Source: a virus
Taxonomy: Duplodnaviria > Caudoviricetes
IMG/VR virus record: IMGVR_UViG_2576861683_000003
Location: 1 to 64,000 of that record
Reading direction: 5' to 3' (one strand)
Length of the DNA stretch: 64,000 nucleotides
The notes below the pieces were generated by a model. That model did not search any database. It was given only the letters and a program-made list of their open reading frames with translations, and was not told where the DNA came from. Below, in pieces: positions 1-64,000 of the stretch. The first letter of the stretch is position 1. The number at the start of each line of letters is the position of its first letter. Made by a program: the position numbers and the translations under genes.

Positions 1-366
1 ATGAAAATATTCGATATAGATAAGATAATGAATAACTTATCTGACAAGGATATAAGAAAAATAAATCAAACTTATAACAACCAAACTAATAAAGAAGAAA
101 ATTTCAATAAATGGTTTTTTGACACATTTATCTTTGATCATATTTTATTTGAAGGGTTATTTATTTCACTTACTATAATTTTTATTTGTATACTCACATC
201 AGTATCCACACCTCATCTATTCTATTCATTCTTAATTTTAGTTTTTATTTACTTCACTATGAGTTTAGTCATTACTATCTATGATTGTATTAATAATAAA
301 ATATCACTAATTTTATTCTTTAGAGTAAAGAGAATTGCAATAATGACCAGCCTAATGAATAAATGA
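1..366 (+). CDS. Small 2-TM membrane protein, close paralogue of 44608..44973 (putative immunity-like)
   Basis: Near-identical blocks KKINQTYNNQTNKE..F.KWFFDTFIFD and ITIYDCINNKISLILFFRVKRIAIMT; two hydrophobic segments. Confidence 0.8.
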   Translation: MKIFDIDKIMNNLSDKDIRKINQTYNNQTNKEENFNKWFFDTFIFDHILFEGLFISLTIIFICILTSVSTPHLFYSFLILVFIYFTMSLVITIYDCINNKISLILFFRVKRIAIMTSLMNK

Positions 367-397
367 TCTATTTGTAACTAAAGAAAATCAATCTAAC

Positions 398-463
398 TTA
401 TTGGGTGTTTTCATCAGATGTCTCGTCGTTATTATATATCTTTAATATTAGAATAAATTTTCC
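398..463 (-). pseudogene. 3'-terminal remnant of the DUF4225-like gene (GKFILILKIYNNDETSDENTQ*)
   Basis: Hand translation matches the C-terminus of 45016..45984 (GKFILILKKYNNDESSNENTQ*). Confidence 0.85.
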
Positions 464-531
464 CTAATAAAAAAACCACCAGCGGTTAACGGATGGCTAT
501 CTAAATAAATGTCATCAACATCACTCTATGA

Positions 532-723
532 AAACAGCATATTGATTTTATTGATAATAATCATGGAGTAGCCAATAAAGGCTACACTGCCCATGAGCTT
601 TGTGTTACTCCTGGTGAATTATTTTTCTCATCAAGAGAGTTAAATAATTGGATTTGGGCTAAAAATGAAAATAATGAGGATGGTTGGGTGCCACTTTCAA
701 ATGTATCAGAAATCATAGAGTAA
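532..723 (+). pseudogene. C-terminal fragment of a bacterial SH3-domain protein
   Basis: Hand translation YTAHELCVTPGE..ELNNWIWAKNENNEDGWVPLSNV; no in-frame start codon. Confidence 0.6.
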
Positions 724-1038
724 TCATTACTATCTAATTAATCATTTTGTTTTCTCTGTTTTTTAACTTATGTTACAGGGCTTTATTTTAGTAATTATAC
801 ATGAATTTCTATCAGCCCAGAGTTGATATCTAATACATTCTATGTGTTTTACTTTCTGCTCCTATTGAGGCTCTTTTTATTATTAAAATCTAAAGAGTAA
901 CGTTCATTATTAACAAATTGTCTTAATCTATTGTTTTCACACAGACTAGTGAAAGCCCTGTGGAAGCCCAAACTCACAGCGTGATTTTTATAGATTAAAA
1001 CCCCGCAATGATACCGAATATATTTAACCCACTGTGTT

Positions 1039-1497
1039 TTAATCAAAAACATTATTAATAATTGAAGTGACTATCGCTGTACTTAATGCGATCAATACCA
1101 AATCATTTCCAACAATGCGCCATTCGTAACCAGGATAGTAAGGTAATTGGCTAAGCATTTTTTCAGGAACCATTTTCTTCGCAATACCGGGAGGCAATGG
1201 CTTTCCTCTTACTAAATTTTTAGCAATACCTGGAGGGAGTGATGAATATCCCGTAAATCCACCATTCAACGCAATTGCTCTAGCCTCATTATAAGATAAA
1301 GAAATTGAGAAAGAGGTTTCATTATCAAATTGATTATTTTGTGATTTATTATGCCATTTGTTTGGTTTCTCGCCTTGATATCCTTTATTGTGACCTCTTC
1401 CATGTCCATTATCTGGATCTGCATAAGAAGAAACAGATATCATCGACAAACCTATAATCACCAACAATAAGTTACTTATTCTAGAAAGAGTGCTCAT
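1039..1497 (-). CDS. CigR/RcnB-like exported protein
   Basis: Signal peptide, G/H-rich linker, LPPGIAKNLVRGKPLPPGIAKK and YPGYEWRIVGNDLVLIA motifs; ORF track extends to 1545. Confidence 0.75.
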   Translation of the reverse strand: MSTLSRISNLLLVIIGLSMISVSSYADPDNGHGRGHNKGYQGEKPNKWHNKSQNNQFDNETSFSISLSYNEARAIALNGGFTGYSSLPPGIAKNLVRGKPLPPGIAKKMVPEKMLSQLPYYPGYEWRIVGNDLVLIALSTAIVTSIINNVFD

Positions 1498-1635
1498 GTC
1501 TATGACCTCAACAATTAATTTTTCACAGAATATCCTTCGAGGCACACAACTACCATAAGTAATACTCCTAGAAAAAAATAACTGACAGGTGTCATTGTTG
1601 CTAACTTAGTTACGAATACATAACTAAGTCTTTTT

Positions 1636-2064
1636 TTATTTCAAACACTCCTGCCTTATATAATTCTGTAACCCTTTAATCATCTGCTCTGACTCTGCAA
1701 TTCGCTCTCTGAGTAACTCATAATTTCAGATAGCGGTGTCAGTAGGTCTGGCAGTGGATGCATAAGCCAAGCTGGTGGCGGGAGTGGTTTTGCTTTTTGG
1801 GCACTCGGCTTTGATATACACCCGTTCAGGATGACGCTCACTAATATCACGCAAGCGACTAATTTCATTCTTGGCATTCGCTAACTCCTGCGTATATTGA
1901 ATATCCAACTGATTTAATCGCATTATGCGTGCTTGATAATCAGTGTTAATAGACTTCTGTTCTTCGAGAGCCACCGTTAGTTTTTTGTTGGTATCTATCA
2001 GTGAATTAATCCTGTTAAATTGCCAGTTAATCACCCAATAACTACCCACAATAATGCCTACCAT
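1636..2064 (-). pseudogene. Rz i-spanin with an in-frame nonsense codon at 1726-1728
   Basis: Homologous to 43415..43876; the frame continues past TGA as NYELLRERIAESEQMIKGLQ to a stop at 1636. Confidence 0.8.
1680..1877 (-). CDS. Rz1 o-spanin lipoprotein embedded in Rz
   Basis: Lipobox LNGC and Pro-rich PLPPPAWLMHPLP. Confidence 0.8.
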   Translation of the reverse strand: MPRMKLVACVILVSVILNGCISKPSAQKAKPLPPPAWLMHPLPDLLTPLSEIMSYSESELQSQSR

Positions 2065-2099
2065 CGCAATGACAGCATAGAGTTTTCCGTATTTTATGA

Positions 2100-2258
2100 T
2101 TAGTACCGATGATGTGATAGTGCAATCTGACAGCGTTTTTCTAAACTCACTTGGTCTTTAGTACATGAGTTATCAATCAAGAGATAAATGCCACCAGCAA
2201 CTGTAATGAATCATGCAAGGATAAAGCTGATAATGATGATTAAAGGTTTCCATGACAT
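2100..2258 (-). pseudogene. Small single-TM lysis-cassette protein with an internal TGA, homologue of 43883..44041
   Basis: Hand translation MSWKPLIIIISFILA*FITVAGGIYLLIDNSCTKDQVSLEKRCQIALSHHRY. Confidence 0.65.
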
Positions 2259-2764
2259 AGTGCTGACTCCGCCTCTCGACGACTGACAAGCCCTCGCCAG
2301 ACCTTTCCTCCTGCATAAACCCAACGTTTTATTTCTTCACAGGCACCCGCTCTATCACCCGCATTTAATTTCTTAAGTAATGTTGAGCGAGCAAATGCTG
2401 CCGTTCCAACATTAAAAGTAAAGGAATATAAAGCGGCTTTGGTGTAGTCATCGAGTGGTACTTTGATTAATGTATCGACTTCCAGTAACGCATTAGAAAC
2501 AATCACAAGGCCGTACATGGATATCCATGTATTCGTTTGTTGTAAGTGCCCTTGAATAAATTGCCTCGCTTTCTCTAACAAATAAATACAGCTCTCTTGT
2601 GTGTTTTTACGCCAATAAGATTCAATCGCCACCAGCAATGAGTCACCTGCATCATTAATCTTTTGTGCACCAATTCGATACTGTTTTTTACCTGCGGGAG
2701 ATGTCGTGCAAATTAGTTGTGTGAGTTGTTGAGTTTCGCCATCAGCCGTATGGATATTCGCCAT
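2240..2764 (-). CDS. Chimeric ORF: unrelated N-terminus fused to the C-terminal half of a GH24 endolysin
   Basis: From VDTLIKVPLDD onward it matches 44023..44493; the catalytic E/D/T N-terminal part is absent. Confidence 0.7.
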   Translation of the reverse strand: MANIHTADGETQQLTQLICTTSPAGKKQYRIGAQKINDAGDSLLVAIESYWRKNTQESCIYLLEKARQFIQGHLQQTNTWISMYGLVIVSNALLEVDTLIKVPLDDYTKAALYSFTFNVGTAAFARSTLLKKLNAGDRAGACEEIKRWVYAGGKVWRGLVSRREAESALCHGNL

Positions 2765-3202
2765 TAAATGATAGAGGCATAGTGAAGACTAAACTGTAAT
2801 TCGCTTATCTCTTTTTACATAATATTTACCGATTTATTTAGTTAATAAGGTGCCGACTCACAGCTCTTGTGTGAACGGTATAAATGGGTGTTGATTCTGT
2901 GGTCGGCGTAGATGAAAAGGCTACAAAGTAACCTTATTTAATTTAAGGTTGAATATACTAATAAGAATAATTATCATTACATATATATCAAGTTGACAGG
3001 TTTGATACGAATTAGTACGACATGACTTACATTGCTTCTTGCGTTTATTTTATATGCCGATATGACTCCTAGCGTATCGGCATTTTTTTATTTTGTTTTG
3101 GGCGGTTCTTTCATACTTATAGTTTAGATATTCTGTTCAGTGCCAAGAGCAGTCATAGGCACCCTGAAAATCACACTATTCTTGACTTTAACCCGTTCAA
3201 TC

Positions 3203-4117
3203 TCAATGTTCATGAAGAATATCATACGAGAATGTGACGTGTTCACGAACAAATTCTTTATCCTTTACTGCAGGTTGTATTTGCTCAATGGTGATTACAC
3301 AAAGAATGCCCGCGGAGTTCATGAGAACTGCTTTTTGCCTAACTTCGAGTTGGACAGTTCGAATAGACCTGATTAACGGCTTGTAATCTAATGGTTCGGA
3401 ACACGATTCAGGAAGAAACCAAACAGCCTCGAGTCCATAATCTTTATAGATCCTAATTGTCTCACTATTTGCTTCGTCGATCATTATATCAAAGTGATAC
3501 TCACCATAACCTACTCGGTAGAAAGGATTATCATTGTAACAAAAGGTCACGCGACCATTGAGGGCTGGACTAGTATAGTATGCAGGGTCACGCATATTAC
3601 TTATGCACTCAAGCCGAGCAGCACGTTCACGAAGCATTGGTTGATGTATAGCATGACTTTTGTCGGCCGGTAAGCCTTCAATCCAACGCCAAACATCCTC
3701 AATCTGAGCTGCTCCAGGAAAATCCTCTTTATCTGGGCAGCAATTGAAGTCAAAGCCTTTTGGATTATGCTCAACTAACCAAGCTGGCAACTTTCGTTCG
3801 GGATTTTGAACAAAAATAACTGATAACCAAGCATTAGGCTTGTGCAAAAAAGCCTCACTTATCCATTTAGTCTCAATTCCTACCCCTGAATTTGGCATGT
3901 TATTTGCTCTATGTACATAGTTATCATCAACAATTAAAAGCACATGTGAGGCCTCAGTAACCTCTCTCATAAATCCATTCAAGCTGGAGCCATATTCAAC
4001 AGCTTCATCAATTTTGATAGCATAACCAGCCAGATGGAGATGGCTTGCTAACAAACGAACCCATGCCCGATGGCTTTCAGACGTCCATGCATAAGAGATA
4101 AATAAATTGCTTTTCAT
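3203..4117 (-). CDS. TIR/SEFIR-domain protein (putative anti-phage effector)
   Basis: N-terminal LFISYAW..HRAWVRLLA..L, ID, FM and GVGIE motifs. Confidence 0.8.
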   Translation of the reverse strand: MKSNLFISYAWTSESHRAWVRLLASHLHLAGYAIKIDEAVEYGSSLNGFMREVTEASHVLLIVDDNYVHRANNMPNSGVGIETKWISEAFLHKPNAWLSVIFVQNPERKLPAWLVEHNPKGFDFNCCPDKEDFPGAAQIEDVWRWIEGLPADKSHAIHQPMLRERAARLECISNMRDPAYYTSPALNGRVTFCYNDNPFYRVGYGEYHFDIMIDEANSETIRIYKDYGLEAVWFLPESCSEPLDYKPLIRSIRTVQLEVRQKAVLMNSAGILCVITIEQIQPAVKDKEFVREHVTFSYDILHEH

Positions 4118-4268
4118 TCTTCCATTTCCAATGTGATCAATACTGATAATTATAATTTAGGTTACTAAAGAATCTTGTTTGTAATCAATAAAAACCATGA
4201 CGTCAGCTCTTCGCTCATTGCTACCACTGGATCTTTCCTAAAGCAGCTTTGTGCCCGAAGTAGAGTTA

Positions 4269-4805
4269 CTAACTTTTTCCGTTGGAGAGTTTCTCAAGTG
4301 TCGGATATTGGGGAAGAACTTCGATGATCCGTGAGACACATTCATCACTGGATAAACTGTATGAGTCTAAAATAAGGTGTTCTCTGTTCCATGGTTCATA
4401 AGCCAAGTTTGTGACATGTTTCCAGTCAGGCAAGGTTAATCCCTCGACTTCAGACACTCTGGTTTCAACTCGTTTACGATGCTCAATTATATCGGAACAT
4501 ATGATCTCAATTTCTAAATAACCAGTTCTTGTGGATAAAGCTATTTCTCGATAGGCATCACGGGTTAACGCCAATGGATTCACTGAGTCAGCAATTACTG
4601 TCGCCCCTAATTGTAGATTCTCTCTGGCGAGTGAGTAAGCGACAAAATAACCAGCTGGTCCCATTTCGCGATCATCTTCATCGGCTTTCCGTATGGCTTG
4701 CTCAATCGTGTCGATTCGCAAGTAAAAAGCGTTTAACCGCTTTGCCAAAACCTGAGCGATAGTACTTTTTCCGCTTCCCGGCAAACCACTGAAGATGATT
4801 AGCAT
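4269..4805 (-). CDS. AAA_33-type P-loop kinase
   Basis: GLPGSGKST, LRIDTIEQ, VIADSVNP. Confidence 0.8.
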   Translation of the reverse strand: MLIIFSGLPGSGKSTIAQVLAKRLNAFYLRIDTIEQAIRKADEDDREMGPAGYFVAYSLARENLQLGATVIADSVNPLALTRDAYREIALSTRTGYLEIEIICSDIIEHRKRVETRVSEVEGLTLPDWKHVTNLAYEPWNREHLILDSYSLSSDECVSRIIEVLPQYPTLEKLSNGKS

Positions 4806-5076
4806 AACTTGTCCTTTAAATAATGAAATCTAATAACATTGAAATATTTCGAACCCTAAATTGTTGGGTTTTGTGAAGCTATTATGACAAGCGGTATGAC
4901 AAGAGTCGAAGAGTATTACTGCTTGTGTTAGTACTTGACGTGTCCGTCTTCGCTCAGATCTAATTGTGTTCGACTCACAATCTTTGCAAACCCAAATTTG
5001 AATGAATGATCTTACAAAAACAATTAAGGCTACACATTATGCGTAGCCTTAATCTTATTCACATTATCTAACCCAA

Positions 5077-5535
5077 TTATTTTTTATCTTTATTTTCTAT
5101 CGCTATTGTTTGTCGTTTTTCTTCTTCGGGTAATTCATACTCAATAGCAATGGTCAGAAGTCCACTTGATAAATCCGCTTTTTCTATTTTAACATTTTTA
5201 CCGAGGTCAAATTGCAACGTAAATTGTCCTTGAGATATACCTCGGTGGATCCATTTATCATTGTCTTCTTCTGATTTTTCTTCTTTTTTCCCTTCAATCA
5301 ATAAACGACTTCCTTTTAATGAAACCGATAGGTCATTTTCTTGATATCCAGGCACACTTACTGTCAATTCATAATGGTTATCATCAATCTGTTTCAGGTT
5401 ATAAGTCTGTACAGGTGATGCTATAGGCTTACTGCCTGTTAACTGACTAAACAGGCGATCTATCTGATCAAAACGATTTGAAAGTAAGTTGTCAGATAAT
5501 GTTGGGAATAATGAAAAAGGTTTAATGTTAGGCAT
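5077..5535 (-). CDS. Hsp20 small heat-shock protein (IbpA-like)
   Basis: YNL..IDDNHYELTVSVPG, WIHRGI, A.LSSGLLTI. Confidence 0.9.
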   Translation of the reverse strand: MPNIKPFSLFPTLSDNLLSNRFDQIDRLFSQLTGSKPIASPVQTYNLKQIDDNHYELTVSVPGYQENDLSVSLKGSRLLIEGKKEEKSEEDNDKWIHRGISQGQFTLQFDLGKNVKIEKADLSSGLLTIAIEYELPEEEKRQTIAIENKDKK

Positions 5536-5593
5536 ATAACTCCTCCTTCAGTATTTAGTGAATTATGGGTGTATCTTATTTACCCAAAATATA

Positions 5594-5620
5594 AATATGA
5601 ACGAGCAAAAATTTTTCAAG
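5594..5620 (-). promoter_or_regulatory. Putative sigma-32 promoter of hsp20
   Basis: Minus strand reads CTTGAAA-N13-TCATAT upstream of the Hsp20 gene; the -10 element is imperfect. Confidence 0.5.
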
Positions 5621-5670
5621 GTCTAAAATCTAAATTTTTTATCTTTAGCCAATATGAGATTGTAGATAAC

Positions 5671-5697
5671 AAAAAACCCCGCCGAAGCGAGGTTTTG
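5671..5697 (-). terminator. Intrinsic terminator downstream of csp
   Basis: aaaaaaccccgccgaagcgaggtttt hairpin with T tract. Confidence 0.7.
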
Positions 5698-5865
5698 TAT
5701 ATTCAACTATTTAATGCTTAACTCATTTGAGCTGTCATCACACTTTTGCAAAAGATACATTTTGCGCCATGTGGATTGTTCACTGTGACATCAAATTGTG
5801 ATGTTCTATATTGTGAACCGCTGCACCTTGGGCATTTAAAATAGAGGCGAATAGTAATAGCGCCT

Positions 5866-6078
5866 TTAGAGAGCCACCACGTTGCCTGCTGCTGGGCCTT
5901 TCATACCATTTTCCATGGTGAATGAAACTTGTTGGCCTTCAGCTAATGTTTTGAAGTTATCACTTTGGATTGCAGAGAAATGTACGAATACATCTTTGCT
6001 GCCATCAGCTGGAGTAATAAAACCAAAACCTTTACCTTCATCGAACCATTTTACTGTACCAGTCATTGTATTAGACAT
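5866..6078 (-). CDS. CspA-family cold-shock protein
   Basis: [16 protein letters not shown] and [13 protein letters not shown] motifs. Confidence 0.95.
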
Positions 6079-6251
6079 AGAATTTCCTTTAATTTATTTA
6101 ATTTGCCATAAGGCATAGGCGGTTTGTTTTGTATTTTTACTTATGGGAATTAATTAGAAGGAATTCACAATGAAGAGGTATCGAGGATAACGCTAAACGG
6201 GAACAACTTTAAACTTACTAACATAAATTGGTCTGTACTTCCAAACCAGTG
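6079..6251 (-). promoter_or_regulatory. Long cspA-type 5' UTR with cold box
   Basis: Minus strand actggtttggaagtacagacc resembles the cspA cold box, about 170 nt upstream of the start. Confidence 0.6.
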
Positions 6252-6418
6252 ACGCTATTAAGTCATAGAAAAATGCAGATAGCAAACTTTATTTTTTAGC
6301 GGTAAATCAGCTTAAGTAGACCTATAAAAAATACAACCCCGTTATACTCACGAGGTTTTCAATAGGTAAGAGGCGTAATATCAAAACCATCATTAACATA
6401 ATATATTGTGTTTTGTAA

Positions 6419-6619
6419 TTACGAAAGACTATAAATATTGTGTTTTATAATTATTTTATCCATATCTAATTTTACGTTATCAACCGATAAGCACCCTTCA
6501 ATAAATCCTTCCGCTGTCTGCAATCGCTTAGCCACTTCGTTATGAGAAATACCAAGTTTTGAATCCATTGAACGCAAAGGATAATTCTTCACATAGTACA
6601 TAATAACCAACTGAAACAA
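6419..6619 (-). pseudogene. C-terminal remnant of antiterminator Q
   Basis: RLQTAEGFIEGCL motif; abuts the truncated int. Confidence 0.75.
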
Positions 6620-6629
6620 GTAACTATGG

Positions 6630-7496
6630 ATGGATAAATATTTAGATATTCAAAAAGAAAGATTAGATATCGGTGAATTAAAAATTAATTCTTATCGACA
6701 AAAAATGAAACCTATTAATTTATTCCGTCAGTATTGTGGTACGAAAATATTAAAAGAGATAACCGCATTAGATATTGCTGAAATAATAGATTCCATCAAA
6801 GTATTAGGACACTCAAGAATGGCGCAGGTCGTTCGCATGGTGCTTATTGATGTATTTAAAGAAGCTCAACATGCTGGCTATGTTCCTCCTGGTTACAACC
6901 CTGCGAAAGCAACTAAACAACCACGGAACAGAGTGAAAAGAGAACGCATGACATTGGAAGAATGGCGCACTATTTATCAGCAAGCTAAGAACCACCCTCC
7001 TTACCTGCAATGTGGCATGTTGTTGGCTTTAACTACAGGTCAGCGGATCGGTGATATCTGTAAAATGAAATTCTCTGATATTTGGGATGACATGTTACAT
7101 ATACAGCAAGAGAAAACAGGCAGTAAGTTGGCCATCCCTCTCTCACTAAAATGTGAGGCTATCAATCTCTCCTTAAGAGATGTTGTTGCTCAATGTCGTG
7201 ATGCTGTTGTAAGTAAATATCTCGTGCATTATCGGCATACCACCGCACAAGCAAAACGAGGCGAGCAAGTCACACCAAATACGTTAACCACAACATTTAA
7301 AAAAGCGCGAGATAAGTGTGGGTTAACTTGGGAAAAAGGTACGGCACCAACTTTCCATGAACAGCGATCTTTATCCGAGCGGCTTTATCGTGAGCAAGGA
7401 ATTAATACACAAAAATTATTGGGTCATAAAACACAAAATATGACTGATAAATACCACGATGATAGAGGCAAAGAATGGCAAATTATTGCTGTTTAA
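6630..7496 (+). pseudogene. int: Phage 21/e14-family tyrosine integrase lacking its N-terminal arm-binding domain
   Basis: TGQR, FHEQRSL and LLGH..T.KY motifs; aligns to 53023..54150 from about residue 87. Confidence 0.85.
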
Positions 7497-7504
7497 TTGA
7501 ACAG

Positions 7505-7544
7505 TTTTGGGGAAGAGTTTTGGGGATATTTTGGGGAAGAATTT
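7505..7544 (+). repeat. Three tandem TTTTGGGGA repeats, probable Int arm-type sites
   Basis: ttttggggaagag ttttggggata ttttggggaagaa, between int and icd'. Confidence 0.7.
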
Positions 7545-7559
7545 TATAGTACAAAAAAT

Positions 7560-7584
7560 AAACGGGAACCAATAAGCTCCCGTT
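7560..7584. terminator. Hairpin terminator between int and icd'
   Basis: aacgggaaccaataagctcccgtt; equivalent hairpin at about 54405-54429. Confidence 0.7.
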
Positions 7585-7605
7585 AACTATTTATCAAATC
7601 AACAA

Positions 7606-7770
7606 TTACATGTGCTTGATAATCGCGTCACCAAACTCGCTACATTTCAGTAGTTTAGCGCCTTCTAACTGACGTTCGAAATCATAAGTTACAGTCTTAG
7701 CGGCAATCGCCCCTTCCATACCTTTAATGATTAAGTCAGCCGCTTCTGTCCAACCCATATGGCGTAGCAG
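7606..7770 (-). pseudogene. icd: Duplicated 3' end of isocitrate dehydrogenase (att junction A/B)
   Basis: Translates [54 protein letters not shown]. Confidence 0.95.
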
Positions 7771-7925
7771 TAACACCTAAATTATCACTTACTTTATTAA
7801 TTTGTAGGGTATATTTCATTCATTATTTTCTTATTTTTAGTTTTGTAGGGTTAATTAAACAATTTATATTAATCACGCTTGTAACTTAACTTTGCTACCT
7901 TAAGTACAAAGTTAATTTGTAAAGG

Positions 7926-8403
7926 TTGAGTACAATGAATAAAAAACATATTGGAGTCGCTAAGTTATTACACGCTATTTTTCAACAATATCATGAGCAG
8001 ATGGATTTGCCATTTTTCTGTACCTATCCATTAAATTGTTGCCAAGGAGCCCCAATCTTATTAGAGCAACTTATCCTAGACTTACACCCAAATGCTAAAG
8101 TCACTATTGTTAAAGGTAGTTCTCGTAAAGATGATAATCATCATTACTGGCTTGAAGTTGATAAAAAGATTTTCGATTTAACTGTTGAGCAGTTTGTATC
8201 TTGGATGGATAAAAAATATCACTGCCCTGCTTCACCAATATATGGCGATAAAAAGCATCCTTTAGTAGATTATTTTTTCTATAAACAACAATTTTCGTTT
8301 GATGAAACGTATCAGGATATTTATTACTAAACATGCGAATGAAGAAGATGTTGTTGAAGCTTATGGTATGGTTATATTGAAGTATTTTGAGTTGGTGCAA
8401 TAA
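7926..8403 (+). CDS. Transglutaminase/papain-like Cys-His-Asp protein, probably frameshifted near 8320
   Basis: YPLNCCQGA, HYWLEVD and IFDLT motifs; another frame continues to a stop at 8403. Confidence 0.5.
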
Positions 8404-8970
8404 TATTCGATATTCTGAGTTATTTACTGCAATATAAACCGTTTTATACATAAGTCTAATATCAACTGAATATTAGATTTATTTGTGACTATAAGTGGTT
8501 TTACGTATTTTTGAAAGGCTGTTTTGTGCCAAAAGCAGATATTTAAGTATAAATCACTCCTCCCCAAAGTGAATTTCAATCATTTAGGTATACACTATAT
8601 CAATTCATTCCTTGCCTTACATTTACTAATTAGAATGATTGACAGTACATGCATATTTAATGAATTAAAGGCTCCCCATTCAACCCCTTGTTTCTTCTGA
8701 TTACTTAGGCAAGATATTCCACATTAAAAAATTCATATAGTGCCGTAGGTAAACTTCTATTAAGTTATAATGTTCTTTACAAGTAATTTATAGCAACCTC
8801 ATGGTGATATGAAGAAGAAAAAGATAATATCTACTGTTATTGATTACACATTCATTACTTTTTTATCCATTAAAACCTATGAACCGACTACTTGAACATA
8901 AATTAGAATTAACTAAAAAGAAAAACAACAAAATTCCGGGTTCTTATCACCAGAATCTCACCTTTGGACA

Positions 8971-10083
8971 TTGAACCCTTTTTGGCAAACGTTCTTGTGG
9001 ATAGCCGCTCTTTTTTGGGGAGCAATAGCATCATTGTTTGCAAATGAGATCATGTCTTTTTCTTCGCCGCTTCCTTCAAACTGGAACCATCCTCCCAATT
9101 ATTACACAATCATGTTCTTTTCAACGGCTGTTATTCTGACATTTGGTTTTGCTCTTAGTAACTGGGTAGCTAGAGCTCAAGATAGTATTGTCGTTGAATC
9201 AATGCTTACGATGCCACCACACGATTTCTGGTCAAGTTACGGAGAAAACTTTTCAATCGCATCACAGATGGTGGATAACAGATCAACATCAATGTTCAAC
9301 AGACTTGAAGAGCACAAAAACTCACCTGATAAGTTAGATTCTCTGCGCAAAGATTTAGAGAAAGATGCAAGAACAATTTTGGACTCAATTATCAACCTCG
9401 TTAAAAAGTGGGATTCATCAAACCTTCGAGGTAGTTCCGTAATTTATCGTGCAAATTTAATGAAAGTATATTATTTCGGTGACAGTGAAGATTGTATAAA
9501 ACCAGATTCGCAAATAGCTAAACAACTAAATGTGCATGGAAAACGTTTAACCCAACAACCGTTTAGTAGTCACTACTCAGGCTTTGTGGTGTTAGAAAAC
9601 AACATCTATACAACAACAACCGAAACGAGTTCTCCCACCCCTGACGCTGACAGAAAAGCGATTGCATTTCCGTTTACAAACTTAGTCAACGATTTAGAAT
9701 ACCCTATTTATTCAAATCTTTTAGGTGCACCTAAAGCAATTGTATCGCGTAGCGCATCGTATGTACCTGATGTAAACAACATTATTGATGACTATGAAAA
9801 AAATAGCACAGTGGTTGATAAAGAGATACTCGAGCAGCTTAAAGAGTATTACTCCGATACCTCTGTCGCTCATTCGATTCTCTCAATACCAGTTCGTAAT
9901 AGTGATACCTTGAAGGTTTCATTTGTACTAAATATCTATAGAAATCAAAATGGCCTTTTGTTTGAAGGTAGCAAAGTAAAAGATTTCGTTGAGATTATTC
10001 GACCTTTCATCACAACCTTAGCTCGACTCTTGGAAACCGGTGAATTGTTCGATCAATTAAGAAGCCAACACGAACAGCAATAA
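8971..10083 (+). CDS. Membrane-anchored protein with GAF-like C-terminus (homologue of 25703..27100)
   Basis: Two N-terminal TM segments; NLLGAP, SILSIPV and VLNIY motifs. Confidence 0.7.
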   Translation: MNPFWQTFLWIAALFWGAIASLFANEIMSFSSPLPSNWNHPPNYYTIMFFSTAVILTFGFALSNWVARAQDSIVVESMLTMPPHDFWSSYGENFSIASQMVDNRSTSMFNRLEEHKNSPDKLDSLRKDLEKDARTILDSIINLVKKWDSSNLRGSSVIYRANLMKVYYFGDSEDCIKPDSQIAKQLNVHGKRLTQQPFSSHYSGFVVLENNIYTTTTETSSPTPDADRKAIAFPFTNLVNDLEYPIYSNLLGAPKAIVSRSASYVPDVNNIIDDYEKNSTVVDKEILEQLKEYYSDTSVAHSILSIPVRNSDTLKVSFVLNIYRNQNGLLFEGSKVKDFVEIIRPFITTLARLLETGELFDQLRSQHEQQ

Positions 10084-10147
10084 ATGCTCTATGATTTACC
10101 ATAGAGTTAGAATACAAGGGAGTTATAAACAAAGGGGGGAAGCTAAT

Positions 10148-10270
10148 ATGACACAAACACAAAAAGCGCTTTTAAAGAAGGCGGATGCGTTAAAACGTCT
10201 TGGTAAAGCTGGTAATGCAAAGCAGTTAGCCGACAAACTGCAACAGACTCTTCAGACTCGTACAAGATAA
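10148..10270 (+). CDS. 40-aa basic helical peptide
   Basis: MTQTQKALLKKADALKRLGKAGNAKQLADKLQQTLQTRTR*; G-rich RBS upstream; hairpin at 10305-10339 downstream. Confidence 0.6.
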   Translation: MTQTQKALLKKADALKRLGKAGNAKQLADKLQQTLQTRTR

Positions 10271-10905
10271 TGGGGCATCAAAGCCTTCTATCCTCAAATA
10301 TTTATGACAAGCTTTTCATTTATAATAAAAGGCTTGTCATATCTCTGATATTATCATAAAAATCAGATTTAGCTTGGGTTGATTATGTGAATAGCCACTG
10401 ACATGATAGACCGATTTAGGTCGAGCCTCGTTGTAATATCTATTCAAGCCCAGCTTATTCAAGGCAAACTTCTTATAGCCTTAACTTTCAGCTATTTCTG
10501 TCCAAAAACGAGTACAAATGACTGTCTATAATTCACCCATGGCTGATTTTCAACCTTACCAAAACAATATGAATACCCACAGACATTAACTTTCTCGCTA
10601 GTAAGTATCTCAAAAACCTCAATTACGTCTGGGTCACCATAGCAAGCTACCCAACTTAAATAATCGCCATCACAATCAAAATTCAGTGTTTTGGGTGTTT
10701 TGCTCATTGGCTGGTGACAAGTCTGGCAATTGTTTATTTTACCTTCCTTTTAAGATTTTGAGTTCTATGCTGCTTAACATATTACAGTTTAGCCTGTTTT
10801 TCTCTCAACCAGCCCCTTGAACGCTGTTTGCAGACAGTTTAGTGCCAGAAGCGGGCATTATTATCGCTAATTATATTACCCAACATAGGTAAGTTCAAAA
10901 TACGA

Positions 10906-11664
10906 TCACATGTCAGTTTTTATTTGTTCAGTGGTTAATATACGCGTTTGTAATTGCAACACATCATCAGGCGAAAACCTATTTTCAACCCTTCTAAGAT
11001 GATTTATAATATCAATAATTTCATTATCATCTTTGACTATGATATATTTTATGTCTCTTGGATTAAAGGTTAATCGTAGGTGACTTATTTTATCATTATA
11101 TTCCTTTTTTTGTTGTTTTGTTCTTATTCTAGTAATGGGCACGAATGGTAATATGTCTTCTTCATTGATACTTGGAACATACCTCCATTCTTTTTCATCC
11201 GCAAATCTATAATTTTTAGTCACAAATTTAGATCTTTGTAGATCCCCCTCATAATTTTTAAGATATCTATAGATATCCATGAACTTCATGTAATTTTTAT
11301 TAAATTCTGTATGCTCTTTATCATCTATTATAAAATCCATTTGTCGATATAAAGCATTTAATGCTGAGGTAAATCCATCGGGGAACTCACTATTTTTATT
11401 TACATACCAAACAGGATTCAGTCCTTTCGAATTTGCCCATGATTTATTTAAACCAATACCATAATTACCATATTTAGCAATATGATCTTTTAGATCAGAT
11501 AGCTTAATATCACAGAAGGAAACCATAGGAATACCAAACTCCCTTGTTTCATTTCGACCTTGTATCCTTTCTCTCGCATATGATATTTTAAATGAGTGTT
11601 CGAGTATTTTTAATAATCCATCTCTATCAGTAAAATGAAATAATATTTCAGGGTGTAAGCTCAT
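10906..11664 (-). CDS. abiGi: AbiGi-family abortive-infection protein
   Basis: LFHFT, PMVSFCDI, YGNYGIGL.KSW...GLNPV.Y and EKEWRY motifs. Confidence 0.8.
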   Translation of the reverse strand: MSLHPEILFHFTDRDGLLKILEHSFKISYARERIQGRNETREFGIPMVSFCDIKLSDLKDHIAKYGNYGIGLNKSWANSKGLNPVWYVNKNSEFPDGFTSALNALYRQMDFIIDDKEHTEFNKNYMKFMDIYRYLKNYEGDLQRSKFVTKNYRFADEKEWRYVPSINEEDILPFVPITRIRTKQQKKEYNDKISHLRLTFNPRDIKYIIVKDDNEIIDIINHLRRVENRFSPDDVLQLQTRILTTEQIKTDM

Positions 11665-11769
11665 TATTATTCCTTATATTTATTCGATTTGCTTACATCA
11701 GAACATTACTCTCAATTCGGAAATGGTCAATAATTATATGAGATACATACCAAAATCTGTATCTCTAAC

Positions 11770-12920
11770 TAAATAGCTAAGTCTAATACCACCACACTTT
11801 TACCAATCCATACTTTCCACTAGAAAGCAGACTGATGGTTACCATAAAATTCCGAACTTTTTTCAGTTATTGTCACATTATTCAGCAGTGATGATTACGC
11901 GTTATCATGTCATGCAAAACTTACCATAGTCATTAGACATCGTTAATACACGAGAGAATAAACTGGCTGATAAATGACCGTGACTTTCAGAATGGCTTTC
12001 AGTCAGAACAGAGTTTCACTGTTCTTATAAAGAATATAATTATCAACAAAAAGCGTGACAGTATTTGCTCTGCGATAGATCGATTTCAAGTATTTTATCA
12101 ACCAGATAAAAACGCAGAGCTTTACTGTTACCACCGACATAACTGACTTTTCCTGTTCTTCTATGTAACTCTCCTACCAAATAGTATTTCTAATGCTACT
12201 CCTGAGTGACATCTCATTTTTGCTGACCTCATTGCTGCCAGTCCGTACCGATTTTTGAATAAAAATGAATACCGACTTCATCTTTATAAAAGACCAGACA
12301 TTCTGCCTTGTATTGCCCTAGCACATTATTGATTGCATCGATTTTTTCTCTTTATCAGGATCATGGTCGAGCAGTGTTGGCAAGGTTCTGTGCCAGACAA
12401 TACTGGTAGCAGGGAGCTATCGAAGCAGTGTTCCTACACAAATATAATGTCAAGCTGATTCATTGATTTTAATAGTTCCCTCCTGCTTTAGCGTAAACGT
12501 TGGCAACCGAAGTCAGCAGGAGTCAGCTTTATAAACGCCTACAATAATGCTCAGATGGTTTCAAACAGTGAACGCAAGGAGTGTCCCGCAAATAACAAGT
12601 TTAAACTATTAATATCGTACAGCATGAACCTATTTATCCAGCAACCAACTGAAAAGTGGGCATAGCATAAAACTTGGGAAACTTCATTGAATGTATATCT
12701 CCAATGTAACATCAACATCACAATAAACCTGCAGACATGGCGTTTATCGCGGATTTGCTACACATTTTTTTGCATCAGGTGTCATACATTACGAAGTATC
12801 GATGCTATGATTGTCATCGCTCAGTCTAGTTGGTGATTATGGTTGATTTGGCGATTGTTTAGAGCACACAATCTGGGCTGAATTCCTTTATGGTTATCTA
12901 TTATTTGATTCAACTATTTA
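11770..12920 (-). mobile_element. Full-length but degenerate IS630-family element
   Basis: TAAATAG...CTATTTA ends in a C-TA/TA-G context, about 1150 bp; broken transposase fragments MTIIA.., FYKDEV, TGKVSYVGGNSKSSAF, VDNY, YQPVYS. Confidence 0.85.
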
Positions 12921-13080
12921 GATTTACAAAAATAGATATTCTGGCTTAGCTAATAAAATTAATGGGTGAAACTTGGTTAAGTGTCATTGATATTTCTAAT
13001 TCAAGTGAAATTAGCTCACCGCTAGAATTTAAAGACAGTGAAATATCCAAAGGCCTCTGTCGATGTGTGTACCAAAAAAT

Positions 13081-13171
13081 TCATAACACATTGCACAACA
13101 AGAAAACACTGCTACGAAGCTCGTACATCCGCAAGCTATACTTACTCTGGCCTGTGTACAAGACGTTATGC
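13081..13171 (+). repeat. attC-like imperfect inverted repeat
   Basis: TCATAAC...GTTATGC with imperfectly paired arms, immediately before the next ORF. Confidence 0.5.
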
Positions 13172-13181
13172 ATAAATTCAA

Positions 13182-13793
13182 ATGTATGATCTGGAGAAAA
13201 TAATGTTGGAATTTGAGACAGCAAAGACAATTGCTGCTTTTGGTGGACTCGGACTCGGGGGACTAAATCTGGGGCTCTCCCTTTACAAAGACTTTTTCCG
13301 CATAGGTAATATTAAGGTTGAAATCGAAAAGTCAGAAATAAAATGGCGCTCAGCGGGCACATATGACTTTTTAGTCAGTTTAAATGTTATTGCTAGCGGA
13401 AAAGATGTATACCTAAAAAATATATGGATAGAACATCCTACAAAAGTATTTGGACCATTTAACCTATCATCAAAGCTTTACGCTAATAAAGTTGTAAAAC
13501 ACTTAGCTCAAGACATACTGGCTCTAGATACCGAGATGTATGAAGCAGAAGTGAAACGTTTATTTAAAAAATCTGAGTACATCAGGGATTTGTGCATCAA
13601 TGAAGGTCAACATAAAACTCTTACCATTACAGATAGGTTTGATTCTGAGCGATTAATAGATGGGTGGTTAGAAGTGCCATTAACCAAATGGAAATTAGTC
13701 ATTGACTACGGTACAAAAATCATTTTTATCCCATTCAATTTTACAAATACTAAGTCATCTGAAAACCATGCTTTTCACGATTGGCATGTATAA
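13182..13793 (+). CDS. Hypothetical protein with N-terminal TM helix (cassette-like gene)
   Basis: 203-aa ORF; hydrophobic Gly-rich N-terminus; stop codon lies inside GTATAAC. Confidence 0.65.
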   Translation: MYDLEKIMLEFETAKTIAAFGGLGLGGLNLGLSLYKDFFRIGNIKVEIEKSEIKWRSAGTYDFLVSLNVIASGKDVYLKNIWIEHPTKVFGPFNLSSKLYANKVVKHLAQDILALDTEMYEAEVKRLFKKSEYIRDLCINEGQHKTLTITDRFDSERLIDGWLEVPLTKWKLVIDYGTKIIFIPFNFTNTKSSENHAFHDWHV

Positions 13794-13858
13794 CAAAACG
13801 TAGCTGTCAGATAAATTTTCCACTACGCTCCAAATTTTTGCGGAGCGTAGTGCTATGC
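13788..13858 (+). repeat. Degenerate attC-like site with an internal 11-bp perfect stem
   Basis: GTATAAC...GCTATGC; cactacgctcc/ggagcgtagtg. Confidence 0.5.
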
Positions 13859-13982
13859 ATTTGATACTTTAATAAAATTTTCAATGATTTACCCGAGTAA
13901 CTAAACGTGAATTAACGAGCAATATAACCACTGTCAGAAAGAAGAAGTCTATAATCCCTACAAAATTAGCACCGCAAGAGAT

Positions 13983-14900
13983 TTATTCAACAGGCTCATC
14001 CTGAGAGGAAAATCGGTCTATCAAGTGATTGAAATTCGGCTCATCTATTTTAGACTGCTGTGGTTGGATAAAAGAAGAGCGATAAGGAATGCGAGAGTCA
14101 GACAAATCTTTTAATTCGATGAAGCTTAGGCTAGGATAGAAACTTGGCTCAGCGTCGGAAATAGCGTGGATAATTCGACCTGTAATCTCCCTATTTAAAG
14201 TAATTTCAGGAACTGGAGTGACTGATTTCATCTCTCGTCTCAGCCTATTTGTCTCCCCCTCCCATAATGCAGTCAAATAATTTTCATGTATGTGACTGCC
14301 GAAATATATTGAGTATAAGACTCATGCATTTGTAACTTATTAATTTGATGTATGTCTTCTTCATTGTTGATATCAATGACGATGCTTGCTGAGTCTCCAA
14401 TAATTTCATACGTCTCAGGATCGTACAGGAAGGCTAACAGTGATGGGCTTAGTAAAAAAATATCATCAACACTAAGTTAATATTACCCAGTTTGCTGCAT
14501 TTATAGTCGCTCAGGGCGATATTGGTAAACGATACTGGAGAATCGCTAAAAATGAATGGATAACTAGTAGTGTTTTTCATAATGATTAATATTAAGTCAC
14601 TAACTTCATCTACCTTGTCTGGCACATTCATAAGATTTACATACTGCATTATTTTAGGATCGCTAAAAGAGGAAAACACTTGTTTCATTGCTTGCTTTAT
14701 AGCATCGGTAGCCTCTTGTGAGTCCCCTGAGTCATAGTTTGCCAAGTCATCAATTGGGGGTTGGAAAAAATCTTTATAAAAGTCCTGTACAGGGGTTTCG
14801 TTGCTTCTGATCGTCTACCATAAACATTTTCTGTATTCTTAATATTGTAAGTTCCTAATATAAGAGGTTGCTAATTTGTGCTTTTCATCAGGAAACGGAC
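13983..14900 (-). pseudogene. Fragmented DUF4238-like gene
   Basis: N.TSYPFIFSDSPV motif in 14449..14745, with further fragments in other frames; boundaries approximate. Confidence 0.55.
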
Positions 14901-15147
14901 TGGCGGTTAGCATGAAATACTGGACTTTTTCAGTAACTACCACATTGTTCGACACCCACGATTACACGTTATCGTACTTGCAAAGCCTTTCATTGCCATT
15001 CAACATGGTTATGTCCATTTCTTTTAATCTAAATATTTTCAGGCTAATAACACTCCGGTAGCCATTAATCTCTATACTTCTGTTTTACACGACTTATGAA
15101 GGTTTTGAGTGCAGGAGATGAAGGTATAGATAGTATGCTGACAGATG

Positions 15148-15183
15148 ATATAATAACGCCGTATATATACGGCGTTATTATAT
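15148..15183. repeat. Perfect 36-bp palindrome, probable terminator of the GAPS4 operon
   Basis: ATATAATAACGCCGTATA-TATACGGCGTTATTATAT. Confidence 0.85.
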
Positions 15184-15184
15184 A

Positions 15185-16297
15185 TTACTTATCTTTATTA
15201 CGATGATGTTCGTAAGCGGTTATTTTTACGCTTTCTAGCGTTTTCATAATTGCTGATTTTATAGTGTTAATTTTTGAATTAGATACACCTTTACCATTAA
15301 AAGATTTGAAATCTATCACTAATTCGGCTGCTTCATTTTTTTTAGAGGCGTAATCAGGGAATTCATATGATATTTTACATTCAGCATCATAATCTATATC
15401 CTGCATTGTATAGTTAGCGACCAATTTTGCTATTTTTAGGCTCGGGTGAATACTCCTTTTTTTGAAGAATATAGAATCACCAAGAGTACCTTTTAGTTTG
15501 AACTCTTCTATATTTTTTTCTAACCACTTCATATCTGGAGGGAAGGTCGCATCTTCGTCTGGGTGAAAATCTACATCGATAATTTTCTTAAAATAGAATT
15601 CATTTTGAATATGATTTTCGGAAATATTTTTGAGGAAAGCTATGCGTTCTTCATTATTAAAATGGTTGAATTGTATTTTTAATATTTCAGCATTCCTCTT
15701 AATGTGACCATTGTCTTTAAAATGAGAATTTAATTTTTTAAGAATTTTATCCGCAACAAATTTTGTCTCATTAGATGTATGGCTGATTGATATATTTACT
15801 TCAACTTTATCATGTTGCCCATTTTTTTTTTCGAGCTCAACTCGACCTAAGAAAAATTGTTCTGTTTCATTCCATCCACTCATTAGATCAGTTCGTTTAA
15901 CTTCAAAATCTAGAGCAACTAGATTTTCTTGATCATCTTTAGCATAAAAGTCAGAAATAAAAGACAGTTCATAATTGCTGAATGGGTCATCGATTAAACC
16001 AGTTAGATCTATATCCCCACCAATTGCATCAATTAATGTATCTTCAGAATCCCATTCTAAAGTTCGCATGCTTATTTTAGAGCTATGTTCTTTAGTTTTT
16101 ACTTTTTCTATTAACTCATTAAACTCTGTTGGTGAAATCAATGACTTCATAAGCAAAGGAACAGTATTATTCTTTTCATCGCTTGAACAAAACACTCCCC
16201 TATTCCGTAATATTGATTTAACATCAGATTTTGTAATTTTACTCTGAGAGAGAAGAGTCTTTAAATTATCTCCGCTTGGTAATATAATATTATCCAT
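15185..16297 (-). CDS. gapS4b: GAPS4 anti-phage system subunit B
   Basis: LPSGDNLKTLLSQSKIT..D...LR.RGVF N-terminus; 3 nt downstream of the gapS4a-like gene. Confidence 0.7.
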   Translation of the reverse strand: MDNIILPSGDNLKTLLSQSKITKSDVKSILRNRGVFCSSDEKNNTVPLLMKSLISPTEFNELIEKVKTKEHSSKISMRTLEWDSEDTLIDAIGGDIDLTGLIDDPFSNYELSFISDFYAKDDQENLVALDFEVKRTDLMSGWNETEQFFLGRVELEKKNGQHDKVEVNISISHTSNETKFVADKILKKLNSHFKDNGHIKRNAEILKIQFNHFNNEERIAFLKNISENHIQNEFYFKKIIDVDFHPDEDATFPPDMKWLEKNIEEFKLKGTLGDSIFFKKRSIHPSLKIAKLVANYTMQDIDYDAECKISYEFPDYASKKNEAAELVIDFKSFNGKGVSNSKINTIKSAIMKTLESVKITAYEHHRNKDK

Positions 16298-16300
16298 TTA

Positions 16301-17209
16301 TTATCCCCTAAAATCACTACTATAAGATGCAATTTCTATATTGATATCTTTATCAGTTGCCAGCCTGATGGCATCTAATGATTCTTTGCTATTGAGTTGA
16401 TTATAATTTTTAAAAACAAACATTAGATTTTTTGAAATGTCGGCGACTAAATATCTGATGCAGTTTATTAACCCCTCTAATAAACCACTTGAATAATCAT
16501 CAGAGCATACCATGCATATTATTGGTTGTTCATTATTATCTTGTTCAATAACAAATGGGATTATTGGCGATGATATATATTCTACGGGGAGAGTTTTTCC
16601 AAAATATTTTTTCTGTACCATTGTTAGATTCAAGGATGTAGGAGGGTAGAAAAAATTGACCTTGTCTTCTCCGTATTTATTTCTAATGAATGTGATACTA
16701 TCAAATAAAAATTCAGCTCTTTTATTATCAATGACATGAATTGTTCTAAATTTTAAATTGCTATTGTTTTGTGTATTTTTGATTTGATTTATAATACTTT
16801 TCTTTTCAGGATTTTTATCATTATTAATGTAAAATAAAATCCCTGTTTCAACCTTCCGATATGAACCATTAGTACTGAGACGTTCATTAATTTCTTTTTT
16901 AAGATTTGATTTATTATAGCACTCTATCGCTAGTGCAATATCTTCAAAGTGCGCCCTAAATGTAGATGACACATTCGAATAAGGATTAGATGAGTATTTC
17001 GATGAGATTATAACGTTTTCAATAGTTTTACTCTCTAAAGGGGAATGGTAAGCGAAAAGTGCATCAATTCCATGCGTCTTTTTTTTATGCCTTTGAGTAT
17101 GACATTTGACATATTTATTCGTTACGTGGTTTTCCCAGCCAAACAAATCTAAGAAATTAGTCACAATATTTTCGCCAATATCACCAACTAATTTTGAGAA
17201 CTCACCCAT
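16301..17209 (-). CDS. gapS4a: GAPS4 subunit A, PD-(D/E)xK nuclease
   Basis: MGEFSKLVGDIGE, THGIDALF and ISSKYS motifs. Confidence 0.75.
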   Translation of the reverse strand: MGEFSKLVGDIGENIVTNFLDLFGWENHVTNKYVKCHTQRHKKKTHGIDALFAYHSPLESKTIENVIISSKYSSNPYSNVSSTFRAHFEDIALAIECYNKSNLKKEINERLSTNGSYRKVETGILFYINNDKNPEKKSIINQIKNTQNNSNLKFRTIHVIDNKRAEFLFDSITFIRNKYGEDKVNFFYPPTSLNLTMVQKKYFGKTLPVEYISSPIIPFVIEQDNNEQPIICMVCSDDYSSGLLEGLINCIRYLVADISKNLMFVFKNYNQLNSKESLDAIRLATDKDINIEIASYSSDFRG

Positions 17210-17658
17210 GATTTCATCCTTTCAATTTTATAAGATCGTTCGAGTACCATTGCATCGTTACTCGTCGCATTTTTAGATACAGTGCATAATTATAAATACC
17301 ACGAATACTATTTTTATCAACTTACGCTAACTATATTTCAATCTATGCGCTATAAAACCTTTGTTTATGTAAAATTGTCAACATGGCAGGTCTGAAACCA
17401 TAAGCTATAGCTCATCCTTTGTATCTGAGCAATTTAATCACTTAATACAATTCAGAATTCCACGTCTCAATTTCACTCAACGAGTAATCACTCTGAAGCT
17501 AATAACCAGAGGTTTTAAAAGCTCCGTTTTTTTGAGAAAAAATTAATTTCACTGAAGTGTTATACTTCTGCTATAAACGTGGAATAAATTCAATATAAAC
17601 AGTAACGGTTCTATAAAATTATAAGATAAATAGTGCTGTTAATCATAACGCAAGAGAA

Positions 17659-18936
17659 TTAACTTACAATTAAATCATCACTTAAATCAGCATAATCATA
17701 TAAATCAGCACGTTTTTGGTAGGAACGCCATAAAATAAATGGTTTATCAACGATTTTTATTCTTGAAGAACTAGCATCAAACTCGAATACTATAGGCTTT
17801 ATTGCTATTTTCGCTTGTAAATCAACTGACTTTCTCAGTGCTTGATTTAGTTTTTTAGATGAAACATTTGCACTTTTAGGATGTACTTTCTGTATCATTC
17901 TACGAGCAGCTGCTTCTGGTACACCTATCTCTAAATACTTTTCTTCAGCTGTTATTAATACAAATAAGATCCATTTATATAACTCTAGTGATGTTTGATC
18001 AAAACCACTACTAAAATCAGTTAAAAATTTAAAATACCTAGAGTATTGTTCATTTATAATACTTTCTATACTATCTTCAACACTAAAATTTTTCCCAACA
18101 ACTACAACCTCTTGCTGATTAGAATTTATATTAGCTAATTCACATGCTCGGTAACATAACTGTTGAGCCAAAAAAACACTACCTTTACATAATTGTATTA
18201 CTTTCTCTTTGAAATCATCTGAAAATTTTATATTTAAAATTTTCTCACTATTATCAAATAATATTTTAAAATCTTCTGGTTTCCAGATATCTGCATTAAT
18301 TGAAATAATTCTTCCCGCTAAATCTCCATTAAAAGTGGTCAATTTATCTTCATCAAGCCATACTCCCACAATTATAAAACACAGTTTTGATGATTCGTGG
18401 AATGCCTTCAATGCAACAGAAAAATCAATCTGTGTTTTCTCTGGTAAGTAATGAAAATCCTCTATAACAATAATTCTATTAAATGCAACTTCCTCTAAAG
18501 AACTTATAATATCATTTACATCTTCAGGATCTAACTCTAAATTTTTTTTATTAATTGTTTTAGCTGCATCACCGGTAATTTCAATTGCACCATTACCAAT
18601 AAAAGGTATATTTATTCCAAGCTTAACTTTAGCCGTTCCCTTCATTGTTTTACTAGTAGACATTGAAACTTCAAAACCAACTTGCTTTAATATAGCTATA
18701 TGTAAATGCTCTAGAGACCAATTATTAGAACACGTTATCTCTATATATTCATGTGAAGATAAATTTTTTTTTCTTAAGGATGTCTTTCCTTGTTTAGAAC
18801 TACCATAGACAACAACATGAGTTTCTTGAGCTAGAGCTTCAATAAATTTATCATCAGTATGTTCTCTCGTAACATAATTCTCAGGTAAATCTCTTGATGT
18901 TTTGAATACTGAAGATATAGTGCTACCACTTTTCAT
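17659..18936 (-). CDS. Stand-alone P-loop NTPase with helical/wHTH-like C-terminus
   Basis: Walker A GSSKQGKTS, Walker B IIVIEDFH; ORF track start is 18984. Confidence 0.75.
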   Translation of the reverse strand: MKSGSTISSVFKTSRDLPENYVTREHTDDKFIEALAQETHVVVYGSSKQGKTSLRKKNLSSHEYIEITCSNNWSLEHLHIAILKQVGFEVSMSTSKTMKGTAKVKLGINIPFIGNGAIEITGDAAKTINKKNLELDPEDVNDIISSLEEVAFNRIIVIEDFHYLPEKTQIDFSVALKAFHESSKLCFIIVGVWLDEDKLTTFNGDLAGRIISINADIWKPEDFKILFDNSEKILNIKFSDDFKEKVIQLCKGSVFLAQQLCYRACELANINSNQQEVVVVGKNFSVEDSIESIINEQYSRYFKFLTDFSSGFDQTSLELYKWILFVLITAEEKYLEIGVPEAAARRMIQKVHPKSANVSSKKLNQALRKSVDLQAKIAIKPIVFEFDASSSRIKIVDKPFILWRSYQKRADLYDYADLSDDLIVS

Positions 18937-18985
18937 TAGTACATTCTCATAGATACCATTAATATGGTACAATAACATTTCCAAA

Positions 18986-19720
18986 CTAATAGTATAATAA
19001 TATTTTACCCTTAAATGAATTATTATTAGTCACAAAAACCCTATTGATATTCCCCACATCGACCACCAAACAGGTTGCAGGAAATCTGGATATCTCTTCT
19101 CCTGCAACGTTTGTTGCCCATTTAATGCTTTCTTTATATCGAATTTGGAGCACATTTCCTTCTCTTCGAATAAAAGTTTCCATCAAAGCACCTTCAAAAC
19201 CATCTTCCTGAATTCCAGCCATACCACCACCAAAAACAAAGGCTAAATCCTTTATGTTCGGTAACGGATAATCCATATTTTCTTTTTGTGGAATAATAAA
19301 ATAATCAACTATTTTCAATATTCCCCAGTTTGAATTATAAACGGTCTTTTTTGTTTTGCTGTTTTTTACAACCAATCCATATTTTTCATTAAAAATATTA
19401 TTGGGCTGATCACCAAACTCATAAATATCAACAACGCCCTGTGAATCATAGCAAGGCTGTGATATATAAACCGCTTTCATTTCGTTATTTAAAATTCTTG
19501 AGGTGATCCGAATAAATGCATGTTTAGGTGATATGGCTAATAATTTTGTATTGGGATGAGGCGGTGTTTTAAACTCTTGGCTATATCCTTCATTATTTGA
19601 TGTTATCCCGCCAGACATTCTTATAGTTCTTTTACCAAGACAGCACATCACTTGGTTATGGCTATCGATCTGAACTTGCCTATTTTCACCGCGGATGATT
19701 ATTCCATATTTACTTTTCAT
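18986..19720 (-). CDS. Tail-tip accessory protein downstream of J
   Basis: Repeated KYG(I/L) beta-rich motifs; position after J. Confidence 0.6.
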   Translation of the reverse strand: MKSKYGIIIRGENRQVQIDSHNQVMCCLGKRTIRMSGGITSNNEGYSQEFKTPPHPNTKLLAISPKHAFIRITSRILNNEMKAVYISQPCYDSQGVVDIYEFGDQPNNIFNEKYGLVVKNSKTKKTVYNSNWGILKIVDYFIIPQKENMDYPLPNIKDLAFVFGGGMAGIQEDGFEGALMETFIRREGNVLQIRYKESIKWATNVAGEEISRFPATCLVVDVGNINRVFVTNNNSFKGKILLYY

Positions 19721-20052
19721 TAATAAACACCATAGTAGAGTTTTATAATATCTTCATATTCACCATCAACTCCATTGGTATACATATTTTTTAATTCAAG
19801 TTTAATAATCCCATTATTTATCTCTAATTTAATATCACCTGCCAATCCCATCAAAAATGCCGAACCAAACCAAGCGAAAACCTTGCCATATTTATTTAAA
19901 TCTTGATGATCAAAAATATACTCTTTTTGAGTATGTAGTGGGATAGGTGTGATATCATGATATCCAACTATTCTTCCTACTCTGTCTGAGGTATTTAATA
20001 AATCCATATCATATAATGTAGACCTAACCAGTACACCATATTTACTCTTCAT
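19720..20052 (-). CDS. Small tail-tip accessory protein
   Basis: Starts MKSKYGVLV and overlaps the J stop; ORF track start is 20145. Confidence 0.6.
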   Translation of the reverse strand: MKSKYGVLVRSTLYDMDLLNTSDRVGRIVGYHDITPIPLHTQKEYIFDHQDLNKYGKVFAWFGSAFLMGLAGDIKLEINNGIIKLELKNMYTNGVDGEYEDIIKLYYGVY

Positions 20053-23000
20053 TGCTGATATCACCAATAATAACAACGTTATTTCCAAACTCATCTTTGA
20101 CATATAAATTTTGTTCTGTGAGGGATGTACCACCATTACCGCCATAAAATTCTAATTTATTATTTTTTACGTCAATAATAAAACCTGACTCGTCGGGATA
20201 ATAATTATCGGAAGTAATGGCTTCTGATAAGACTAAATTTCTGATCATAGCTTTATCAATTAATGCATCTCGAATAAAAAACTGTCCATTTTTTGCTGAC
20301 ATAAACAGTTCCATTCGATTATTTTTAGGATTATAAAAGGCAAAGTTATTGGCATTAAATCCAATATAGGAGGTAATCTTCTTATTTTTAATTTCAGCAC
20401 TCACCACAAGGCCACCAGCATTATATTTAATATTATCTTGGATAATGGTAATGTTCATTGAATGCCTCGCATATCCGCCTGTTTGTGTAAATTGCGCATT
20501 CATCTTTCGACTAACAATACCTGACTGCTGATTAAACTTGGCTTGAACCTGTTGTTGATAAGTTGATTGGGCTTGTGTTATTGAGGAAATGGCTTCTTTT
20601 TGGATAATAATATCCGCTTCCGTATTTTCTATTTGAGTTCGGATATCTTTAATATCTATTTCAATCTGTTCACTGTATTTTTCAAACTTGCGAGATAAGC
20701 GGTATTCATTGTAACGTAGTCTTTTAACCGTGTTTTCATTCCAATCGACAGTTTCACTCAATGTTTTCCATGCTTGGGTTTCTTGTAATTCTTTATCTAA
20801 GGTATCTAATATCTCTCTGGTGTGGCTTTCTGGTTGCCCTATTCCTTCCACAAATTCTGAACGCCCTACTGCGTTTATACTGCGAACATAAATATAATAG
20901 GTATGCCCTGCCTTTAGGTTGCACCCTTGAATAACCCACATCGTACTGACACCTAAATATTCAGCGCGACTTTCCACTTCGCGAATATCCGTGATCTGTT
21001 TTTCTGAAAACCAAAACTCATACTGTGCGCGTAGGCTGTTTTGACCACCAGAACGCGGAATAATACCCAAGCTAAAATAACCTGACTCCACTTCAATATA
21101 ACTCGGTGGTAATGGTGGATTAATCGCGAATGAGGTTGTGGCCACCTCGCCTTTTTGTTTCCGATCATTTTGAGGCACGACGGATAAAACGTAATTTCCT
21201 TGAGGCAAACCACCAAAACGATACATCGTATCCGTGGTTGAGGCGGTGCCGACAATACGATCACTTGTAGTGAGTTTTAATAAAAAGTCTACCCCTCGAC
21301 TGGAATAAGGCGTGTTCCAGCTGGCTTCTACTTGCCACGCACTCGCATCCGATTCGATATCCACAGAAAGGTTTTCAACCGGTGGAATAAATCCACCCAG
21401 TGGCGTATCGGGCTTTGGTTCAAATTTAGCACCTTTATCGACAATCGCCTCTTTTTCGGGTATGTGCTGTACGGCTATAACCGTAAAACTGCCATTACCA
21501 TTATCAGCTAAACTGATGGCACGAAATAGTCGGCGACGTAAAGACGGGAGTGTCAACGTCCAAATTCCTCCCTCGCGTAATCCTAGCGGTAAAGTATCCA
21601 TCTTTATTTGATTAGATGCGGGATAGCTCACTACTTCATAAGATTGTGGATCACCTTGTGCATTGATGAGTGTGACGCTTGATTTACCGCTTTTGGGTGT
21701 GTCGATATTACGATCTAAGGTTAATGTTTGAGAGGTATAATCAATGTGTGTTATGCGTCCACCGATTTGATTATCGGCATAATAATTATCAGCAATTTCA
21801 ATAATATCACCCGGCATATGACGCAAGCCTTCACTGCCGACAGTAAACTCAACTGTCTGTGTCTCTAATTTTTCCGTGGTTAATAACCACAGACCGTGAC
21901 GATGAGCCTGCCCTCTGCTAGTGCAACCAAAGGCATCGACGCGCATCACATTACGCCAAAAACGGGCAATACTGTCATCATCTTCAACCAGCTCAACACT
22001 GGTTTTCCAGCCATTATCGGGATCAATAAAACGAACCTCGACAGCAGTATGACGCGATTTTAATGCACTAAAACTATACTGAAAGTTACCCTCAATCACA
22101 TTGGCGTTGGTATAGGGCCACACCACATCAGACGGTCTATCTTGAATAAAGGTTAATGTTCGCCCATTCCAGACAGGCATAATGCGCATCATGGCACACA
22201 TATCACCCATGACATCATAGGCTTTGCGCATATCCGTAATGTAAGCATTACACGTCATACGGGGTTCTTTTCCACCGAACCCATCATCAACCTGTTCATC
22301 ACAATAACGACCGATTGCATACAGGGCGAATTTATCGACTTCACTGATATTGAGACGTTTCCCCATGCCATAACGCGGATGGGTTAATAAATCCCATAAT
22401 ATCCACGCGGGGTTGTTGGTAAATGCTGGTTTAAAAGTACCATCCCAAATACTTGAATAAATCCGTTTATCCGGATCGTAATTGCTCGGAACCTGAATAA
22501 TACGGCCTTTGATAAGGTAATTACGGCGTGGAAATTTATTGCCAAACTGCTCACTATCAAACATCAATCCCGCAACGGCAGAACCCGGATAGGTTTGTGA
22601 AATATCGACTAATTCAGAATAACTTGACCAAATGGTATTATTTTGAATTTTGTCAGACGTGCTGTCTTGAGTGATACGGATCATGCGCACACTGAATGGC
22701 ACGGGGGGTAAATTATCCAACACAACGGCCATTAAGTAAGGTGAGTTAGAGCGTTTGCCATTAATCGTGACGTTTTTCTCTGTTATCCATGCTCCATTGC
22801 GCTGAATTTGGATTTGTAATTGAACAGAAGTCGGTACGCGATCACCATTATCTTTGGTTTCAACCAGAGCTTGTGTACCAAAGGTTAGACGTAAACGGTC
22901 AATATTGGGTGAGGTAATAGTACGAGTGACGGGGGAATTATATTTTACTTCGATACCCACCGGCACTTCATTCGCAGACGCGGTAAAGCCACTCATTGCT

Positions 23001-23245
23001 GGTTGCTCTAATGTCCCTGCCCGCCATTGTGCATACATTCCATTAATGGTGCTATTGCCAGAGCCGTCTATCACAGGTGTATCATCCAAATAAATACACC
23101 CTAAATCATCCATCGAGCCTTGAATATGAATAGGACCTTCAATCGGTCCCTCACTGATTAAATCAATTAATGAGGCTTTTTGTCGTGATGTTAAATCGTT
23201 TGGTGCCTCATACGGTGTTCTTTGACCGCCACCTGGTTTACCCAT
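20042..23245 (-). CDS. Host-specificity / central tail fibre J
   Basis: Lambda J-like IDLISEGPIEG and NNPAWIL.DLLT.PRYG; DUF1983-like C-terminus. Confidence 0.92.
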   Translation of the reverse strand: MGKPGGGQRTPYEAPNDLTSRQKASLIDLISEGPIEGPIHIQGSMDDLGCIYLDDTPVIDGSGNSTINGMYAQWRAGTLEQPAMSGFTASANEVPVGIEVKYNSPVTRTITSPNIDRLRLTFGTQALVETKDNGDRVPTSVQLQIQIQRNGAWITEKNVTINGKRSNSPYLMAVVLDNLPPVPFSVRMIRITQDSTSDKIQNNTIWSSYSELVDISQTYPGSAVAGLMFDSEQFGNKFPRRNYLIKGRIIQVPSNYDPDKRIYSSIWDGTFKPAFTNNPAWILWDLLTHPRYGMGKRLNISEVDKFALYAIGRYCDEQVDDGFGGKEPRMTCNAYITDMRKAYDVMGDMCAMMRIMPVWNGRTLTFIQDRPSDVVWPYTNANVIEGNFQYSFSALKSRHTAVEVRFIDPDNGWKTSVELVEDDDSIARFWRNVMRVDAFGCTSRGQAHRHGLWLLTTEKLETQTVEFTVGSEGLRHMPGDIIEIADNYYADNQIGGRITHIDYTSQTLTLDRNIDTPKSGKSSVTLINAQGDPQSYEVVSYPASNQIKMDTLPLGLREGGIWTLTLPSLRRRLFRAISLADNGNGSFTVIAVQHIPEKEAIVDKGAKFEPKPDTPLGGFIPPVENLSVDIESDASAWQVEASWNTPYSSRGVDFLLKLTTSDRIVGTASTTDTMYRFGGLPQGNYVLSVVPQNDRKQKGEVATTSFAINPPLPPSYIEVESGYFSLGIIPRSGGQNSLRAQYEFWFSEKQITDIREVESRAEYLGVSTMWVIQGCNLKAGHTYYIYVRSINAVGRSEFVEGIGQPESHTREILDTLDKELQETQAWKTLSETVDWNENTVKRLRYNEYRLSRKFEKYSEQIEIDIKDIRTQIENTEADIIIQKEAISSITQAQSTYQQQVQAKFNQQSGIVSRKMNAQFTQTGGYARHSMNITIIQDNIKYNAGGLVVSAEIKNKKITSYIGFNANNFAFYNPKNNRMELFMSAKNGQFFIRDALIDKAMIRNLVLSEAITSDNYYPDESGFIIDVKNNKLEFYGGNGGTSLTEQNLYVKDEFGNNVVIIGDISNEE

Positions 23246-23259
23246 AATACAAGCTCCTC

Positions 23260-23910
23260 TTAACCACCGTGTTTGCCGGCATCGATATCTTCGCCATCAC
23301 TGTCATCCATAATTTCAACGGATTGTGAAATGACGCGTGAACCACACATAATTTCGCCATACGCAATGGGCACCGGCATCCCTTGAGCAACCGCGTTATC
23401 AAGATTACTAAAATAGGTATTGCCTTTTTCCTCATCGCCACGAGATAAATTAGGGGGTTTAGGCGCGGGGATCAGCATTTGAGCGACACCACCAATCATC
23501 ATGGCTGCACCACCCGCCATCAAAGATGTGGCAACGGTTGCGGAGATCCACGCTGGTCCCCACCATCCCAATGAAAATAAGGCAGCACCCGCAACAAACT
23601 GAAAAACACCGACGTTTTTAGCCCCTGATAATTTAGGCACAATATGGACGACCGCGTTATCAGGTAAGGTTTCATTGAATTTTTGGTGAACTTCTTGCGG
23701 GGAAATATCGGTACCCGCAATACGGACTTGATACCAACCCTCACGAATGGCGAGGCGTAATGCGGGGATTTGAATAAAAAGCGCGTGAAGCCCTTCAGAG
23801 GCAGTATTCACATTTAAATCAAAGCGACGTCCAAATCGTTGCAAATTCCCGTAAAGTCGGAAGGTTGCCAATCGCGGTAACGCCAGATTGAGTGCGTCAT
23901 TCGTTGCCAT
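23260..23910 (-). CDS. Tail assembly protein I
   Basis: LYGNLQRFGRRFDL; AQG.PVP.AYGE. Confidence 0.9.
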   Translation of the reverse strand: MATNDALNLALPRLATFRLYGNLQRFGRRFDLNVNTASEGLHALFIQIPALRLAIREGWYQVRIAGTDISPQEVHQKFNETLPDNAVVHIVPKLSGAKNVGVFQFVAGAALFSLGWWGPAWISATVATSLMAGGAAMMIGGVAQMLIPAPKPPNLSRGDEEKGNTYFSNLDNAVAQGMPVPIAYGEIMCGSRVISQSVEIMDDSDGEDIDAGKHGG

Positions 23911-24551
23911 CGTTCGTTATACTCCTCGCGTTTGCTAAGTTGGTTTGGAATGTGGTGCAAAATTGTTTGATTGCCTAAATAGATCCCCGCGTGGTTGGCG
24001 CGAGAGCTGGCATAACAACACAAAATAATATCGCCGGGTTGGGCTTCTCTTTTTACCTGCCGAAAGCCACTGCTCACCATGTTATCGAGATACAATTCTT
24101 TGCCTTGGCGCCACCAATTATCGTGACGCTCAAAATCAGGCAGATCATGTCCCGCTAAATGGTAAGCATCACGAAACAACCCATAACAATCTGTTGAGCC
24201 ATGAATAAATTGGCGACCTAAGAGATGAGGTACCGGTTGATAGCAGTGAATTTTTTCATCACAGACCACTCACCACGGCAACGCACTGTTCACCTGCAGT
24301 TGTCGATCTAAGGAGCTGAGATAAGGCTGACCATCAGGGTGACTATGTACAACCGCGATCACCTCGCCCTGCTGTTCGGCGCGAATAAAATCATCAAAAG
24401 AAATCGTGAAGTGGTTTTTCGGATCAGCATGCTGATTAACGCAAGGTAAATACTGTTCACCCTGCGCGGTACTTATCAATAAGCCACATGCCTCTAAGGG
24501 CGCTTGCTCTTTTACCTGCGCCAAAATTGCTTGTTCAATCATAAGAAACAC
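23814..24551 (-). pseudogene. Tail assembly protein K (JAB + NlpC/P60), split by an in-frame TGA at 24270-24272
   Basis: EACG..HSHP domain and DCY..HAGIY domain in the same frame, separated by LPW*VVC. Confidence 0.88.
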
Positions 24552-24563
24552 CTTAGGAGGGAA

Positions 24564-25268
24564 TTAACTATTACCAATGCGGGACGTGGAAACAAATGCC
24601 CCTATGCGGGATTCGTTTTTTCGTAACTTGCAGTCACCAAGGCGCTTACCGCATTTGTCTTTTAACGGATCGGTGGTTGGCTTTCCCCATTCATCGGCAA
24701 CAGGAGGCCCTTTATACCCGCACTCTTCAGAGCGATATCCCCAAGGGCAGATATCTGACAAAATCACGCGACCAGGAAGCATTAATCCATCGGTTTCACT
24801 GGGTGTCGCCAACATAAAAGTGGCAGTCACTGAATTTAAACTGGTCATCTGCTCAATGATCCAGCGTGTCACAATTTCTTGTGATGGGTCAGCATTAGGA
24901 TTGCCTTGAGGAAAATTGACCGCATCCAAAAATTGGGTGCTGACAATGCGACGTACCACCAGCCCACCGATTGCACTATCTAACTGACTGGCAATCCCTG
25001 TAATCAGCCCGAATAAATTCGACAATGTAATAGTGGGACGCCCTGAGGGGCCTTTGCCATTAAAGGTAAATCCTTCGCCTTTCACGGGGTAAGGCTCATA
25101 GGTGTTTCCTTGCCAGATTAACGGTTCTTTACGCTGATTGAGTCCATCAAAAAAGCGGTACCGAATACCGCCTATTTTAGTTAAATCAAATTCGTAAAGT
25201 TCAAGTAAAGCATCCGAAGAGGAGAGTTCGGTAACACTAATTCGCATTTCAGGAGGAATATGTTGCAT
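24564..25268 (-). CDS. Minor tail protein L
   Basis: C.WGYRSEECGY.GP and DKCGKRL.DC Fe-S cysteines; ORF track start is 25310. Confidence 0.92.
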   Translation of the reverse strand: MQHIPPEMRISVTELSSSDALLELYEFDLTKIGGIRYRFFDGLNQRKEPLIWQGNTYEPYPVKGEGFTFNGKGPSGRPTITLSNLFGLITGIASQLDSAIGGLVVRRIVSTQFLDAVNFPQGNPNADPSQEIVTRWIIEQMTSLNSVTATFMLATPSETDGLMLPGRVILSDICPWGYRSEECGYKGPPVADEWGKPTTDPLKDKCGKRLGDCKLRKNESRIGAFVSTSRIGNS

Positions 25269-25278
25269 ATTAGATCCA

Positions 25279-25302
25279 ATAAAAAACCCGCCGAAGCGGG
25301 TC
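25279..25302 (-). terminator. Moron terminator upstream of L
   Basis: aaaaaacccgccgaagcgggt. Confidence 0.75.
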
Positions 25303-25470
25303 AGTATCACAATACTTTTTTATATTATGAATAATAGTTTAGGTATGATGAAGATAATATTCATATTTAAATAAATTATGAATTAATATCTTTCATATAA
25401 GAAAATAAATAAATTTAGATTAAAGTATTAATATTTTGATTATATTTTAATTGAATAATTAGGATTGTGA

Positions 25471-25701
25471 TTATTTTATTCTTCGTCTATCGACTGATTG
25501 TAATACACTAAATTTTCTTGCTTGTATAATATTTTCACTTTCTTTTTTATCTTCGTTTTTTAAATATATAAGTTTTCCTGAGTCTTTACTTTTCAACCAT
25601 CTACCATTTAAATCTATAGCGACTTCAGCATATAATGTATCTGAGCTGAGGAGTTTTTTATAGGAAAGTCCTGTATATGCCCATAATTCGGTTCTGTTCA
25701 T
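25471..25701 (-). CDS. 76-aa basic hypothetical protein coupled to the upstream TM-GAF gene
   Basis: Starts 1 nt after the upstream stop, with a GAGGTG RBS. Confidence 0.7.
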   Translation of the reverse strand: MNRTELWAYTGLSYKKLLSSDTLYAEVAIDLNGRWLKSKDSGKLIYLKNEDKKESENIIQARKFSVLQSVDRRRIK

Positions 25702-25702
25702 C

Positions 25703-27100
25703 TTACACCTCGGATTTTAGATCTGTTAGATAGTTATCTTCTTTTTCATTATCATTCAAATTGTAGCTATTTAGTAATTTAGAGTACAGTATTTTCAATG
25801 ACATTAATACTGATAGATTGTGGCACAATGGTTTTATTGTTGAATAATATACTTCTGACTTAATTTCATTTTCTAAGAAATTAACTCTATCGACATAAAT
25901 ATTTATAACTCCAGCTATCTCTTCAAATACGATAGGTATTTCTAATGTATTACAATCAATATCTAATTTTCCAATTGGTACTGACAGTATTGATTTAGTT
26001 CTATCTTTATCTTTTTCATAATACTTACGAATATCTTGTTCATATACTCCTGTAAGATGCTCTCGATATGTGGGAGATTTTTTTAATCGATTAAGGTAAG
26101 TATCAACGCACTCTTGTATGTTCTTTATATAAACTTCACGTGCAGTAATCACGGCTTCCGGTGCACCAAATAAATTGGGATGCTTTATCTTTCCAACCTC
26201 TTCAATGGTAGAGAATGGCATGCAAATTGGATATGAATTACTGTTCTTTCCATTTTTATAACAGTTTGAAAATTGGTATTTTTTATTAAGTTCACAGGTA
26301 AATTGTTGTTCACATATTAAAACATGATCGCAATGTTCTAAGCGAGATTGAAGATTCGATGAAAACAAAAAAAAAGGTGAAGATACAACGGCATTCTTAC
26401 TAAAAATAGAATGATTTTCTTGTTTATAAACATCCTCACTTTGAAATGTATTTAATAATGATGATGTTGGAACTAAAGAAAAAAGATTACTTTTTATCGT
26501 AACATCATCATTTCCTTCTAAAAAACGATGAGTCACTTTTAATATTGATTCCTGCACGGTATCTATAGCACTGTCTAAAGTGTCATTATAACTATTAACC
26601 AGATCTTCATTTCCTAAAATAGAACCCACTTGATGCGTTTCTGCTTGCATTATTTTTCTTAAATCCTGTACACAGGAATTAATAACACTTAGCATATTAA
26701 TACACTGTGTTCCATTTTCATTAACAGCATTATACGAAGCACGAGTTTGGTTTGTTTGTTCTTTATGCTGACTATAGATATAATGCAATACGCTCAATAC
26801 CAAAGCACAAGTCACGGGAATGGCAAAAAAGAGACTTTCAAATCCCCACACTTCACCATCAAACCACTGTTTTTGTAATTGTGTACCAAAAACAGATACA
26901 CTAGATGCCCAGAATATTCCAATAGCTGCTAGTAATAAATGCCCATAAGCAGAGTGAGTCATACTGGCAAGTCTCATTACCCATACACTTCTTTTCTTTC
27001 GTAAGAAAATAACGCATGCAATAATTCCAAATAATATAACAACAAATACTATAATACCCATATAGCCCATTTGGGTATATTTATCACTTAAATAATTCAA
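25703..27100 (-). CDS. Membrane-anchored protein with GAF-like C-terminus (homologue of 8971..10083)
   Basis: Three TM segments; NLFGAP, SILSVPI and GVINIY motifs. Confidence 0.7.
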   Translation of the reverse strand: MNYLSDKYTQMGYMGIIVFVVILFGIIACVIFLRKKRSVWVMRLASMTHSAYGHLLLAAIGIFWASSVSVFGTQLQKQWFDGEVWGFESLFFAIPVTCALVLSVLHYIYSQHKEQTNQTRASYNAVNENGTQCINMLSVINSCVQDLRKIMQAETHQVGSILGNEDLVNSYNDTLDSAIDTVQESILKVTHRFLEGNDDVTIKSNLFSLVPTSSLLNTFQSEDVYKQENHSIFSKNAVVSSPFFLFSSNLQSRLEHCDHVLICEQQFTCELNKKYQFSNCYKNGKNSNSYPICMPFSTIEEVGKIKHPNLFGAPEAVITAREVYIKNIQECVDTYLNRLKKSPTYREHLTGVYEQDIRKYYEKDKDRTKSILSVPIGKLDIDCNTLEIPIVFEEIAGVINIYVDRVNFLENEIKSEVYYSTIKPLCHNLSVLMSLKILYSKLLNSYNLNDNEKEDNYLTDLKSEV

Positions 27101-27131
27101 AGTTTACCCTTCCCTGTTATTTAAATAATGA

Positions 27132-27437
27132 TTAAAAATATGTTGGTTGATACTCTACTTTTATCTTATCTCTTAAAATATTATCTGTAGTTTCTATGAC
27201 TAACCGCCAAATAATTTTATTAATTGATAAAACAATATCGATATCGTATTCATTTCCACATTCGTCATAAATACAACTCTCTTTTATTATGGAATTAAAA
27301 ACATTACCATCATTAGATATAGTCAGAGAAGGTATACAAACAATTGACACCTCTATATCATTATTATAAATAATAAAATATTCACCATATATAGTCGGAG
27401 AATATTTCTCACCTATTAATTTAAATTTAATATGCAT
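27132..27437 (-). CDS. Hypothetical moron protein
   Basis: 101-aa AT-rich ORF with GAGGAG RBS. Confidence 0.6.
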   Translation of the reverse strand: MHIKFKLIGEKYSPTIYGEYFIIYNNDIEVSIVCIPSLTISNDGNVFNSIIKESCIYDECGNEYDIDIVLSINKIIWRLVIETTDNILRDKIKVEYQPTYF

Positions 27438-27551
27438 TCTCCTCGCTAATTTTTAATTGATGGTACTTTAATAATTTATAGTTAATAAAAAAATCATTTT
27501 CCTCTTCTATTCTTTATTTTCAGACTGATTACACAGTAATAATTAATTTTA

Positions 27552-27908
27552 TTAATTTACCACTTGTTCAAATTCAGCTTCAATTTCACTGCGCATTAGT
27601 TTGACTTGTTCTGACCATTTACGGCAAATCACCTTGATAAAGTCAGCTTGGTATGGAGGTTGCCAAAGAAAGGCTTTAACACCTTGATGTTTTGCTAAAA
27701 AACGATCGATTTCTTGTGATTCAGCATGTGTCGATAGAAATGTGACATGATATTTGACTGTATTAGAATTTAACCCGTCAGGTCGTCGTTGTTCATAACT
27801 CTCCCCCAGTTTTACCGATTTTACTCTAGGTTCAGATACTTTGGTCATATCAGGCTTCACTTTCCATTTAAAAACGTCCATATATCTCCTACATTCCACC
27901 ACCATCAC
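27552..27908 (-). CDS. Minor tail protein M
   Basis: YEQRRPDGLN, AFLWQPP, AEFEQV. Confidence 0.9.
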   Translation of the reverse strand: MMVVECRRYMDVFKWKVKPDMTKVSEPRVKSVKLGESYEQRRPDGLNSNTVKYHVTFLSTHAESQEIDRFLAKHQGVKAFLWQPPYQADFIKVICRKWSEQVKLMRSEIEAEFEQVVN

Positions 27909-30885
27909 GACGCTGACTTAAAATATAATCTTGTGCTCCCCGCTTGCTTATCTCATAGATTTTTTTCAGCACATGAGGGCTAATTTGCCCATGACTGCTT
28001 TCATTTTGAATAGTGACATTATTGATTTGAGTGAATCCTGCACCTTGATTCGGTATTTTAGCAACAACACCTAATTTGCCATCAATCCCTCGGCGAAGAG
28101 GAAAAATACCTTCAGGCCCAGCTTCCCCCATCACTCCTGCGCCTTTAGCAAAGGCAAATAATGTAGGGCGATTGACGATGTGCCCACTATAACGACTAAG
28201 ACTTGATGAGGAATAAACCCCCCCTTTAGCATTAGCGACTGGCGCACTAAAACCACCAAAGCCAAAGGCTTCTAGACCTTTGATTAAAGCCATTTTAACT
28301 AAGATATTTGTGATCATTTTAAATATCGATTTAGTGAATGCTTTAAAATCGGCTTCTCTTTCTACTAATACATCAGTTAACTGGCTACTAAATCCGTCTA
28401 ATGCCATTGATGTGGCATTTTTTACTTGCGTGTTAACATCTAAGGCTGTCTCACGATAATCAGCCCACGCACTTTTTGCTCCTGCTAACCAGTTGTTTCG
28501 TTGATTGTCCTCCGCTTCAAATGTTTTTTGTTGCTCTGCGAGCATCATGGATAATTGAGGATTATCTTTATTGTCTATTAATAATTGTTCTCGCTGATTA
28601 TTTCGTTGAATTTCTTGGCGAGAAAGTCCTGCATTTGCCTCTATTGCTTGACGTTTTTTAATTTGTTGCGTGAAATATTTTTCAGCTTGCGCTTGAATCT
28701 TGTTTAAGCGTTGCTGTAATGCTATTTCATCACCAATTAATGCTAATTTTTCTTTTTGTGAGAGGATATTATCTTTGTGAGCTAATAACGATTTTTCAGT
28801 TACCGTTAATTGCCGAGACTGAGAGGCTTGTTCTAAGAGGGTAAATTGCGCTTGTTGTTTTTGTAAGTCTTTACGTTGTTGGCTAATTTGTTGATGCGTA
28901 TTGTAATGTTCTCTGAGTACATCAAGTTGGGCTTGTAATGCGAATAAGTCACGCGAAGCGTTCTCTTCTTCGCGCCTCCCGGCAGAGATGCGATTTCCAT
29001 TTTCTCGTCCTCTTCCTGGTATTTGACGATCTCTTAATCGGTAATTGATCATCGCTTTAGCTTCTTCATACTGCTCTTTGGTTAAGGCATGTTTCTCTTT
29101 TTCTAATTCAGCTAATTTTTTTAGCCGTTGTGTTTCCCAACTATAAAAACTTCGCCATTTTTCTTGTAACCTGATTTGGTTCACTTCTAATTGATTTGCC
29201 ACCACTTCTGCTTGTTTTTGTGCATTTTTAAGATCAATATCGCTCACTTGCTCTTTTAAAGTGGCGATTTTTGCTTTGATTTCATCAAGACGATATTGCG
29301 GAGTGATCACAATATTACTGAGGCTCTTTAATAATGACTCTTGCTCTCTAATTTGATCATTTAATGTCTCTGTACGCCCAATATTGAGCATGGCATCCCA
29401 GCCTTTTTTCGCTGTATTTTTTATCCCTAGCCATGCTGACTCTAAGTATCCAAGATTTTCAACAATATCATTAGCACCATCATTGATAGATTGCGCATAA
29501 GCATCAATTGCCAATCGTGCTGCTTCGGTTTTATTACCTTGCAATTCGAGCGTTCTGATTTGCTCTAATTGGGATGCTGTGAGATGGTGATTCGCTTTTT
29601 CTAATTCAAGCGACATTTGAAGCGGTTCATCTTGTAAGCGTTTAAACTGATCAATCGTGGTATCAATCGTCTGCCCTGTGATGTAATTCATCTGTGCGGC
29701 CGCTTTTGAAACACGGGAAATCTCATTATTTGAAAATACGCCTGTACCAACAACACTCGAAATGGATGATGCCATTTCACCACGCGTAATACCGCCACCA
29801 GCAAGAGTTCGCGCCATTTCATTTAATTGAGTCGCGGATTTATTTGCGTAGTTACCCGTTAATATCAACTGCTTGTTAAATTGGGAAAACTCTCTTTCTG
29901 CATCATAAGCTAATTTTGCAACGCCCGTTAAACCAGCAGTAATTCCTCCCCAAATACCACCACGAACCAGTGAGCCCATATTAAAGGAGTTGGCAATACC
30001 TTGAAGACGACCAGATAATGACTTACTGTTTTTATCAAACTCTTTAGTTTCTTTGTTCGATTCAGATAATCGACGAATATAAATTTCTGCCGAAGAACTG
30101 ACACCAAGTTGAGAAGCTTGATAACGCAACATCTGTTCACGACTTAAATTTTGAGTGGCAACCTGTTCTTTTAGTCGCTGAATAAACCGTGTTTTTTGTT
30201 GTGTTAGAGACTCTTCTTCTCGGCGTAACTTCATTGACTCTGAAGTAATGGCAGAAATAAGCACCTGATAATCGCGCTGATGGATGGTGCCTTTCTTCAC
30301 TTCTTGGTTTAACTGTGCCTGAATCGCTCTTAACGCTGATGCACTACCTGATAATCCTTTAACGGCTTCGATTTGTTTGTAGTATTTTTCAGTATTCGCA
30401 TCTTGTTGATCTTGTATCGCCTTTATTCTTGATTTAGTGACATTTTGAATTTCGGCAAACTGCTCACCTGTAATTTTGAGCTTGTCATAAGCCTTTGTTG
30501 ATTTATTTAAAACCTCAGTGAGTTGTTCGAGTGCATTTCTCGTTTGCCCAACACTTTGAGCTTGCTCTAAAAAAGCATCGGCTTGTTTGCGTGATTCAAT
30601 AGCTGCACGCGCTTCTTCCTGTGCGATCCGCTGATAATAATCCGCTCGTTGTTGCTGAGAAATTTCTTGTTGATTGTTAAGTTCTTGAAGAGATTGCGCA
30701 GTACTCTCTGCAGAACTGCGAGCAGATTGTGCTTGTTGTTCAACCAGTTGAGCCATGCGTCGTTGACTGGCTTCGGCTTTTTCTGCGGTTTCTTGCAGTT
30801 GACGTTCAACACGCCCCATTTGCTGACCAAACTCTGCGGTATCCGCACTTAAATTAATCGTGAGATCGGCTATTTGTTGGCTCAT
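27889..30885 (-). CDS. Tape measure protein H
   Basis: 998-aa coiled coil; C-terminal GVMGEAGPEGIFPL. Confidence 0.92.
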   Translation of the reverse strand: MSQQIADLTINLSADTAEFGQQMGRVERQLQETAEKAEASQRRMAQLVEQQAQSARSSAESTAQSLQELNNQQEISQQQRADYYQRIAQEEARAAIESRKQADAFLEQAQSVGQTRNALEQLTEVLNKSTKAYDKLKITGEQFAEIQNVTKSRIKAIQDQQDANTEKYYKQIEAVKGLSGSASALRAIQAQLNQEVKKGTIHQRDYQVLISAITSESMKLRREEESLTQQKTRFIQRLKEQVATQNLSREQMLRYQASQLGVSSSAEIYIRRLSESNKETKEFDKNSKSLSGRLQGIANSFNMGSLVRGGIWGGITAGLTGVAKLAYDAEREFSQFNKQLILTGNYANKSATQLNEMARTLAGGGITRGEMASSISSVVGTGVFSNNEISRVSKAAAQMNYITGQTIDTTIDQFKRLQDEPLQMSLELEKANHHLTASQLEQIRTLELQGNKTEAARLAIDAYAQSINDGANDIVENLGYLESAWLGIKNTAKKGWDAMLNIGRTETLNDQIREQESLLKSLSNIVITPQYRLDEIKAKIATLKEQVSDIDLKNAQKQAEVVANQLEVNQIRLQEKWRSFYSWETQRLKKLAELEKEKHALTKEQYEEAKAMINYRLRDRQIPGRGRENGNRISAGRREEENASRDLFALQAQLDVLREHYNTHQQISQQRKDLQKQQAQFTLLEQASQSRQLTVTEKSLLAHKDNILSQKEKLALIGDEIALQQRLNKIQAQAEKYFTQQIKKRQAIEANAGLSRQEIQRNNQREQLLIDNKDNPQLSMMLAEQQKTFEAEDNQRNNWLAGAKSAWADYRETALDVNTQVKNATSMALDGFSSQLTDVLVEREADFKAFTKSIFKMITNILVKMALIKGLEAFGFGGFSAPVANAKGGVYSSSSLSRYSGHIVNRPTLFAFAKGAGVMGEAGPEGIFPLRRGIDGKLGVVAKIPNQGAGFTQINNVTIQNESSHGQISPHVLKKIYEISKRGAQDYILSQRRDGGGM

Positions 30886-31204
30886 ACCTTATTCCACCGG
30901 CCATTCCTTCGCTAATTGTCATCATTGTTTCTGCTTTCATTTCATCAGTATTTTCTTTATTTAATAAAGTGAAATCGGTTAATGAGCAATCCTCTTTTCC
31001 TGTTAATGCCGTCATTATGGTGCAATTTAATCCCGCAAACGCCCAATCATAAAAAGGGAGCGTAAACGGTACTTCACCGAAATAACGCCCCCAATCCGCA
31101 AGTTCACTAGACGACATTTCACTCAGCATTTTATGCCAATCTAATCGCCTAAATTCATGAGCTAAACGTAAAATAAATTGATGTTCGCGGGTTCTTACTT
31201 TTCC
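30854..31204 (-). CDS. Tail assembly chaperone T (gpGT, -1 frameshift part)
   Basis: Slippery GGAAAAG at 31198-31204; the -1 frame reads VRTREHQFILRLAHEFRR..MLSEMSS. Confidence 0.8.
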   Translation of the reverse strand, partial: GKVRTREHQFILRLAHEFRRLDWHKMLSEMSSSELADWGRYFGEVPFTLPFYDWAFAGLNCTIMTALTGKEDCSLTDFTLLNKENTDEMKAETMMTISEGMAGGIRYEPTNSRSHD

Positions 31205-31596
31205 AATGACTCATAAGATGTGAGTTCCCCATTTTCTTCTGGGGAAGAGGGTTTTAATGAAGGGGGACTAGGTAACATATCACTCAGTAATAATACTTCT
31301 TTTGCCACACTTTCTAACATGCTAGGAGGCCATGTATTAATAACCTCTTTGTAAACATCATTTACCTCTTGGGAGCCTTGTTGTTGTAATGAGCAAGATA
31401 CTAACCAAGCATTTGCTTCTACAGATAAACGTAAATAAAAAGCGGTGCGTTTAATGTCATCACTGTTTTTCTCTGGCGCTTTATGTTCTGATTGTTCAAC
31501 AAGAAAATCGAAATACTCAACACGTTGTAATGCTGATAATTCATGTATCACAATATTGTTTTCACCATAATTGAGTGTTTTTTGTTTTAAAAACAT
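31195..31596 (-). CDS. Tail assembly chaperone G
   Basis: MFLK..ELSALQRVEY. Confidence 0.88.
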   Translation of the reverse strand: MFLKQKTLNYGENNIVIHELSALQRVEYFDFLVEQSEHKAPEKNSDDIKRTAFYLRLSVEANAWLVSCSLQQQGSQEVNDVYKEVINTWPPSMLESVAKEVLLLSDMLPSPPSLKPSSPEENGELTSYESLEK

Positions 31597-31605
31597 AATT
31601 TATTC

Positions 31606-32208
31606 CTATTCTTCAGTAGGTTGAGTCACTGTTTTTATTATTACAGGTGGGTTAGGTAAAATTTCAGCTAACGTAGGACGGCCGTTGTTAGTAATTTTAA
31701 TTGTGCGAGTGATCATTTCTTTAGCAGTGACGGTTTTACCTAATGCGCTTACCCAGCCTTGGTAAATATCGACAGCACCATTAGGAAAACGAATGCGATA
31801 GTAACGAACATTTCCTTTATCAAACCAACGAATGATCTCTTTTTGCCCTGATTCATTAGGTAACCATGCCAGTGTAATACTCGCTTCCCCCGCTGATTTT
31901 TCACCTTGTGTGGTTATTTTCCAATTCGCATTCTCATCATCAAGATAAGTGTCGTCTTGACTTTCAGCAGTCATTTCTCCAGGTTGAAGTTCTTTCACTT
32001 TGGCTATTTTTATCCAATCTGTATCTGAAAAAGGGGCTTCCAATGGGTTATTTTCACCAAGATAAAGCCATAATGTGGTACCTATACCTTTAATCGGTGT
32101 CAGTGGGGTTGTCGTCATAATCGCCTTACAATACATACTGTATGTGGTAGGTAAGATCAGCAGAACACCATAAGCCAACATCGTCATCGCGCTGATAGTC
32201 ATAACCAT
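31606..32208 (-). CDS. Major tail tube protein V (no Ig extension)
   Basis: [23 protein letters not shown]; true start probably near 32118. Confidence 0.88.
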
Positions 32209-32524
32209 GAGGTGTCATAACATCAATTAAAGAGGTGAGCGAAGGTAGCGTATTCAAAGCAGGATAAATTAGTGTTTCTATCCATTGATCTAATTCGGTA
32301 TCTGGGTTTTTCGCTTCAAGAAAAAGAGTGATATGGATAATCGCTTGCCAACTATCTGCATCAAGCGTATCGCTAATCGAAATCGCATCTGTTAAATAAA
32401 TCGCAATGGCGGGTAATTCTTGTGCATCAATAAAAAAGGGACGCCCATCAAAAAATGTCGCCCCCGTTACATAAGGTATTATTGCGTCTTTCACTTTCTG
32501 TCGTATTTGAGCATGTTTACTCAT
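32126..32524 (-). CDS. Tail terminator U
   Basis: [14 protein letters not shown]. Confidence 0.9.
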
Positions 32525-33084
32525 CTCGTCCTCTCGTTAATATAGAGTCTCAATTGTTGCTTCAAGGCATACCCCATTTCTTTCGACATTTCTGAATGCA
32601 TTAATCGTTGAGTCTCTTCTTGAAAAGCTTGGGTTAGAGGTGTAACGAGAGGAATTTTTACAACATTAATGGGATATTGATCCTTTGTAACACGTTGAAG
32701 AACATGCCAGCGCCCGTTATTAAGTTGCTGAATAAAGGCATTAGGAAAAGAAAATTTCCCAATTTTGAGAACGCTCCCCTGATGTTTTTGATAACGTTGT
32801 TTTCGAGACAGTTGAAGTCGAGCTTTACCTAATGCAATAGCCGGTAAGTTGCCTCGGTTTATCACCATCCTTGCACGAGGCTTTGTGTAATTATTTTTAG
32901 CTTTATTGAGTTTGACTCGTTGTCTAATTAATCGCTGTGGTACACCTGTTTTTTTCGCTACTCGCTTTACACTATGGCTGATCACCCGCGTTGCAACACG
33001 ATTAATCGCTTGTGACGTTGCTTTAGGAACCATTTGACCATTGATGCTGTTCAGGTTTTTTATTGCTTGATCGAGTCCTTTCAT
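32521..33084 (-). CDS. Minor tail protein Z
   Basis: MKGL.QAI.NL, NRGNLPAI, AFIQQL.NGRWHV. Confidence 0.88.
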   Translation of the reverse strand: MKGLDQAIKNLNSINGQMVPKATSQAINRVATRVISHSVKRVAKKTGVPQRLIRQRVKLNKAKNNYTKPRARMVINRGNLPAIALGKARLQLSRKQRYQKHQGSVLKIGKFSFPNAFIQQLNNGRWHVLQRVTKDQYPINVVKIPLVTPLTQAFQEETQRLMHSEMSKEMGYALKQQLRLYINERTR

Positions 33085-33093
33085 ATTTGTTCC

Positions 33094-33366
33094 TTATGTT
33101 ACCCATATATGCGGTTTTCCATTAAATTGTTGATAGCGAGTCACTTTATAAAAGTGATTATCCACTTCAACCTCATCACCACGTTGAGGATGATAATCTT
33201 GGGAAAACACGATATAACTCACGCTATCGCCCTGAATTGGGCCTAATTCAACCAAAAAATAAGCATCAATGGCTTGATAAACGATCCCATTTATTCTGAT
33301 ACTTTTTCCAATACGTTTTGCAGTAAGACTATCCATTTGATAACGCAAATACTCAAATACACTCAT
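33094..33366 (-). CDS. Head-tail joining protein
   Basis: Position in the head-tail cluster; FNGKPHIW. Confidence 0.7.
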   Translation of the reverse strand: MSVFEYLRYQMDSLTAKRIGKSIRINGIVYQAIDAYFLVELGPIQGDSVSYIVFSQDYHPQRGDEVEVDNHFYKVTRYQQFNGKPHIWVT

Positions 33367-33375
33367 TTTTTCCTT

Positions 33376-33714
33376 CTATTCTTGTTTAGGCATAGCAACA
33401 TTTAATTTCACTGCAATCGCGCTGTCAGAAGCTTCAACATCCTGCCATACCATCCCTGCTGGCATGCCTTCTGTCTCCACAACTTCATTATTTTTGACCA
33501 ACGCTACTGTGCCTGCTTTTAGCGTGACCCCTACTTTTTTGTTAAGTAAAAAGACACCTTCCGTGATCCCATCCCCCACACTTTTTATTGCAATATCGGT
33601 CAATGCAACCGTGGCAACTTTCCCCACAAAAACTAGCTGACCACTTTTGATCATATGTTGAGTGGTGTTATGTATGGTGATGGTGTTTCCTGCTTGTACA
33701 TAATTTTTAGCCAT
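33376..33714 (-). CDS. DUF2190 capsid cement protein
   Basis: MAKNYVQAGNTI, EGVF.L. Confidence 0.8.
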   Translation of the reverse strand: MAKNYVQAGNTITIHNTTQHMIKSGQLVFVGKVATVALTDIAIKSVGDGITEGVFLLNKKVGVTLKAGTVALVKNNEVVETEGMPAGMVWQDVEASDSAIAVKLNVAMPKQE

Positions 33715-33802
33715 AAAAACTCCTTCCGATGCCGAAGCCCCGGATTTTAGATATAAAAAAAGCCCATCAGGGCATCAGGATAAAACGAAGAAAAAAGACG
33801 TC

Positions 33803-35821
33803 TTACTTACCCGTCACTTTCAGTAGACCGCGATAATCAACTGGCGCTACACCCGCATCAATACGCACTTTCGTAGTGACACCATCAGAGGTAAAGCCTT
33901 CAAGCTGATCAATATACGGTACATCAATCCCATTTAAGTACGCCACTTCAATGGTGTCGCTACCTTGACGTGAGGCCATATACCAATCTTTTTCGCTTGC
34001 ATCATCTAAACGAGGTTCGGCAATAATTTCCGCTAAATCACGCACTGGGTTAATAATATTGGAATTAACATCCGCGCCTTTCACACTGCCTGATTTAACC
34101 ACTTGAATAGCTTGTGTTTCCAGTGTGGTCGGTACCAACATAAACGCAGGACGAATATTGAGTGTACGCTCACCTTCTTTCTGTTGACGCATCGCGGTGC
34201 GACCTGCACTGATGGTTTCTACATCCATCCCGCCGGTGATCATGTTTTTATGATCGGCACTAAATAGTGCTTTTTTATCGCTCATTTTTTCATTGTTGAT
34301 AAGCACCGCATACACCAAATCACCGACAGTGGCTTTCGCTGCACGACCGAACTTCATTGGCACATCCGTCAGCATATTCATGTCATCATTGATGATGGCT
34401 TGACGGGTAATACTAAATAATTCACCGTAAGTCGCTAGCGCAATGGTTTCGCCTTTATCATCGAGCGTAACGTATTTATACTCGGCACCTTCACGCACTT
34501 GACGTAAGGAAGGGAATGCCCCTAATCCCACACGGTGTGCGGTTTTAAAGTCGCTGAGTTGCCCTTTTTTCGTCCATTTTTCAAAGGTTTCTTCGTTTTC
34601 TTCCCAACCCAGTAAAATCGCTTTGTTTGCGACATCCAGCAGGATATTACCGAAGTCAGACGTGCTGTGCGTAAATGCCATTCCAATCATTTGCATCGGA
34701 TTATACGTAGCCACACCGATGCCACGCTCCGTCAGTGATGCGCGTGCTAACTCACGCAGTGTCATGCTATTAAAGGCGTTATCTTTTTCATAATCTTGAT
34801 AACCCGCACGCGCCATCACAGAGGCACGCACACTGTCACCCACGATATTGCCGTTTCCAGCGTAAATATGCGCATTACCTTTATTTGATGGTTCAGGATT
34901 TTGTTGTTGTGCAACCGTGTTAAGTAATTGCTCACGCGCTTTCTCAACAGAACAACTCGCATCCGATAAACAAGTGATCATCAAATCATTGTGACGACCA
35001 CCGAACATGGCAAATAAATCTTTAATCCCATTTAAGCGCGCCTGATCATTTGCATTCGGTTGTTGTTCTGGTGTCGGTACCGGAGTTGGATGAGGCTGTG
35101 TAGGGCTAGTGGTATTTTTCGGGGTAATTTGATTTTTAATTGCACTTGGCATAGATGAAAATTCCTCAATTCGTTTAGATGTAAGACTTGCCATTGCTTT
35201 TACTGGCTCAATCACTTTATCGGCGAAACCGTGTTCAACACACTCGTCACCATCAAGCCATGTTTCCTGCTCTAACATGGCGGTAATTTCTTCGGTTGTT
35301 TTCCCTGTTTTCGCCACATAAGCAGGGATTAATACGTTTTCTAACTTGTCGAGCAAATCAGCATATTCACGCATATCATTCGCATCCCCCCATGAAACGC
35401 CCCACGGTTTGTGGATCATCATCATGGCATTTTTCGGCATAATGACCGTATCACCCACCATCGCAATGACTGATGCCATTGAAGCCGCTAATCCATCGAT
35501 ATAAACCGTGATTGTTGCGGAATGGTTTTTAAGTTGGTTATAAATGGCGATACCATCAAATACTTCACCACCGGGAGAGTGAATATGCAGATTGATATGA
35601 CTGAGATTACCCAGCGAGAGTAAATCCTCCGTAAAGCGTCTTGCGCTAATTCCCCACCCACCAATTTCATCATAAATATAGATATCTGCAGTTTGGTCTT
35701 CTTTAGCTTGCATGCGAAACCAGTTTTTTTCAGTTACTGGCTCCGACATTTTAGGCATCGTTATCAGGTTCTTGTTGTTTAGCATTTTGTGCCCCTTTGT
35801 CATTAGCAGGATCAGTATCAA
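33803..35821 (-). CDS. ClpP-like prohead protease fused to the major capsid protein
   Basis: HSPGG, GLAASMAS, MMIHKPW, followed by a capsid domain (TSDF, KVRIDAGV). Confidence 0.92.
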   Translation of the reverse strand: MILILLMTKGHKMLNNKNLITMPKMSEPVTEKNWFRMQAKEDQTADIYIYDEIGGWGISARRFTEDLLSLGNLSHINLHIHSPGGEVFDGIAIYNQLKNHSATITVYIDGLAASMASVIAMVGDTVIMPKNAMMMIHKPWGVSWGDANDMREYADLLDKLENVLIPAYVAKTGKTTEEITAMLEQETWLDGDECVEHGFADKVIEPVKAMASLTSKRIEEFSSMPSAIKNQITPKNTTSPTQPHPTPVPTPEQQPNANDQARLNGIKDLFAMFGGRHNDLMITCLSDASCSVEKAREQLLNTVAQQQNPEPSNKGNAHIYAGNGNIVGDSVRASVMARAGYQDYEKDNAFNSMTLRELARASLTERGIGVATYNPMQMIGMAFTHSTSDFGNILLDVANKAILLGWEENEETFEKWTKKGQLSDFKTAHRVGLGAFPSLRQVREGAEYKYVTLDDKGETIALATYGELFSITRQAIINDDMNMLTDVPMKFGRAAKATVGDLVYAVLINNEKMSDKKALFSADHKNMITGGMDVETISAGRTAMRQQKEGERTLNIRPAFMLVPTTLETQAIQVVKSGSVKGADVNSNIINPVRDLAEIIAEPRLDDASEKDWYMASRQGSDTIEVAYLNGIDVPYIDQLEGFTSDGVTTKVRIDAGVAPVDYRGLLKVTGK

Positions 35822-37241
35822 ATACCAGTCCTAATCGTTTATTTTCGTCAATTTCGGTTTTACGACGACGTTTCACATCCGCAGGGTTTCCCCCTTTGGC
35901 GCGTATCCAGTCACTTTCTGTTGACGCACCACCACGTAACAAAGTTTTCCATGCCTCAGATTCTTTTTTCGGATCAATCCACGGCATCACAGGTCCACTG
36001 TAAACCGCATTAAACAGGGATTTAGGGTCAACATCTGGTGGCACGGCGACCACACCACTGGCTATCGCCATTTTTAACCAATTGCGATACATCGGACGGC
36101 TAATGCCCGCCACAAAGGTGTCTTGAAAAATGTTATAGCCTTCAAATGACTCCACCAGCTCTTGTCGTTGAGCGCTATATGTGCCGTTATAGTCACGGGC
36201 GATACTGGAATAACTACCCCGACTGCCCGCAGAAACCGCACGTAATTGCCCATTGCGAAAGGTTTGTAGATTAGGGTTGGGGCGGTCTGATTTGATCATG
36301 CCCACTTCTTCACCCGGCTTTAAACCGTCGTAAATCATGCCCGGCTGAATATCAATATTACGTTGCTCATCTTCGTCGTATTCACCTTCAGGGAAAGAGC
36401 CGGCATCCCCTTTTTTGATGTACATCCCCAATGAAGCTGCAATACGTGCGGAGGTCAATTCCGCATCTTCGTAATCTTTTAACGCACTTAAGCGCATTAA
36501 GATCCCCGAAAACAAACTGACACCCCGCGCTTGATGAAGCCGACGAGTGAACTTCAAGTGCAACATATTTTCAGCATCGATGGTTTTGATATCCCCCAAA
36601 TTGGCACTGAATTGGGGGAGGTTTTTATATACCTGATACCCTGTGGGTCGCCCCCACTCATTGAACTTAATGCCTTGGATAATCTTACTTTCTGGCATAT
36701 TCATGTGAATAGGCACAAAGTCAGGCTCTAAGGCTTCGAGCCAAAAATAGATATTGGCTTGAGGATCTAACCCCTTGGCTTTACCTTTGACGAGCTGAGC
36801 AAAGACTTCACCATCACGTAGCCACGTTCTCACCAATAAACGTTCTAATACAGGGCGACTAAATTGCCCTGTCACTTCGGGTAACACGGACCATTCCGCC
36901 CAGGCTTGACGAATTTGCGACGCTAAATCCTCATAGATTTGCCCTGCGCCATCTAAGGGCTGAGGCTCAACAATAATGCCCTTTGCCCCGACAATGCGTT
37001 CTTCCATCTTGTCGAGAATGCCGATAGAGATATCATGATTGTTATCTAGCCATCGCGCTTGCTCCCGTAATGATGTGCCACCAAATTGAGTCAGTTGGTT
37101 ACCATTACGATTTTCACGTTTAGCGGGATGAGTACGAGTGGGTAAAACGGCTTCATAGGCTTTAATTTGTAAGCGAGAGCGGAGGCGCGAAGCTTGCCAG
37201 TTTGGGGCGAAATAACCAATGGCACTGTCTAATAATGTCAT
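35751..37241 (-). CDS. Lambda-family portal protein
   Basis: RDGEVF, QARGVS, PWIDPKKE. Confidence 0.93.
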   Translation of the reverse strand: MTLLDSAIGYFAPNWQASRLRSRLQIKAYEAVLPTRTHPAKRENRNGNQLTQFGGTSLREQARWLDNNHDISIGILDKMEERIVGAKGIIVEPQPLDGAGQIYEDLASQIRQAWAEWSVLPEVTGQFSRPVLERLLVRTWLRDGEVFAQLVKGKAKGLDPQANIYFWLEALEPDFVPIHMNMPESKIIQGIKFNEWGRPTGYQVYKNLPQFSANLGDIKTIDAENMLHLKFTRRLHQARGVSLFSGILMRLSALKDYEDAELTSARIAASLGMYIKKGDAGSFPEGEYDEDEQRNIDIQPGMIYDGLKPGEEVGMIKSDRPNPNLQTFRNGQLRAVSAGSRGSYSSIARDYNGTYSAQRQELVESFEGYNIFQDTFVAGISRPMYRNWLKMAIASGVVAVPPDVDPKSLFNAVYSGPVMPWIDPKKESEAWKTLLRGGASTESDWIRAKGGNPADVKRRRKTEIDENKRLGLVFDTDPANDKGAQNAKQQEPDNDA

Positions 37242-37453
37242 CTAAACCTCGCTAATTTATACATTGGATTACCTCGTTTTCGTGATATCAACGCCGATAA
37301 ACGAGATTCCCAACGCTCACGACCTTTGATGATCTCGTTAAGATTTTCCATTGTCATGGCTTGCCCATTAAAGGTGATGGATTTGCCTTTTAATACCGCC
37401 TCTTCCGCTAAACGGTATTGCTCAATCATGTGTTCAATTTCTTCTTTCGTCAT
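37238..37453 (-). CDS. Head completion protein (gpW-like)
   Basis: Y..AE.AVL.GKSI; lies between terL and portal. Confidence 0.8.
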   Translation of the reverse strand: MTKEEIEHMIEQYRLAEEAVLKGKSITFNGQAMTMENLNEIIKGRERWESRLSALISRKRGNPMYKLARFR

Positions 37454-39552
37454 ATCCAGCCTCCGCTGTTTGATACCGGTGCCCATGCTGATACGGCAGG
37501 CGTTTCCTGTTTTTGGGTTTCGGGTGAGGGTTTTATTTCAGGCTCTGTGGCGATATCGGCAATTGGCGGGGATGAGGAAAGCATTACATCAGGCAATCTC
37601 GCCCATTTAGGCGGTTTTTCCCAATTAATATTCTCGTACCCTTTTAATATCACCAAGGCATGGGCGTAAACCATCAGGTCAAATGCCTCATTAGCACCTC
37701 GACCCGGCTTTTCCCAATGCCCTTTTTCATCACGCTCTTCATACGTCAACTCGTCATAGAACGATTCATCCAGCCAATCAGGGAAATGAATATAATTAGG
37801 TCCGACGGTATCGCGCGATAACGCAGAACTGATCCGGTCTTTGAGTTGATCCGTTTGTAGTAAATAAAGAGGCACATCCCCTTTCGCTTGGGCGCGCCGT
37901 TCTGAACGACTGGTGTTATCAGGGAATGATTTAGTAATTAACTTACTGCGTTTATGCCCGTCGCCCTTAAAGAGATAGACTTTACGGTGTAATCCCTCTT
38001 TTCGACAGCGACGCCAAAATTTATAAGCATTATCAGTGACACCCTCTTCACCACCAGAGTCCACGCCCAACATCATGATTTCCATTTCATGGTGAGGGTA
38101 ATGTTGCAATGGATAGGTTTTCTCTAATACATCCGTGATTAATACTTGCCAATCCTCAGGATAAGAGCCCGGATCAATTCGACGGCATTCACCGTTGTTG
38201 TCATAACGTAGGGATTGGGTTATTTCAAAGCGGTCAATCACCCAGCGTTCGCCTTTTTCACCGTAACCGACCACCTGAACCACAAAGCGTCGTTTTTTAC
38301 CGCCCTGTACGTCAACTGTGGCAACCAAGAATCGCACGCCATCTGGCACAACTGACTCTTCCCAGTTTTCTACACGATTTATAAGTTCATCACTCCGGCG
38401 CTGTTCTTGTGCTGTGCGCGGTAAATAAGGTAAACCCCAGTCTGTATTCGTGACCGCTTTTAAGGTTTCTTCACTGCCGGTTAATTCGTATTCTTGTTCT
38501 GCAGTCAGTAATTTATAAACTAACTGAGACAACGTTTGATAAGCAGCAGCAGGTCCTTCCATCCAAAAAGAGGCAATACGCGAACGACGCCCTGTGCCTG
38601 AGATCTTCCCTTGCTTATCAATGGACTGCCCTTCAATCAACCACACCCCTTTATTATTGAGATCCCGTTTTTGATGGGGCTCGATACGACCTAAACAGTG
38701 CTGACATTCCACATACGCCGATTCGCTGGCTTCTACGGGATCAGGATTGTCACGATACCCCTTTACTGCATCATAAATAGGCTGAAAATATTCGTGGCAG
38801 TGAGGACATTGCCAGTACCAGCGACGGCGATCCCCCCGATTATAGAGCGATAGAATGCCCGTTGTGGGCGGAGCTTCATGAGGCGATAAGCGACTCCATT
38901 TAGTATCTGTGATATCACGCCCCGGAGAACTTTCCACCAGCGTCATACCCGCTGACATAAAAGTGGTTGTCCGTTTTGAGGCTAAAGAAAAGCCATCTCC
39001 TTCACCGTCGATGTCTTCTGGAAAACGGTCATAATCGGTGAGTGCCACACACTTAAAATCAGATGAGGACATCACATTAATCGATGGCCACCCCATTTTT
39101 AAAAAACTGCCCGATAAAAAGTATTTATCAAACACGTTATTATCGTTACGACGAGGGCTGAGTTGTTTGCTGACTTCAGGACTGCAACGAAAGGTGCGAG
39201 AAAGCCGTTTTTTACTGTGCTCTTGTGCTTTGTCTTGCGTCATTTGCACCAGCAACATATCAGAAGGGTCGCACACAATATTGTAAATCACCCACCCATC
39301 AATTAACCCGACCGTCTTTCCTGTTCTCGCAGGTCCGACAAATATCACTGCATCATAGAGCCGTGACGATAAACAATTCATAGGTTCAACAATGTAAGGG
39401 GATACTGCTGGGTCCCAAGGAACAGAGTTACCCGCTCCCACAGGCACGCGCATATATTTTGCCACAGCATCCGCAACCGGCATTCGCCTCGGTGCTTTAA
39501 TGAGTTGAACTACATTTTTACGTAATAAAGAGGCAGATATTGGTTTAACCAT
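37450..39552 (-). CDS. Terminase large subunit (GpA family)
   Basis: GPARTGKT, DYDR, CPHC, VDVQ, NEAFD. Confidence 0.95.
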   Translation of the reverse strand: MVKPISASLLRKNVVQLIKAPRRMPVADAVAKYMRVPVGAGNSVPWDPAVSPYIVEPMNCLSSRLYDAVIFVGPARTGKTVGLIDGWVIYNIVCDPSDMLLVQMTQDKAQEHSKKRLSRTFRCSPEVSKQLSPRRNDNNVFDKYFLSGSFLKMGWPSINVMSSSDFKCVALTDYDRFPEDIDGEGDGFSLASKRTTTFMSAGMTLVESSPGRDITDTKWSRLSPHEAPPTTGILSLYNRGDRRRWYWQCPHCHEYFQPIYDAVKGYRDNPDPVEASESAYVECQHCLGRIEPHQKRDLNNKGVWLIEGQSIDKQGKISGTGRRSRIASFWMEGPAAAYQTLSQLVYKLLTAEQEYELTGSEETLKAVTNTDWGLPYLPRTAQEQRRSDELINRVENWEESVVPDGVRFLVATVDVQGGKKRRFVVQVVGYGEKGERWVIDRFEITQSLRYDNNGECRRIDPGSYPEDWQVLITDVLEKTYPLQHYPHHEMEIMMLGVDSGGEEGVTDNAYKFWRRCRKEGLHRKVYLFKGDGHKRSKLITKSFPDNTSRSERRAQAKGDVPLYLLQTDQLKDRISSALSRDTVGPNYIHFPDWLDESFYDELTYEERDEKGHWEKPGRGANEAFDLMVYAHALVILKGYENINWEKPPKWARLPDVMLSSSPPIADIATEPEIKPSPETQKQETPAVSAWAPVSNSGGWI

Positions 39553-39564
39553 TTTCCCCTCCTT

Positions 39565-40044
39565 TTAATCCTCCTTAAGCTCATCGTCTGCTAGCACTTT
39601 TATCGCTATTTGATCACGTAGATCATCAATCACCGCTTGTATTTGAAAAACCGCCGACGGTGTTAATGCACAATCGCGCTCTAATATATCCGGTAGTGTT
39701 TCCAACACCTGTATCATTGCTTTCGCTAAAGCAGCATATTCACGAGCAACATCGGATGCAGGTAATAACTCACCTATTTCTTGCTCGAATTTCAATCGTT
39801 CTCGTTCTGATTGATACCACGCTTTGCGATCTTGAGGTTGCATTTCTTGGCTATTAATCGATGCAGGAGCTTTCATTGTTTCGGCTAAAATATCGCTAAG
39901 TGCATAAAGTTTGAGGTTTGAGTTATTGGTATTAACAGGTGTGATATTTTTAAGGCGTGATGAAACGGTCTGTCGATGTATCCCTGATAATGTCGCTATC
40001 TGGCTAATATTAAGTGTTAGCTGTTTAAGTTTTTGATCCATCAT
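39565..40044 (-). CDS. Terminase small subunit (DUF1441/Nu1-like)
   Basis: NISQIA.LSG.HRQTV HTH; DRKAWYQSE; LETLPDILERD. Confidence 0.88.
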   Translation of the reverse strand: MMDQKLKQLTLNISQIATLSGIHRQTVSSRLKNITPVNTNNSNLKLYALSDILAETMKAPASINSQEMQPQDRKAWYQSERERLKFEQEIGELLPASDVAREYAALAKAMIQVLETLPDILERDCALTPSAVFQIQAVIDDLRDQIAIKVLADDELKED

Positions 40045-40104
40045 TGTGTGTAAATAGAGAATAAAAAACCCGCGTTAAACGGGTGTTCACAGTGGTATTT
40101 AACT

Positions 40105-40605
40105 TTATTGTGTTAGGGAATCAATATAGTCAAAAAGAAATTGAGCATCTGTTTCGTTTAATTTATTAAAATATTCGGCTTTTCTTTTGTCAAAATCTTC
40201 ACCTTTATGAGGCCATTTATTACACCAATAATCTATATTTGTATTTTTCTTGAACCACTGTTTTTGATATTCATGTTCATTGACCAGTTTATAAAGTTCT
40301 TTTTTTGTCTGACCTCTAGTTCTTGTTGCAGAAATTATAAAATTACAGTTTTCTTCAATTAACTCTTCCACTGCTTTTCTTATAATTTTTTCGTTATCAC
40401 CACCTGTAGATATCCCTATTTTTAAACCCTCTTTCTCAAAAATAGCTATTTCATCATTTTTAGCTAAAGGGTTTTCTTTTGGTTCTAAACGAACAGTATA
40501 GCTTTTATCTGATTTTAATTTTCTAATCAATTGAATTAGTGTTTGTGTTTTACCACGCTTACTTGCACCAAAAACACGTAACATTAATTTATTTTCAAGT
40601 TTCAT
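40105..40605 (-). CDS. Small P-loop NTPase-like moron protein
   Basis: GASKRGKTQT, GIST.GD, IISATRTRG. Confidence 0.65.
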   Translation of the reverse strand: MKLENKLMLRVFGASKRGKTQTLIQLIRKLKSDKSYTVRLEPKENPLAKNDEIAIFEKEGLKIGISTGGDNEKIIRKAVEELIEENCNFIISATRTRGQTKKELYKLVNEHEYQKQWFKKNTNIDYWCNKWPHKGEDFDKRKAEYFNKLNETDAQFLFDYIDSLTQ

Positions 40606-40729
40606 TATGAGAATTCCATTTGTAAGTAATGAATTATGATATACGTGCAGAATATAATTAATACAAGTTACTACATCACATTCTTATGGATATTAAGGAA
40701 ATTTTCCTGTGGAAAATCATGTGCTATCA

Positions 40730-40897
40730 ATCTGATGATGAACAAAAAACGTTCATAACCATCAGCGTTTATTATTTATATATTTAAAAATCAATAAGTT
40801 AATTAAGTAGTGATGATGTTGGAATAAAATACAAAAATTTGGCGTTTTCCGCGAAGCCCCCGCCCCGCGGGAAGGGAGACTATTGGAAGTACCTTTT
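40730..40897 (-). other. Probable cos packaging site
   Basis: GC-rich AAAAGGTACT..CGCGGGGCGGGGGCTTCGCGGAAAAC, lambda cosN/cosB-like, with CATCATC repeats, upstream of terS. Confidence 0.65.
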
Positions 40898-41298
40898 TAA
40901 CTGTTCTTCAATCTAATAAGGTTTGCTTCTAAAAGGCTAATAACTACATCGGCTTGCCCATTATGATTTTTAGGTAAATCATTATTGCTTTTTTGATATA
41001 GTCGAAAACACTCGGTGGCTGTTATGTTTGGGTTCTCTATTGCTAATGCTAAAAGTTCTTTCGCATGGCGTTTATTATCAGCACCCGCGTTATAATCATT
41101 TGATGGGATGTTCTTCACTAAACCAAGCTCACATAAACCCAAAAAGGCACCTTTAGGGCATCCTTTATTAATTGATGATTTACTAGTTGTTTCTTTTGAT
41201 ATCGCATTAGTCCATTGTTCACGTAAATTTACTTTATCATCATAATTCAATGCAGTCTGTACTGCTGCTTTACCATAAGTTCCCATATATAACCTCAT
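40897..41298 (-). CDS. DUF6979-like protein
   Basis: KGCPKGAFLGLCELG and HNGQ.DVV motifs. Confidence 0.65.
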   Translation of the reverse strand: MRLYMGTYGKAAVQTALNYDDKVNLREQWTNAISKETTSKSSINKGCPKGAFLGLCELGLVKNIPSNDYNAGADNKRHAKELLALAIENPNITATECFRLYQKSNNDLPKNHNGQADVVISLLEANLIRLKNS

Positions 41299-41620
41299 GC
41301 CTGATTATTTATAAATAATACTAACACTTATTTAATTTTAGTTATATTTTGTGAGGTTGTTCGTTTTTAATACCTGTAAAATAGGAAAGTGCTAGAAAGG
41401 TTCCTTAAAATATTTATACCATATATTATCCATAACATTAATTATGTAACTAATAACAGTAATCATATGTATAACCATACAATTAGTCAAAAACTTTACT
41501 TAACCAACTAAATGAGTATCCTAAGAACACTCGCTTAGTTGGTGATCTAATTTTTAATAAATAAAGAAAATGGTAATAAACTACTACAGATTTAATTTAA
41601 TCAATTAATTTATCAGACAG

Positions 41621-42178
41621 TTAAAGATGTTCTGGTGGTTCAAAACCATTCAAAATAGAAACAGCATAAACATTCGCTTTGTCACGACTAACTGGGGTGT
41701 AGCTCTCATCTACTTTTCTGTCAGTAATTCGGCTGAAAACAACATCATCTTTATTATCTATTTGAATAATCCATGTAACAAGGTATTTATCCGTACCTAA
41801 TAATCGATAAATTGTATCATCTATTGATTTTTCTTCTTTACTAAAATGTTCTAATTTACCAAACACAACTGTTCCTGCATTTATTATTACAAAAACAGTT
41901 ATAATACCTACTGCCGCAACAATCCAGCCACCTCCAGGTTTGTACATAAATTCAAGTAAAATAAGTCCGATGCTAATTAACCCTAAGATTAAAAATAAAA
42001 TAATGTAGAACCAAAATATTTTGTGCGTTAACCAGCTTGTCTTTATTTTCTTTTTTTTTCTATCATTCATCGCTCTAAACATTGCAAAACATGCAATAAA
42101 TGAAAATATAGCTAACGTAAGAAAATTCATGGAATTTTTTAGTGCTTCAATAAGTTGTTGCTCCATAATACCCACCAA
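41621..42178 (-). CDS. 3-TM membrane moron protein
   Basis: Three hydrophobic helices; AT-rich. Confidence 0.65.
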   Translation of the reverse strand: MVGIMEQQLIEALKNSMNFLTLAIFSFIACFAMFRAMNDRKKKKIKTSWLTHKIFWFYIILFLILGLISIGLILLEFMYKPGGGWIVAAVGIITVFVIINAGTVVFGKLEHFSKEEKSIDDTIYRLLGTDKYLVTWIIQIDNKDDVVFSRITDRKVDESYTPVSRDKANVYAVSILNGFEPPEHL

Positions 42179-42279
42179 TTATTTAATAAGAGAATATTAT
42201 ATTATGGACAAATTTCCACATTATTCCAATTATGAAGTACTATTTTTTTATTTAGCTATATTTATAACTTCTTCAAGTA

Positions 42280-42912
42280 ATCGACTTATTTCCTGTGGTA
42301 ATAAAACCTTTGCCATTCGCAGTGCTCTATCTTGATAACAAAGTACAGGCTGAACAGGTAATGCATCACCAAAACGAATAAGTAATCTAGGGCTAGTTGG
42401 TTCTACCTATCTCGACAAGTACCACTAAGTAAGCGTTTTAATCGTTTTTTATTTTTACGACCTTTCCTCGCTTTTTTGCGTTGGAATATGCCATAAACAT
42501 CCTTTAACTCACCAATAAATATATTATTTTTAGCTTTCAAGCTATTCAGCTTATTTCTTGATAATTTACCGTTTTTGTTTAATTTTATATTTTTAGGTTT
42601 AAGCAATGATGCGCCATTCAATTTATGGACACCTCTGATCTCAAATGGCATTAAATATCCAATGGCGATATTCATCACAAATACTTTCGCCTTTAAATTA
42701 TTTTTACGAGCCCCTCGGCTTTTAATACTTTTAATCGTAAATAGGAGTAAGCTTTCTAAATTACATTGTAATGCAATCTTTTGTACATTTTCTATTTTAC
42801 GGGTAGCAATCGTAAGAGCGAGTGCTGCTGTAAATAGGATTTGCTTTCGAATAGTGTTAAGTTGATTTGTTAGATCCGTTAAATTAGCCATAATTTCCCA
42901 AAAAACTAGCAA
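42280..42912 (-). pseudogene. Decayed phage late protein (Z/gp10-like) upstream of cos
   Basis: L..IRKQI.F..A.ALT and LKAKVFV motifs; premature stop at 42403, with homology continuing (LLIRFGDALPV). Confidence 0.5.
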
Positions 42913-43112
42913 CCAATAAAAACTCTATCAACGCCACTCAATGAATGACTTTTATTGAATCAACTAATCATAGCTAACATATTATATGGATATGGCGACA
43001 ATACGACTCCAAATTTTCTAGACAATTTAAATCGAGACTATTATGCTTAATTTGCTATTGATAAATGGCAATTATAACTATTTGGAAATACTCATTTTAA
43101 AAGGAATTAAAT

Positions 43113-43352
43113 ATGATTTATTATTTAGAAATTAGAGATCCTTATGATAAGGATTGTAACCTTGAACATCTAAAGAGTAGTGAGCCTTTTATGTCATTTA
43201 ATCTTGGTGACACTATAAATGGGCAATCAATTCCTGTAGAGGGTGATATGGCGTATCCTCATAACCTTGTTATTACAGATATTGAACACTTTATTTTTAC
43301 TATTAAAGATATTATCCATCATAAAGTGATGCTGTATACGAAAGTAAAATAA
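43113..43352 (+). CDS. Small hypothetical moron protein
   Basis: 79-aa ORF with AAGGA RBS, antisense to the late operon. Confidence 0.6.
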   Translation: MIYYLEIRDPYDKDCNLEHLKSSEPFMSFNLGDTINGQSIPVEGDMAYPHNLVITDIEHFIFTIKDIIHHKVMLYTKVK

Positions 43353-43414
43353 CTCTTTAGTTTAATGTAAAATAACTTTGTTATTTTATCTTGCGCTCCT
43401 ATTGGGGCGCTTTC

Positions 43415-43876
43415 TTAGTTCATACACTTTGTATTTACATATTCCTGTAACCCCTTAATCATTCTTTCCGACTCTGCAATTCGTTCTCTAAGTAACCAAT
43501 AATTTCGGATAGCGGTGTCAGTAGGTTTGGTGGGGGTTGCATCATCCATGCTGGTGGAAGAATTTGTGGTGATACGGGAGGAACACTCGGCTCTGATATA
43601 CACCCGCTTAGGATTGCGCTCAGCCCAAATACGCAACCCATCAATTTCCTTTTTCGCATTAACTAGCTCCTGAGTGTGTTTAATATCGAGTTGATTTAAT
43701 AGAGTTACCCGTTTTTGATAATCGTGATTTATATTCACTAGCTCTTTTAAACGACTGGCTAACTCCCTATTAGCAGCGTTTAATCTATTCAGTTTTTTTG
43801 ATTGCTCATTTACCACGATATAACCACCAGCAATAATAACTATCGCTATAGTCGCGATATAAAAATTCCAATTCAT
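43415..43876 (-). CDS. Rz i-spanin
   Basis: N-terminal TM, coiled coil, YW.LRERI and GLQEY. Confidence 0.88.
   Translation of the reverse strand: MNWNFYIATIAIVIIAGGYIVVNEQSKKLNRLNAANRELASRLKELVNINHDYQKRVTLLNQLDIKHTQELVNAKKEIDGLRIWAERNPKRVYIRAECSSRITTNSSTSMDDATPTKPTDTAIRNYWLLRERIAESERMIKGLQEYVNTKCMN
43459..43659 (-). CDS. Rz1 o-spanin
   Basis: Lipobox LSGC; PPAWMMQPPP; embedded in Rz. Confidence 0.82.
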   Translation of the reverse strand: MRKRKLMGCVFGLSAILSGCISEPSVPPVSPQILPPAWMMQPPPNLLTPLSEIIGYLENELQSRKE

Positions 43877-43882
43877 TATTGA

Positions 43883-44041
43883 TTAATACCTATGATGAGA
43901 AATAGCGCGTTGACAACGTTTAATTAAACTCGCTTTATCATTGGAACAAGAAGGATCAATGGAAAGATAAAAACTGAAGATAACAATAAGAAAAAGAGTA
44001 ATAATAAAACACAAAACAATAATTAAAGATTTCCATGGCAT
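43883..44041 (-). CDS. 52-aa single-TM protein between endolysin and Rz
   Basis: Hand translation MPWKSLIIVLCFIITLFLIVIFSFYLSIDPSCSNDKASLIKRCQRAISHHRY*; homologue at 2100..2258. Confidence 0.65.
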   Translation of the reverse strand: MPWKSLIIVLCFIITLFLIVIFSFYLSIDPSCSNDKASLIKRCQRAISHHRY

Positions 44042-44493
44042 AAAGCAGATTCCATTTCACGACGATTAATTAAGCCTTTCCATACTTTTCCACCAGCATA
44101 AATCCAGTGTTTCATTTCTTCACAAGCACCATGTTGATCACCCACATTTAATTTTTTGAGTAAAGTAGAACGTGAAAATGCTGTTATTCCAACATTAAAA
44201 GCAAAAGAATATAAAGAGGCTTTAGTGTGATTATCGAGAGATACTTTAACTAAAGCATCGACTTGTTGTTGTATTTTAATAAAATCTTTTTGTAATAAAG
44301 CATCACATTCTAGCTGTGTGTATAGCCTATTCTGAATGATGTCATTGCCAGTATGGCCGTAGCAAACCGTCAGTACACCCGCAACATCATAATAGGATTT
44401 ATATTTTATTCCTTCTAAATAACTAATAAGAGTTAAGGCTATAGTAACGGCACTGGTGCTACTTAATACAATTGCTTTCCGTTTTAATTGCAC
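44023..44493 (-). CDS. SAR-type GH24 endolysin
   Basis: Weakly hydrophobic N-terminus, then EG..Y.DVAGVLTVCYGHT. Confidence 0.9.
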   Translation of the reverse strand: MQLKRKAIVLSSTSAVTIALTLISYLEGIKYKSYYDVAGVLTVCYGHTGNDIIQNRLYTQLECDALLQKDFIKIQQQVDALVKVSLDNHTKASLYSFAFNVGITAFSRSTLLKKLNVGDQHGACEEMKHWIYAGGKVWKGLINRREMESALCHGNL

Positions 44494-44607
44494 TTAAGAT
44501 CCTTTTTATTAAAAAGTATCATTTCATTAATATAATTAAATCTTATAATTCAATTTAGTATTCAATTATGTTATCATTAGAAAAATAAAAATTAGAGATA
44601 AAATATA

Positions 44608-44973
44608 ATGAAAAAATTCGATATAGATAAAATAATTAAAAACTTATCGGACAATGATGTAAAAAAAATAAATCAAACCTATAACAATCAAACCAATAAA
44701 GAAGATAGTTTCAAAAAATGGTTTTTTGACACATTTATCTTTGATCGTATCTTATTTGAAGGATTATTTTTATCATTAAGCATAATGTTTTTACTCATTA
44801 TTACAATCCCAACAACATCACAAATTTTCTCTGCTTTTTTAGCCTTGATTTTTATTTATTTTTTCATTAGCTTCATAATAACCATCTATGATTGTATTAA
44901 TAATAAAATATCACTAATTTTATTTTTTAGAGTAAAGAGAATTGCAATAATGACCTACCTAATGGAAAAATGA
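44608..44973 (+). CDS. 2-TM membrane protein convergent with the DUF4225-like gene (putative immunity)
   Basis: Two TM segments; paralogue at 1..366. Confidence 0.7.
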   Translation: MKKFDIDKIIKNLSDNDVKKINQTYNNQTNKEDSFKKWFFDTFIFDRILFEGLFLSLSIMFLLIITIPTTSQIFSAFLALIFIYFFISFIITIYDCINNKISLILFFRVKRIAIMTYLMEK

Positions 44974-45015
44974 TCTATTTGTAACTGAAGTGAATCAAGA
45001 GAAAATCAATCTAAC

Positions 45016-45984
45016 TTATTGAGTATTTTCATTAGATGATTCATCGTTATTATATTTCTTTAATATTAGAATAAATTTCCCCATATTGTAGCCTAAAGTA
45101 GTGAGTAATAATGGATTGCTTTGAACCCTAAATTTTCGATTGAAATCTAATGAACTCCAACGAAATAAGCGAGTACCTTTACTGGTAAATAATCTATCAA
45201 AATGCGTTGCTCTATAAGTTTTTCCTCCCATGGTGACAGGTAAATGAATAATACGATTAGGTGAATCATATTTAGCAAAAGCAGCAAATCCATTATATAG
45301 GCTGACAGTCATATCAATAACATCATAACCTATTTCACCATGACTCTCATTCAACCCCCAAAATTTAAAACTTTGTTCAATACCTTTTTTTATAGGATCT
45401 TCTCCTATATCAAATTCACCATCAGTAAACTCATATACTATATCTGATACACCTTCAAAAACTTTACCGCCACCTAACCCTATACCAATAAATCCAGCAC
45501 CTTGCATTTCTTTATTTCTAATTTTACGACCAATCTTAAATGTTAAATATCCAAAAGCACTTTGTATTCCTCCTCCTATAATAGTTTGACTGCTTTTAAG
45601 ATAAAAATAATATCCCGTTCCAGAAAAAGTTTTAGTTAATTCATAAACCTCTTTGCTCCGTTTTCTTAATTGAGAATAAGCAGACATTTCAGTTTCATAC
45701 TCAGTTTCTATTTCATCGAGATACTGCATTATTTCTGGCAGATACCCCACACCAAATGCCTCTTTTGCTTTATCTCTAAAGCTGTTAGCTCGCTTATGTC
45801 TTTCTTTATGATTATATGTAGCACGATAAAAATCAGCTCGAATTAACCTCACAACTTCAGACATTTCACTTCTATAACCTTGTTTACAATAGTCGTCTGT
45901 AAGAAGATATCTAGCTGATATTTCAGATAGTTTTTTAATATCATTAGCATATCTTTCAAATTTTTCTTCAAAACTAGAAAACAT
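45016..45984 (-). CDS. DUF4225-like protein, putative Hcp-associated effector
   Basis: Gly-rich hydrophobic hairpin, G...YD.ID..VSLY and RLFRW...DF motifs; overlaps the hcp stop. Confidence 0.6.
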   Translation of the reverse strand: MFSSFEEKFERYANDIKKLSEISARYLLTDDYCKQGYRSEMSEVVRLIRADFYRATYNHKERHKRANSFRDKAKEAFGVGYLPEIMQYLDEIETEYETEMSAYSQLRKRSKEVYELTKTFSGTGYYFYLKSSQTIIGGGIQSAFGYLTFKIGRKIRNKEMQGAGFIGIGLGGGKVFEGVSDIVYEFTDGEFDIGEDPIKKGIEQSFKFWGLNESHGEIGYDVIDMTVSLYNGFAAFAKYDSPNRIIHLPVTMGGKTYRATHFDRLFTSKGTRLFRWSSLDFNRKFRVQSNPLLLTTLGYNMGKFILILKKYNNDESSNENTQ

Positions 45985-46502
45985 TAAAATACCCTTTCAT
46001 CCCAAATACTATAAGAACTTGTTCCTGCGGTTACATGTTCCCATGTTATTGACTTAAACCGTATTGATAATGACTCTTCGGGTTGAACTTCATTATGTGT
46101 TATAGAATTAGGATAGAAACAACTGATATTTACTATTGAAGCATCCGTTAATTTTATTTTGTAGTATAACTCCAATCCACTATTACCAGATGTTCTATAA
46201 AAGAAAAATTCACATGTTAATAACTCATTAGAGACTAATGATTGAGATAATAATGGGGAGGCCTTATCGATTGTCTTACGTATATCTATAGGTTGAAAGC
46301 TTACATTTTGATGCATTGAAAGATTTGATGAGAATTCATAAACTAAAATTTCATCTTCATGACCAGATTGATATTTATTACCAATAGAATCAAATGTAGA
46401 ACACCCTTTTGAAATTAAACCTTGATTATTTCCATTTAACTTTAAATAAATAATATTTGCCAATTTATACATCTCCATTTCTAGAAAGTCATAATCCATC
46501 AT
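45984..46502 (-). CDS. hcp: Orphan Hcp-family (T6SS tube) protein
   Basis: IYLKLNG..QGLIS.GCST..SIGNKYQ.GHEDEI, IDKASPLL, ITWEH; likely start at MANI-equivalent near 46463. Confidence 0.9.
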   Translation of the reverse strand: MMDYDFLEMEMYKLANIIYLKLNGNNQGLISKGCSTFDSIGNKYQSGHEDEILVYEFSSNLSMHQNVSFQPIDIRKTIDKASPLLSQSLVSNELLTCEFFFYRTSGNSGLELYYKIKLTDASIVNISCFYPNSITHNEVQPEESLSIRFKSITWEHVTAGTSSYSIWDERVF

Positions 46503-46683
46503 TTAATAGACATCTAATAAATAAAACCTGAAAGTCCATTTAATTAAGAATAGTTTAACAATCAAATATTACTTACTATATAAACAACTGAATAATATTC
46601 AATTGTTTTATTGCGTTATTAAAATTAAAAATATTTAAATTATACTTAAGATAAATAATTCTTATTAAGAAGTTATTTATATT

Positions 46684-47709
46684 TTATGTATTTCTTAAAT
46701 AATTATTTATCTCCCCTTTCGTCACCTCAAATCTCTCCTTCTCTAACTCCACTCCCAACACGTTTCTATTTAACTTTAATCCCGCCTTTATCGTTGCCCC
46801 TGATCCCATAAAGAAATCGGCCACTAAGTCCCCTTCACGACTACTAGAACGAATAATATGTTCCATCAGATCTGAAGGTTTCTCGCAAGGGTGTTTGCCG
46901 GGGTAATATTGCACTGGAGGATATGTCCACACATCAGTGTAAGGAACATCAGCCGTAACAAAAAAAGGACGCTTCAATAATCCGTATTCTTCAACCAATA
47001 CTTGATAACGTATCTGAGAAATTTTATGTTCTGACAGCAAATCATCATAGGTACGTGATAACGGTGATAACTGATCAATATGCGTAGCTCGTTGTGAAAA
47101 TAATATTTGTAACTTTTGATAATCATCCTTTAATGGTAATTGCCACTGACTGCGACCAAACCAGTGATTAGCCATTTTCTTCCCTGTAACTTTATTTATT
47201 TGTTTAACACTAACCTGTAATGCTGATCGTGCATCGATAAAATAATCCATAAGAGGTTTAAATACTCGTTGCTTGAGTTCACGACACTTTATAACAAACT
47301 CAGCCCCTTTTGCTTGTACTGGCCTTTGATAATGTTCCGCAAACAATATTCGTTCTGTCGAAGGAAAAAACGTACGCAGGCTTTCTTTATTCTGACGTCT
47401 CCAAGGGCCTGAAGGTTTAGCCCAAATAATATGACTTAACATATTAAATCGCCCTTTTACTAATAATTCAGTATCAGAGGCAAGCTTAGAGCCACAAAAC
47501 AAATACAAGCTTCCATTCGGTTTCAATACTCGCCAAAACTCAGTTAATACGTCATCTAGCCACGCTAAGTATTCAGCTTCATTTGCCCACTGATTATCCC
47601 ATGCACAAGATTTAACCCGAAAATAAGGGGGATCTGTCACTATCAAATCAATACAATTCTCTGGTAACGCTTTCAGCACAATTAATGCGTCATTATTATA
47701 TAATTGCAT
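46684..47709 (-). CDS. Phage N6/N4 DNA methyltransferase (beta class)
   Basis: DPPY, HPCEKP, DFFMGSG. Confidence 0.92.
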   Translation of the reverse strand: MQLYNNDALIVLKALPENCIDLIVTDPPYFRVKSCAWDNQWANEAEYLAWLDDVLTEFWRVLKPNGSLYLFCGSKLASDTELLVKGRFNMLSHIIWAKPSGPWRRQNKESLRTFFPSTERILFAEHYQRPVQAKGAEFVIKCRELKQRVFKPLMDYFIDARSALQVSVKQINKVTGKKMANHWFGRSQWQLPLKDDYQKLQILFSQRATHIDQLSPLSRTYDDLLSEHKISQIRYQVLVEEYGLLKRPFFVTADVPYTDVWTYPPVQYYPGKHPCEKPSDLMEHIIRSSSREGDLVADFFMGSGATIKAGLKLNRNVLGVELEKERFEVTKGEINNYLRNT

Positions 47710-47806
47710 CTATATCCTTTATTGAGGCAACAAAAAAGCCAGAAATTATCAAATTTCTGACTTGTATTTATATTTAATATAAAAGAGTGCAAAAACAGGT
47801 GGTAAT

Positions 47807-48190
47807 TTATAGCTCTTTTATTGGATATGTTTTTTCCGTTTTAGCACCATCACTATAAATTTCAGAAATCGTGATATCCCCACCATTTACAGAATATTTC
47901 ACAATGCTATCTAGAGGATCATCCCTCCATCGACCAATACTATCAGCATTATTTGATGCCCAAATTACCTTTTCACCGTTTAGCTTGCATTTAATAGCCC
48001 AGCGACTGTTATCTACTGAACGAATGTAATGAACATAAGCAATACCGTTTTCAATAGTATCTAATTGCATAATCTTATGATCTCGACCAAACATGGTTGC
48101 CGCAGACGCTTTACATACTTGCCCTACATCGACATTTTGTGCAAATACAGAAGAACTAAACAGTAGTGATAATAATAAGATTTTTTTCAC
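47807..48190 (-). CDS. Exported hypothetical protein
   Basis: Signal peptide ending VFA; Cys pair. Confidence 0.7.
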   Translation of the reverse strand: MKKILLLSLLFSSSVFAQNVDVGQVCKASAATMFGRDHKIMQLDTIENGIAYVHYIRSVDNSRWAIKCKLNGEKVIWASNNADSIGRWRDDPLDSIVKYSVNGGDITISEIYSDGAKTEKTYPIKEL

Positions 48191-48375
48191 AAATTTAATC
48201 TCTCATTTAAGATAAGTCATTATGCATATCGTCAATTAATCGAAAAGCTTTATCTTGAATTTTTATTTATAAAACAATTATTCAATCTTATCTTTATCTA
48301 CGGTTTATCAAGTGTAAATTCATCTTTTATGCAAGAAAAATACAAACTAATACCTTTTCTTATAATATAAAGTAT

Positions 48376-48582
48376 TTAATCAATTCTTTTACTTGTTCGC
48401 TTATAAAAATCATCTTGTTTTAAAATTAATTCCGCCATTTCTAATTGAGTGAGTAAAAACTCACAACTTTCATAACTGAGTTTAGATTCACTTACGATTT
48501 CTATTATATTCTTACACGTACTTTGTGATATCATTTCTAATATATCATATGCCTGAATAGTCATATCACTCTGTTTTATCAT
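48376..48582 (-). CDS. Small wHTH phage protein typically upstream of the lambdoid methylase
   Basis: M.KQ.DMT..A and LS.E.C..LLTQL.MA.L pattern. Confidence 0.65.
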   Translation of the reverse strand: MIKQSDMTIQAYDILEMISQSTCKNIIEIVSESKLSYESCEFLLTQLEMAELILKQDDFYKRTSKRID

Positions 48583-48887
48583 GATATTTCACACCTTTAT
48601 TTTAAACAAATAATATATCTAAAGGTGTAACTCTTCATCCTATAAACAGCAAGTTCTTTTGTCAGATTATTTTTAAATAAATAACTTTATTGATAATTAT
48701 AAAAACAAAAATATTAATTTATATATTTAAGATATTTTTATAAATAGAAATACTAATCTACTACATTTAAAAATAGGAATCACTTCAATTGAAAAAATAC
48801 AATAATTATTTAAAATAAAAAATGTTAACCGATGTATTAACAAATTACTTATAATACATTATTTCATCAAACTCATATGGGTATATT

Positions 48888-49160
48888 ATGATTAATAAAA
48901 ATTGGCATGCAGCAGATATTATCGCATCATTAAAGAAAAAAGGGACAACGTTAGCAGAGATCTCCAGAGGTGCTGGTTTAAGTTCCTCAACTCTAGCTAA
49001 TGCGTTGTCCCGACCATGGCCTAAAGGTGAACAAATTATCGCTCAAAAACTTAATTTGCCACCCTCAACAATATGGCCTGAAAGATATTTTGATGAAAAC
49101 GGAAATCAAATTATCCGAAAGACAAGAGAACAAAAATTTAATGATAAAAATAAAGAATAG
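48888..49160 (+). CDS. Ner/Nlp (SfsB)-family regulator
   Basis: WH.ADIIA.L.KKG, LANAL.RPWPKGE, IWP.RY. Confidence 0.9.
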   Translation: MINKNWHAADIIASLKKKGTTLAEISRGAGLSSSTLANALSRPWPKGEQIIAQKLNLPPSTIWPERYFDENGNQIIRKTREQKFNDKNKE

Positions 49161-49168
49161 ATTCATCA

Positions 49169-49429
49169 TTAGCAATATTTATTATAATATAATTCAATGA
49201 TATCTTCTGCCAGATTATCATTAACAGTATAAAAATAACATTCAGGCAAATTAAGTACTTTGGCTAGCTTACATACCATATCAAAGCTTGGTTTATGTAA
49301 CCCAGACTCGTATTGCGAAATTCTAGAACGAGAACTAGCTATTTCCATTCCAACTAAAGCACCTAATCTTGCCTGAGTTAACTTTGCCCTTTTACGGGCA
49401 TATCTCAATCTAATAGGAACCATAATCAA
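49169..49429 (-). CDS. XRE-family HTH regulator
   Basis: RL..AR....LTQ..LG; RISQYESG.H.P. Confidence 0.85.
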   Translation of the reverse strand: MIMVPIRLRYARKRAKLTQARLGALVGMEIASSRSRISQYESGLHKPSFDMVCKLAKVLNLPECYFYTVNDNLAEDIIELYYNKYC

Positions 49430-49596
49430 AAACTAATTAATATTTTAAATTCATAATGGTTTTGTGATTTTTATCTTCATTATCCTCCTTATAATAAATA
49501 CTTGGTAAACTCTGTAAATGTGACATTATTATATTAATGTTTTTATTTTATATCATAAAGTAAAAAAACGCGTATAGCACTTTTTTAAAACGAATT

Positions 49597-49857
49597 TTAT
49601 AGTGGATTATATTTTTCATTATAAATAAAAATTAGCTCTTCTGCGAATTCATCATTTAAAGTGTAAAAATAATTTTCTGGTACTTTCAATATTTTGGCAA
49701 ATCGGCAAATAGTTTCAAAATTAGGACGATGTGTGCCTGACTCATATTGGCAAACTCTAATTTTAGCTGACTCCTCATCTATCCCAGCTAAAATCCCCAA
49801 CTCCTCTTGAGTTAATTCAACTCTTGCTCTTGCCGTTTTTAGTCTTTTAGGGATCAT
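49597..49857 (-). CDS. XRE-family HTH regulator (paralogue of 49169..49429)
   Basis: MIPKRLK.AR; QYESGTHRP; YFY. Confidence 0.85.
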   Translation of the reverse strand: MIPKRLKTARARVELTQEELGILAGIDEESAKIRVCQYESGTHRPNFETICRFAKILKVPENYFYTLNDEFAEELIFIYNEKYNPL

Positions 49858-50083
49858 AATAACTCTAACATTTAAAATGAAGATGTAAGTTTATATCATA
49901 AAAATTCAAACCTTAAAAATTAAGCATTACTTAACAAGATTAGGCTATATAAACATTAATTAAAGTAGTATTTGATGTTTCATTATTTAATATTACCATT
50001 TTAGATAAATTATAAGCTAGGTAAATATCTTTATTTTTATTAGATTAACAGCTAATTTGCGTAGCGCGTTAATACTTTTTTAT

Positions 50084-50478
50084 TTAATTTGTTTTCTTAT
50101 AACAAGAAACTTCATGATCCATCTCTAAACGTATTTCTAACATTGCCAGCCCACCTTCAACAAAACCCTCTGCGACTTGTATAATTTGACGAACTCGGCT
50201 TTCACTTATTTTCCAACGCCTCGCAATACTTCTTTTAGGATGCTGATAAATATAATGTAATATAAGTGCATTCACCTCTTCTTCTTTTCTCAGTTGTTTA
50301 GGCGAGCGATAGCTGAATCAATGATCAATCCATCATCATCGCAACAACTTATACGAGATGATGATTGATAAGGTAATATCCCTTTAAAACCCGCAGCAAT
50401 ATGAGAATAATCCACACCACTTTGTACATCAGATGCCCAAGCACCCCATCGTTCTAATACTTGCTGTATATCTCTCAT
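50084..50478 (-). pseudogene. Antiterminator Q, frameshifted near 50297
   Basis: [21 protein letters not shown] and ..AEGFVEG halves are in different frames. Confidence 0.88.
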
Positions 50479-50491
50479 GTCGCAAATACCT

Positions 50492-51583
50492 TTATCCAAT
50501 ACTATTGTGGTGTGTTGAACGCGCAATTAACTGTGCGGACTGATACCAAATTTCTTTCCAAAGCGCTTTAGCATTATGAATATGCATTCGCCCTAAACCA
50601 CGTTGTAAGGCGATTTTTTTCGCGAGGATCTGAAGGGCTGTTTTAGGCTTCCATGCTGAACTAAATAACAGACTAAATGTGTTATCTCTTTCAGCACAAT
50701 CGATTTCAATAGGGATCTCACCCTCCTTTAAGCACCGCCCATTTTGATAAGCCGGTCGTCCTTTTAATTGCCATTTTTTCGCTTTATCAAGATACTCTGC
50801 ACAATTGTTTTTATGGAACAGAGTTTTAGGTCTTAAATAATCCTGCATTTTATTATCATTAAGCCATTTTGCTGTTAGGTAATCGGTAATTAAGATCAAT
50901 TCATCAACTTGAAAACCATCAGCTAACCTCGCTCGAACATAGCTCAACGTGGTTTGACATTCTCGATAATGGGAGTGGGTTTTTTTATTAAAATAGCGAA
51001 TAATGTCTATTTCAGGTCGCTCACGATTTGATAATGAGCAATCTGAACAAGATCTTTTAAGGTTACTCTTTGTAGTAATCTTTGTTGTATTCTCTGTAAG
51101 AAGAGCCCTACTTGAACCGTTCTGAGACTGACTTTTGCTTCCCTTCGATTGTTCCTGTTTGGCACCATCGAATGCACGTATTTTCGTTTTATTATCACTA
51201 CCTTCTTCACTCGTATTTTGCTCTTCATCTACTGTTTTCAAAATCTTATGCTGATAATTAATACTATAAAAGTTAGTACGATCATGAAGGTGTTTGTTGA
51301 GCTGTCTCACTTCAATCAATCCAGCCGTTCGAAGATGAGTAAAGACGCGTTTTAGTGTTGATAGAGATAAGTAGGGAAACTGTAAATGCCAATCAGGTAA
51401 TGTATTGTAGATCCATCGCCGTCCTTCATATTCAACACCCGATGTTGTTTCTGTTATCCAATAATGTAATTGTTGCAAAACAATTGCTTCGTATAACCCA
51501 ATTTGAATGGCTAATTCAGGTATGACTATCTGAGGACGTGTTTTTTCCATTAATAATTTCATGTGAATTCCTTTTTCTACCAT
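50492..51583 (-). CDS. Phage replication initiator (O-like)
   Basis: [24 protein letters not shown]. Confidence 0.85.
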
Positions 51584-51883
51584 TCTTTTAAAAAAAAGAT
51601 GCGCATCAAATTAAAAATAATTTAATTGAAAAAATAACAAAAGATGGTAATTCCACTTTTGTTTTGTAAAATATTCCGTTGCATTAATTTTAATTAGCAC
51701 ACTTAACGAAAAAATCTAATTCGTTATTACTATTGAAACTATCGTGAGTTAAATTAATAGGATTAATTTAAATAACATCTTTATAGATTAAATTAATCAG
51801 TTATCGATTACGCTATTAAAATTAACAAATAGAGAATGGACACGCAAATCATTTTTACTTAAATAAAAGGAAATGGGAATTAC

Positions 51884-52543
51884 ATGAGAAACAAAATGCA
51901 TACCCGAATTAGAGAGCGTCGATTGCAATTAGCTTTAACACAAGAGTCATTAGCAAAGATGTTAAGTGTCAGCCGAGTTTCTATTACAAAATGGGAAACC
52001 CAAGTCACCGAGCCCGATGGGGAAAACTTACAAATGCTGGCTAAAGTTCTTGAAGTTTCACCCGAATGGTTACTTTATGGTGGAACATCATCCGATGCTG
52101 ATGCATTAATAATCACACGCAAGACAATGAATATTCGTCAAATTCCCGTTATCACACTAGAGCAAACCCTTGATTGGAATGCACGTTATGAAACATTAAG
52201 ATTGAGTGATATTCAAACTTGGTGTTATGCGACAGTACCTGTTTCTGAGCAGGCTTATGGGCTTGTGTATCAAGGTGAATCAATGACTAACCCTTACTCG
52301 CTCCCCTCCATACCAAAGGGCTCAACGATTATTATCGAGCCGGAATTTAAAAATAATATTGAATTATATGGAAAAATAATCATCGCGAAAAATAGTATTA
52401 CCCATGATGTGGTAATTAAGAAATTGATATCAGAACCCCCTCATCTTTATTTGGTTTCATTAAATACCGCCTTTACGCCTATATTATTAACTCATGATTA
52501 TCAAATTATTGGTTATGTGATACAAATTATTCAAACACTTTAA
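51884..52543 (+). CDS. CI-like repressor (HTH + S24 peptidase)
   Basis: LTQE.LA..L.VSRVSI.KWE; GESM; KKL. Confidence 0.9.
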   Translation: MRNKMHTRIRERRLQLALTQESLAKMLSVSRVSITKWETQVTEPDGENLQMLAKVLEVSPEWLLYGGTSSDADALIITRKTMNIRQIPVITLEQTLDWNARYETLRLSDIQTWCYATVPVSEQAYGLVYQGESMTNPYSLPSIPKGSTIIIEPEFKNNIELYGKIIIAKNSITHDVVIKKLISEPPHLYLVSLNTAFTPILLTHDYQIIGYVIQIIQTL

Positions 52544-52560
52544 CTTATTTAGTTTAATTT

Positions 52561-52586
52561 ATTGAGCTGGATCACTTCAGCTCAAT
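52561..52586. terminator. Hairpin after cI
   Basis: attgagctg gatcactt cagctcaat. Confidence 0.6.
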
Positions 52587-52799
52587 ATGTACTTCCCCTT
52601 ACAGTGTTATTGTCTATAAAGAAACATAGAGTACAATTAATCACAATTAACAAACACCCTCTCATTTAAAAAATAAAGAAACAAAAGACGAAAAATATAA
52701 TTACATATTAATTAGTCATCAAATAAATACAGCATTCATTTATTTAAAATAAAGGAATAATCATTATTAATTCATTTTTAATAATATAAGGAAAGAATA

Positions 52800-53042
52800 A
52801 TGCAAGTATTAACATTAAAAGAATGGGCTGAGAAACGATACAAAAGTCGTCCGCCGTCTCTCACCACATTAAGTCGCTATGCGCGATTAGGTTTTTTCTG
52901 CCCTCCCGCAAGGAAAGAAGGTGGCATGTGGCGAGTAAGAGAAGATGCAGATTTAGTCGGCATGTTAGCTATCCCTTCAATCAATACCTTTGATGATCCA
53001 ATATTAAGGAAGATACTGAAAGATGATCGGACGACCTCGTGA
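52800..53042 (+). CDS. xis: Excisionase
   Basis: TL.EWA..RY..PPS..TL, PPA.KEG..WRV.EDA; overlaps int. Confidence 0.88.
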   Translation: MQVLTLKEWAEKRYKSRPPSLTTLSRYARLGFFCPPARKEGGMWRVREDADLVGMLAIPSINTFDDPILRKILKDDRTTS

Positions 53043-54150
53043 GAAAAACATTGATATCCCAAATTTATATACAACGTATCACCCAAGAATGCGAAAAATG
53101 TATTGGCGATATCGTCATCCTATAACGGGTAAATTTCATTCTTTGGGCGCAGATGAAACTCAAGCACGACTAATCGCCATCGAAGCCAATAGCCGTATTG
53201 CAGAGCAAAGAACGCGTCAAATTCTAGCCATCAGTGATCGTATTGCAACTGACAAAGATGAGTCGATTACGGTTGCCACATGGTTAGATCGTTATTGGAA
53301 TATCCAAAAAGAGCGCTTAGATCAAGGAGAGATACAACTTGCCACCTATCGACAAAAGAAAAAACCCATCGCCCTTATGCGCCAAAAATTAGCTTTACTC
53401 CCATTGGATAAAGTAGGTACTCGAGATTTGGTCAGTATTCTCGACGAGTATAAAACGGCGGGACAATCGCGTATGGCACAGGTCGTTAGATCCGTTTTTA
53501 GTGATATTTTTAAAGAAGCACAACATGCGGGTGAAGTTCCACCAGGTTATAACCCCGCATTGGCAACCAAAAGGCCAAAAACTCGGATAAAACGTCAAAG
53601 ATTGACTTTAGATGAGTGGCATCAGATTTATGATTTAGCAGACAAACAACACCGTTATATGGGTAATGCGATGCTCCTTGCTATCGTAACAGGTCAGCGT
53701 ATTAGCGATATCTCACGGATGCGTTTTCAAGATATTTGGGATGACCATTTACATGTTGTTCAAGGAAAAACGGGCGCTAAAGTGGCCATTCCCCTTTCTT
53801 TACGCAATCAGGCCATCAATGTTTCACTTAAAGAAATCGTTGACCGCTGTCGTGATCGCGTGGTAAGCCACTATTTAATTCACTATTTTCGGAGTACATC
53901 ACAAGGGCAACGAGGAGGTCCAGTCACCGCAAATACGATGACAACGAATTTCACCAAAGCAAGAAATAAAACCAATATTGATTGGGGTGAAGGAATGCCA
54001 GCGTCCTTTCATGAGCAACGTTCATTATCAGAACGTTTATATCGAAAACAGGGTATCGATACGCAAGCTTTATTAGGACATGCCACTCGAGCACAGACAG
54101 ACCGTTATAATGATGTTCGTGGAAAAGAATGGATAACCATCGCGTGTTAA
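53023..54150 (+). CDS. int: Intact phage 21/e14-family tyrosine integrase
   Basis: Arm-binding N-terminus plus R, K, HxxR, H, Y catalytic residues. Confidence 0.95.
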   Translation: MIGRPREKNIDIPNLYTTYHPRMRKMYWRYRHPITGKFHSLGADETQARLIAIEANSRIAEQRTRQILAISDRIATDKDESITVATWLDRYWNIQKERLDQGEIQLATYRQKKKPIALMRQKLALLPLDKVGTRDLVSILDEYKTAGQSRMAQVVRSVFSDIFKEAQHAGEVPPGYNPALATKRPKTRIKRQRLTLDEWHQIYDLADKQHRYMGNAMLLAIVTGQRISDISRMRFQDIWDDHLHVVQGKTGAKVAIPLSLRNQAINVSLKEIVDRCRDRVVSHYLIHYFRSTSQGQRGGPVTANTMTTNFTKARNKTNIDWGEGMPASFHEQRSLSERLYRKQGIDTQALLGHATRAQTDRYNDVRGKEWITIAC

Positions 54151-54453
54151 TCTTATTTCTGACCTTATTTTAATTCATCAGATAATCTGCAAATGATAAT
54201 TTTCGCCACGTTTATCATGCGGTTTGCAGATTATTTTCTTTCTTTTCCATTTCGCCATAAACAAAACCTTATCGCCTCTTTTAACGTGTTGATTTTAACA
54301 CTTACGTTTTATTCATTGTTTGTTTGGTTTTGCTACATTAGGCTACTTTTAATACAAAAATACGCATCAACACGTTACACGTACTCATAAAAAATCCTGT
54401 AACAAAAACGGGAACCCTTAAGTTCCCGTAATCAATTCACAACACTAATTATA

Positions 54454-54618
54454 TTACATATGTTTGATAATCGCGTCACCAAACTCGCTACATTTCAGCA
54501 GTTTAGCACCTTCTAATTGACGTTCGAAATCATAAGTGACAGTCTTAGCAGCAATCGCGCCTTCCATACCTTTAATGATTAAGTCAGCGGCTTCTGTCCA
54601 ACCCATGTGGCGTAGCAT
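54454..54618 (-). pseudogene. icd: Duplicated 3' end of icd (att junction B/C)
   Basis: [13 protein letters not shown]...DAIIKHM*; about 11 nt differences from the 7606 copy. Confidence 0.95.
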
Positions 54619-54823
54619 TATATAAACCCGCTATCATTAACTAATTGTTTATTAAGGTATATTTACTCTTGTTTGGTTCAAAAGACCATGAATATGCCTT
54701 TTTATAACTAGTTGATTAACATAATGCTTTTATTGGTTTTGATAACCATGTGTATTATTTTATTACTATACTTATATCTGAGTGAACAACTAAATAATAT
54801 GTTAAGTTGAATGTAATAATAAA

Positions 54824-55810
54824 TTACTGTTTTGATTTTAAAATATCCTTTAATATTAATAAAATATTTTTTTCTTCATTCATTTCTATTCTATCTCTTT
54901 CTAAAGATACTGTTGACTGTCCTTTTTCAAGAATAAAATTTCTTTCTGTTTTAATAAGTTCATTTAAAATATCTATTTTTAATTCTTCATTTTTTATATC
55001 ATTTAAAATTCTTATTCCTAAAAATTTAGAATCAATATTAGTTAATTCATTCTGAAAATACTTCACCTCTTCAAATCCATTTTTATAAAGTCTTAAGAAA
55101 AAATAAGCAAAAATCTCAATAAGAATAACAAATAAAACTCTAGGTATAATATGAAATAAATATAATATTTTATCAGTAATAACAACTGGCTCTGTTACCA
55201 CATATCCAAGATACACAATGCCGACTATTGCAATAGCCACACCAACAACTAAATTGACTCCTCCCCTTCTATTTAATCTATCTATTTCCCCTTGTAATCT
55301 ACGTGTTATATTTTCCTGATATCTAAATAAACTAATTCTATCTTTATAATTTTTTACATCTTCTCGTAAACTGATATTTGCTGCTTTTATCGTATTATTG
55401 ATGATTCTTTTTTTAGCTTGAGATATTAGCTTCTCTTTTTCATCATTAGTTAAATCAATACTTTCTGTATTCTGTGCAAGATTTGAAATCTTCTCATTCA
55501 ATTCCATTTTAATAGAAGCAATCTCAGTTTTTATTATTTTTAATATATCCCTCTTATCATAGTCATCACTATTTATACCACGCCCTATTCCACGATTAAC
55601 ATATGTAATTAAGATAGCACTAATTGTTGCAACAATAACAGATATAAAAAAAACCTTATAATTATCAATCAAATAAATAACCCTTTCTTTATAAAATTGG
55701 CTCAAACTCATAAAAAATACAACAAAAAAAATACTGCTAAGTAATATAGTCAAAACTATTATATATTTTCTCAAATAACACCCCTTATAAACATAAATAT
55801 TTTTAGCCAA
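54824..55810 (-). CDS. 4-TM coiled-coil membrane protein, candidate defence moron
   Basis: 2TM - coiled coil - 2TM; very AT-rich; YFFLRLYK..KYFQNELTN motif. Confidence 0.65.
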   Translation of the reverse strand: MAKNIYVYKGCYLRKYIIVLTILLSSIFFVVFFMSLSQFYKERVIYLIDNYKVFFISVIVATISAILITYVNRGIGRGINSDDYDKRDILKIIKTEIASIKMELNEKISNLAQNTESIDLTNDEKEKLISQAKKRIINNTIKAANISLREDVKNYKDRISLFRYQENITRRLQGEIDRLNRRGGVNLVVGVAIAIVGIVYLGYVVTEPVVITDKILYLFHIIPRVLFVILIEIFAYFFLRLYKNGFEEVKYFQNELTNIDSKFLGIRILNDIKNEELKIDILNELIKTERNFILEKGQSTVSLERDRIEMNEEKNILLILKDILKSKQ

Positions 55811-55848
55811 TTTAATAACTAGAGTATTATACTAAAAATTATTTCGTT

Positions 55849-55895
55849 GTCATGGGGTGTCAGAGATATAGGTTCAAACCCTATAACACAAAACA
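55849..55895 (+). other. Degenerate 3' half of tRNA-Pro(GGG), relic att core
   Basis: gtcatggggtgtcagagatataggttcaaaccct compared with proL GTCATGGGGTGTCGGGGGTCGGAGGTTCAAATCCT. Confidence 0.6.
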
Positions 55896-56357
55896 AAATT
55901 AACCATGAAATCAACCACTTATTTTTTTTGATTTTATGACTAAAATTGCTTAGTATAAAAAAACATCAAATTCACCTTATTTAAAACCCACTTATCGCTC
56001 TATTCCTATGCTATAATTACTCTAAAATACATTAATATAGCTTATAAAGAATTTACAGAAGTAACACAAGAAGATAAAAACAACGTTATTCTATCTGTAA
56101 GTAGTGTTGCATATAAAAATAATTAGCGTTTTATTGTGTAAGAAACAAGAAGTTGCCTGATGCGAAATCGATGCAATACTTGAAAATGGAATAATAATCA
56201 TCAGTTAATATTTGAGTTAATAAATTTTTATAGAATATAACTAAGTTTGGCTATCAGCCTTGAGCAAGAAGCCAGCAATTTTTCTATAAAGCACTTTTAT
56301 CTTTTCAATACAACATGCAGAAATTCAATCAATTACTATCTTATTTTGAGGATTTAT

Positions 56358-57368
56358 ATGACTCCACAATTACTAAAATTTCACTCTGAAACTCCAGTAT
56401 TGATGATGCCAAATGCTCCCTCCGTACTAAAAAATAAAAGATTAGATGGCACTGAAATGCTTTTTACACCTACTCGGGGGGATAAAGTTCATATTTCGGG
56501 CATTTCAAGAGATTATCACCTTTATATCATGGCCTCCAGAATATCTTCATCCTTTAACACTACCGCTGAATGGAACGCTCATCATAAAAAGATTGATTGT
56601 GAAATTATTTTCCACACTTTTCCTACCGAAACTATAGTTAAAGCTGAGATATTATTTGATGGTAGTTCACCGTATCCAATTCCATCCATAATCGATGTAT
56701 CTTGCATAAAATCAGTAAAACCAATTCAATACGATAATCTAGGTTATTTTGTAGGACTCGAGTTCACTTATACTGATCCCAATAAAGAAAGTAATAGTTT
56801 CTTTTTAAACGCGGGTCTCATGCCTTTTTTAAAGTTAATAAATCCTCCAAAATTTCTTACTGATTTCAACATTGAATACATTGGAATAGCTTGTGGACCT
56901 AGTGGAACAAGGAATGTATTTCAGAGAGCAAACGCACATGAAAAAGCCGTAGAGATTCAAGCGGATATAATACAAAAAAAAGGAAACCGTTCCCTTTACA
57001 TTTTTGCTTATAACCCAGAGTTTGTTGTTTTAAATAAACGTGGTCCTTCGATAACCACTTCCAGAGATATGATAGTATCTTTAGTCAAAGGAGGAGCCAA
57101 CAGCATTTATGAGGCAATGGAAGCAAGTTTGATTGCTTACTTTCAGCCTGAATATAATACAGAGTTTAAAGATTTTCCCTCGAAACGACCACATTGGTTA
57201 ACTGGGAAAATTAATTCGTTTGATGGCATAGTTCTAAATATCAATGAGATAGAAGTTAAGCTTGTTTCCGATTACTCTAATATCATAGCTTCACCATGGA
57301 CATTTGGCCAATTTTCAACTGCTGCTCAACCAGCGCGTCCAGAACATATTGTGAATATAAATGTTTAA
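56358..57368 (+). CDS. Protein with GIY-YIG-like nuclease C-terminus
   Basis: EYIGIA..R..QRA.AHEK and EASLIAYFQPEYN; ORF track start is 56247. Confidence 0.6.
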   Translation: MTPQLLKFHSETPVLMMPNAPSVLKNKRLDGTEMLFTPTRGDKVHISGISRDYHLYIMASRISSSFNTTAEWNAHHKKIDCEIIFHTFPTETIVKAEILFDGSSPYPIPSIIDVSCIKSVKPIQYDNLGYFVGLEFTYTDPNKESNSFFLNAGLMPFLKLINPPKFLTDFNIEYIGIACGPSGTRNVFQRANAHEKAVEIQADIIQKKGNRSLYIFAYNPEFVVLNKRGPSITTSRDMIVSLVKGGANSIYEAMEASLIAYFQPEYNTEFKDFPSKRPHWLTGKINSFDGIVLNINEIEVKLVSDYSNIIASPWTFGQFSTAAQPARPEHIVNINV

Positions 57369-57560
57369 ATTGTCTTTAAGCACCAAGTTGATTTCATCTT
57401 TTTGATAAATGATGTGGCACACGCCACATAAAATCATCTTAATAGCACATTCACTCTTGTCTCAAAGTTAAATACTAACTAGGATATTTGACGTTGAGCT
57501 GTCACAGCATGGATTTTAATCTGAGCCAATACAATTAATTATTAAAGCAATTCATCATCT

Positions 57561-59240
57561 TCACTTAAATCTAAATGCTCTTTCATCTTGCCTACACACC
57601 TCTTCCATCTCACGCATTCTCACGTTATAGATTGATTGCTCTGGCATCTGTACACGAACAGAAATAAAGCGACCATCAGGGATATCAATTGGGTCGCCGT
57701 CATTGAAGCCGTCAATATCATTGTTGGCAAACTCTGGTGCATTAGGGTGAGTACGGTGATACGTTTTAACGAGAATAGAGCCGTCCTCATTTACTTTATA
57801 GTCAACCCATATCAACGGTTGTTTATTAACATCAAGTGGAATTTCAAGACCACCATCGACACCGCCCCAACCTGCATCTGAATTAAAACCGAGCACACCT
57901 TCAATGAGATATTCACCCTTTGCTACTCGAGTAACCGTAGCGCCTTCTGATTCATCGTTAGTGGTGAAGGTGCCGTCAGGATTGATGTCGATGATTGGAG
58001 AGGCGCGTTTAATAAAACCATTGCTATCAGTTGTTGTATTAGCCTCGCTATATATCTTCCTTACTCTAGTAAACCCATCACTAATACGGACATCTGAAGT
58101 ATATGAATATGTAACGCCATTTGACGCATTAACAAATAAACCGGCCTTAATTGTTGAATTATAAGCAAGGTGAATGCCGCACCCATGATTTGTAAAGAGG
58201 TTAGTCCCGCTACCACCACCCTGCATAAAAAAAGAAGTGTGATGGGTGTTTTTTAAATCATCATTAGTAAATGTTGGGTTTATAGAACCTAAACCATAAT
58301 CACCAACTAGCATTAGTGTTCCACCTTTCCTTTCTGGAAATCTAATACTATTACCAGAACCATCATAGGAAAGATAAAATCCGTAAGGAACACCCTTTTC
58401 AGCTCTCAATAACCCAAAATAATTTGTTGGATTAGACTTATCCGAACTATAAAGCCCTTGGTAAGACATTAACTGACCATTAAATCTCTGAGTTTCTGAG
58501 TTTGTCAAAGAGGCTAATACAGACCAATCAGACCAAGCTTTTGCGTTTACGCGAATCCTATTAGCAAGCAATGGAGCTTGTACAGTACCACCCGACTGTA
58601 TTTGTAAAACAGATCCAGTCCCATCCCCGCCTTGTCTTGTAGAAACAATAAGAGGCTTATATGGTTCAAAATAGTTAGCTGAATTAGCTCCACCAGCACC
58701 ATAAAAACCAGCAGAAGTTATATCGTTAGCGTCACGCGGTGTTAATGGTATGATAGGGCCATTATCAGCAGTTGCTCCAACACCAAAATCCCCAATATGT
58801 ACTGTTTTATTATCATCCGCTTTTTTACTAATATCCCCTTGCATCTTCTTAATGCTATCTAGTGTAATAACTTCACCATTTGGCATTTCAATTTTTGTCT
58901 GCCCAGTCTGAGTCATCCATGTATTCATCGCATCGAGAAAATATTGCGTGTATGCATTTATGGCAACCATCGTTCTAGCTGCATCGCTATTATTATCAGG
59001 CTCAGTAATATGAATTGAAAATGTGGTGTTAGTTGCGGTAGCTAATGCAGGCTGTGCTAATACTAATTCAGTGTCGGAATTAACGGATTTAATCATGTAA
59101 GGAATATTCGTGTTTCCTGATTTAATTAAAATAGTCATTCCGATATTAATGGCTGGATTATTATTTTTAAATTTAGTGCCGGTTCCACGAACAATAGCAG
59201 ACCCTGACACTGTGTTAACAGTGCCTGTTGTGTATATCAT
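57561..59240 (-). CDS. Side tail fibre protein
   Basis: MIYTTGT..V.GTGTKF N-terminus, GDFGVG/GDYGLG repeats, NTTTDSNGFIK.ASP C-terminal domain. Confidence 0.88.
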   Translation of the reverse strand: MIYTTGTVNTVSGSAIVRGTGTKFKNNNPAINIGMTILIKSGNTNIPYMIKSVNSDTELVLAQPALATATNTTFSIHITEPDNNSDAARTMVAINAYTQYFLDAMNTWMTQTGQTKIEMPNGEVITLDSIKKMQGDISKKADDNKTVHIGDFGVGATADNGPIIPLTPRDANDITSAGFYGAGGANSANYFEPYKPLIVSTRQGGDGTGSVLQIQSGGTVQAPLLANRIRVNAKAWSDWSVLASLTNSETQRFNGQLMSYQGLYSSDKSNPTNYFGLLRAEKGVPYGFYLSYDGSGNSIRFPERKGGTLMLVGDYGLGSINPTFTNDDLKNTHHTSFFMQGGGSGTNLFTNHGCGIHLAYNSTIKAGLFVNASNGVTYSYTSDVRISDGFTRVRKIYSEANTTTDSNGFIKRASPIIDINPDGTFTTNDESEGATVTRVAKGEYLIEGVLGFNSDAGWGGVDGGLEIPLDVNKQPLIWVDYKVNEDGSILVKTYHRTHPNAPEFANNDIDGFNDGDPIDIPDGRFISVRVQMPEQSIYNVRMREMEEVCRQDERAFRFK

Positions 59241-59251
59241 GATTTATTTCC

Positions 59252-62200
59252 TTATTGCTTGCAGGCTAATAGTGTTATTTTGAAATATCTATCTTCGCTG
59301 TCATATCTAAATACACCCGGTGTATTCGCTTTTAACGTTGTTGATGGTGAATTCCAATAATAAAAATCATCGACTCGTCCACCATTTTTAATTTCAAAAA
59401 ATTTATCATCGTTTAGCCATAATCGACACCACTTGCTATTATGTGTCGTCGCTATGGTAACTACTTGAATAACGCGGTCAAAAGATTGTGGTGGTATCGT
59501 AATTGTTTCTCCATTACCAAGAGAATAAAACTTAACTATGTCACCTTCGATATTCTCCACTTTTAAAGTGCCCTTAATTTCACAATCTTTATCAATAATT
59601 ACATTATTCATTGTGCCTTTAGTGGCTTTAATTTCTCCTCTAAATTTTGCATTATCAAATTCAGCGTATCCATTTTTATTAATTATCCAGCCTGATTTTC
59701 CCGACACATAATTATTTGATTGAATAACATTTCCTATTTTTGCATTTGTAATCGAGCCATCTTCGATAAATAAATCTCGAACGAAGAACTGCCCATTTTT
59801 GGCATACATGAATAATTCCATCTTGCCATTTGCAGGGTTATACCAAGCAAAGTTATTTGCGTTATAACCAAAGAATGATTCCAGTTTTCCATTCTTAACC
59901 TGAGCACTAATTACTTGTCCTGCTGCATTGTATTTCACGTTGTTATGAACAATCGTGATATTAATGGAATGAGTGACAACACCGTCACCGGTCTGACTAA
60001 ATTCAGCCTGCATTTTTTGGTTAATCATGCCCTGCTGTTCACCAAATTGGGCTTGTACCTGTTCTTCGGATTTAGCCATTGCTTTATTCGTTTCAGATAT
60101 CGCTTCTTTGTTTGTCACAATATCCGCAGCAATACGCCCCATTTCCTTATCTGTATTGCCTAACTTCTGATTGGTGTCGGCTAAATTTTGGTTAGTTGTT
60201 TTTAACTCTGTGCGGATCTCCGTAGTTGTTTGACCGAAAGCTTTATTTAGCTCGGTAATTGACGTTTGAGTCTCTTTAATTGCAGACGTGTTATCACCAA
60301 CAGCAGAATAGATTTCTTTAACTTCCTGTGCCCATGCTTCGTTATCCGTTGCACGAACTTGCCATAGCTCTTTGATTCCAGCTTGTGATTGACCGTGTTT
60401 CACTAACAAACTGCGTGATAGTTGAGAGTCAGCATTACTAAGAATAATTGCTGTCTCAGCATTCCAATCCAAGCGTTCACTGAGTTGCCGACCGGCTTCT
60501 GATGACATGAAGTGCCCATCAAGCTCTGGCAATATTGTACCTACATCAAACTCCGATTCTCCCCGAATAAACTCAGTCCATTCAGATTGATTGCCTGTTT
60601 TATCCACCAGCCTTGCTCTAAAATAAAACGCTACACCTGCTGATAAACCTGCCATTTCATAGGTTTTAGATGGGTAAGGAACATCAGATAACAGCATCAG
60701 ACCTTCACCATCATTCGTTTTGCTGTACTGGATTTCAGTTTTTAATGTATCACTGGTGTTTTCACCAAATCCCCAGTCTAGCTTAATGCCAAATACTAAG
60801 GGCGACGCTCTAAAGTTAACCGGTTTGGGTGGGTTACCCATTTTTCCGGTTAACGTTTTTTCGTCAGAATATCCCCATCCGCTTGAGATCTCAGAAGCAT
60901 TAATAGCTCGAACACGGACTAAATATCGACCGGCATAAACATTAGGAACCTCAATAGAGTTAATGGAGCTTCGAGGCATATTGACCCAATTGCCTTCGTT
61001 TCTACGCCATTGCGCTTCATAAGAGATTGCATTTTCAACTTGTGACCACTGTGCTCGCATCGTTTCAATGCTAACGCCTTGGCTTACAATGGAGTAAGAG
61101 TCGATGACAATATTTTTCGGGGCTTGCTGGTTATTAGGAGGAATAACACTAATGGGCCTTTCATCAATCAATGCGCCAGAATCAACATGTTCATATTTAC
61201 TGGGATCATGCTGAATGGCTGTAATAGTAAATTGATTAGACTCATTTTCTGTAACACTAACAACGCGATATTGTTGCGCATACAGCTCTTCTGATTCGAC
61301 AACCCAAACACATTCTGCCTCTGGTGTCTCACTGTATTCCGTTGTAACCGTGATCACCTTCCCTGATACTGTTTGTATCGTTCTTGCTTGCGATTGCCCT
61401 GAAGGAAGATTGAGAATTAAGCGATCACCACTCACAGCACTTGAAACGCGATCTAACGTGATATTTCTGCCATCGATGGCACTTACTCGACCGCCAGTGA
61501 CTTTTCCTGACAACAGTTCATCAGCAACAGCGATAATGTAACCGGGTTGCGGAATGTTCCCATCTAACCCGACAGAGAATGTCACCATTCTGTCTTTATT
61601 GTTTGTCAGTATTCCCCAACGCCCTTTCCTGTTTGCCTCACTTTGCCGGGTGCAACCAATTGCGGTAACTTCTAATTGATTAAACCCAAACCGAGAAACT
61701 AAATCAGGTTCAAACACTGGCTCCATTGCATCAGCATATCCATTTTGCGGATCTGAATACGAAACCAATGCTGTGGAATACTTTTCTTTACTGCTACTGC
61801 TTGAATAAATAAATTTTCCATCAATCACATTGGCTCGGGTATAGCTATAATCAATATCACGAGGCATATCCGCTAATGTTACAATCTGACCGCCCCCCCA
61901 ATAGGTCATTCCTCGAAAGATGGCGGCAAAGTCACGTAACACGTTATACGCTTCATTTCTATCTTGCACATAAACATCACAGACATAACGAGGTTCTGTG
62001 CCATCACCACCTTTCCCATCGGGTACCAATTGATCACAATACTGCGCTATACGGTATAACTCCCATTTATCAATCTGTTGTTGATTTATTCGTTGTCCAA
62101 GACCAAATCTATCGGAAATAACAATATCGTAGAAAACCCATGCGGGGTTATTGGTCCATGCCCATTTAAAGGAACCATCCCATACGCCCGTGTAGGTGCG

Positions 62201-62983
62201 ATCAATAGGATTGTAATTTGAGGGTATTCGGATTATGCGCCCTTTCGGTTTGCACGTTATTTGCGGAATAGAACCGTTGAATTGTTTAGAGTCGAATTCG
62301 ATATAAAGTAACGCTGTATGAGGATAGGTAAACTTAGCATCAATGACTTCAGTGTAACTTTGCAAAACAACCGTATCACCGATTTTACTGCTATTAGCAT
62401 CATTAGAAACTTTTCTAACACGTAGTGACCATGATGTTGTCGATTCAGATAAATCAATTCTGTGTGCTCGCTCATAACCTGATGTCGTTTTTCCTTTCAC
62501 GGCACTATCAATAACGGTTTTCCAACTACCACCATCAGTTTGTAAATCAATGGCGTATTTAACTTCATTACCCACCAAATCCCCATTATCTTCTTGCTTG
62601 AATAATGAAGGCCACTTTAGACGAACCCGAATAGCTGATAATTGTGAATTGGTAAATGTGTGAACCCACGGTGTTTTACTCGAAATCGTTGAGCCAACAT
62701 TGATCTCATTTTCAGCACTAGGTAATCCTTGAATATAAGTCTGTGCTTGTGTGCCTGGTCTAAAATCCCACGTCACACCACTAAAATTTGCATTTCCTTC
62801 AGTGTCTTCTAACGGTGTGCCATCAAGGAAGATATTTTGTGCCGTTAACTCTCCGGCAAATTCTCCCTCACCCAAGGCAATGAGTAACTTTGCTTTAGCA
62901 ATAGATTGCAAATCATCAGGTTGCTCAACAGGCACACGAGGACTACCACCGCCCCCTTTTTGACCGTGAATTGTTTTTCTCAT
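59252..62983 (-). CDS. Tail tip protein J of prophage C
   Basis: LGEGEFAG, NNPAWVFYD, FN3 region, DUF1983-like domain. Confidence 0.92.
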   Translation of the reverse strand: MRKTIHGQKGGGGSPRVPVEQPDDLQSIAKAKLLIALGEGEFAGELTAQNIFLDGTPLEDTEGNANFSGVTWDFRPGTQAQTYIQGLPSAENEINVGSTISSKTPWVHTFTNSQLSAIRVRLKWPSLFKQEDNGDLVGNEVKYAIDLQTDGGSWKTVIDSAVKGKTTSGYERAHRIDLSESTTSWSLRVRKVSNDANSSKIGDTVVLQSYTEVIDAKFTYPHTALLYIEFDSKQFNGSIPQITCKPKGRIIRIPSNYNPIDRTYTGVWDGSFKWAWTNNPAWVFYDIVISDRFGLGQRINQQQIDKWELYRIAQYCDQLVPDGKGGDGTEPRYVCDVYVQDRNEAYNVLRDFAAIFRGMTYWGGGQIVTLADMPRDIDYSYTRANVIDGKFIYSSSSSKEKYSTALVSYSDPQNGYADAMEPVFEPDLVSRFGFNQLEVTAIGCTRQSEANRKGRWGILTNNKDRMVTFSVGLDGNIPQPGYIIAVADELLSGKVTGGRVSAIDGRNITLDRVSSAVSGDRLILNLPSGQSQARTIQTVSGKVITVTTEYSETPEAECVWVVESEELYAQQYRVVSVTENESNQFTITAIQHDPSKYEHVDSGALIDERPISVIPPNNQQAPKNIVIDSYSIVSQGVSIETMRAQWSQVENAISYEAQWRRNEGNWVNMPRSSINSIEVPNVYAGRYLVRVRAINASEISSGWGYSDEKTLTGKMGNPPKPVNFRASPLVFGIKLDWGFGENTSDTLKTEIQYSKTNDGEGLMLLSDVPYPSKTYEMAGLSAGVAFYFRARLVDKTGNQSEWTEFIRGESEFDVGTILPELDGHFMSSEAGRQLSERLDWNAETAIILSNADSQLSRSLLVKHGQSQAGIKELWQVRATDNEAWAQEVKEIYSAVGDNTSAIKETQTSITELNKAFGQTTTEIRTELKTTNQNLADTNQKLGNTDKEMGRIAADIVTNKEAISETNKAMAKSEEQVQAQFGEQQGMINQKMQAEFSQTGDGVVTHSINITIVHNNVKYNAAGQVISAQVKNGKLESFFGYNANNFAWYNPANGKMELFMYAKNGQFFVRDLFIEDGSITNAKIGNVIQSNNYVSGKSGWIINKNGYAEFDNAKFRGEIKATKGTMNNVIIDKDCEIKGTLKVENIEGDIVKFYSLGNGETITIPPQSFDRVIQVVTIATTHNSKWCRLWLNDDKFFEIKNGGRVDDFYYWNSPSTTLKANTPGVFRYDSEDRYFKITLLACKQ

Positions 62984-63002
62984 TAGATTATTCCAAATAG
63001 AT

Positions 63003-63596
63003 TTATTGCTGATCTTCTACATAAATACCTGCAGAAATGATGGCGCCACCAATAGTTCTTTCGCCATAGAGCACTGGCACTGGGTAACCTTGAGAAACGG
63101 TATTAGTAGGAGAGCCAAATGCATACGAAGGTTTGTTTTCACCCTGATCTTGCATTGCAAGACCTTTCGGCTGAGGTGAAAGCATTTGAATAACACCGCC
63201 GATAGCGACCGATGCGCCAACAGCAAACAAAAGGTTACTGGCCCATAATGCGGAACCCCAAGGTAGCCATATAGCGGCAGCAACAAGGACGGCACCAAAA
63301 ATAGTCTGAAAAACACCCCCTCTTTTGCTCCCCATCACAATGGGAACGATACGAATAATTTCTTCTGATATCGGGAAATTAAGATCATCAACACCGATAT
63401 TCTTTTTCCCTTTAAATACGGCGTATGTTAATCCTCGTGATTTACTGGTATTTAAATACTGTTCAAATCCATTTAAGGTACAACAAAGTGCTCTGATTGC
63501 TTCTGATGTTGTCGTAATTATGCGCTGATGAGTTTTACCAAATGTTTTTCCTAATATTCCGCTTAACTCTATTGTTACCATCTTTTCTTCTTGCAT
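63003..63596 (-). CDS. Tail assembly protein I of prophage C
   Basis: G.LGK.FG; QGYPVPVLYG; GGAIISAG. Confidence 0.9.
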   Translation of the reverse strand: MQEEKMVTIELSGILGKTFGKTHQRIITTTSEAIRALCCTLNGFEQYLNTSKSRGLTYAVFKGKKNIGVDDLNFPISEEIIRIVPIVMGSKRGGVFQTIFGAVLVAAAIWLPWGSALWASNLLFAVGASVAIGGVIQMLSPQPKGLAMQDQGENKPSYAFGSPTNTVSQGYPVPVLYGERTIGGAIISAGIYVEDQQ

Positions 63597-63652
63597 AAAA
63601 ACTCCATAAAAAAACCCGCACTTGGCGGGTTATATTTAAGATGTTTGAATGA

Positions 63653-64000
63653 TTAATGATTTACTTTATTTTCAAAATCTTCAGTAAATTTTGATCTTAA
63701 TGATTCTGGAAAACCGTTTGTTATAGCGTTTATGTCCATTTTATAAAATGCTATTAACTGTGCTCCGTTATATGTAGGTTTTGATTTTTTCATTTCTTCG
63801 ACAAATTTAGTTACTGCTTCTTCATCAAATTTCAGTCCATCACTTCCTCTAATAACAAAATTAGAAGCAGACCATTTACCTATATCAAAAAATTCACTTT
63901 CAATTGATTGATTATTTATTTGTTGATTATTAGTAAGAGATGATTTACCTCCTCTAATTTCTTCAACAATAGCGCCACAGCCTGCAAAAATAGAACCTAT
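63653..64000 (-). CDS. Partial moron ORF upstream of I (start outside window)
   Basis: Open frame IGSIFAGCGAIVEEIRG...FENKVNH*; terminator at 63607-63631. Confidence 0.6.
   Translation of the reverse strand: MGSIFAGCGAIVEEIRGGKSSLTNNQQINNQSIESEFFDIGKWSASNFVIRGSDGLKFDEEAVTKFVEEMKKSKPTYNGAQLIAFYKMDINAITNGFPESLRSKFTEDFENKVNH

Follow-up and report, generated by a model that had tools for sequence, protein, structure and literature searches.

Several defence effectors consist of transmembrane (TM) helices joined to a small-molecule-binding domain and contain no enzyme, among them PycTM of Pycsar, Cap14 and Cap15 of CBASS, and Cam1 and Csx23 of type III CRISPR systems, which kill or arrest the cell by membrane damage. 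GAF domains are classical sensory modules and bind many unrelated ligands. In Gelidibacter mesophilus, toxFtsL_D9:PanA comprises a validated toxin with its cognate antitoxin encoded alongside (Ernits et al., 2023, PNAS, PMC10440598). The toxin toxFtsL_D9 has 281 aa, with an FtsL-like helix and a single predicted TM region, and causes slow growth arrest and lysis; PanA is a Panacea (DUF4065) protein (PMC10440598). RexAB of phage lambda and Sucellos of the V. cholerae superintegron (bioRxiv 10.1101/2024.07.02.601686) are two-gene exclusion modules, each composed of a cytoplasmic sensor and a membrane protein.

Here we describe a module of about 1.5 kb without a name, which encodes a membrane-anchored GAF-domain protein (large protein) and a tiny partner (small protein), and of which a single Vibrio prophage hosts two very distant copies. 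The analysed DNA (the window) comprises 64,000 nt, positions 1 to 64,000 of the Caudoviricetes record IMGVR_UViG_2576861683_000003, and belongs to a Vibrio prophage. Judged by their sequences, both loci are copies of a self-contained mobile two-gene module, from two deeply diverged subfamilies.

Homology of the two large proteins

BLASTP aligns the large proteins of copy 1 and copy 2 over the C-terminal 154 aa (27% identity, E 8e-10), and profile-profile comparison of both families yields an alignment of 343 columns that reaches from the first TM helix to the C-terminus (probability 99.7%, E 5.8e-26). A sequence-only reading of this DNA had described the two as divergent homologues with colinear motifs; the relation is significant by both methods, all motif pairs are aligned in the profile-profile comparison, and the positions given for the open reading frames are all correct. 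The family comprises at least 474 clusters at 50% identity. The proteins have 370-486 aa and 2-3 TM helices, and the invariant motifs are YRAN, N-L-x-G-A-P, S-I-L-S-x-P and N-I-Y-R-N. The nearest relatives are 89% identical for copy 1 (V. parahaemolyticus) and 62% identical for copy 2 (V. jasicida), versus 27% between the copies. Because each copy is far closer to relatives in other species than to the other copy, the proposal of two separate acquisitions is borne out.

Genomic setting of the two copies

Copy 1 lies in a mobile unit of 1.95 kb (8562..10513, plus strand) composed of an upstream region of about 310 nt, the large gene, the small gene, a hairpin and a tail of about 240 nt. Exactly this span is 84% identical at the nucleotide level to three V. 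parahaemolyticus loci; the similarity stops sharply at either boundary, and each of the four loci has a different context. A tyrosine recombinase gene flanks copy 1 on one side and AbiGi on the other. The large open reading frame (8971..10083, plus strand; 370 codons when read from TTG) encodes 2 TM helices, a helical hairpin and the GAF domain. The TTG at 8971, previously taken as the start, is not native: relatives begin 31 codons upstream, and the homologues of 401 aa open with MNRLLEHK. The native start and first 31 codons are present in the window (8879..8974, plus strand) but out of frame, and run into a TGA. Near 8921 the window has five A residues versus six in the homologous loci L001 and L002, and it is this shortened run that puts the ATG at 8879 out of frame; a 99.5%-identical contig has the extra A behind 8920 and an intact allele of 401 aa. 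Owing to the 1-nt deletion, copy 1 in the window has probably lost either its activity or its N-terminus. The frameshift fits a gene that is dispensable or costly, and counts against the toxin-antitoxin-like function that we favour below. Between the large and small genes lies a stem-loop (10086..10107, plus strand; 8-bp stem) whose stem is kept in V. parahaemolyticus with a different loop, and whose stability is not significant (z -0.95). The long hairpin after the small gene (10303..10341, plus strand) folds as RNA with -21.7 kcal/mol (z -4.5; 0 of 200 shuffles equally stable).

Copy 2 is carried by an AT-rich insert (25269..27551, minus strand) with a GC content of about 0.30, versus 0.45-0.47 in the flanks. 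The insert fills a variable slot between the tail genes M (27552-27908) and L (ATG at 25268), as had been proposed. Its first gene is an ORF of 101 aa (27132..27437, minus strand) for which the family search gave no match. A 34%-identical homologue of this ORF heads other cargo, a HEPN-like gene, in L043, L049 and L052, and the ORF was not found in integron cassettes of the large-protein family; it probably does not belong to the two-gene module. The large gene (25703..27100, minus strand) is intact and encodes 465 aa with 3 TM helices (hydrophobic segments 8-37, 53-73 and 84-110; KD), a helical hairpin and a GAF domain with insertions; its start matches that of the homologue P0050. A terminator-like GC hairpin with a T-run (25285..25302, minus strand) closes the insert. 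Both hairpins said to follow the small genes thus exist, but that of copy 2 stands about 170 nt beyond the small gene, just before the ATG of L.

In 27 sister prophages, all of which have an L that is at least 95% identical, the gap between M and L varies from 442 to 2365 nt and the cargo differs. One carries a membrane protein with an Imm_superinfect domain (49.7 bits), others a HEPN-like gene, small membrane proteins or lipoproteins. A membrane-anchored protein in a slot with such cargo would suit non-lethal superinfection exclusion, in which the large protein stops incoming phages at genome entry or at an early membrane step, with the small protein as its cofactor or regulator and no toxin-antitoxin logic involved. 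However, the family also occurs far from prophages, in integron cassettes and as lone chromosomal insertions, and the large conserved cytoplasmic GAF pocket domain and the obligatory partner are foreign to known Imm or Sie proteins. We consider this explanation unlikely.

Fold and membrane part of the large protein

The GAF fold surmised from the sequence is confirmed for both copies: a six-stranded antiparallel sheet packs on helices and superposes on solved GAF domains, at identities of 9-14%. The AF2 model of copy 2 (pLDDT 85.2, pTM 0.74) finds its best Foldseek matches in the GAF domains of PDE6C, PDE2A and Lcd1 (E 2.6e-3 and weaker). The Pfam models for GAF (PF01590 / PF13185) match neither large protein of the window at E up to 1; weak GAF and GAF_2 matches occur in 7 and 4, respectively, of 67 distant relatives (11 in total; best E 1.6e-5). 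Besides GAF, no domain was found in the family, its longest members included, and the large protein has no recognizable enzymatic output domain. As a separate observation, one ESM Atlas neighbour is a Bacteroidota protein of 274 aa with GAF matches, whose possible link to toxFtsL_D9 we regard as a lead only.

The membrane anchor is present in both copies. The large protein is predicted to reside in the inner membrane via 2 (copy 1) or 3 (copy 2) TM helices, with the helical hairpin and GAF domain exposed to the cytoplasm. Residues of the TM region and a T-x-P-P junction are conserved family-wide, an argument for a membrane part with a function beyond mere anchoring.

Among the nearest structural neighbours are GAF domains that bind cGMP or cAMP, from PDE6, PDE5, CyaB2 and Lcd1, and TM helices joined to a ligand-binding domain resemble known signalling effectors. 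The large protein might accordingly be an orphan effector of a nucleotide-signalling defence (CBASS, Pycsar or Thoeris-like), with a GAF domain that binds a cyclic nucleotide from a cyclase encoded elsewhere and TM helices that kill. We regard this as very unlikely, since the attC-bounded cassette described below holds two genes only and no cyclase, no PADLOC model of such systems matches, no cyclase is found among the annotated neighbours of the examined loci, and GAF ligands are diverse, the structural neighbours also including fRMsr enzymes and PtsP.

Small partner proteins

The sequence-only reading had noted small, mutually dissimilar Lys/Arg-rich ORFs beside the large genes. Both are real, conserved in relatives and under purifying selection, and they represent two unrelated partner types, one per subfamily. 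The type 1 partner (10148..10270, plus strand) is a basic helical protein of 40 aa with a net charge of +8; its family consists of basic helices of 40-59 aa with a shared N-terminal motif, MT..Q(K/R)A.L, encoded at the equivalent position in relatives from V. parahaemolyticus, V. cyclitrophicus, Alteromonadaceae, Proteus, V. vulnificus and metagenomes (dN/dS 0.075 for the Proteus and V. vulnificus pair). The type 2 partner (25471..25701, minus strand) has 76 aa and starts 1 nt past the stop of the large gene. In its family (76-94 aa, dN/dS 0.17 versus L023) the ORF abuts or overlaps that stop; homologues of 80-94 aa in V. jasicida, Shewanella, Neptuniibacter and Alishewanella overlap it, and the shared N-terminal motif is M(D/N)..T(L/F)W..TA. 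The basic character holds for type 1 only: homologues of the copy 2 partner are acidic, type 2 charges range from +6 to -8, and therefore no single common binding mode is evident, a point against the function favoured below. A small partner ORF adjoins the large gene in every relative examined (at least 15 loci) but one ambiguous case. The partners have no Pfam match.

A metabolite-sensing GAF protein with a partner that perhaps binds nucleic acid could also tune host physiology, as a lysogenic-conversion or housekeeping-type sensor with neither toxicity nor exclusion. The type 1 helix shows a weak WhiA-HTH-like match (E 0.012), the GAF domain is a natural sensor, and metabolic and signalling genes surround several of the chromosomal copies. 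However, there is no output domain, no DNA-binding family matches at threshold, and strain-variable spread on mobile elements is atypical of physiological sensors; such a role seems quite unlikely.

Mobility and distribution

In V. vulnificus (L013; attC copies at 4804-4930 and 6349-6475) and V. jasicida (L005; 5805-5946 and 7736-7877), attC sites enclose exactly the large gene and its partner, which therefore form one mobile unit. These relatives are integron gene cassettes; a further copy (L014) adjoins intI and rplT. In the window itself, a search that allowed up to 3 mismatches found no match to Vibrio attC arms. Elsewhere the family has as neighbours Gabija, a TIR gene, BrxR with RHS, or a prophage integrase, and one copy lies inside a Tn7-like element. 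Distribution is patchy, with carriers in 5 of 401 genomes of an unbiased sample, which speaks for the function favoured below. The association with defence islands is mixed: many copies reside on mobile elements or next to Gabija, TIR, BrxR or AbiGi genes, but the neighbours in these 5 genomes are mostly housekeeping genes, so that enrichment in defence islands is not established, which speaks against that function.

The two genes are tightly linked and co-oriented, one of them is small, and they are co-inherited on mobile elements, as in type II toxin-antitoxin systems. ParDE and Phd/ParE cassettes occur near the integron copies, and many toxin-antitoxin cassettes of Vibrio superintegrons are likewise two-gene units. 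Together with the scattered lone insertions between housekeeping genes, this would be consistent with a pure addiction module that stabilizes integron arrays, islands and prophages and has no anti-phage role. Several copies adjoin defence genes, however, and one occupies the exclusion slot of a prophage; pure addiction appears improbable to us, although sequence alone cannot separate it from the explanation that we prefer.

Proposed function

The analysis establishes the homology and the fold, the membrane segments, the conserved partners, the unit as bounded by the cassettes, and its movement into slots of prophages. On this basis we hypothesize, with a probability of about 0.5, that the module encodes a toxin-antitoxin-like or abortive-infection membrane effector with its cognate neutralizer. 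Exchange of unrelated partner types is typical of toxin-antitoxin systems and speaks for this explanation; the order of large gene first and small gene second is less common among them and speaks against it. The GAF domain would sense either a protein or a small ligand. Its state would reach the TM helices via the helical hairpin and the T-x-P-P junction, and the helices may then oligomerize or rearrange, damage a membrane or envelope function and stop growth. By binding the large protein, the co-transcribed partner would keep it silent (or tuned); once infection or loss of the element takes the partner away, the large protein would be released. In line with the sequence-only reading, which had proposed a gated membrane effector with a small antitoxin or regulator, we infer toxicity, the direction of neutralization, the ligand and the anti-phage effect. 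The module is a good candidate for a toxin-antitoxin-like anti-phage system. More tentatively, it may represent a widespread undescribed stand-alone immune or toxin-antitoxin family, in which the GAF domain senses an infection or stress ligand and gates its own 2-3-helix effector, while a tiny cognate protein, which was exchanged for an unrelated one on at least one occasion, restrains it, and which spreads as integron cassette and prophage moron.

If functional, the module would add an unannotated family to the small single-effector defence and toxin-antitoxin modules, would be the first case in phage exclusion of a membrane effector with a GAF domain as its sensor, and would offer a model of about 1.5 kb for the gating of TM helices by a ligand-binding domain. 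The attC cassette boundaries define the minimal unit cleanly, the two partner types are a natural experiment in partner exchange, and the slot between M and L in these Vibrio prophages emerges as a hotspot of cargo in which further exclusion genes could be sought.

Comparison with known systems

As supposed earlier, the module matches no named system: PADLOC 2.0, Pfam, NCBIfam and PHROG give no family match, and at E up to 1 none of the four proteins of the window matches any family of PADLOC-DB 2.0. PycTM, Cap14/Cap15 and Cam1/Csx23 have cNMP-binding, SAVED, beta-barrel or CARF sensors rather than GAF and need an adjacent cyclase, whereas the module has no cyclase in its cassette, no PADLOC match and an obligatory small partner. 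Imm proteins (PF14373) are likewise small membrane proteins from the slot between M and L in sister prophages, but have no GAF domain or partner and no sequence or fold relation to the module. RexAB and Sucellos share with it the two genes, the carriage by prophage or integron cassette and the coupling of a sensor to a membrane protein. Their sensor and channel, however, are separate proteins of similar size, whereas the module unites both in one protein and its second gene encodes 40-94 aa; no sequence match links them to the module proteins. The closest known analogue is toxFtsL_D9:PanA, which, compared by description only, likewise has a membrane toxin built of TM region, long helix and GAF domain, with no enzymatic domain, and an adjoining neutralizer. 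The large proteins of the module differ in size (370-486 aa) and in having 2-3 TM helices, its partners (40-94 aa) have no Pfam match, and no DUF4065 (Panacea) antitoxin was found by Pfam in the partners or among neighbours at the loci listed. Since toxFtsL_D9 is a validated toxin of similar architecture, the concept of the module is not wholly unprecedented.

Two divergent copies of one membrane GAF protein

The window comes from a 97-kb IMG/VR provirus record and carries two large genes at 8971-10083 (+; copy 1, protein P0001) and 25703-27100 (-; copy 2, P0002), for both of which Vibrio is the source of close homologues. A sequence-only reading had placed the genes at these coordinates, as is confirmed here, and had taken them for divergent homologues. 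BLASTP aligns the last 154 residues at 27% identity (E 8e-10), and comparison of one alignment of database homologues per protein (A1, 28 sequences; A2, 32 sequences) yields a significant match of 343 columns (E 5.8e-26, probability 99.7%), extending from the first shared transmembrane (TM) helix to the C-terminus of both subfamilies. As every motif pair listed in that reading is aligned in this match, the likeness of the two copies is genuine and full-length, but ancient. One member, P0068, displays the motifs of both subfamilies.

The AlphaFold2 model of copy 1, computed with A1 (pTM 0.75, pLDDT 84.9), consists of two long TM helices, a helical hairpin (86-151) and an alpha/beta domain (159-369). 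In a Foldseek search of the PDB, GAF domains rank first (PDE6, PDE5A, CyaB2, Lcd1, fRMsr; E 3e-4 to 1e-2). Copy 2 is intact, with a TTG start matching that of the homologue P0050 and three hydrophobic helices (residues 8-37, 53-73, 84-110). Its model, computed with A2 (pTM 0.74, pLDDT 85.2), follows the same plan but adds one TM helix at the N-terminus and carries insertions in the GAF domain; its top structural matches are once more GAF domains, at a weaker E of 2.6e-3. The GAF fold suspected earlier thus reappears in both models. By sequence, the large proteins of the window have no Pfam match at threshold, and weak matches occur among 67 distant relatives (GAF_2 in 7, GAF in 4). Matches in BFVD are limited to weak ones with phage GAF or membrane proteins (E 1.5e-3 and weaker), a profile search finds no PDB sequence, and the ten longest members contain no fused known domain. 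Apart from its TM helices, the modelled protein is predicted to comprise only the helical hairpin and the GAF domain.

In both copies, basic residues located before or between the helices point to a cytoplasmic GAF domain. Invariant positions of the 67-sequence alignment are the N of YRAN and G-A-P; close to invariant are a TxPP junction beyond the last TM helix and one Ser within the first shared TM helix. Such conservation suggests that the membrane part is more than an anchor.

Two types of partner gene

A type 1 ORF (10148..10270, + in the window) adjoins every readable copy-1-type gene (L028 is ambiguous), at loci from V. parahaemolyticus, V. cyclitrophicus, an Alteromonadaceae MAG, Proteus, V. 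vulnificus, metagenome contigs and four more genomes. It starts 25-81 nt downstream of the large gene and encodes 26-74 aa, mostly 40-59 aa; most of these partners share the N-terminal pattern M-T/S-x-x-Q/E-K/R-x-A-L. Copy-2-type genes are followed by a type 2 ORF (25471..25701, -) of 76-94 aa with a conserved N-terminus, M(D/N)..T(L/F)W..TA. In the window this ORF starts 1 nt past the large-gene stop, with which it overlaps in relatives. No relatedness between type 1 and type 2 partners is detectable. The description of the partner as small and basic holds for most type 1 proteins, with their strongly basic net charge of +4 to +9, and fails for type 2, where net charge ranges from +6 to -8.

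Purifying selection acts on both small genes: the type 1 ORF has a dN/dS of 0.128/1.696 between Proteus and V. vulnificus, similar to that of the large gene of the same pair (0.101/2.079), and the type 2 partner of the window has 0.044/0.262 against locus L023. Conservation of the small ORFs, on which the sequence-only reading had staked its two-gene system, is found for both types, and the partner is shown to be an obligatory part of the module and under selection.

In copy 1, the interval from the large to the small gene contains an 8-bp stem-loop (10086-10107, +), which V. parahaemolyticus retains with a different loop. It could represent a processing or attenuation site, but the z-score of its fold does not reach significance.

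The partners are hydrophilic and do not resemble type-I toxins, which favours the large membrane protein, rather than the partner, as the putative effector. We propose that the GAF domain would sense a ligand or a protein and control the TM helices, which would arrest or kill the cell, with the partner neutralising or tuning the large protein. We would give this reading roughly even odds.

State and mobility of copy 1

The nearest relatives of copy 1 (401 aa, 89% identity) start 31 codons upstream of the window ORF. Their start corresponds to an ATG at 8879, which in the window is in a different frame, because an A5 run stands where A6 is expected. A contig from a public run (X1), 99.5% identical over the whole mobile segment around copy 1 (unit 1), has an extra A behind 8920; the A5 is hence either a genuine 1-nt deletion or a homopolymer error, and the copy in the window may be dead. 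The IMG gene call (P0006) is a 323-aa fragment. A second run (X2, insect gut metagenome) contains only two short pieces of unit 1, from which we draw no inference on habitat. Among the public runs listed for unit 1, none is an RNA data set. Tail gene K (23814-24551, -; JAB/MPN and NlpC/P60 domains) likewise has an in-frame stop, at 24270-24272, and together with the frameshift this suggests either a decaying prophage or an error-prone assembly.

Unit 1 spans 1.95 kb (8562-10513). Segments with 84% identity and sharp ends recur in V. parahaemolyticus in three further contexts, lying between resolvase genes or beside PAAR, ParDE and HNH genes. Its tail (~10337-10513, -) resembles, in a translation judged by eye, the C-terminal end of an rve-type transposase, and unit 1 may have moved together with an IS fragment.

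The TM-GAF genes of V. vulnificus (L013) and V. jasicida (L005) lie within arrays of ~125-nt attC repeats; at a further locus (L014) the array adjoins intI and rplT. At L013 and L005 the repeats directly bracket the large gene and its partner and nothing more, which delimits the two genes as one functional, mobile cassette, in both subfamilies. No Vibrio attC arms were found within the window. An alternative for such a two-gene cassette is an addiction module only, to be set beside the proposed GAF-controlled effector.

Copy 2 in a cargo slot between tail genes

Tail genes M and L flank the 2.3-kb AT-rich insert that copy 2 occupies. In 27 sister prophages with an L protein 95-100% identical, the M-L gap measures 442-2365 nt and holds at least 8 different AT-rich inserts (L041-L067, positions ~2000-4000). 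Cargo includes a membrane protein that combines Imm_superinfect (49.7 bits) with a zinc ribbon, a HEPN-like 177-aa gene with a homologue of the window's 101-aa ORF in front of it, lipoproteins, and 2-TM zinc-ribbon proteins. By these comparisons, the M-L junction (25269-27551) is a cargo hotspot of this Vibrio prophage lineage, and the module is shown to be a cassette-sized unit landing in prophage exclusion slots. Non-lethal superinfection exclusion is accordingly an alternative to arrest or killing by the large protein, the reading we retain.

The 101-aa ORF (27132-27437, -) opens the insert. A homologue with 34% identity (L043:2131-2481) holds the same position before different cargo, and the ORF may be a leader or adaptor gene common to the slot. 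The tail region of the window has no megablast match among INPHARED phages. The TM-GAF pair is present in only two sister prophages (L022, L023); neither carries a copy-1-type gene, and joint action of the two subfamilies is therefore rejected.

Distribution and genomic context

An exhaustive profile search recovers 474 clusters (50% identity) at E <=1e-3 and 211 at E <=1e-10. Members are mostly 340-450 aa and match end to end; all named ones are annotated "hypothetical protein", as are their ESM Atlas neighbours. Their sources are Vibrio (V. cholerae, V. vulnificus and V. parahaemolyticus among others), Photobacterium, Aliivibrio, Shewanella, Proteus, Gilvimarinus, Neptuniibacter and Bacteroidota MAGs. 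Scanning viral_contigs with the copy-1 family gave no relative, and scanning genome contigs with two peptide patterns gave 3 loci only. One Alteromonadaceae MAG contig (L036, G001:C25) has two divergent TM-GAF copies 7.4 kb apart (575-2071 and 9517-10578), each with a small ORF downstream and with methionine-salvage-type genes between them.

Contexts were sampled at ~25 loci, partly biased to long contigs. They comprise a position straight after Gabija genes in Shewanella, a nearby TIR gene, nearby BrxR and RHS genes, a Proteus element (between int and alpA), cargo of a Tn7-like element, and a metagenome contig (after rpoD). In an unbiased sample of the order containing an Alteromonadaceae carrier, the family occurs in 5 of 401 genomes. 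These counts and the varied contexts indicate that the module is rare, patchy and mobile. In the five genomes it mostly adjoins housekeeping genes; a resolvase, a UmuC-like gene and a PADLOC candidate occur once each. The enrichment in defence loci expected earlier is thus not demonstrated. A sensor without a defence role is an alternative here to the arresting or killing effector.

Elsewhere in the window, a 441-aa AAA-like protein (17659-18984, -) matches the PADLOC candidate system PDC-S59 (E 7e-71), and the neighbouring 302-aa protein (16301-17209, -) has a weak "Hp1" match (E 2.5e-6).

Comparison with known systems

The four window proteins have no match at threshold in PHROGs, PADLOC 2.0, NCBIfam or Pfam; in PADLOC 2.0 this agrees with the earlier impression that no named system was recognisable. 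Literature searches found no description of the TM-GAF family. Phage literature matching "GAF" mostly concerns GafYZ, unrelated proteins that regulate gene transfer agents in Caulobacter, and GAF is not mentioned in the preprint of Darracq et al. on V. cholerae cassettes.

In Pycsar, CBASS and type III CRISPR systems, membrane effectors combine TM helices with a ligand-binding domain and require a cyclase. The TM-GAF module follows the same logic, whereas its cassette contains no cyclase; an orphan effector responding to a cyclic nucleotide is a further alternative to the partner-controlled effector proposed here. In RexAB and Sucellos, sensor and channel are two separate proteins (bioRxiv 10.1101/2024.07.02.601686). 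Among described systems, toxFtsL_D9 of Gelidibacter mesophilus comes closest. This validated 281-aa toxin joins a TM region and an FtsL-like helix to a GAF domain and is neutralised by the PanA antitoxin (PMC10440598). Compared by description only, the TM-GAF module agrees with this pair in architecture and logic, but its partner family differs and lacks a Panacea domain. Given this similar logic, the different partner and the missing cyclase, the module is assigned to no named system.
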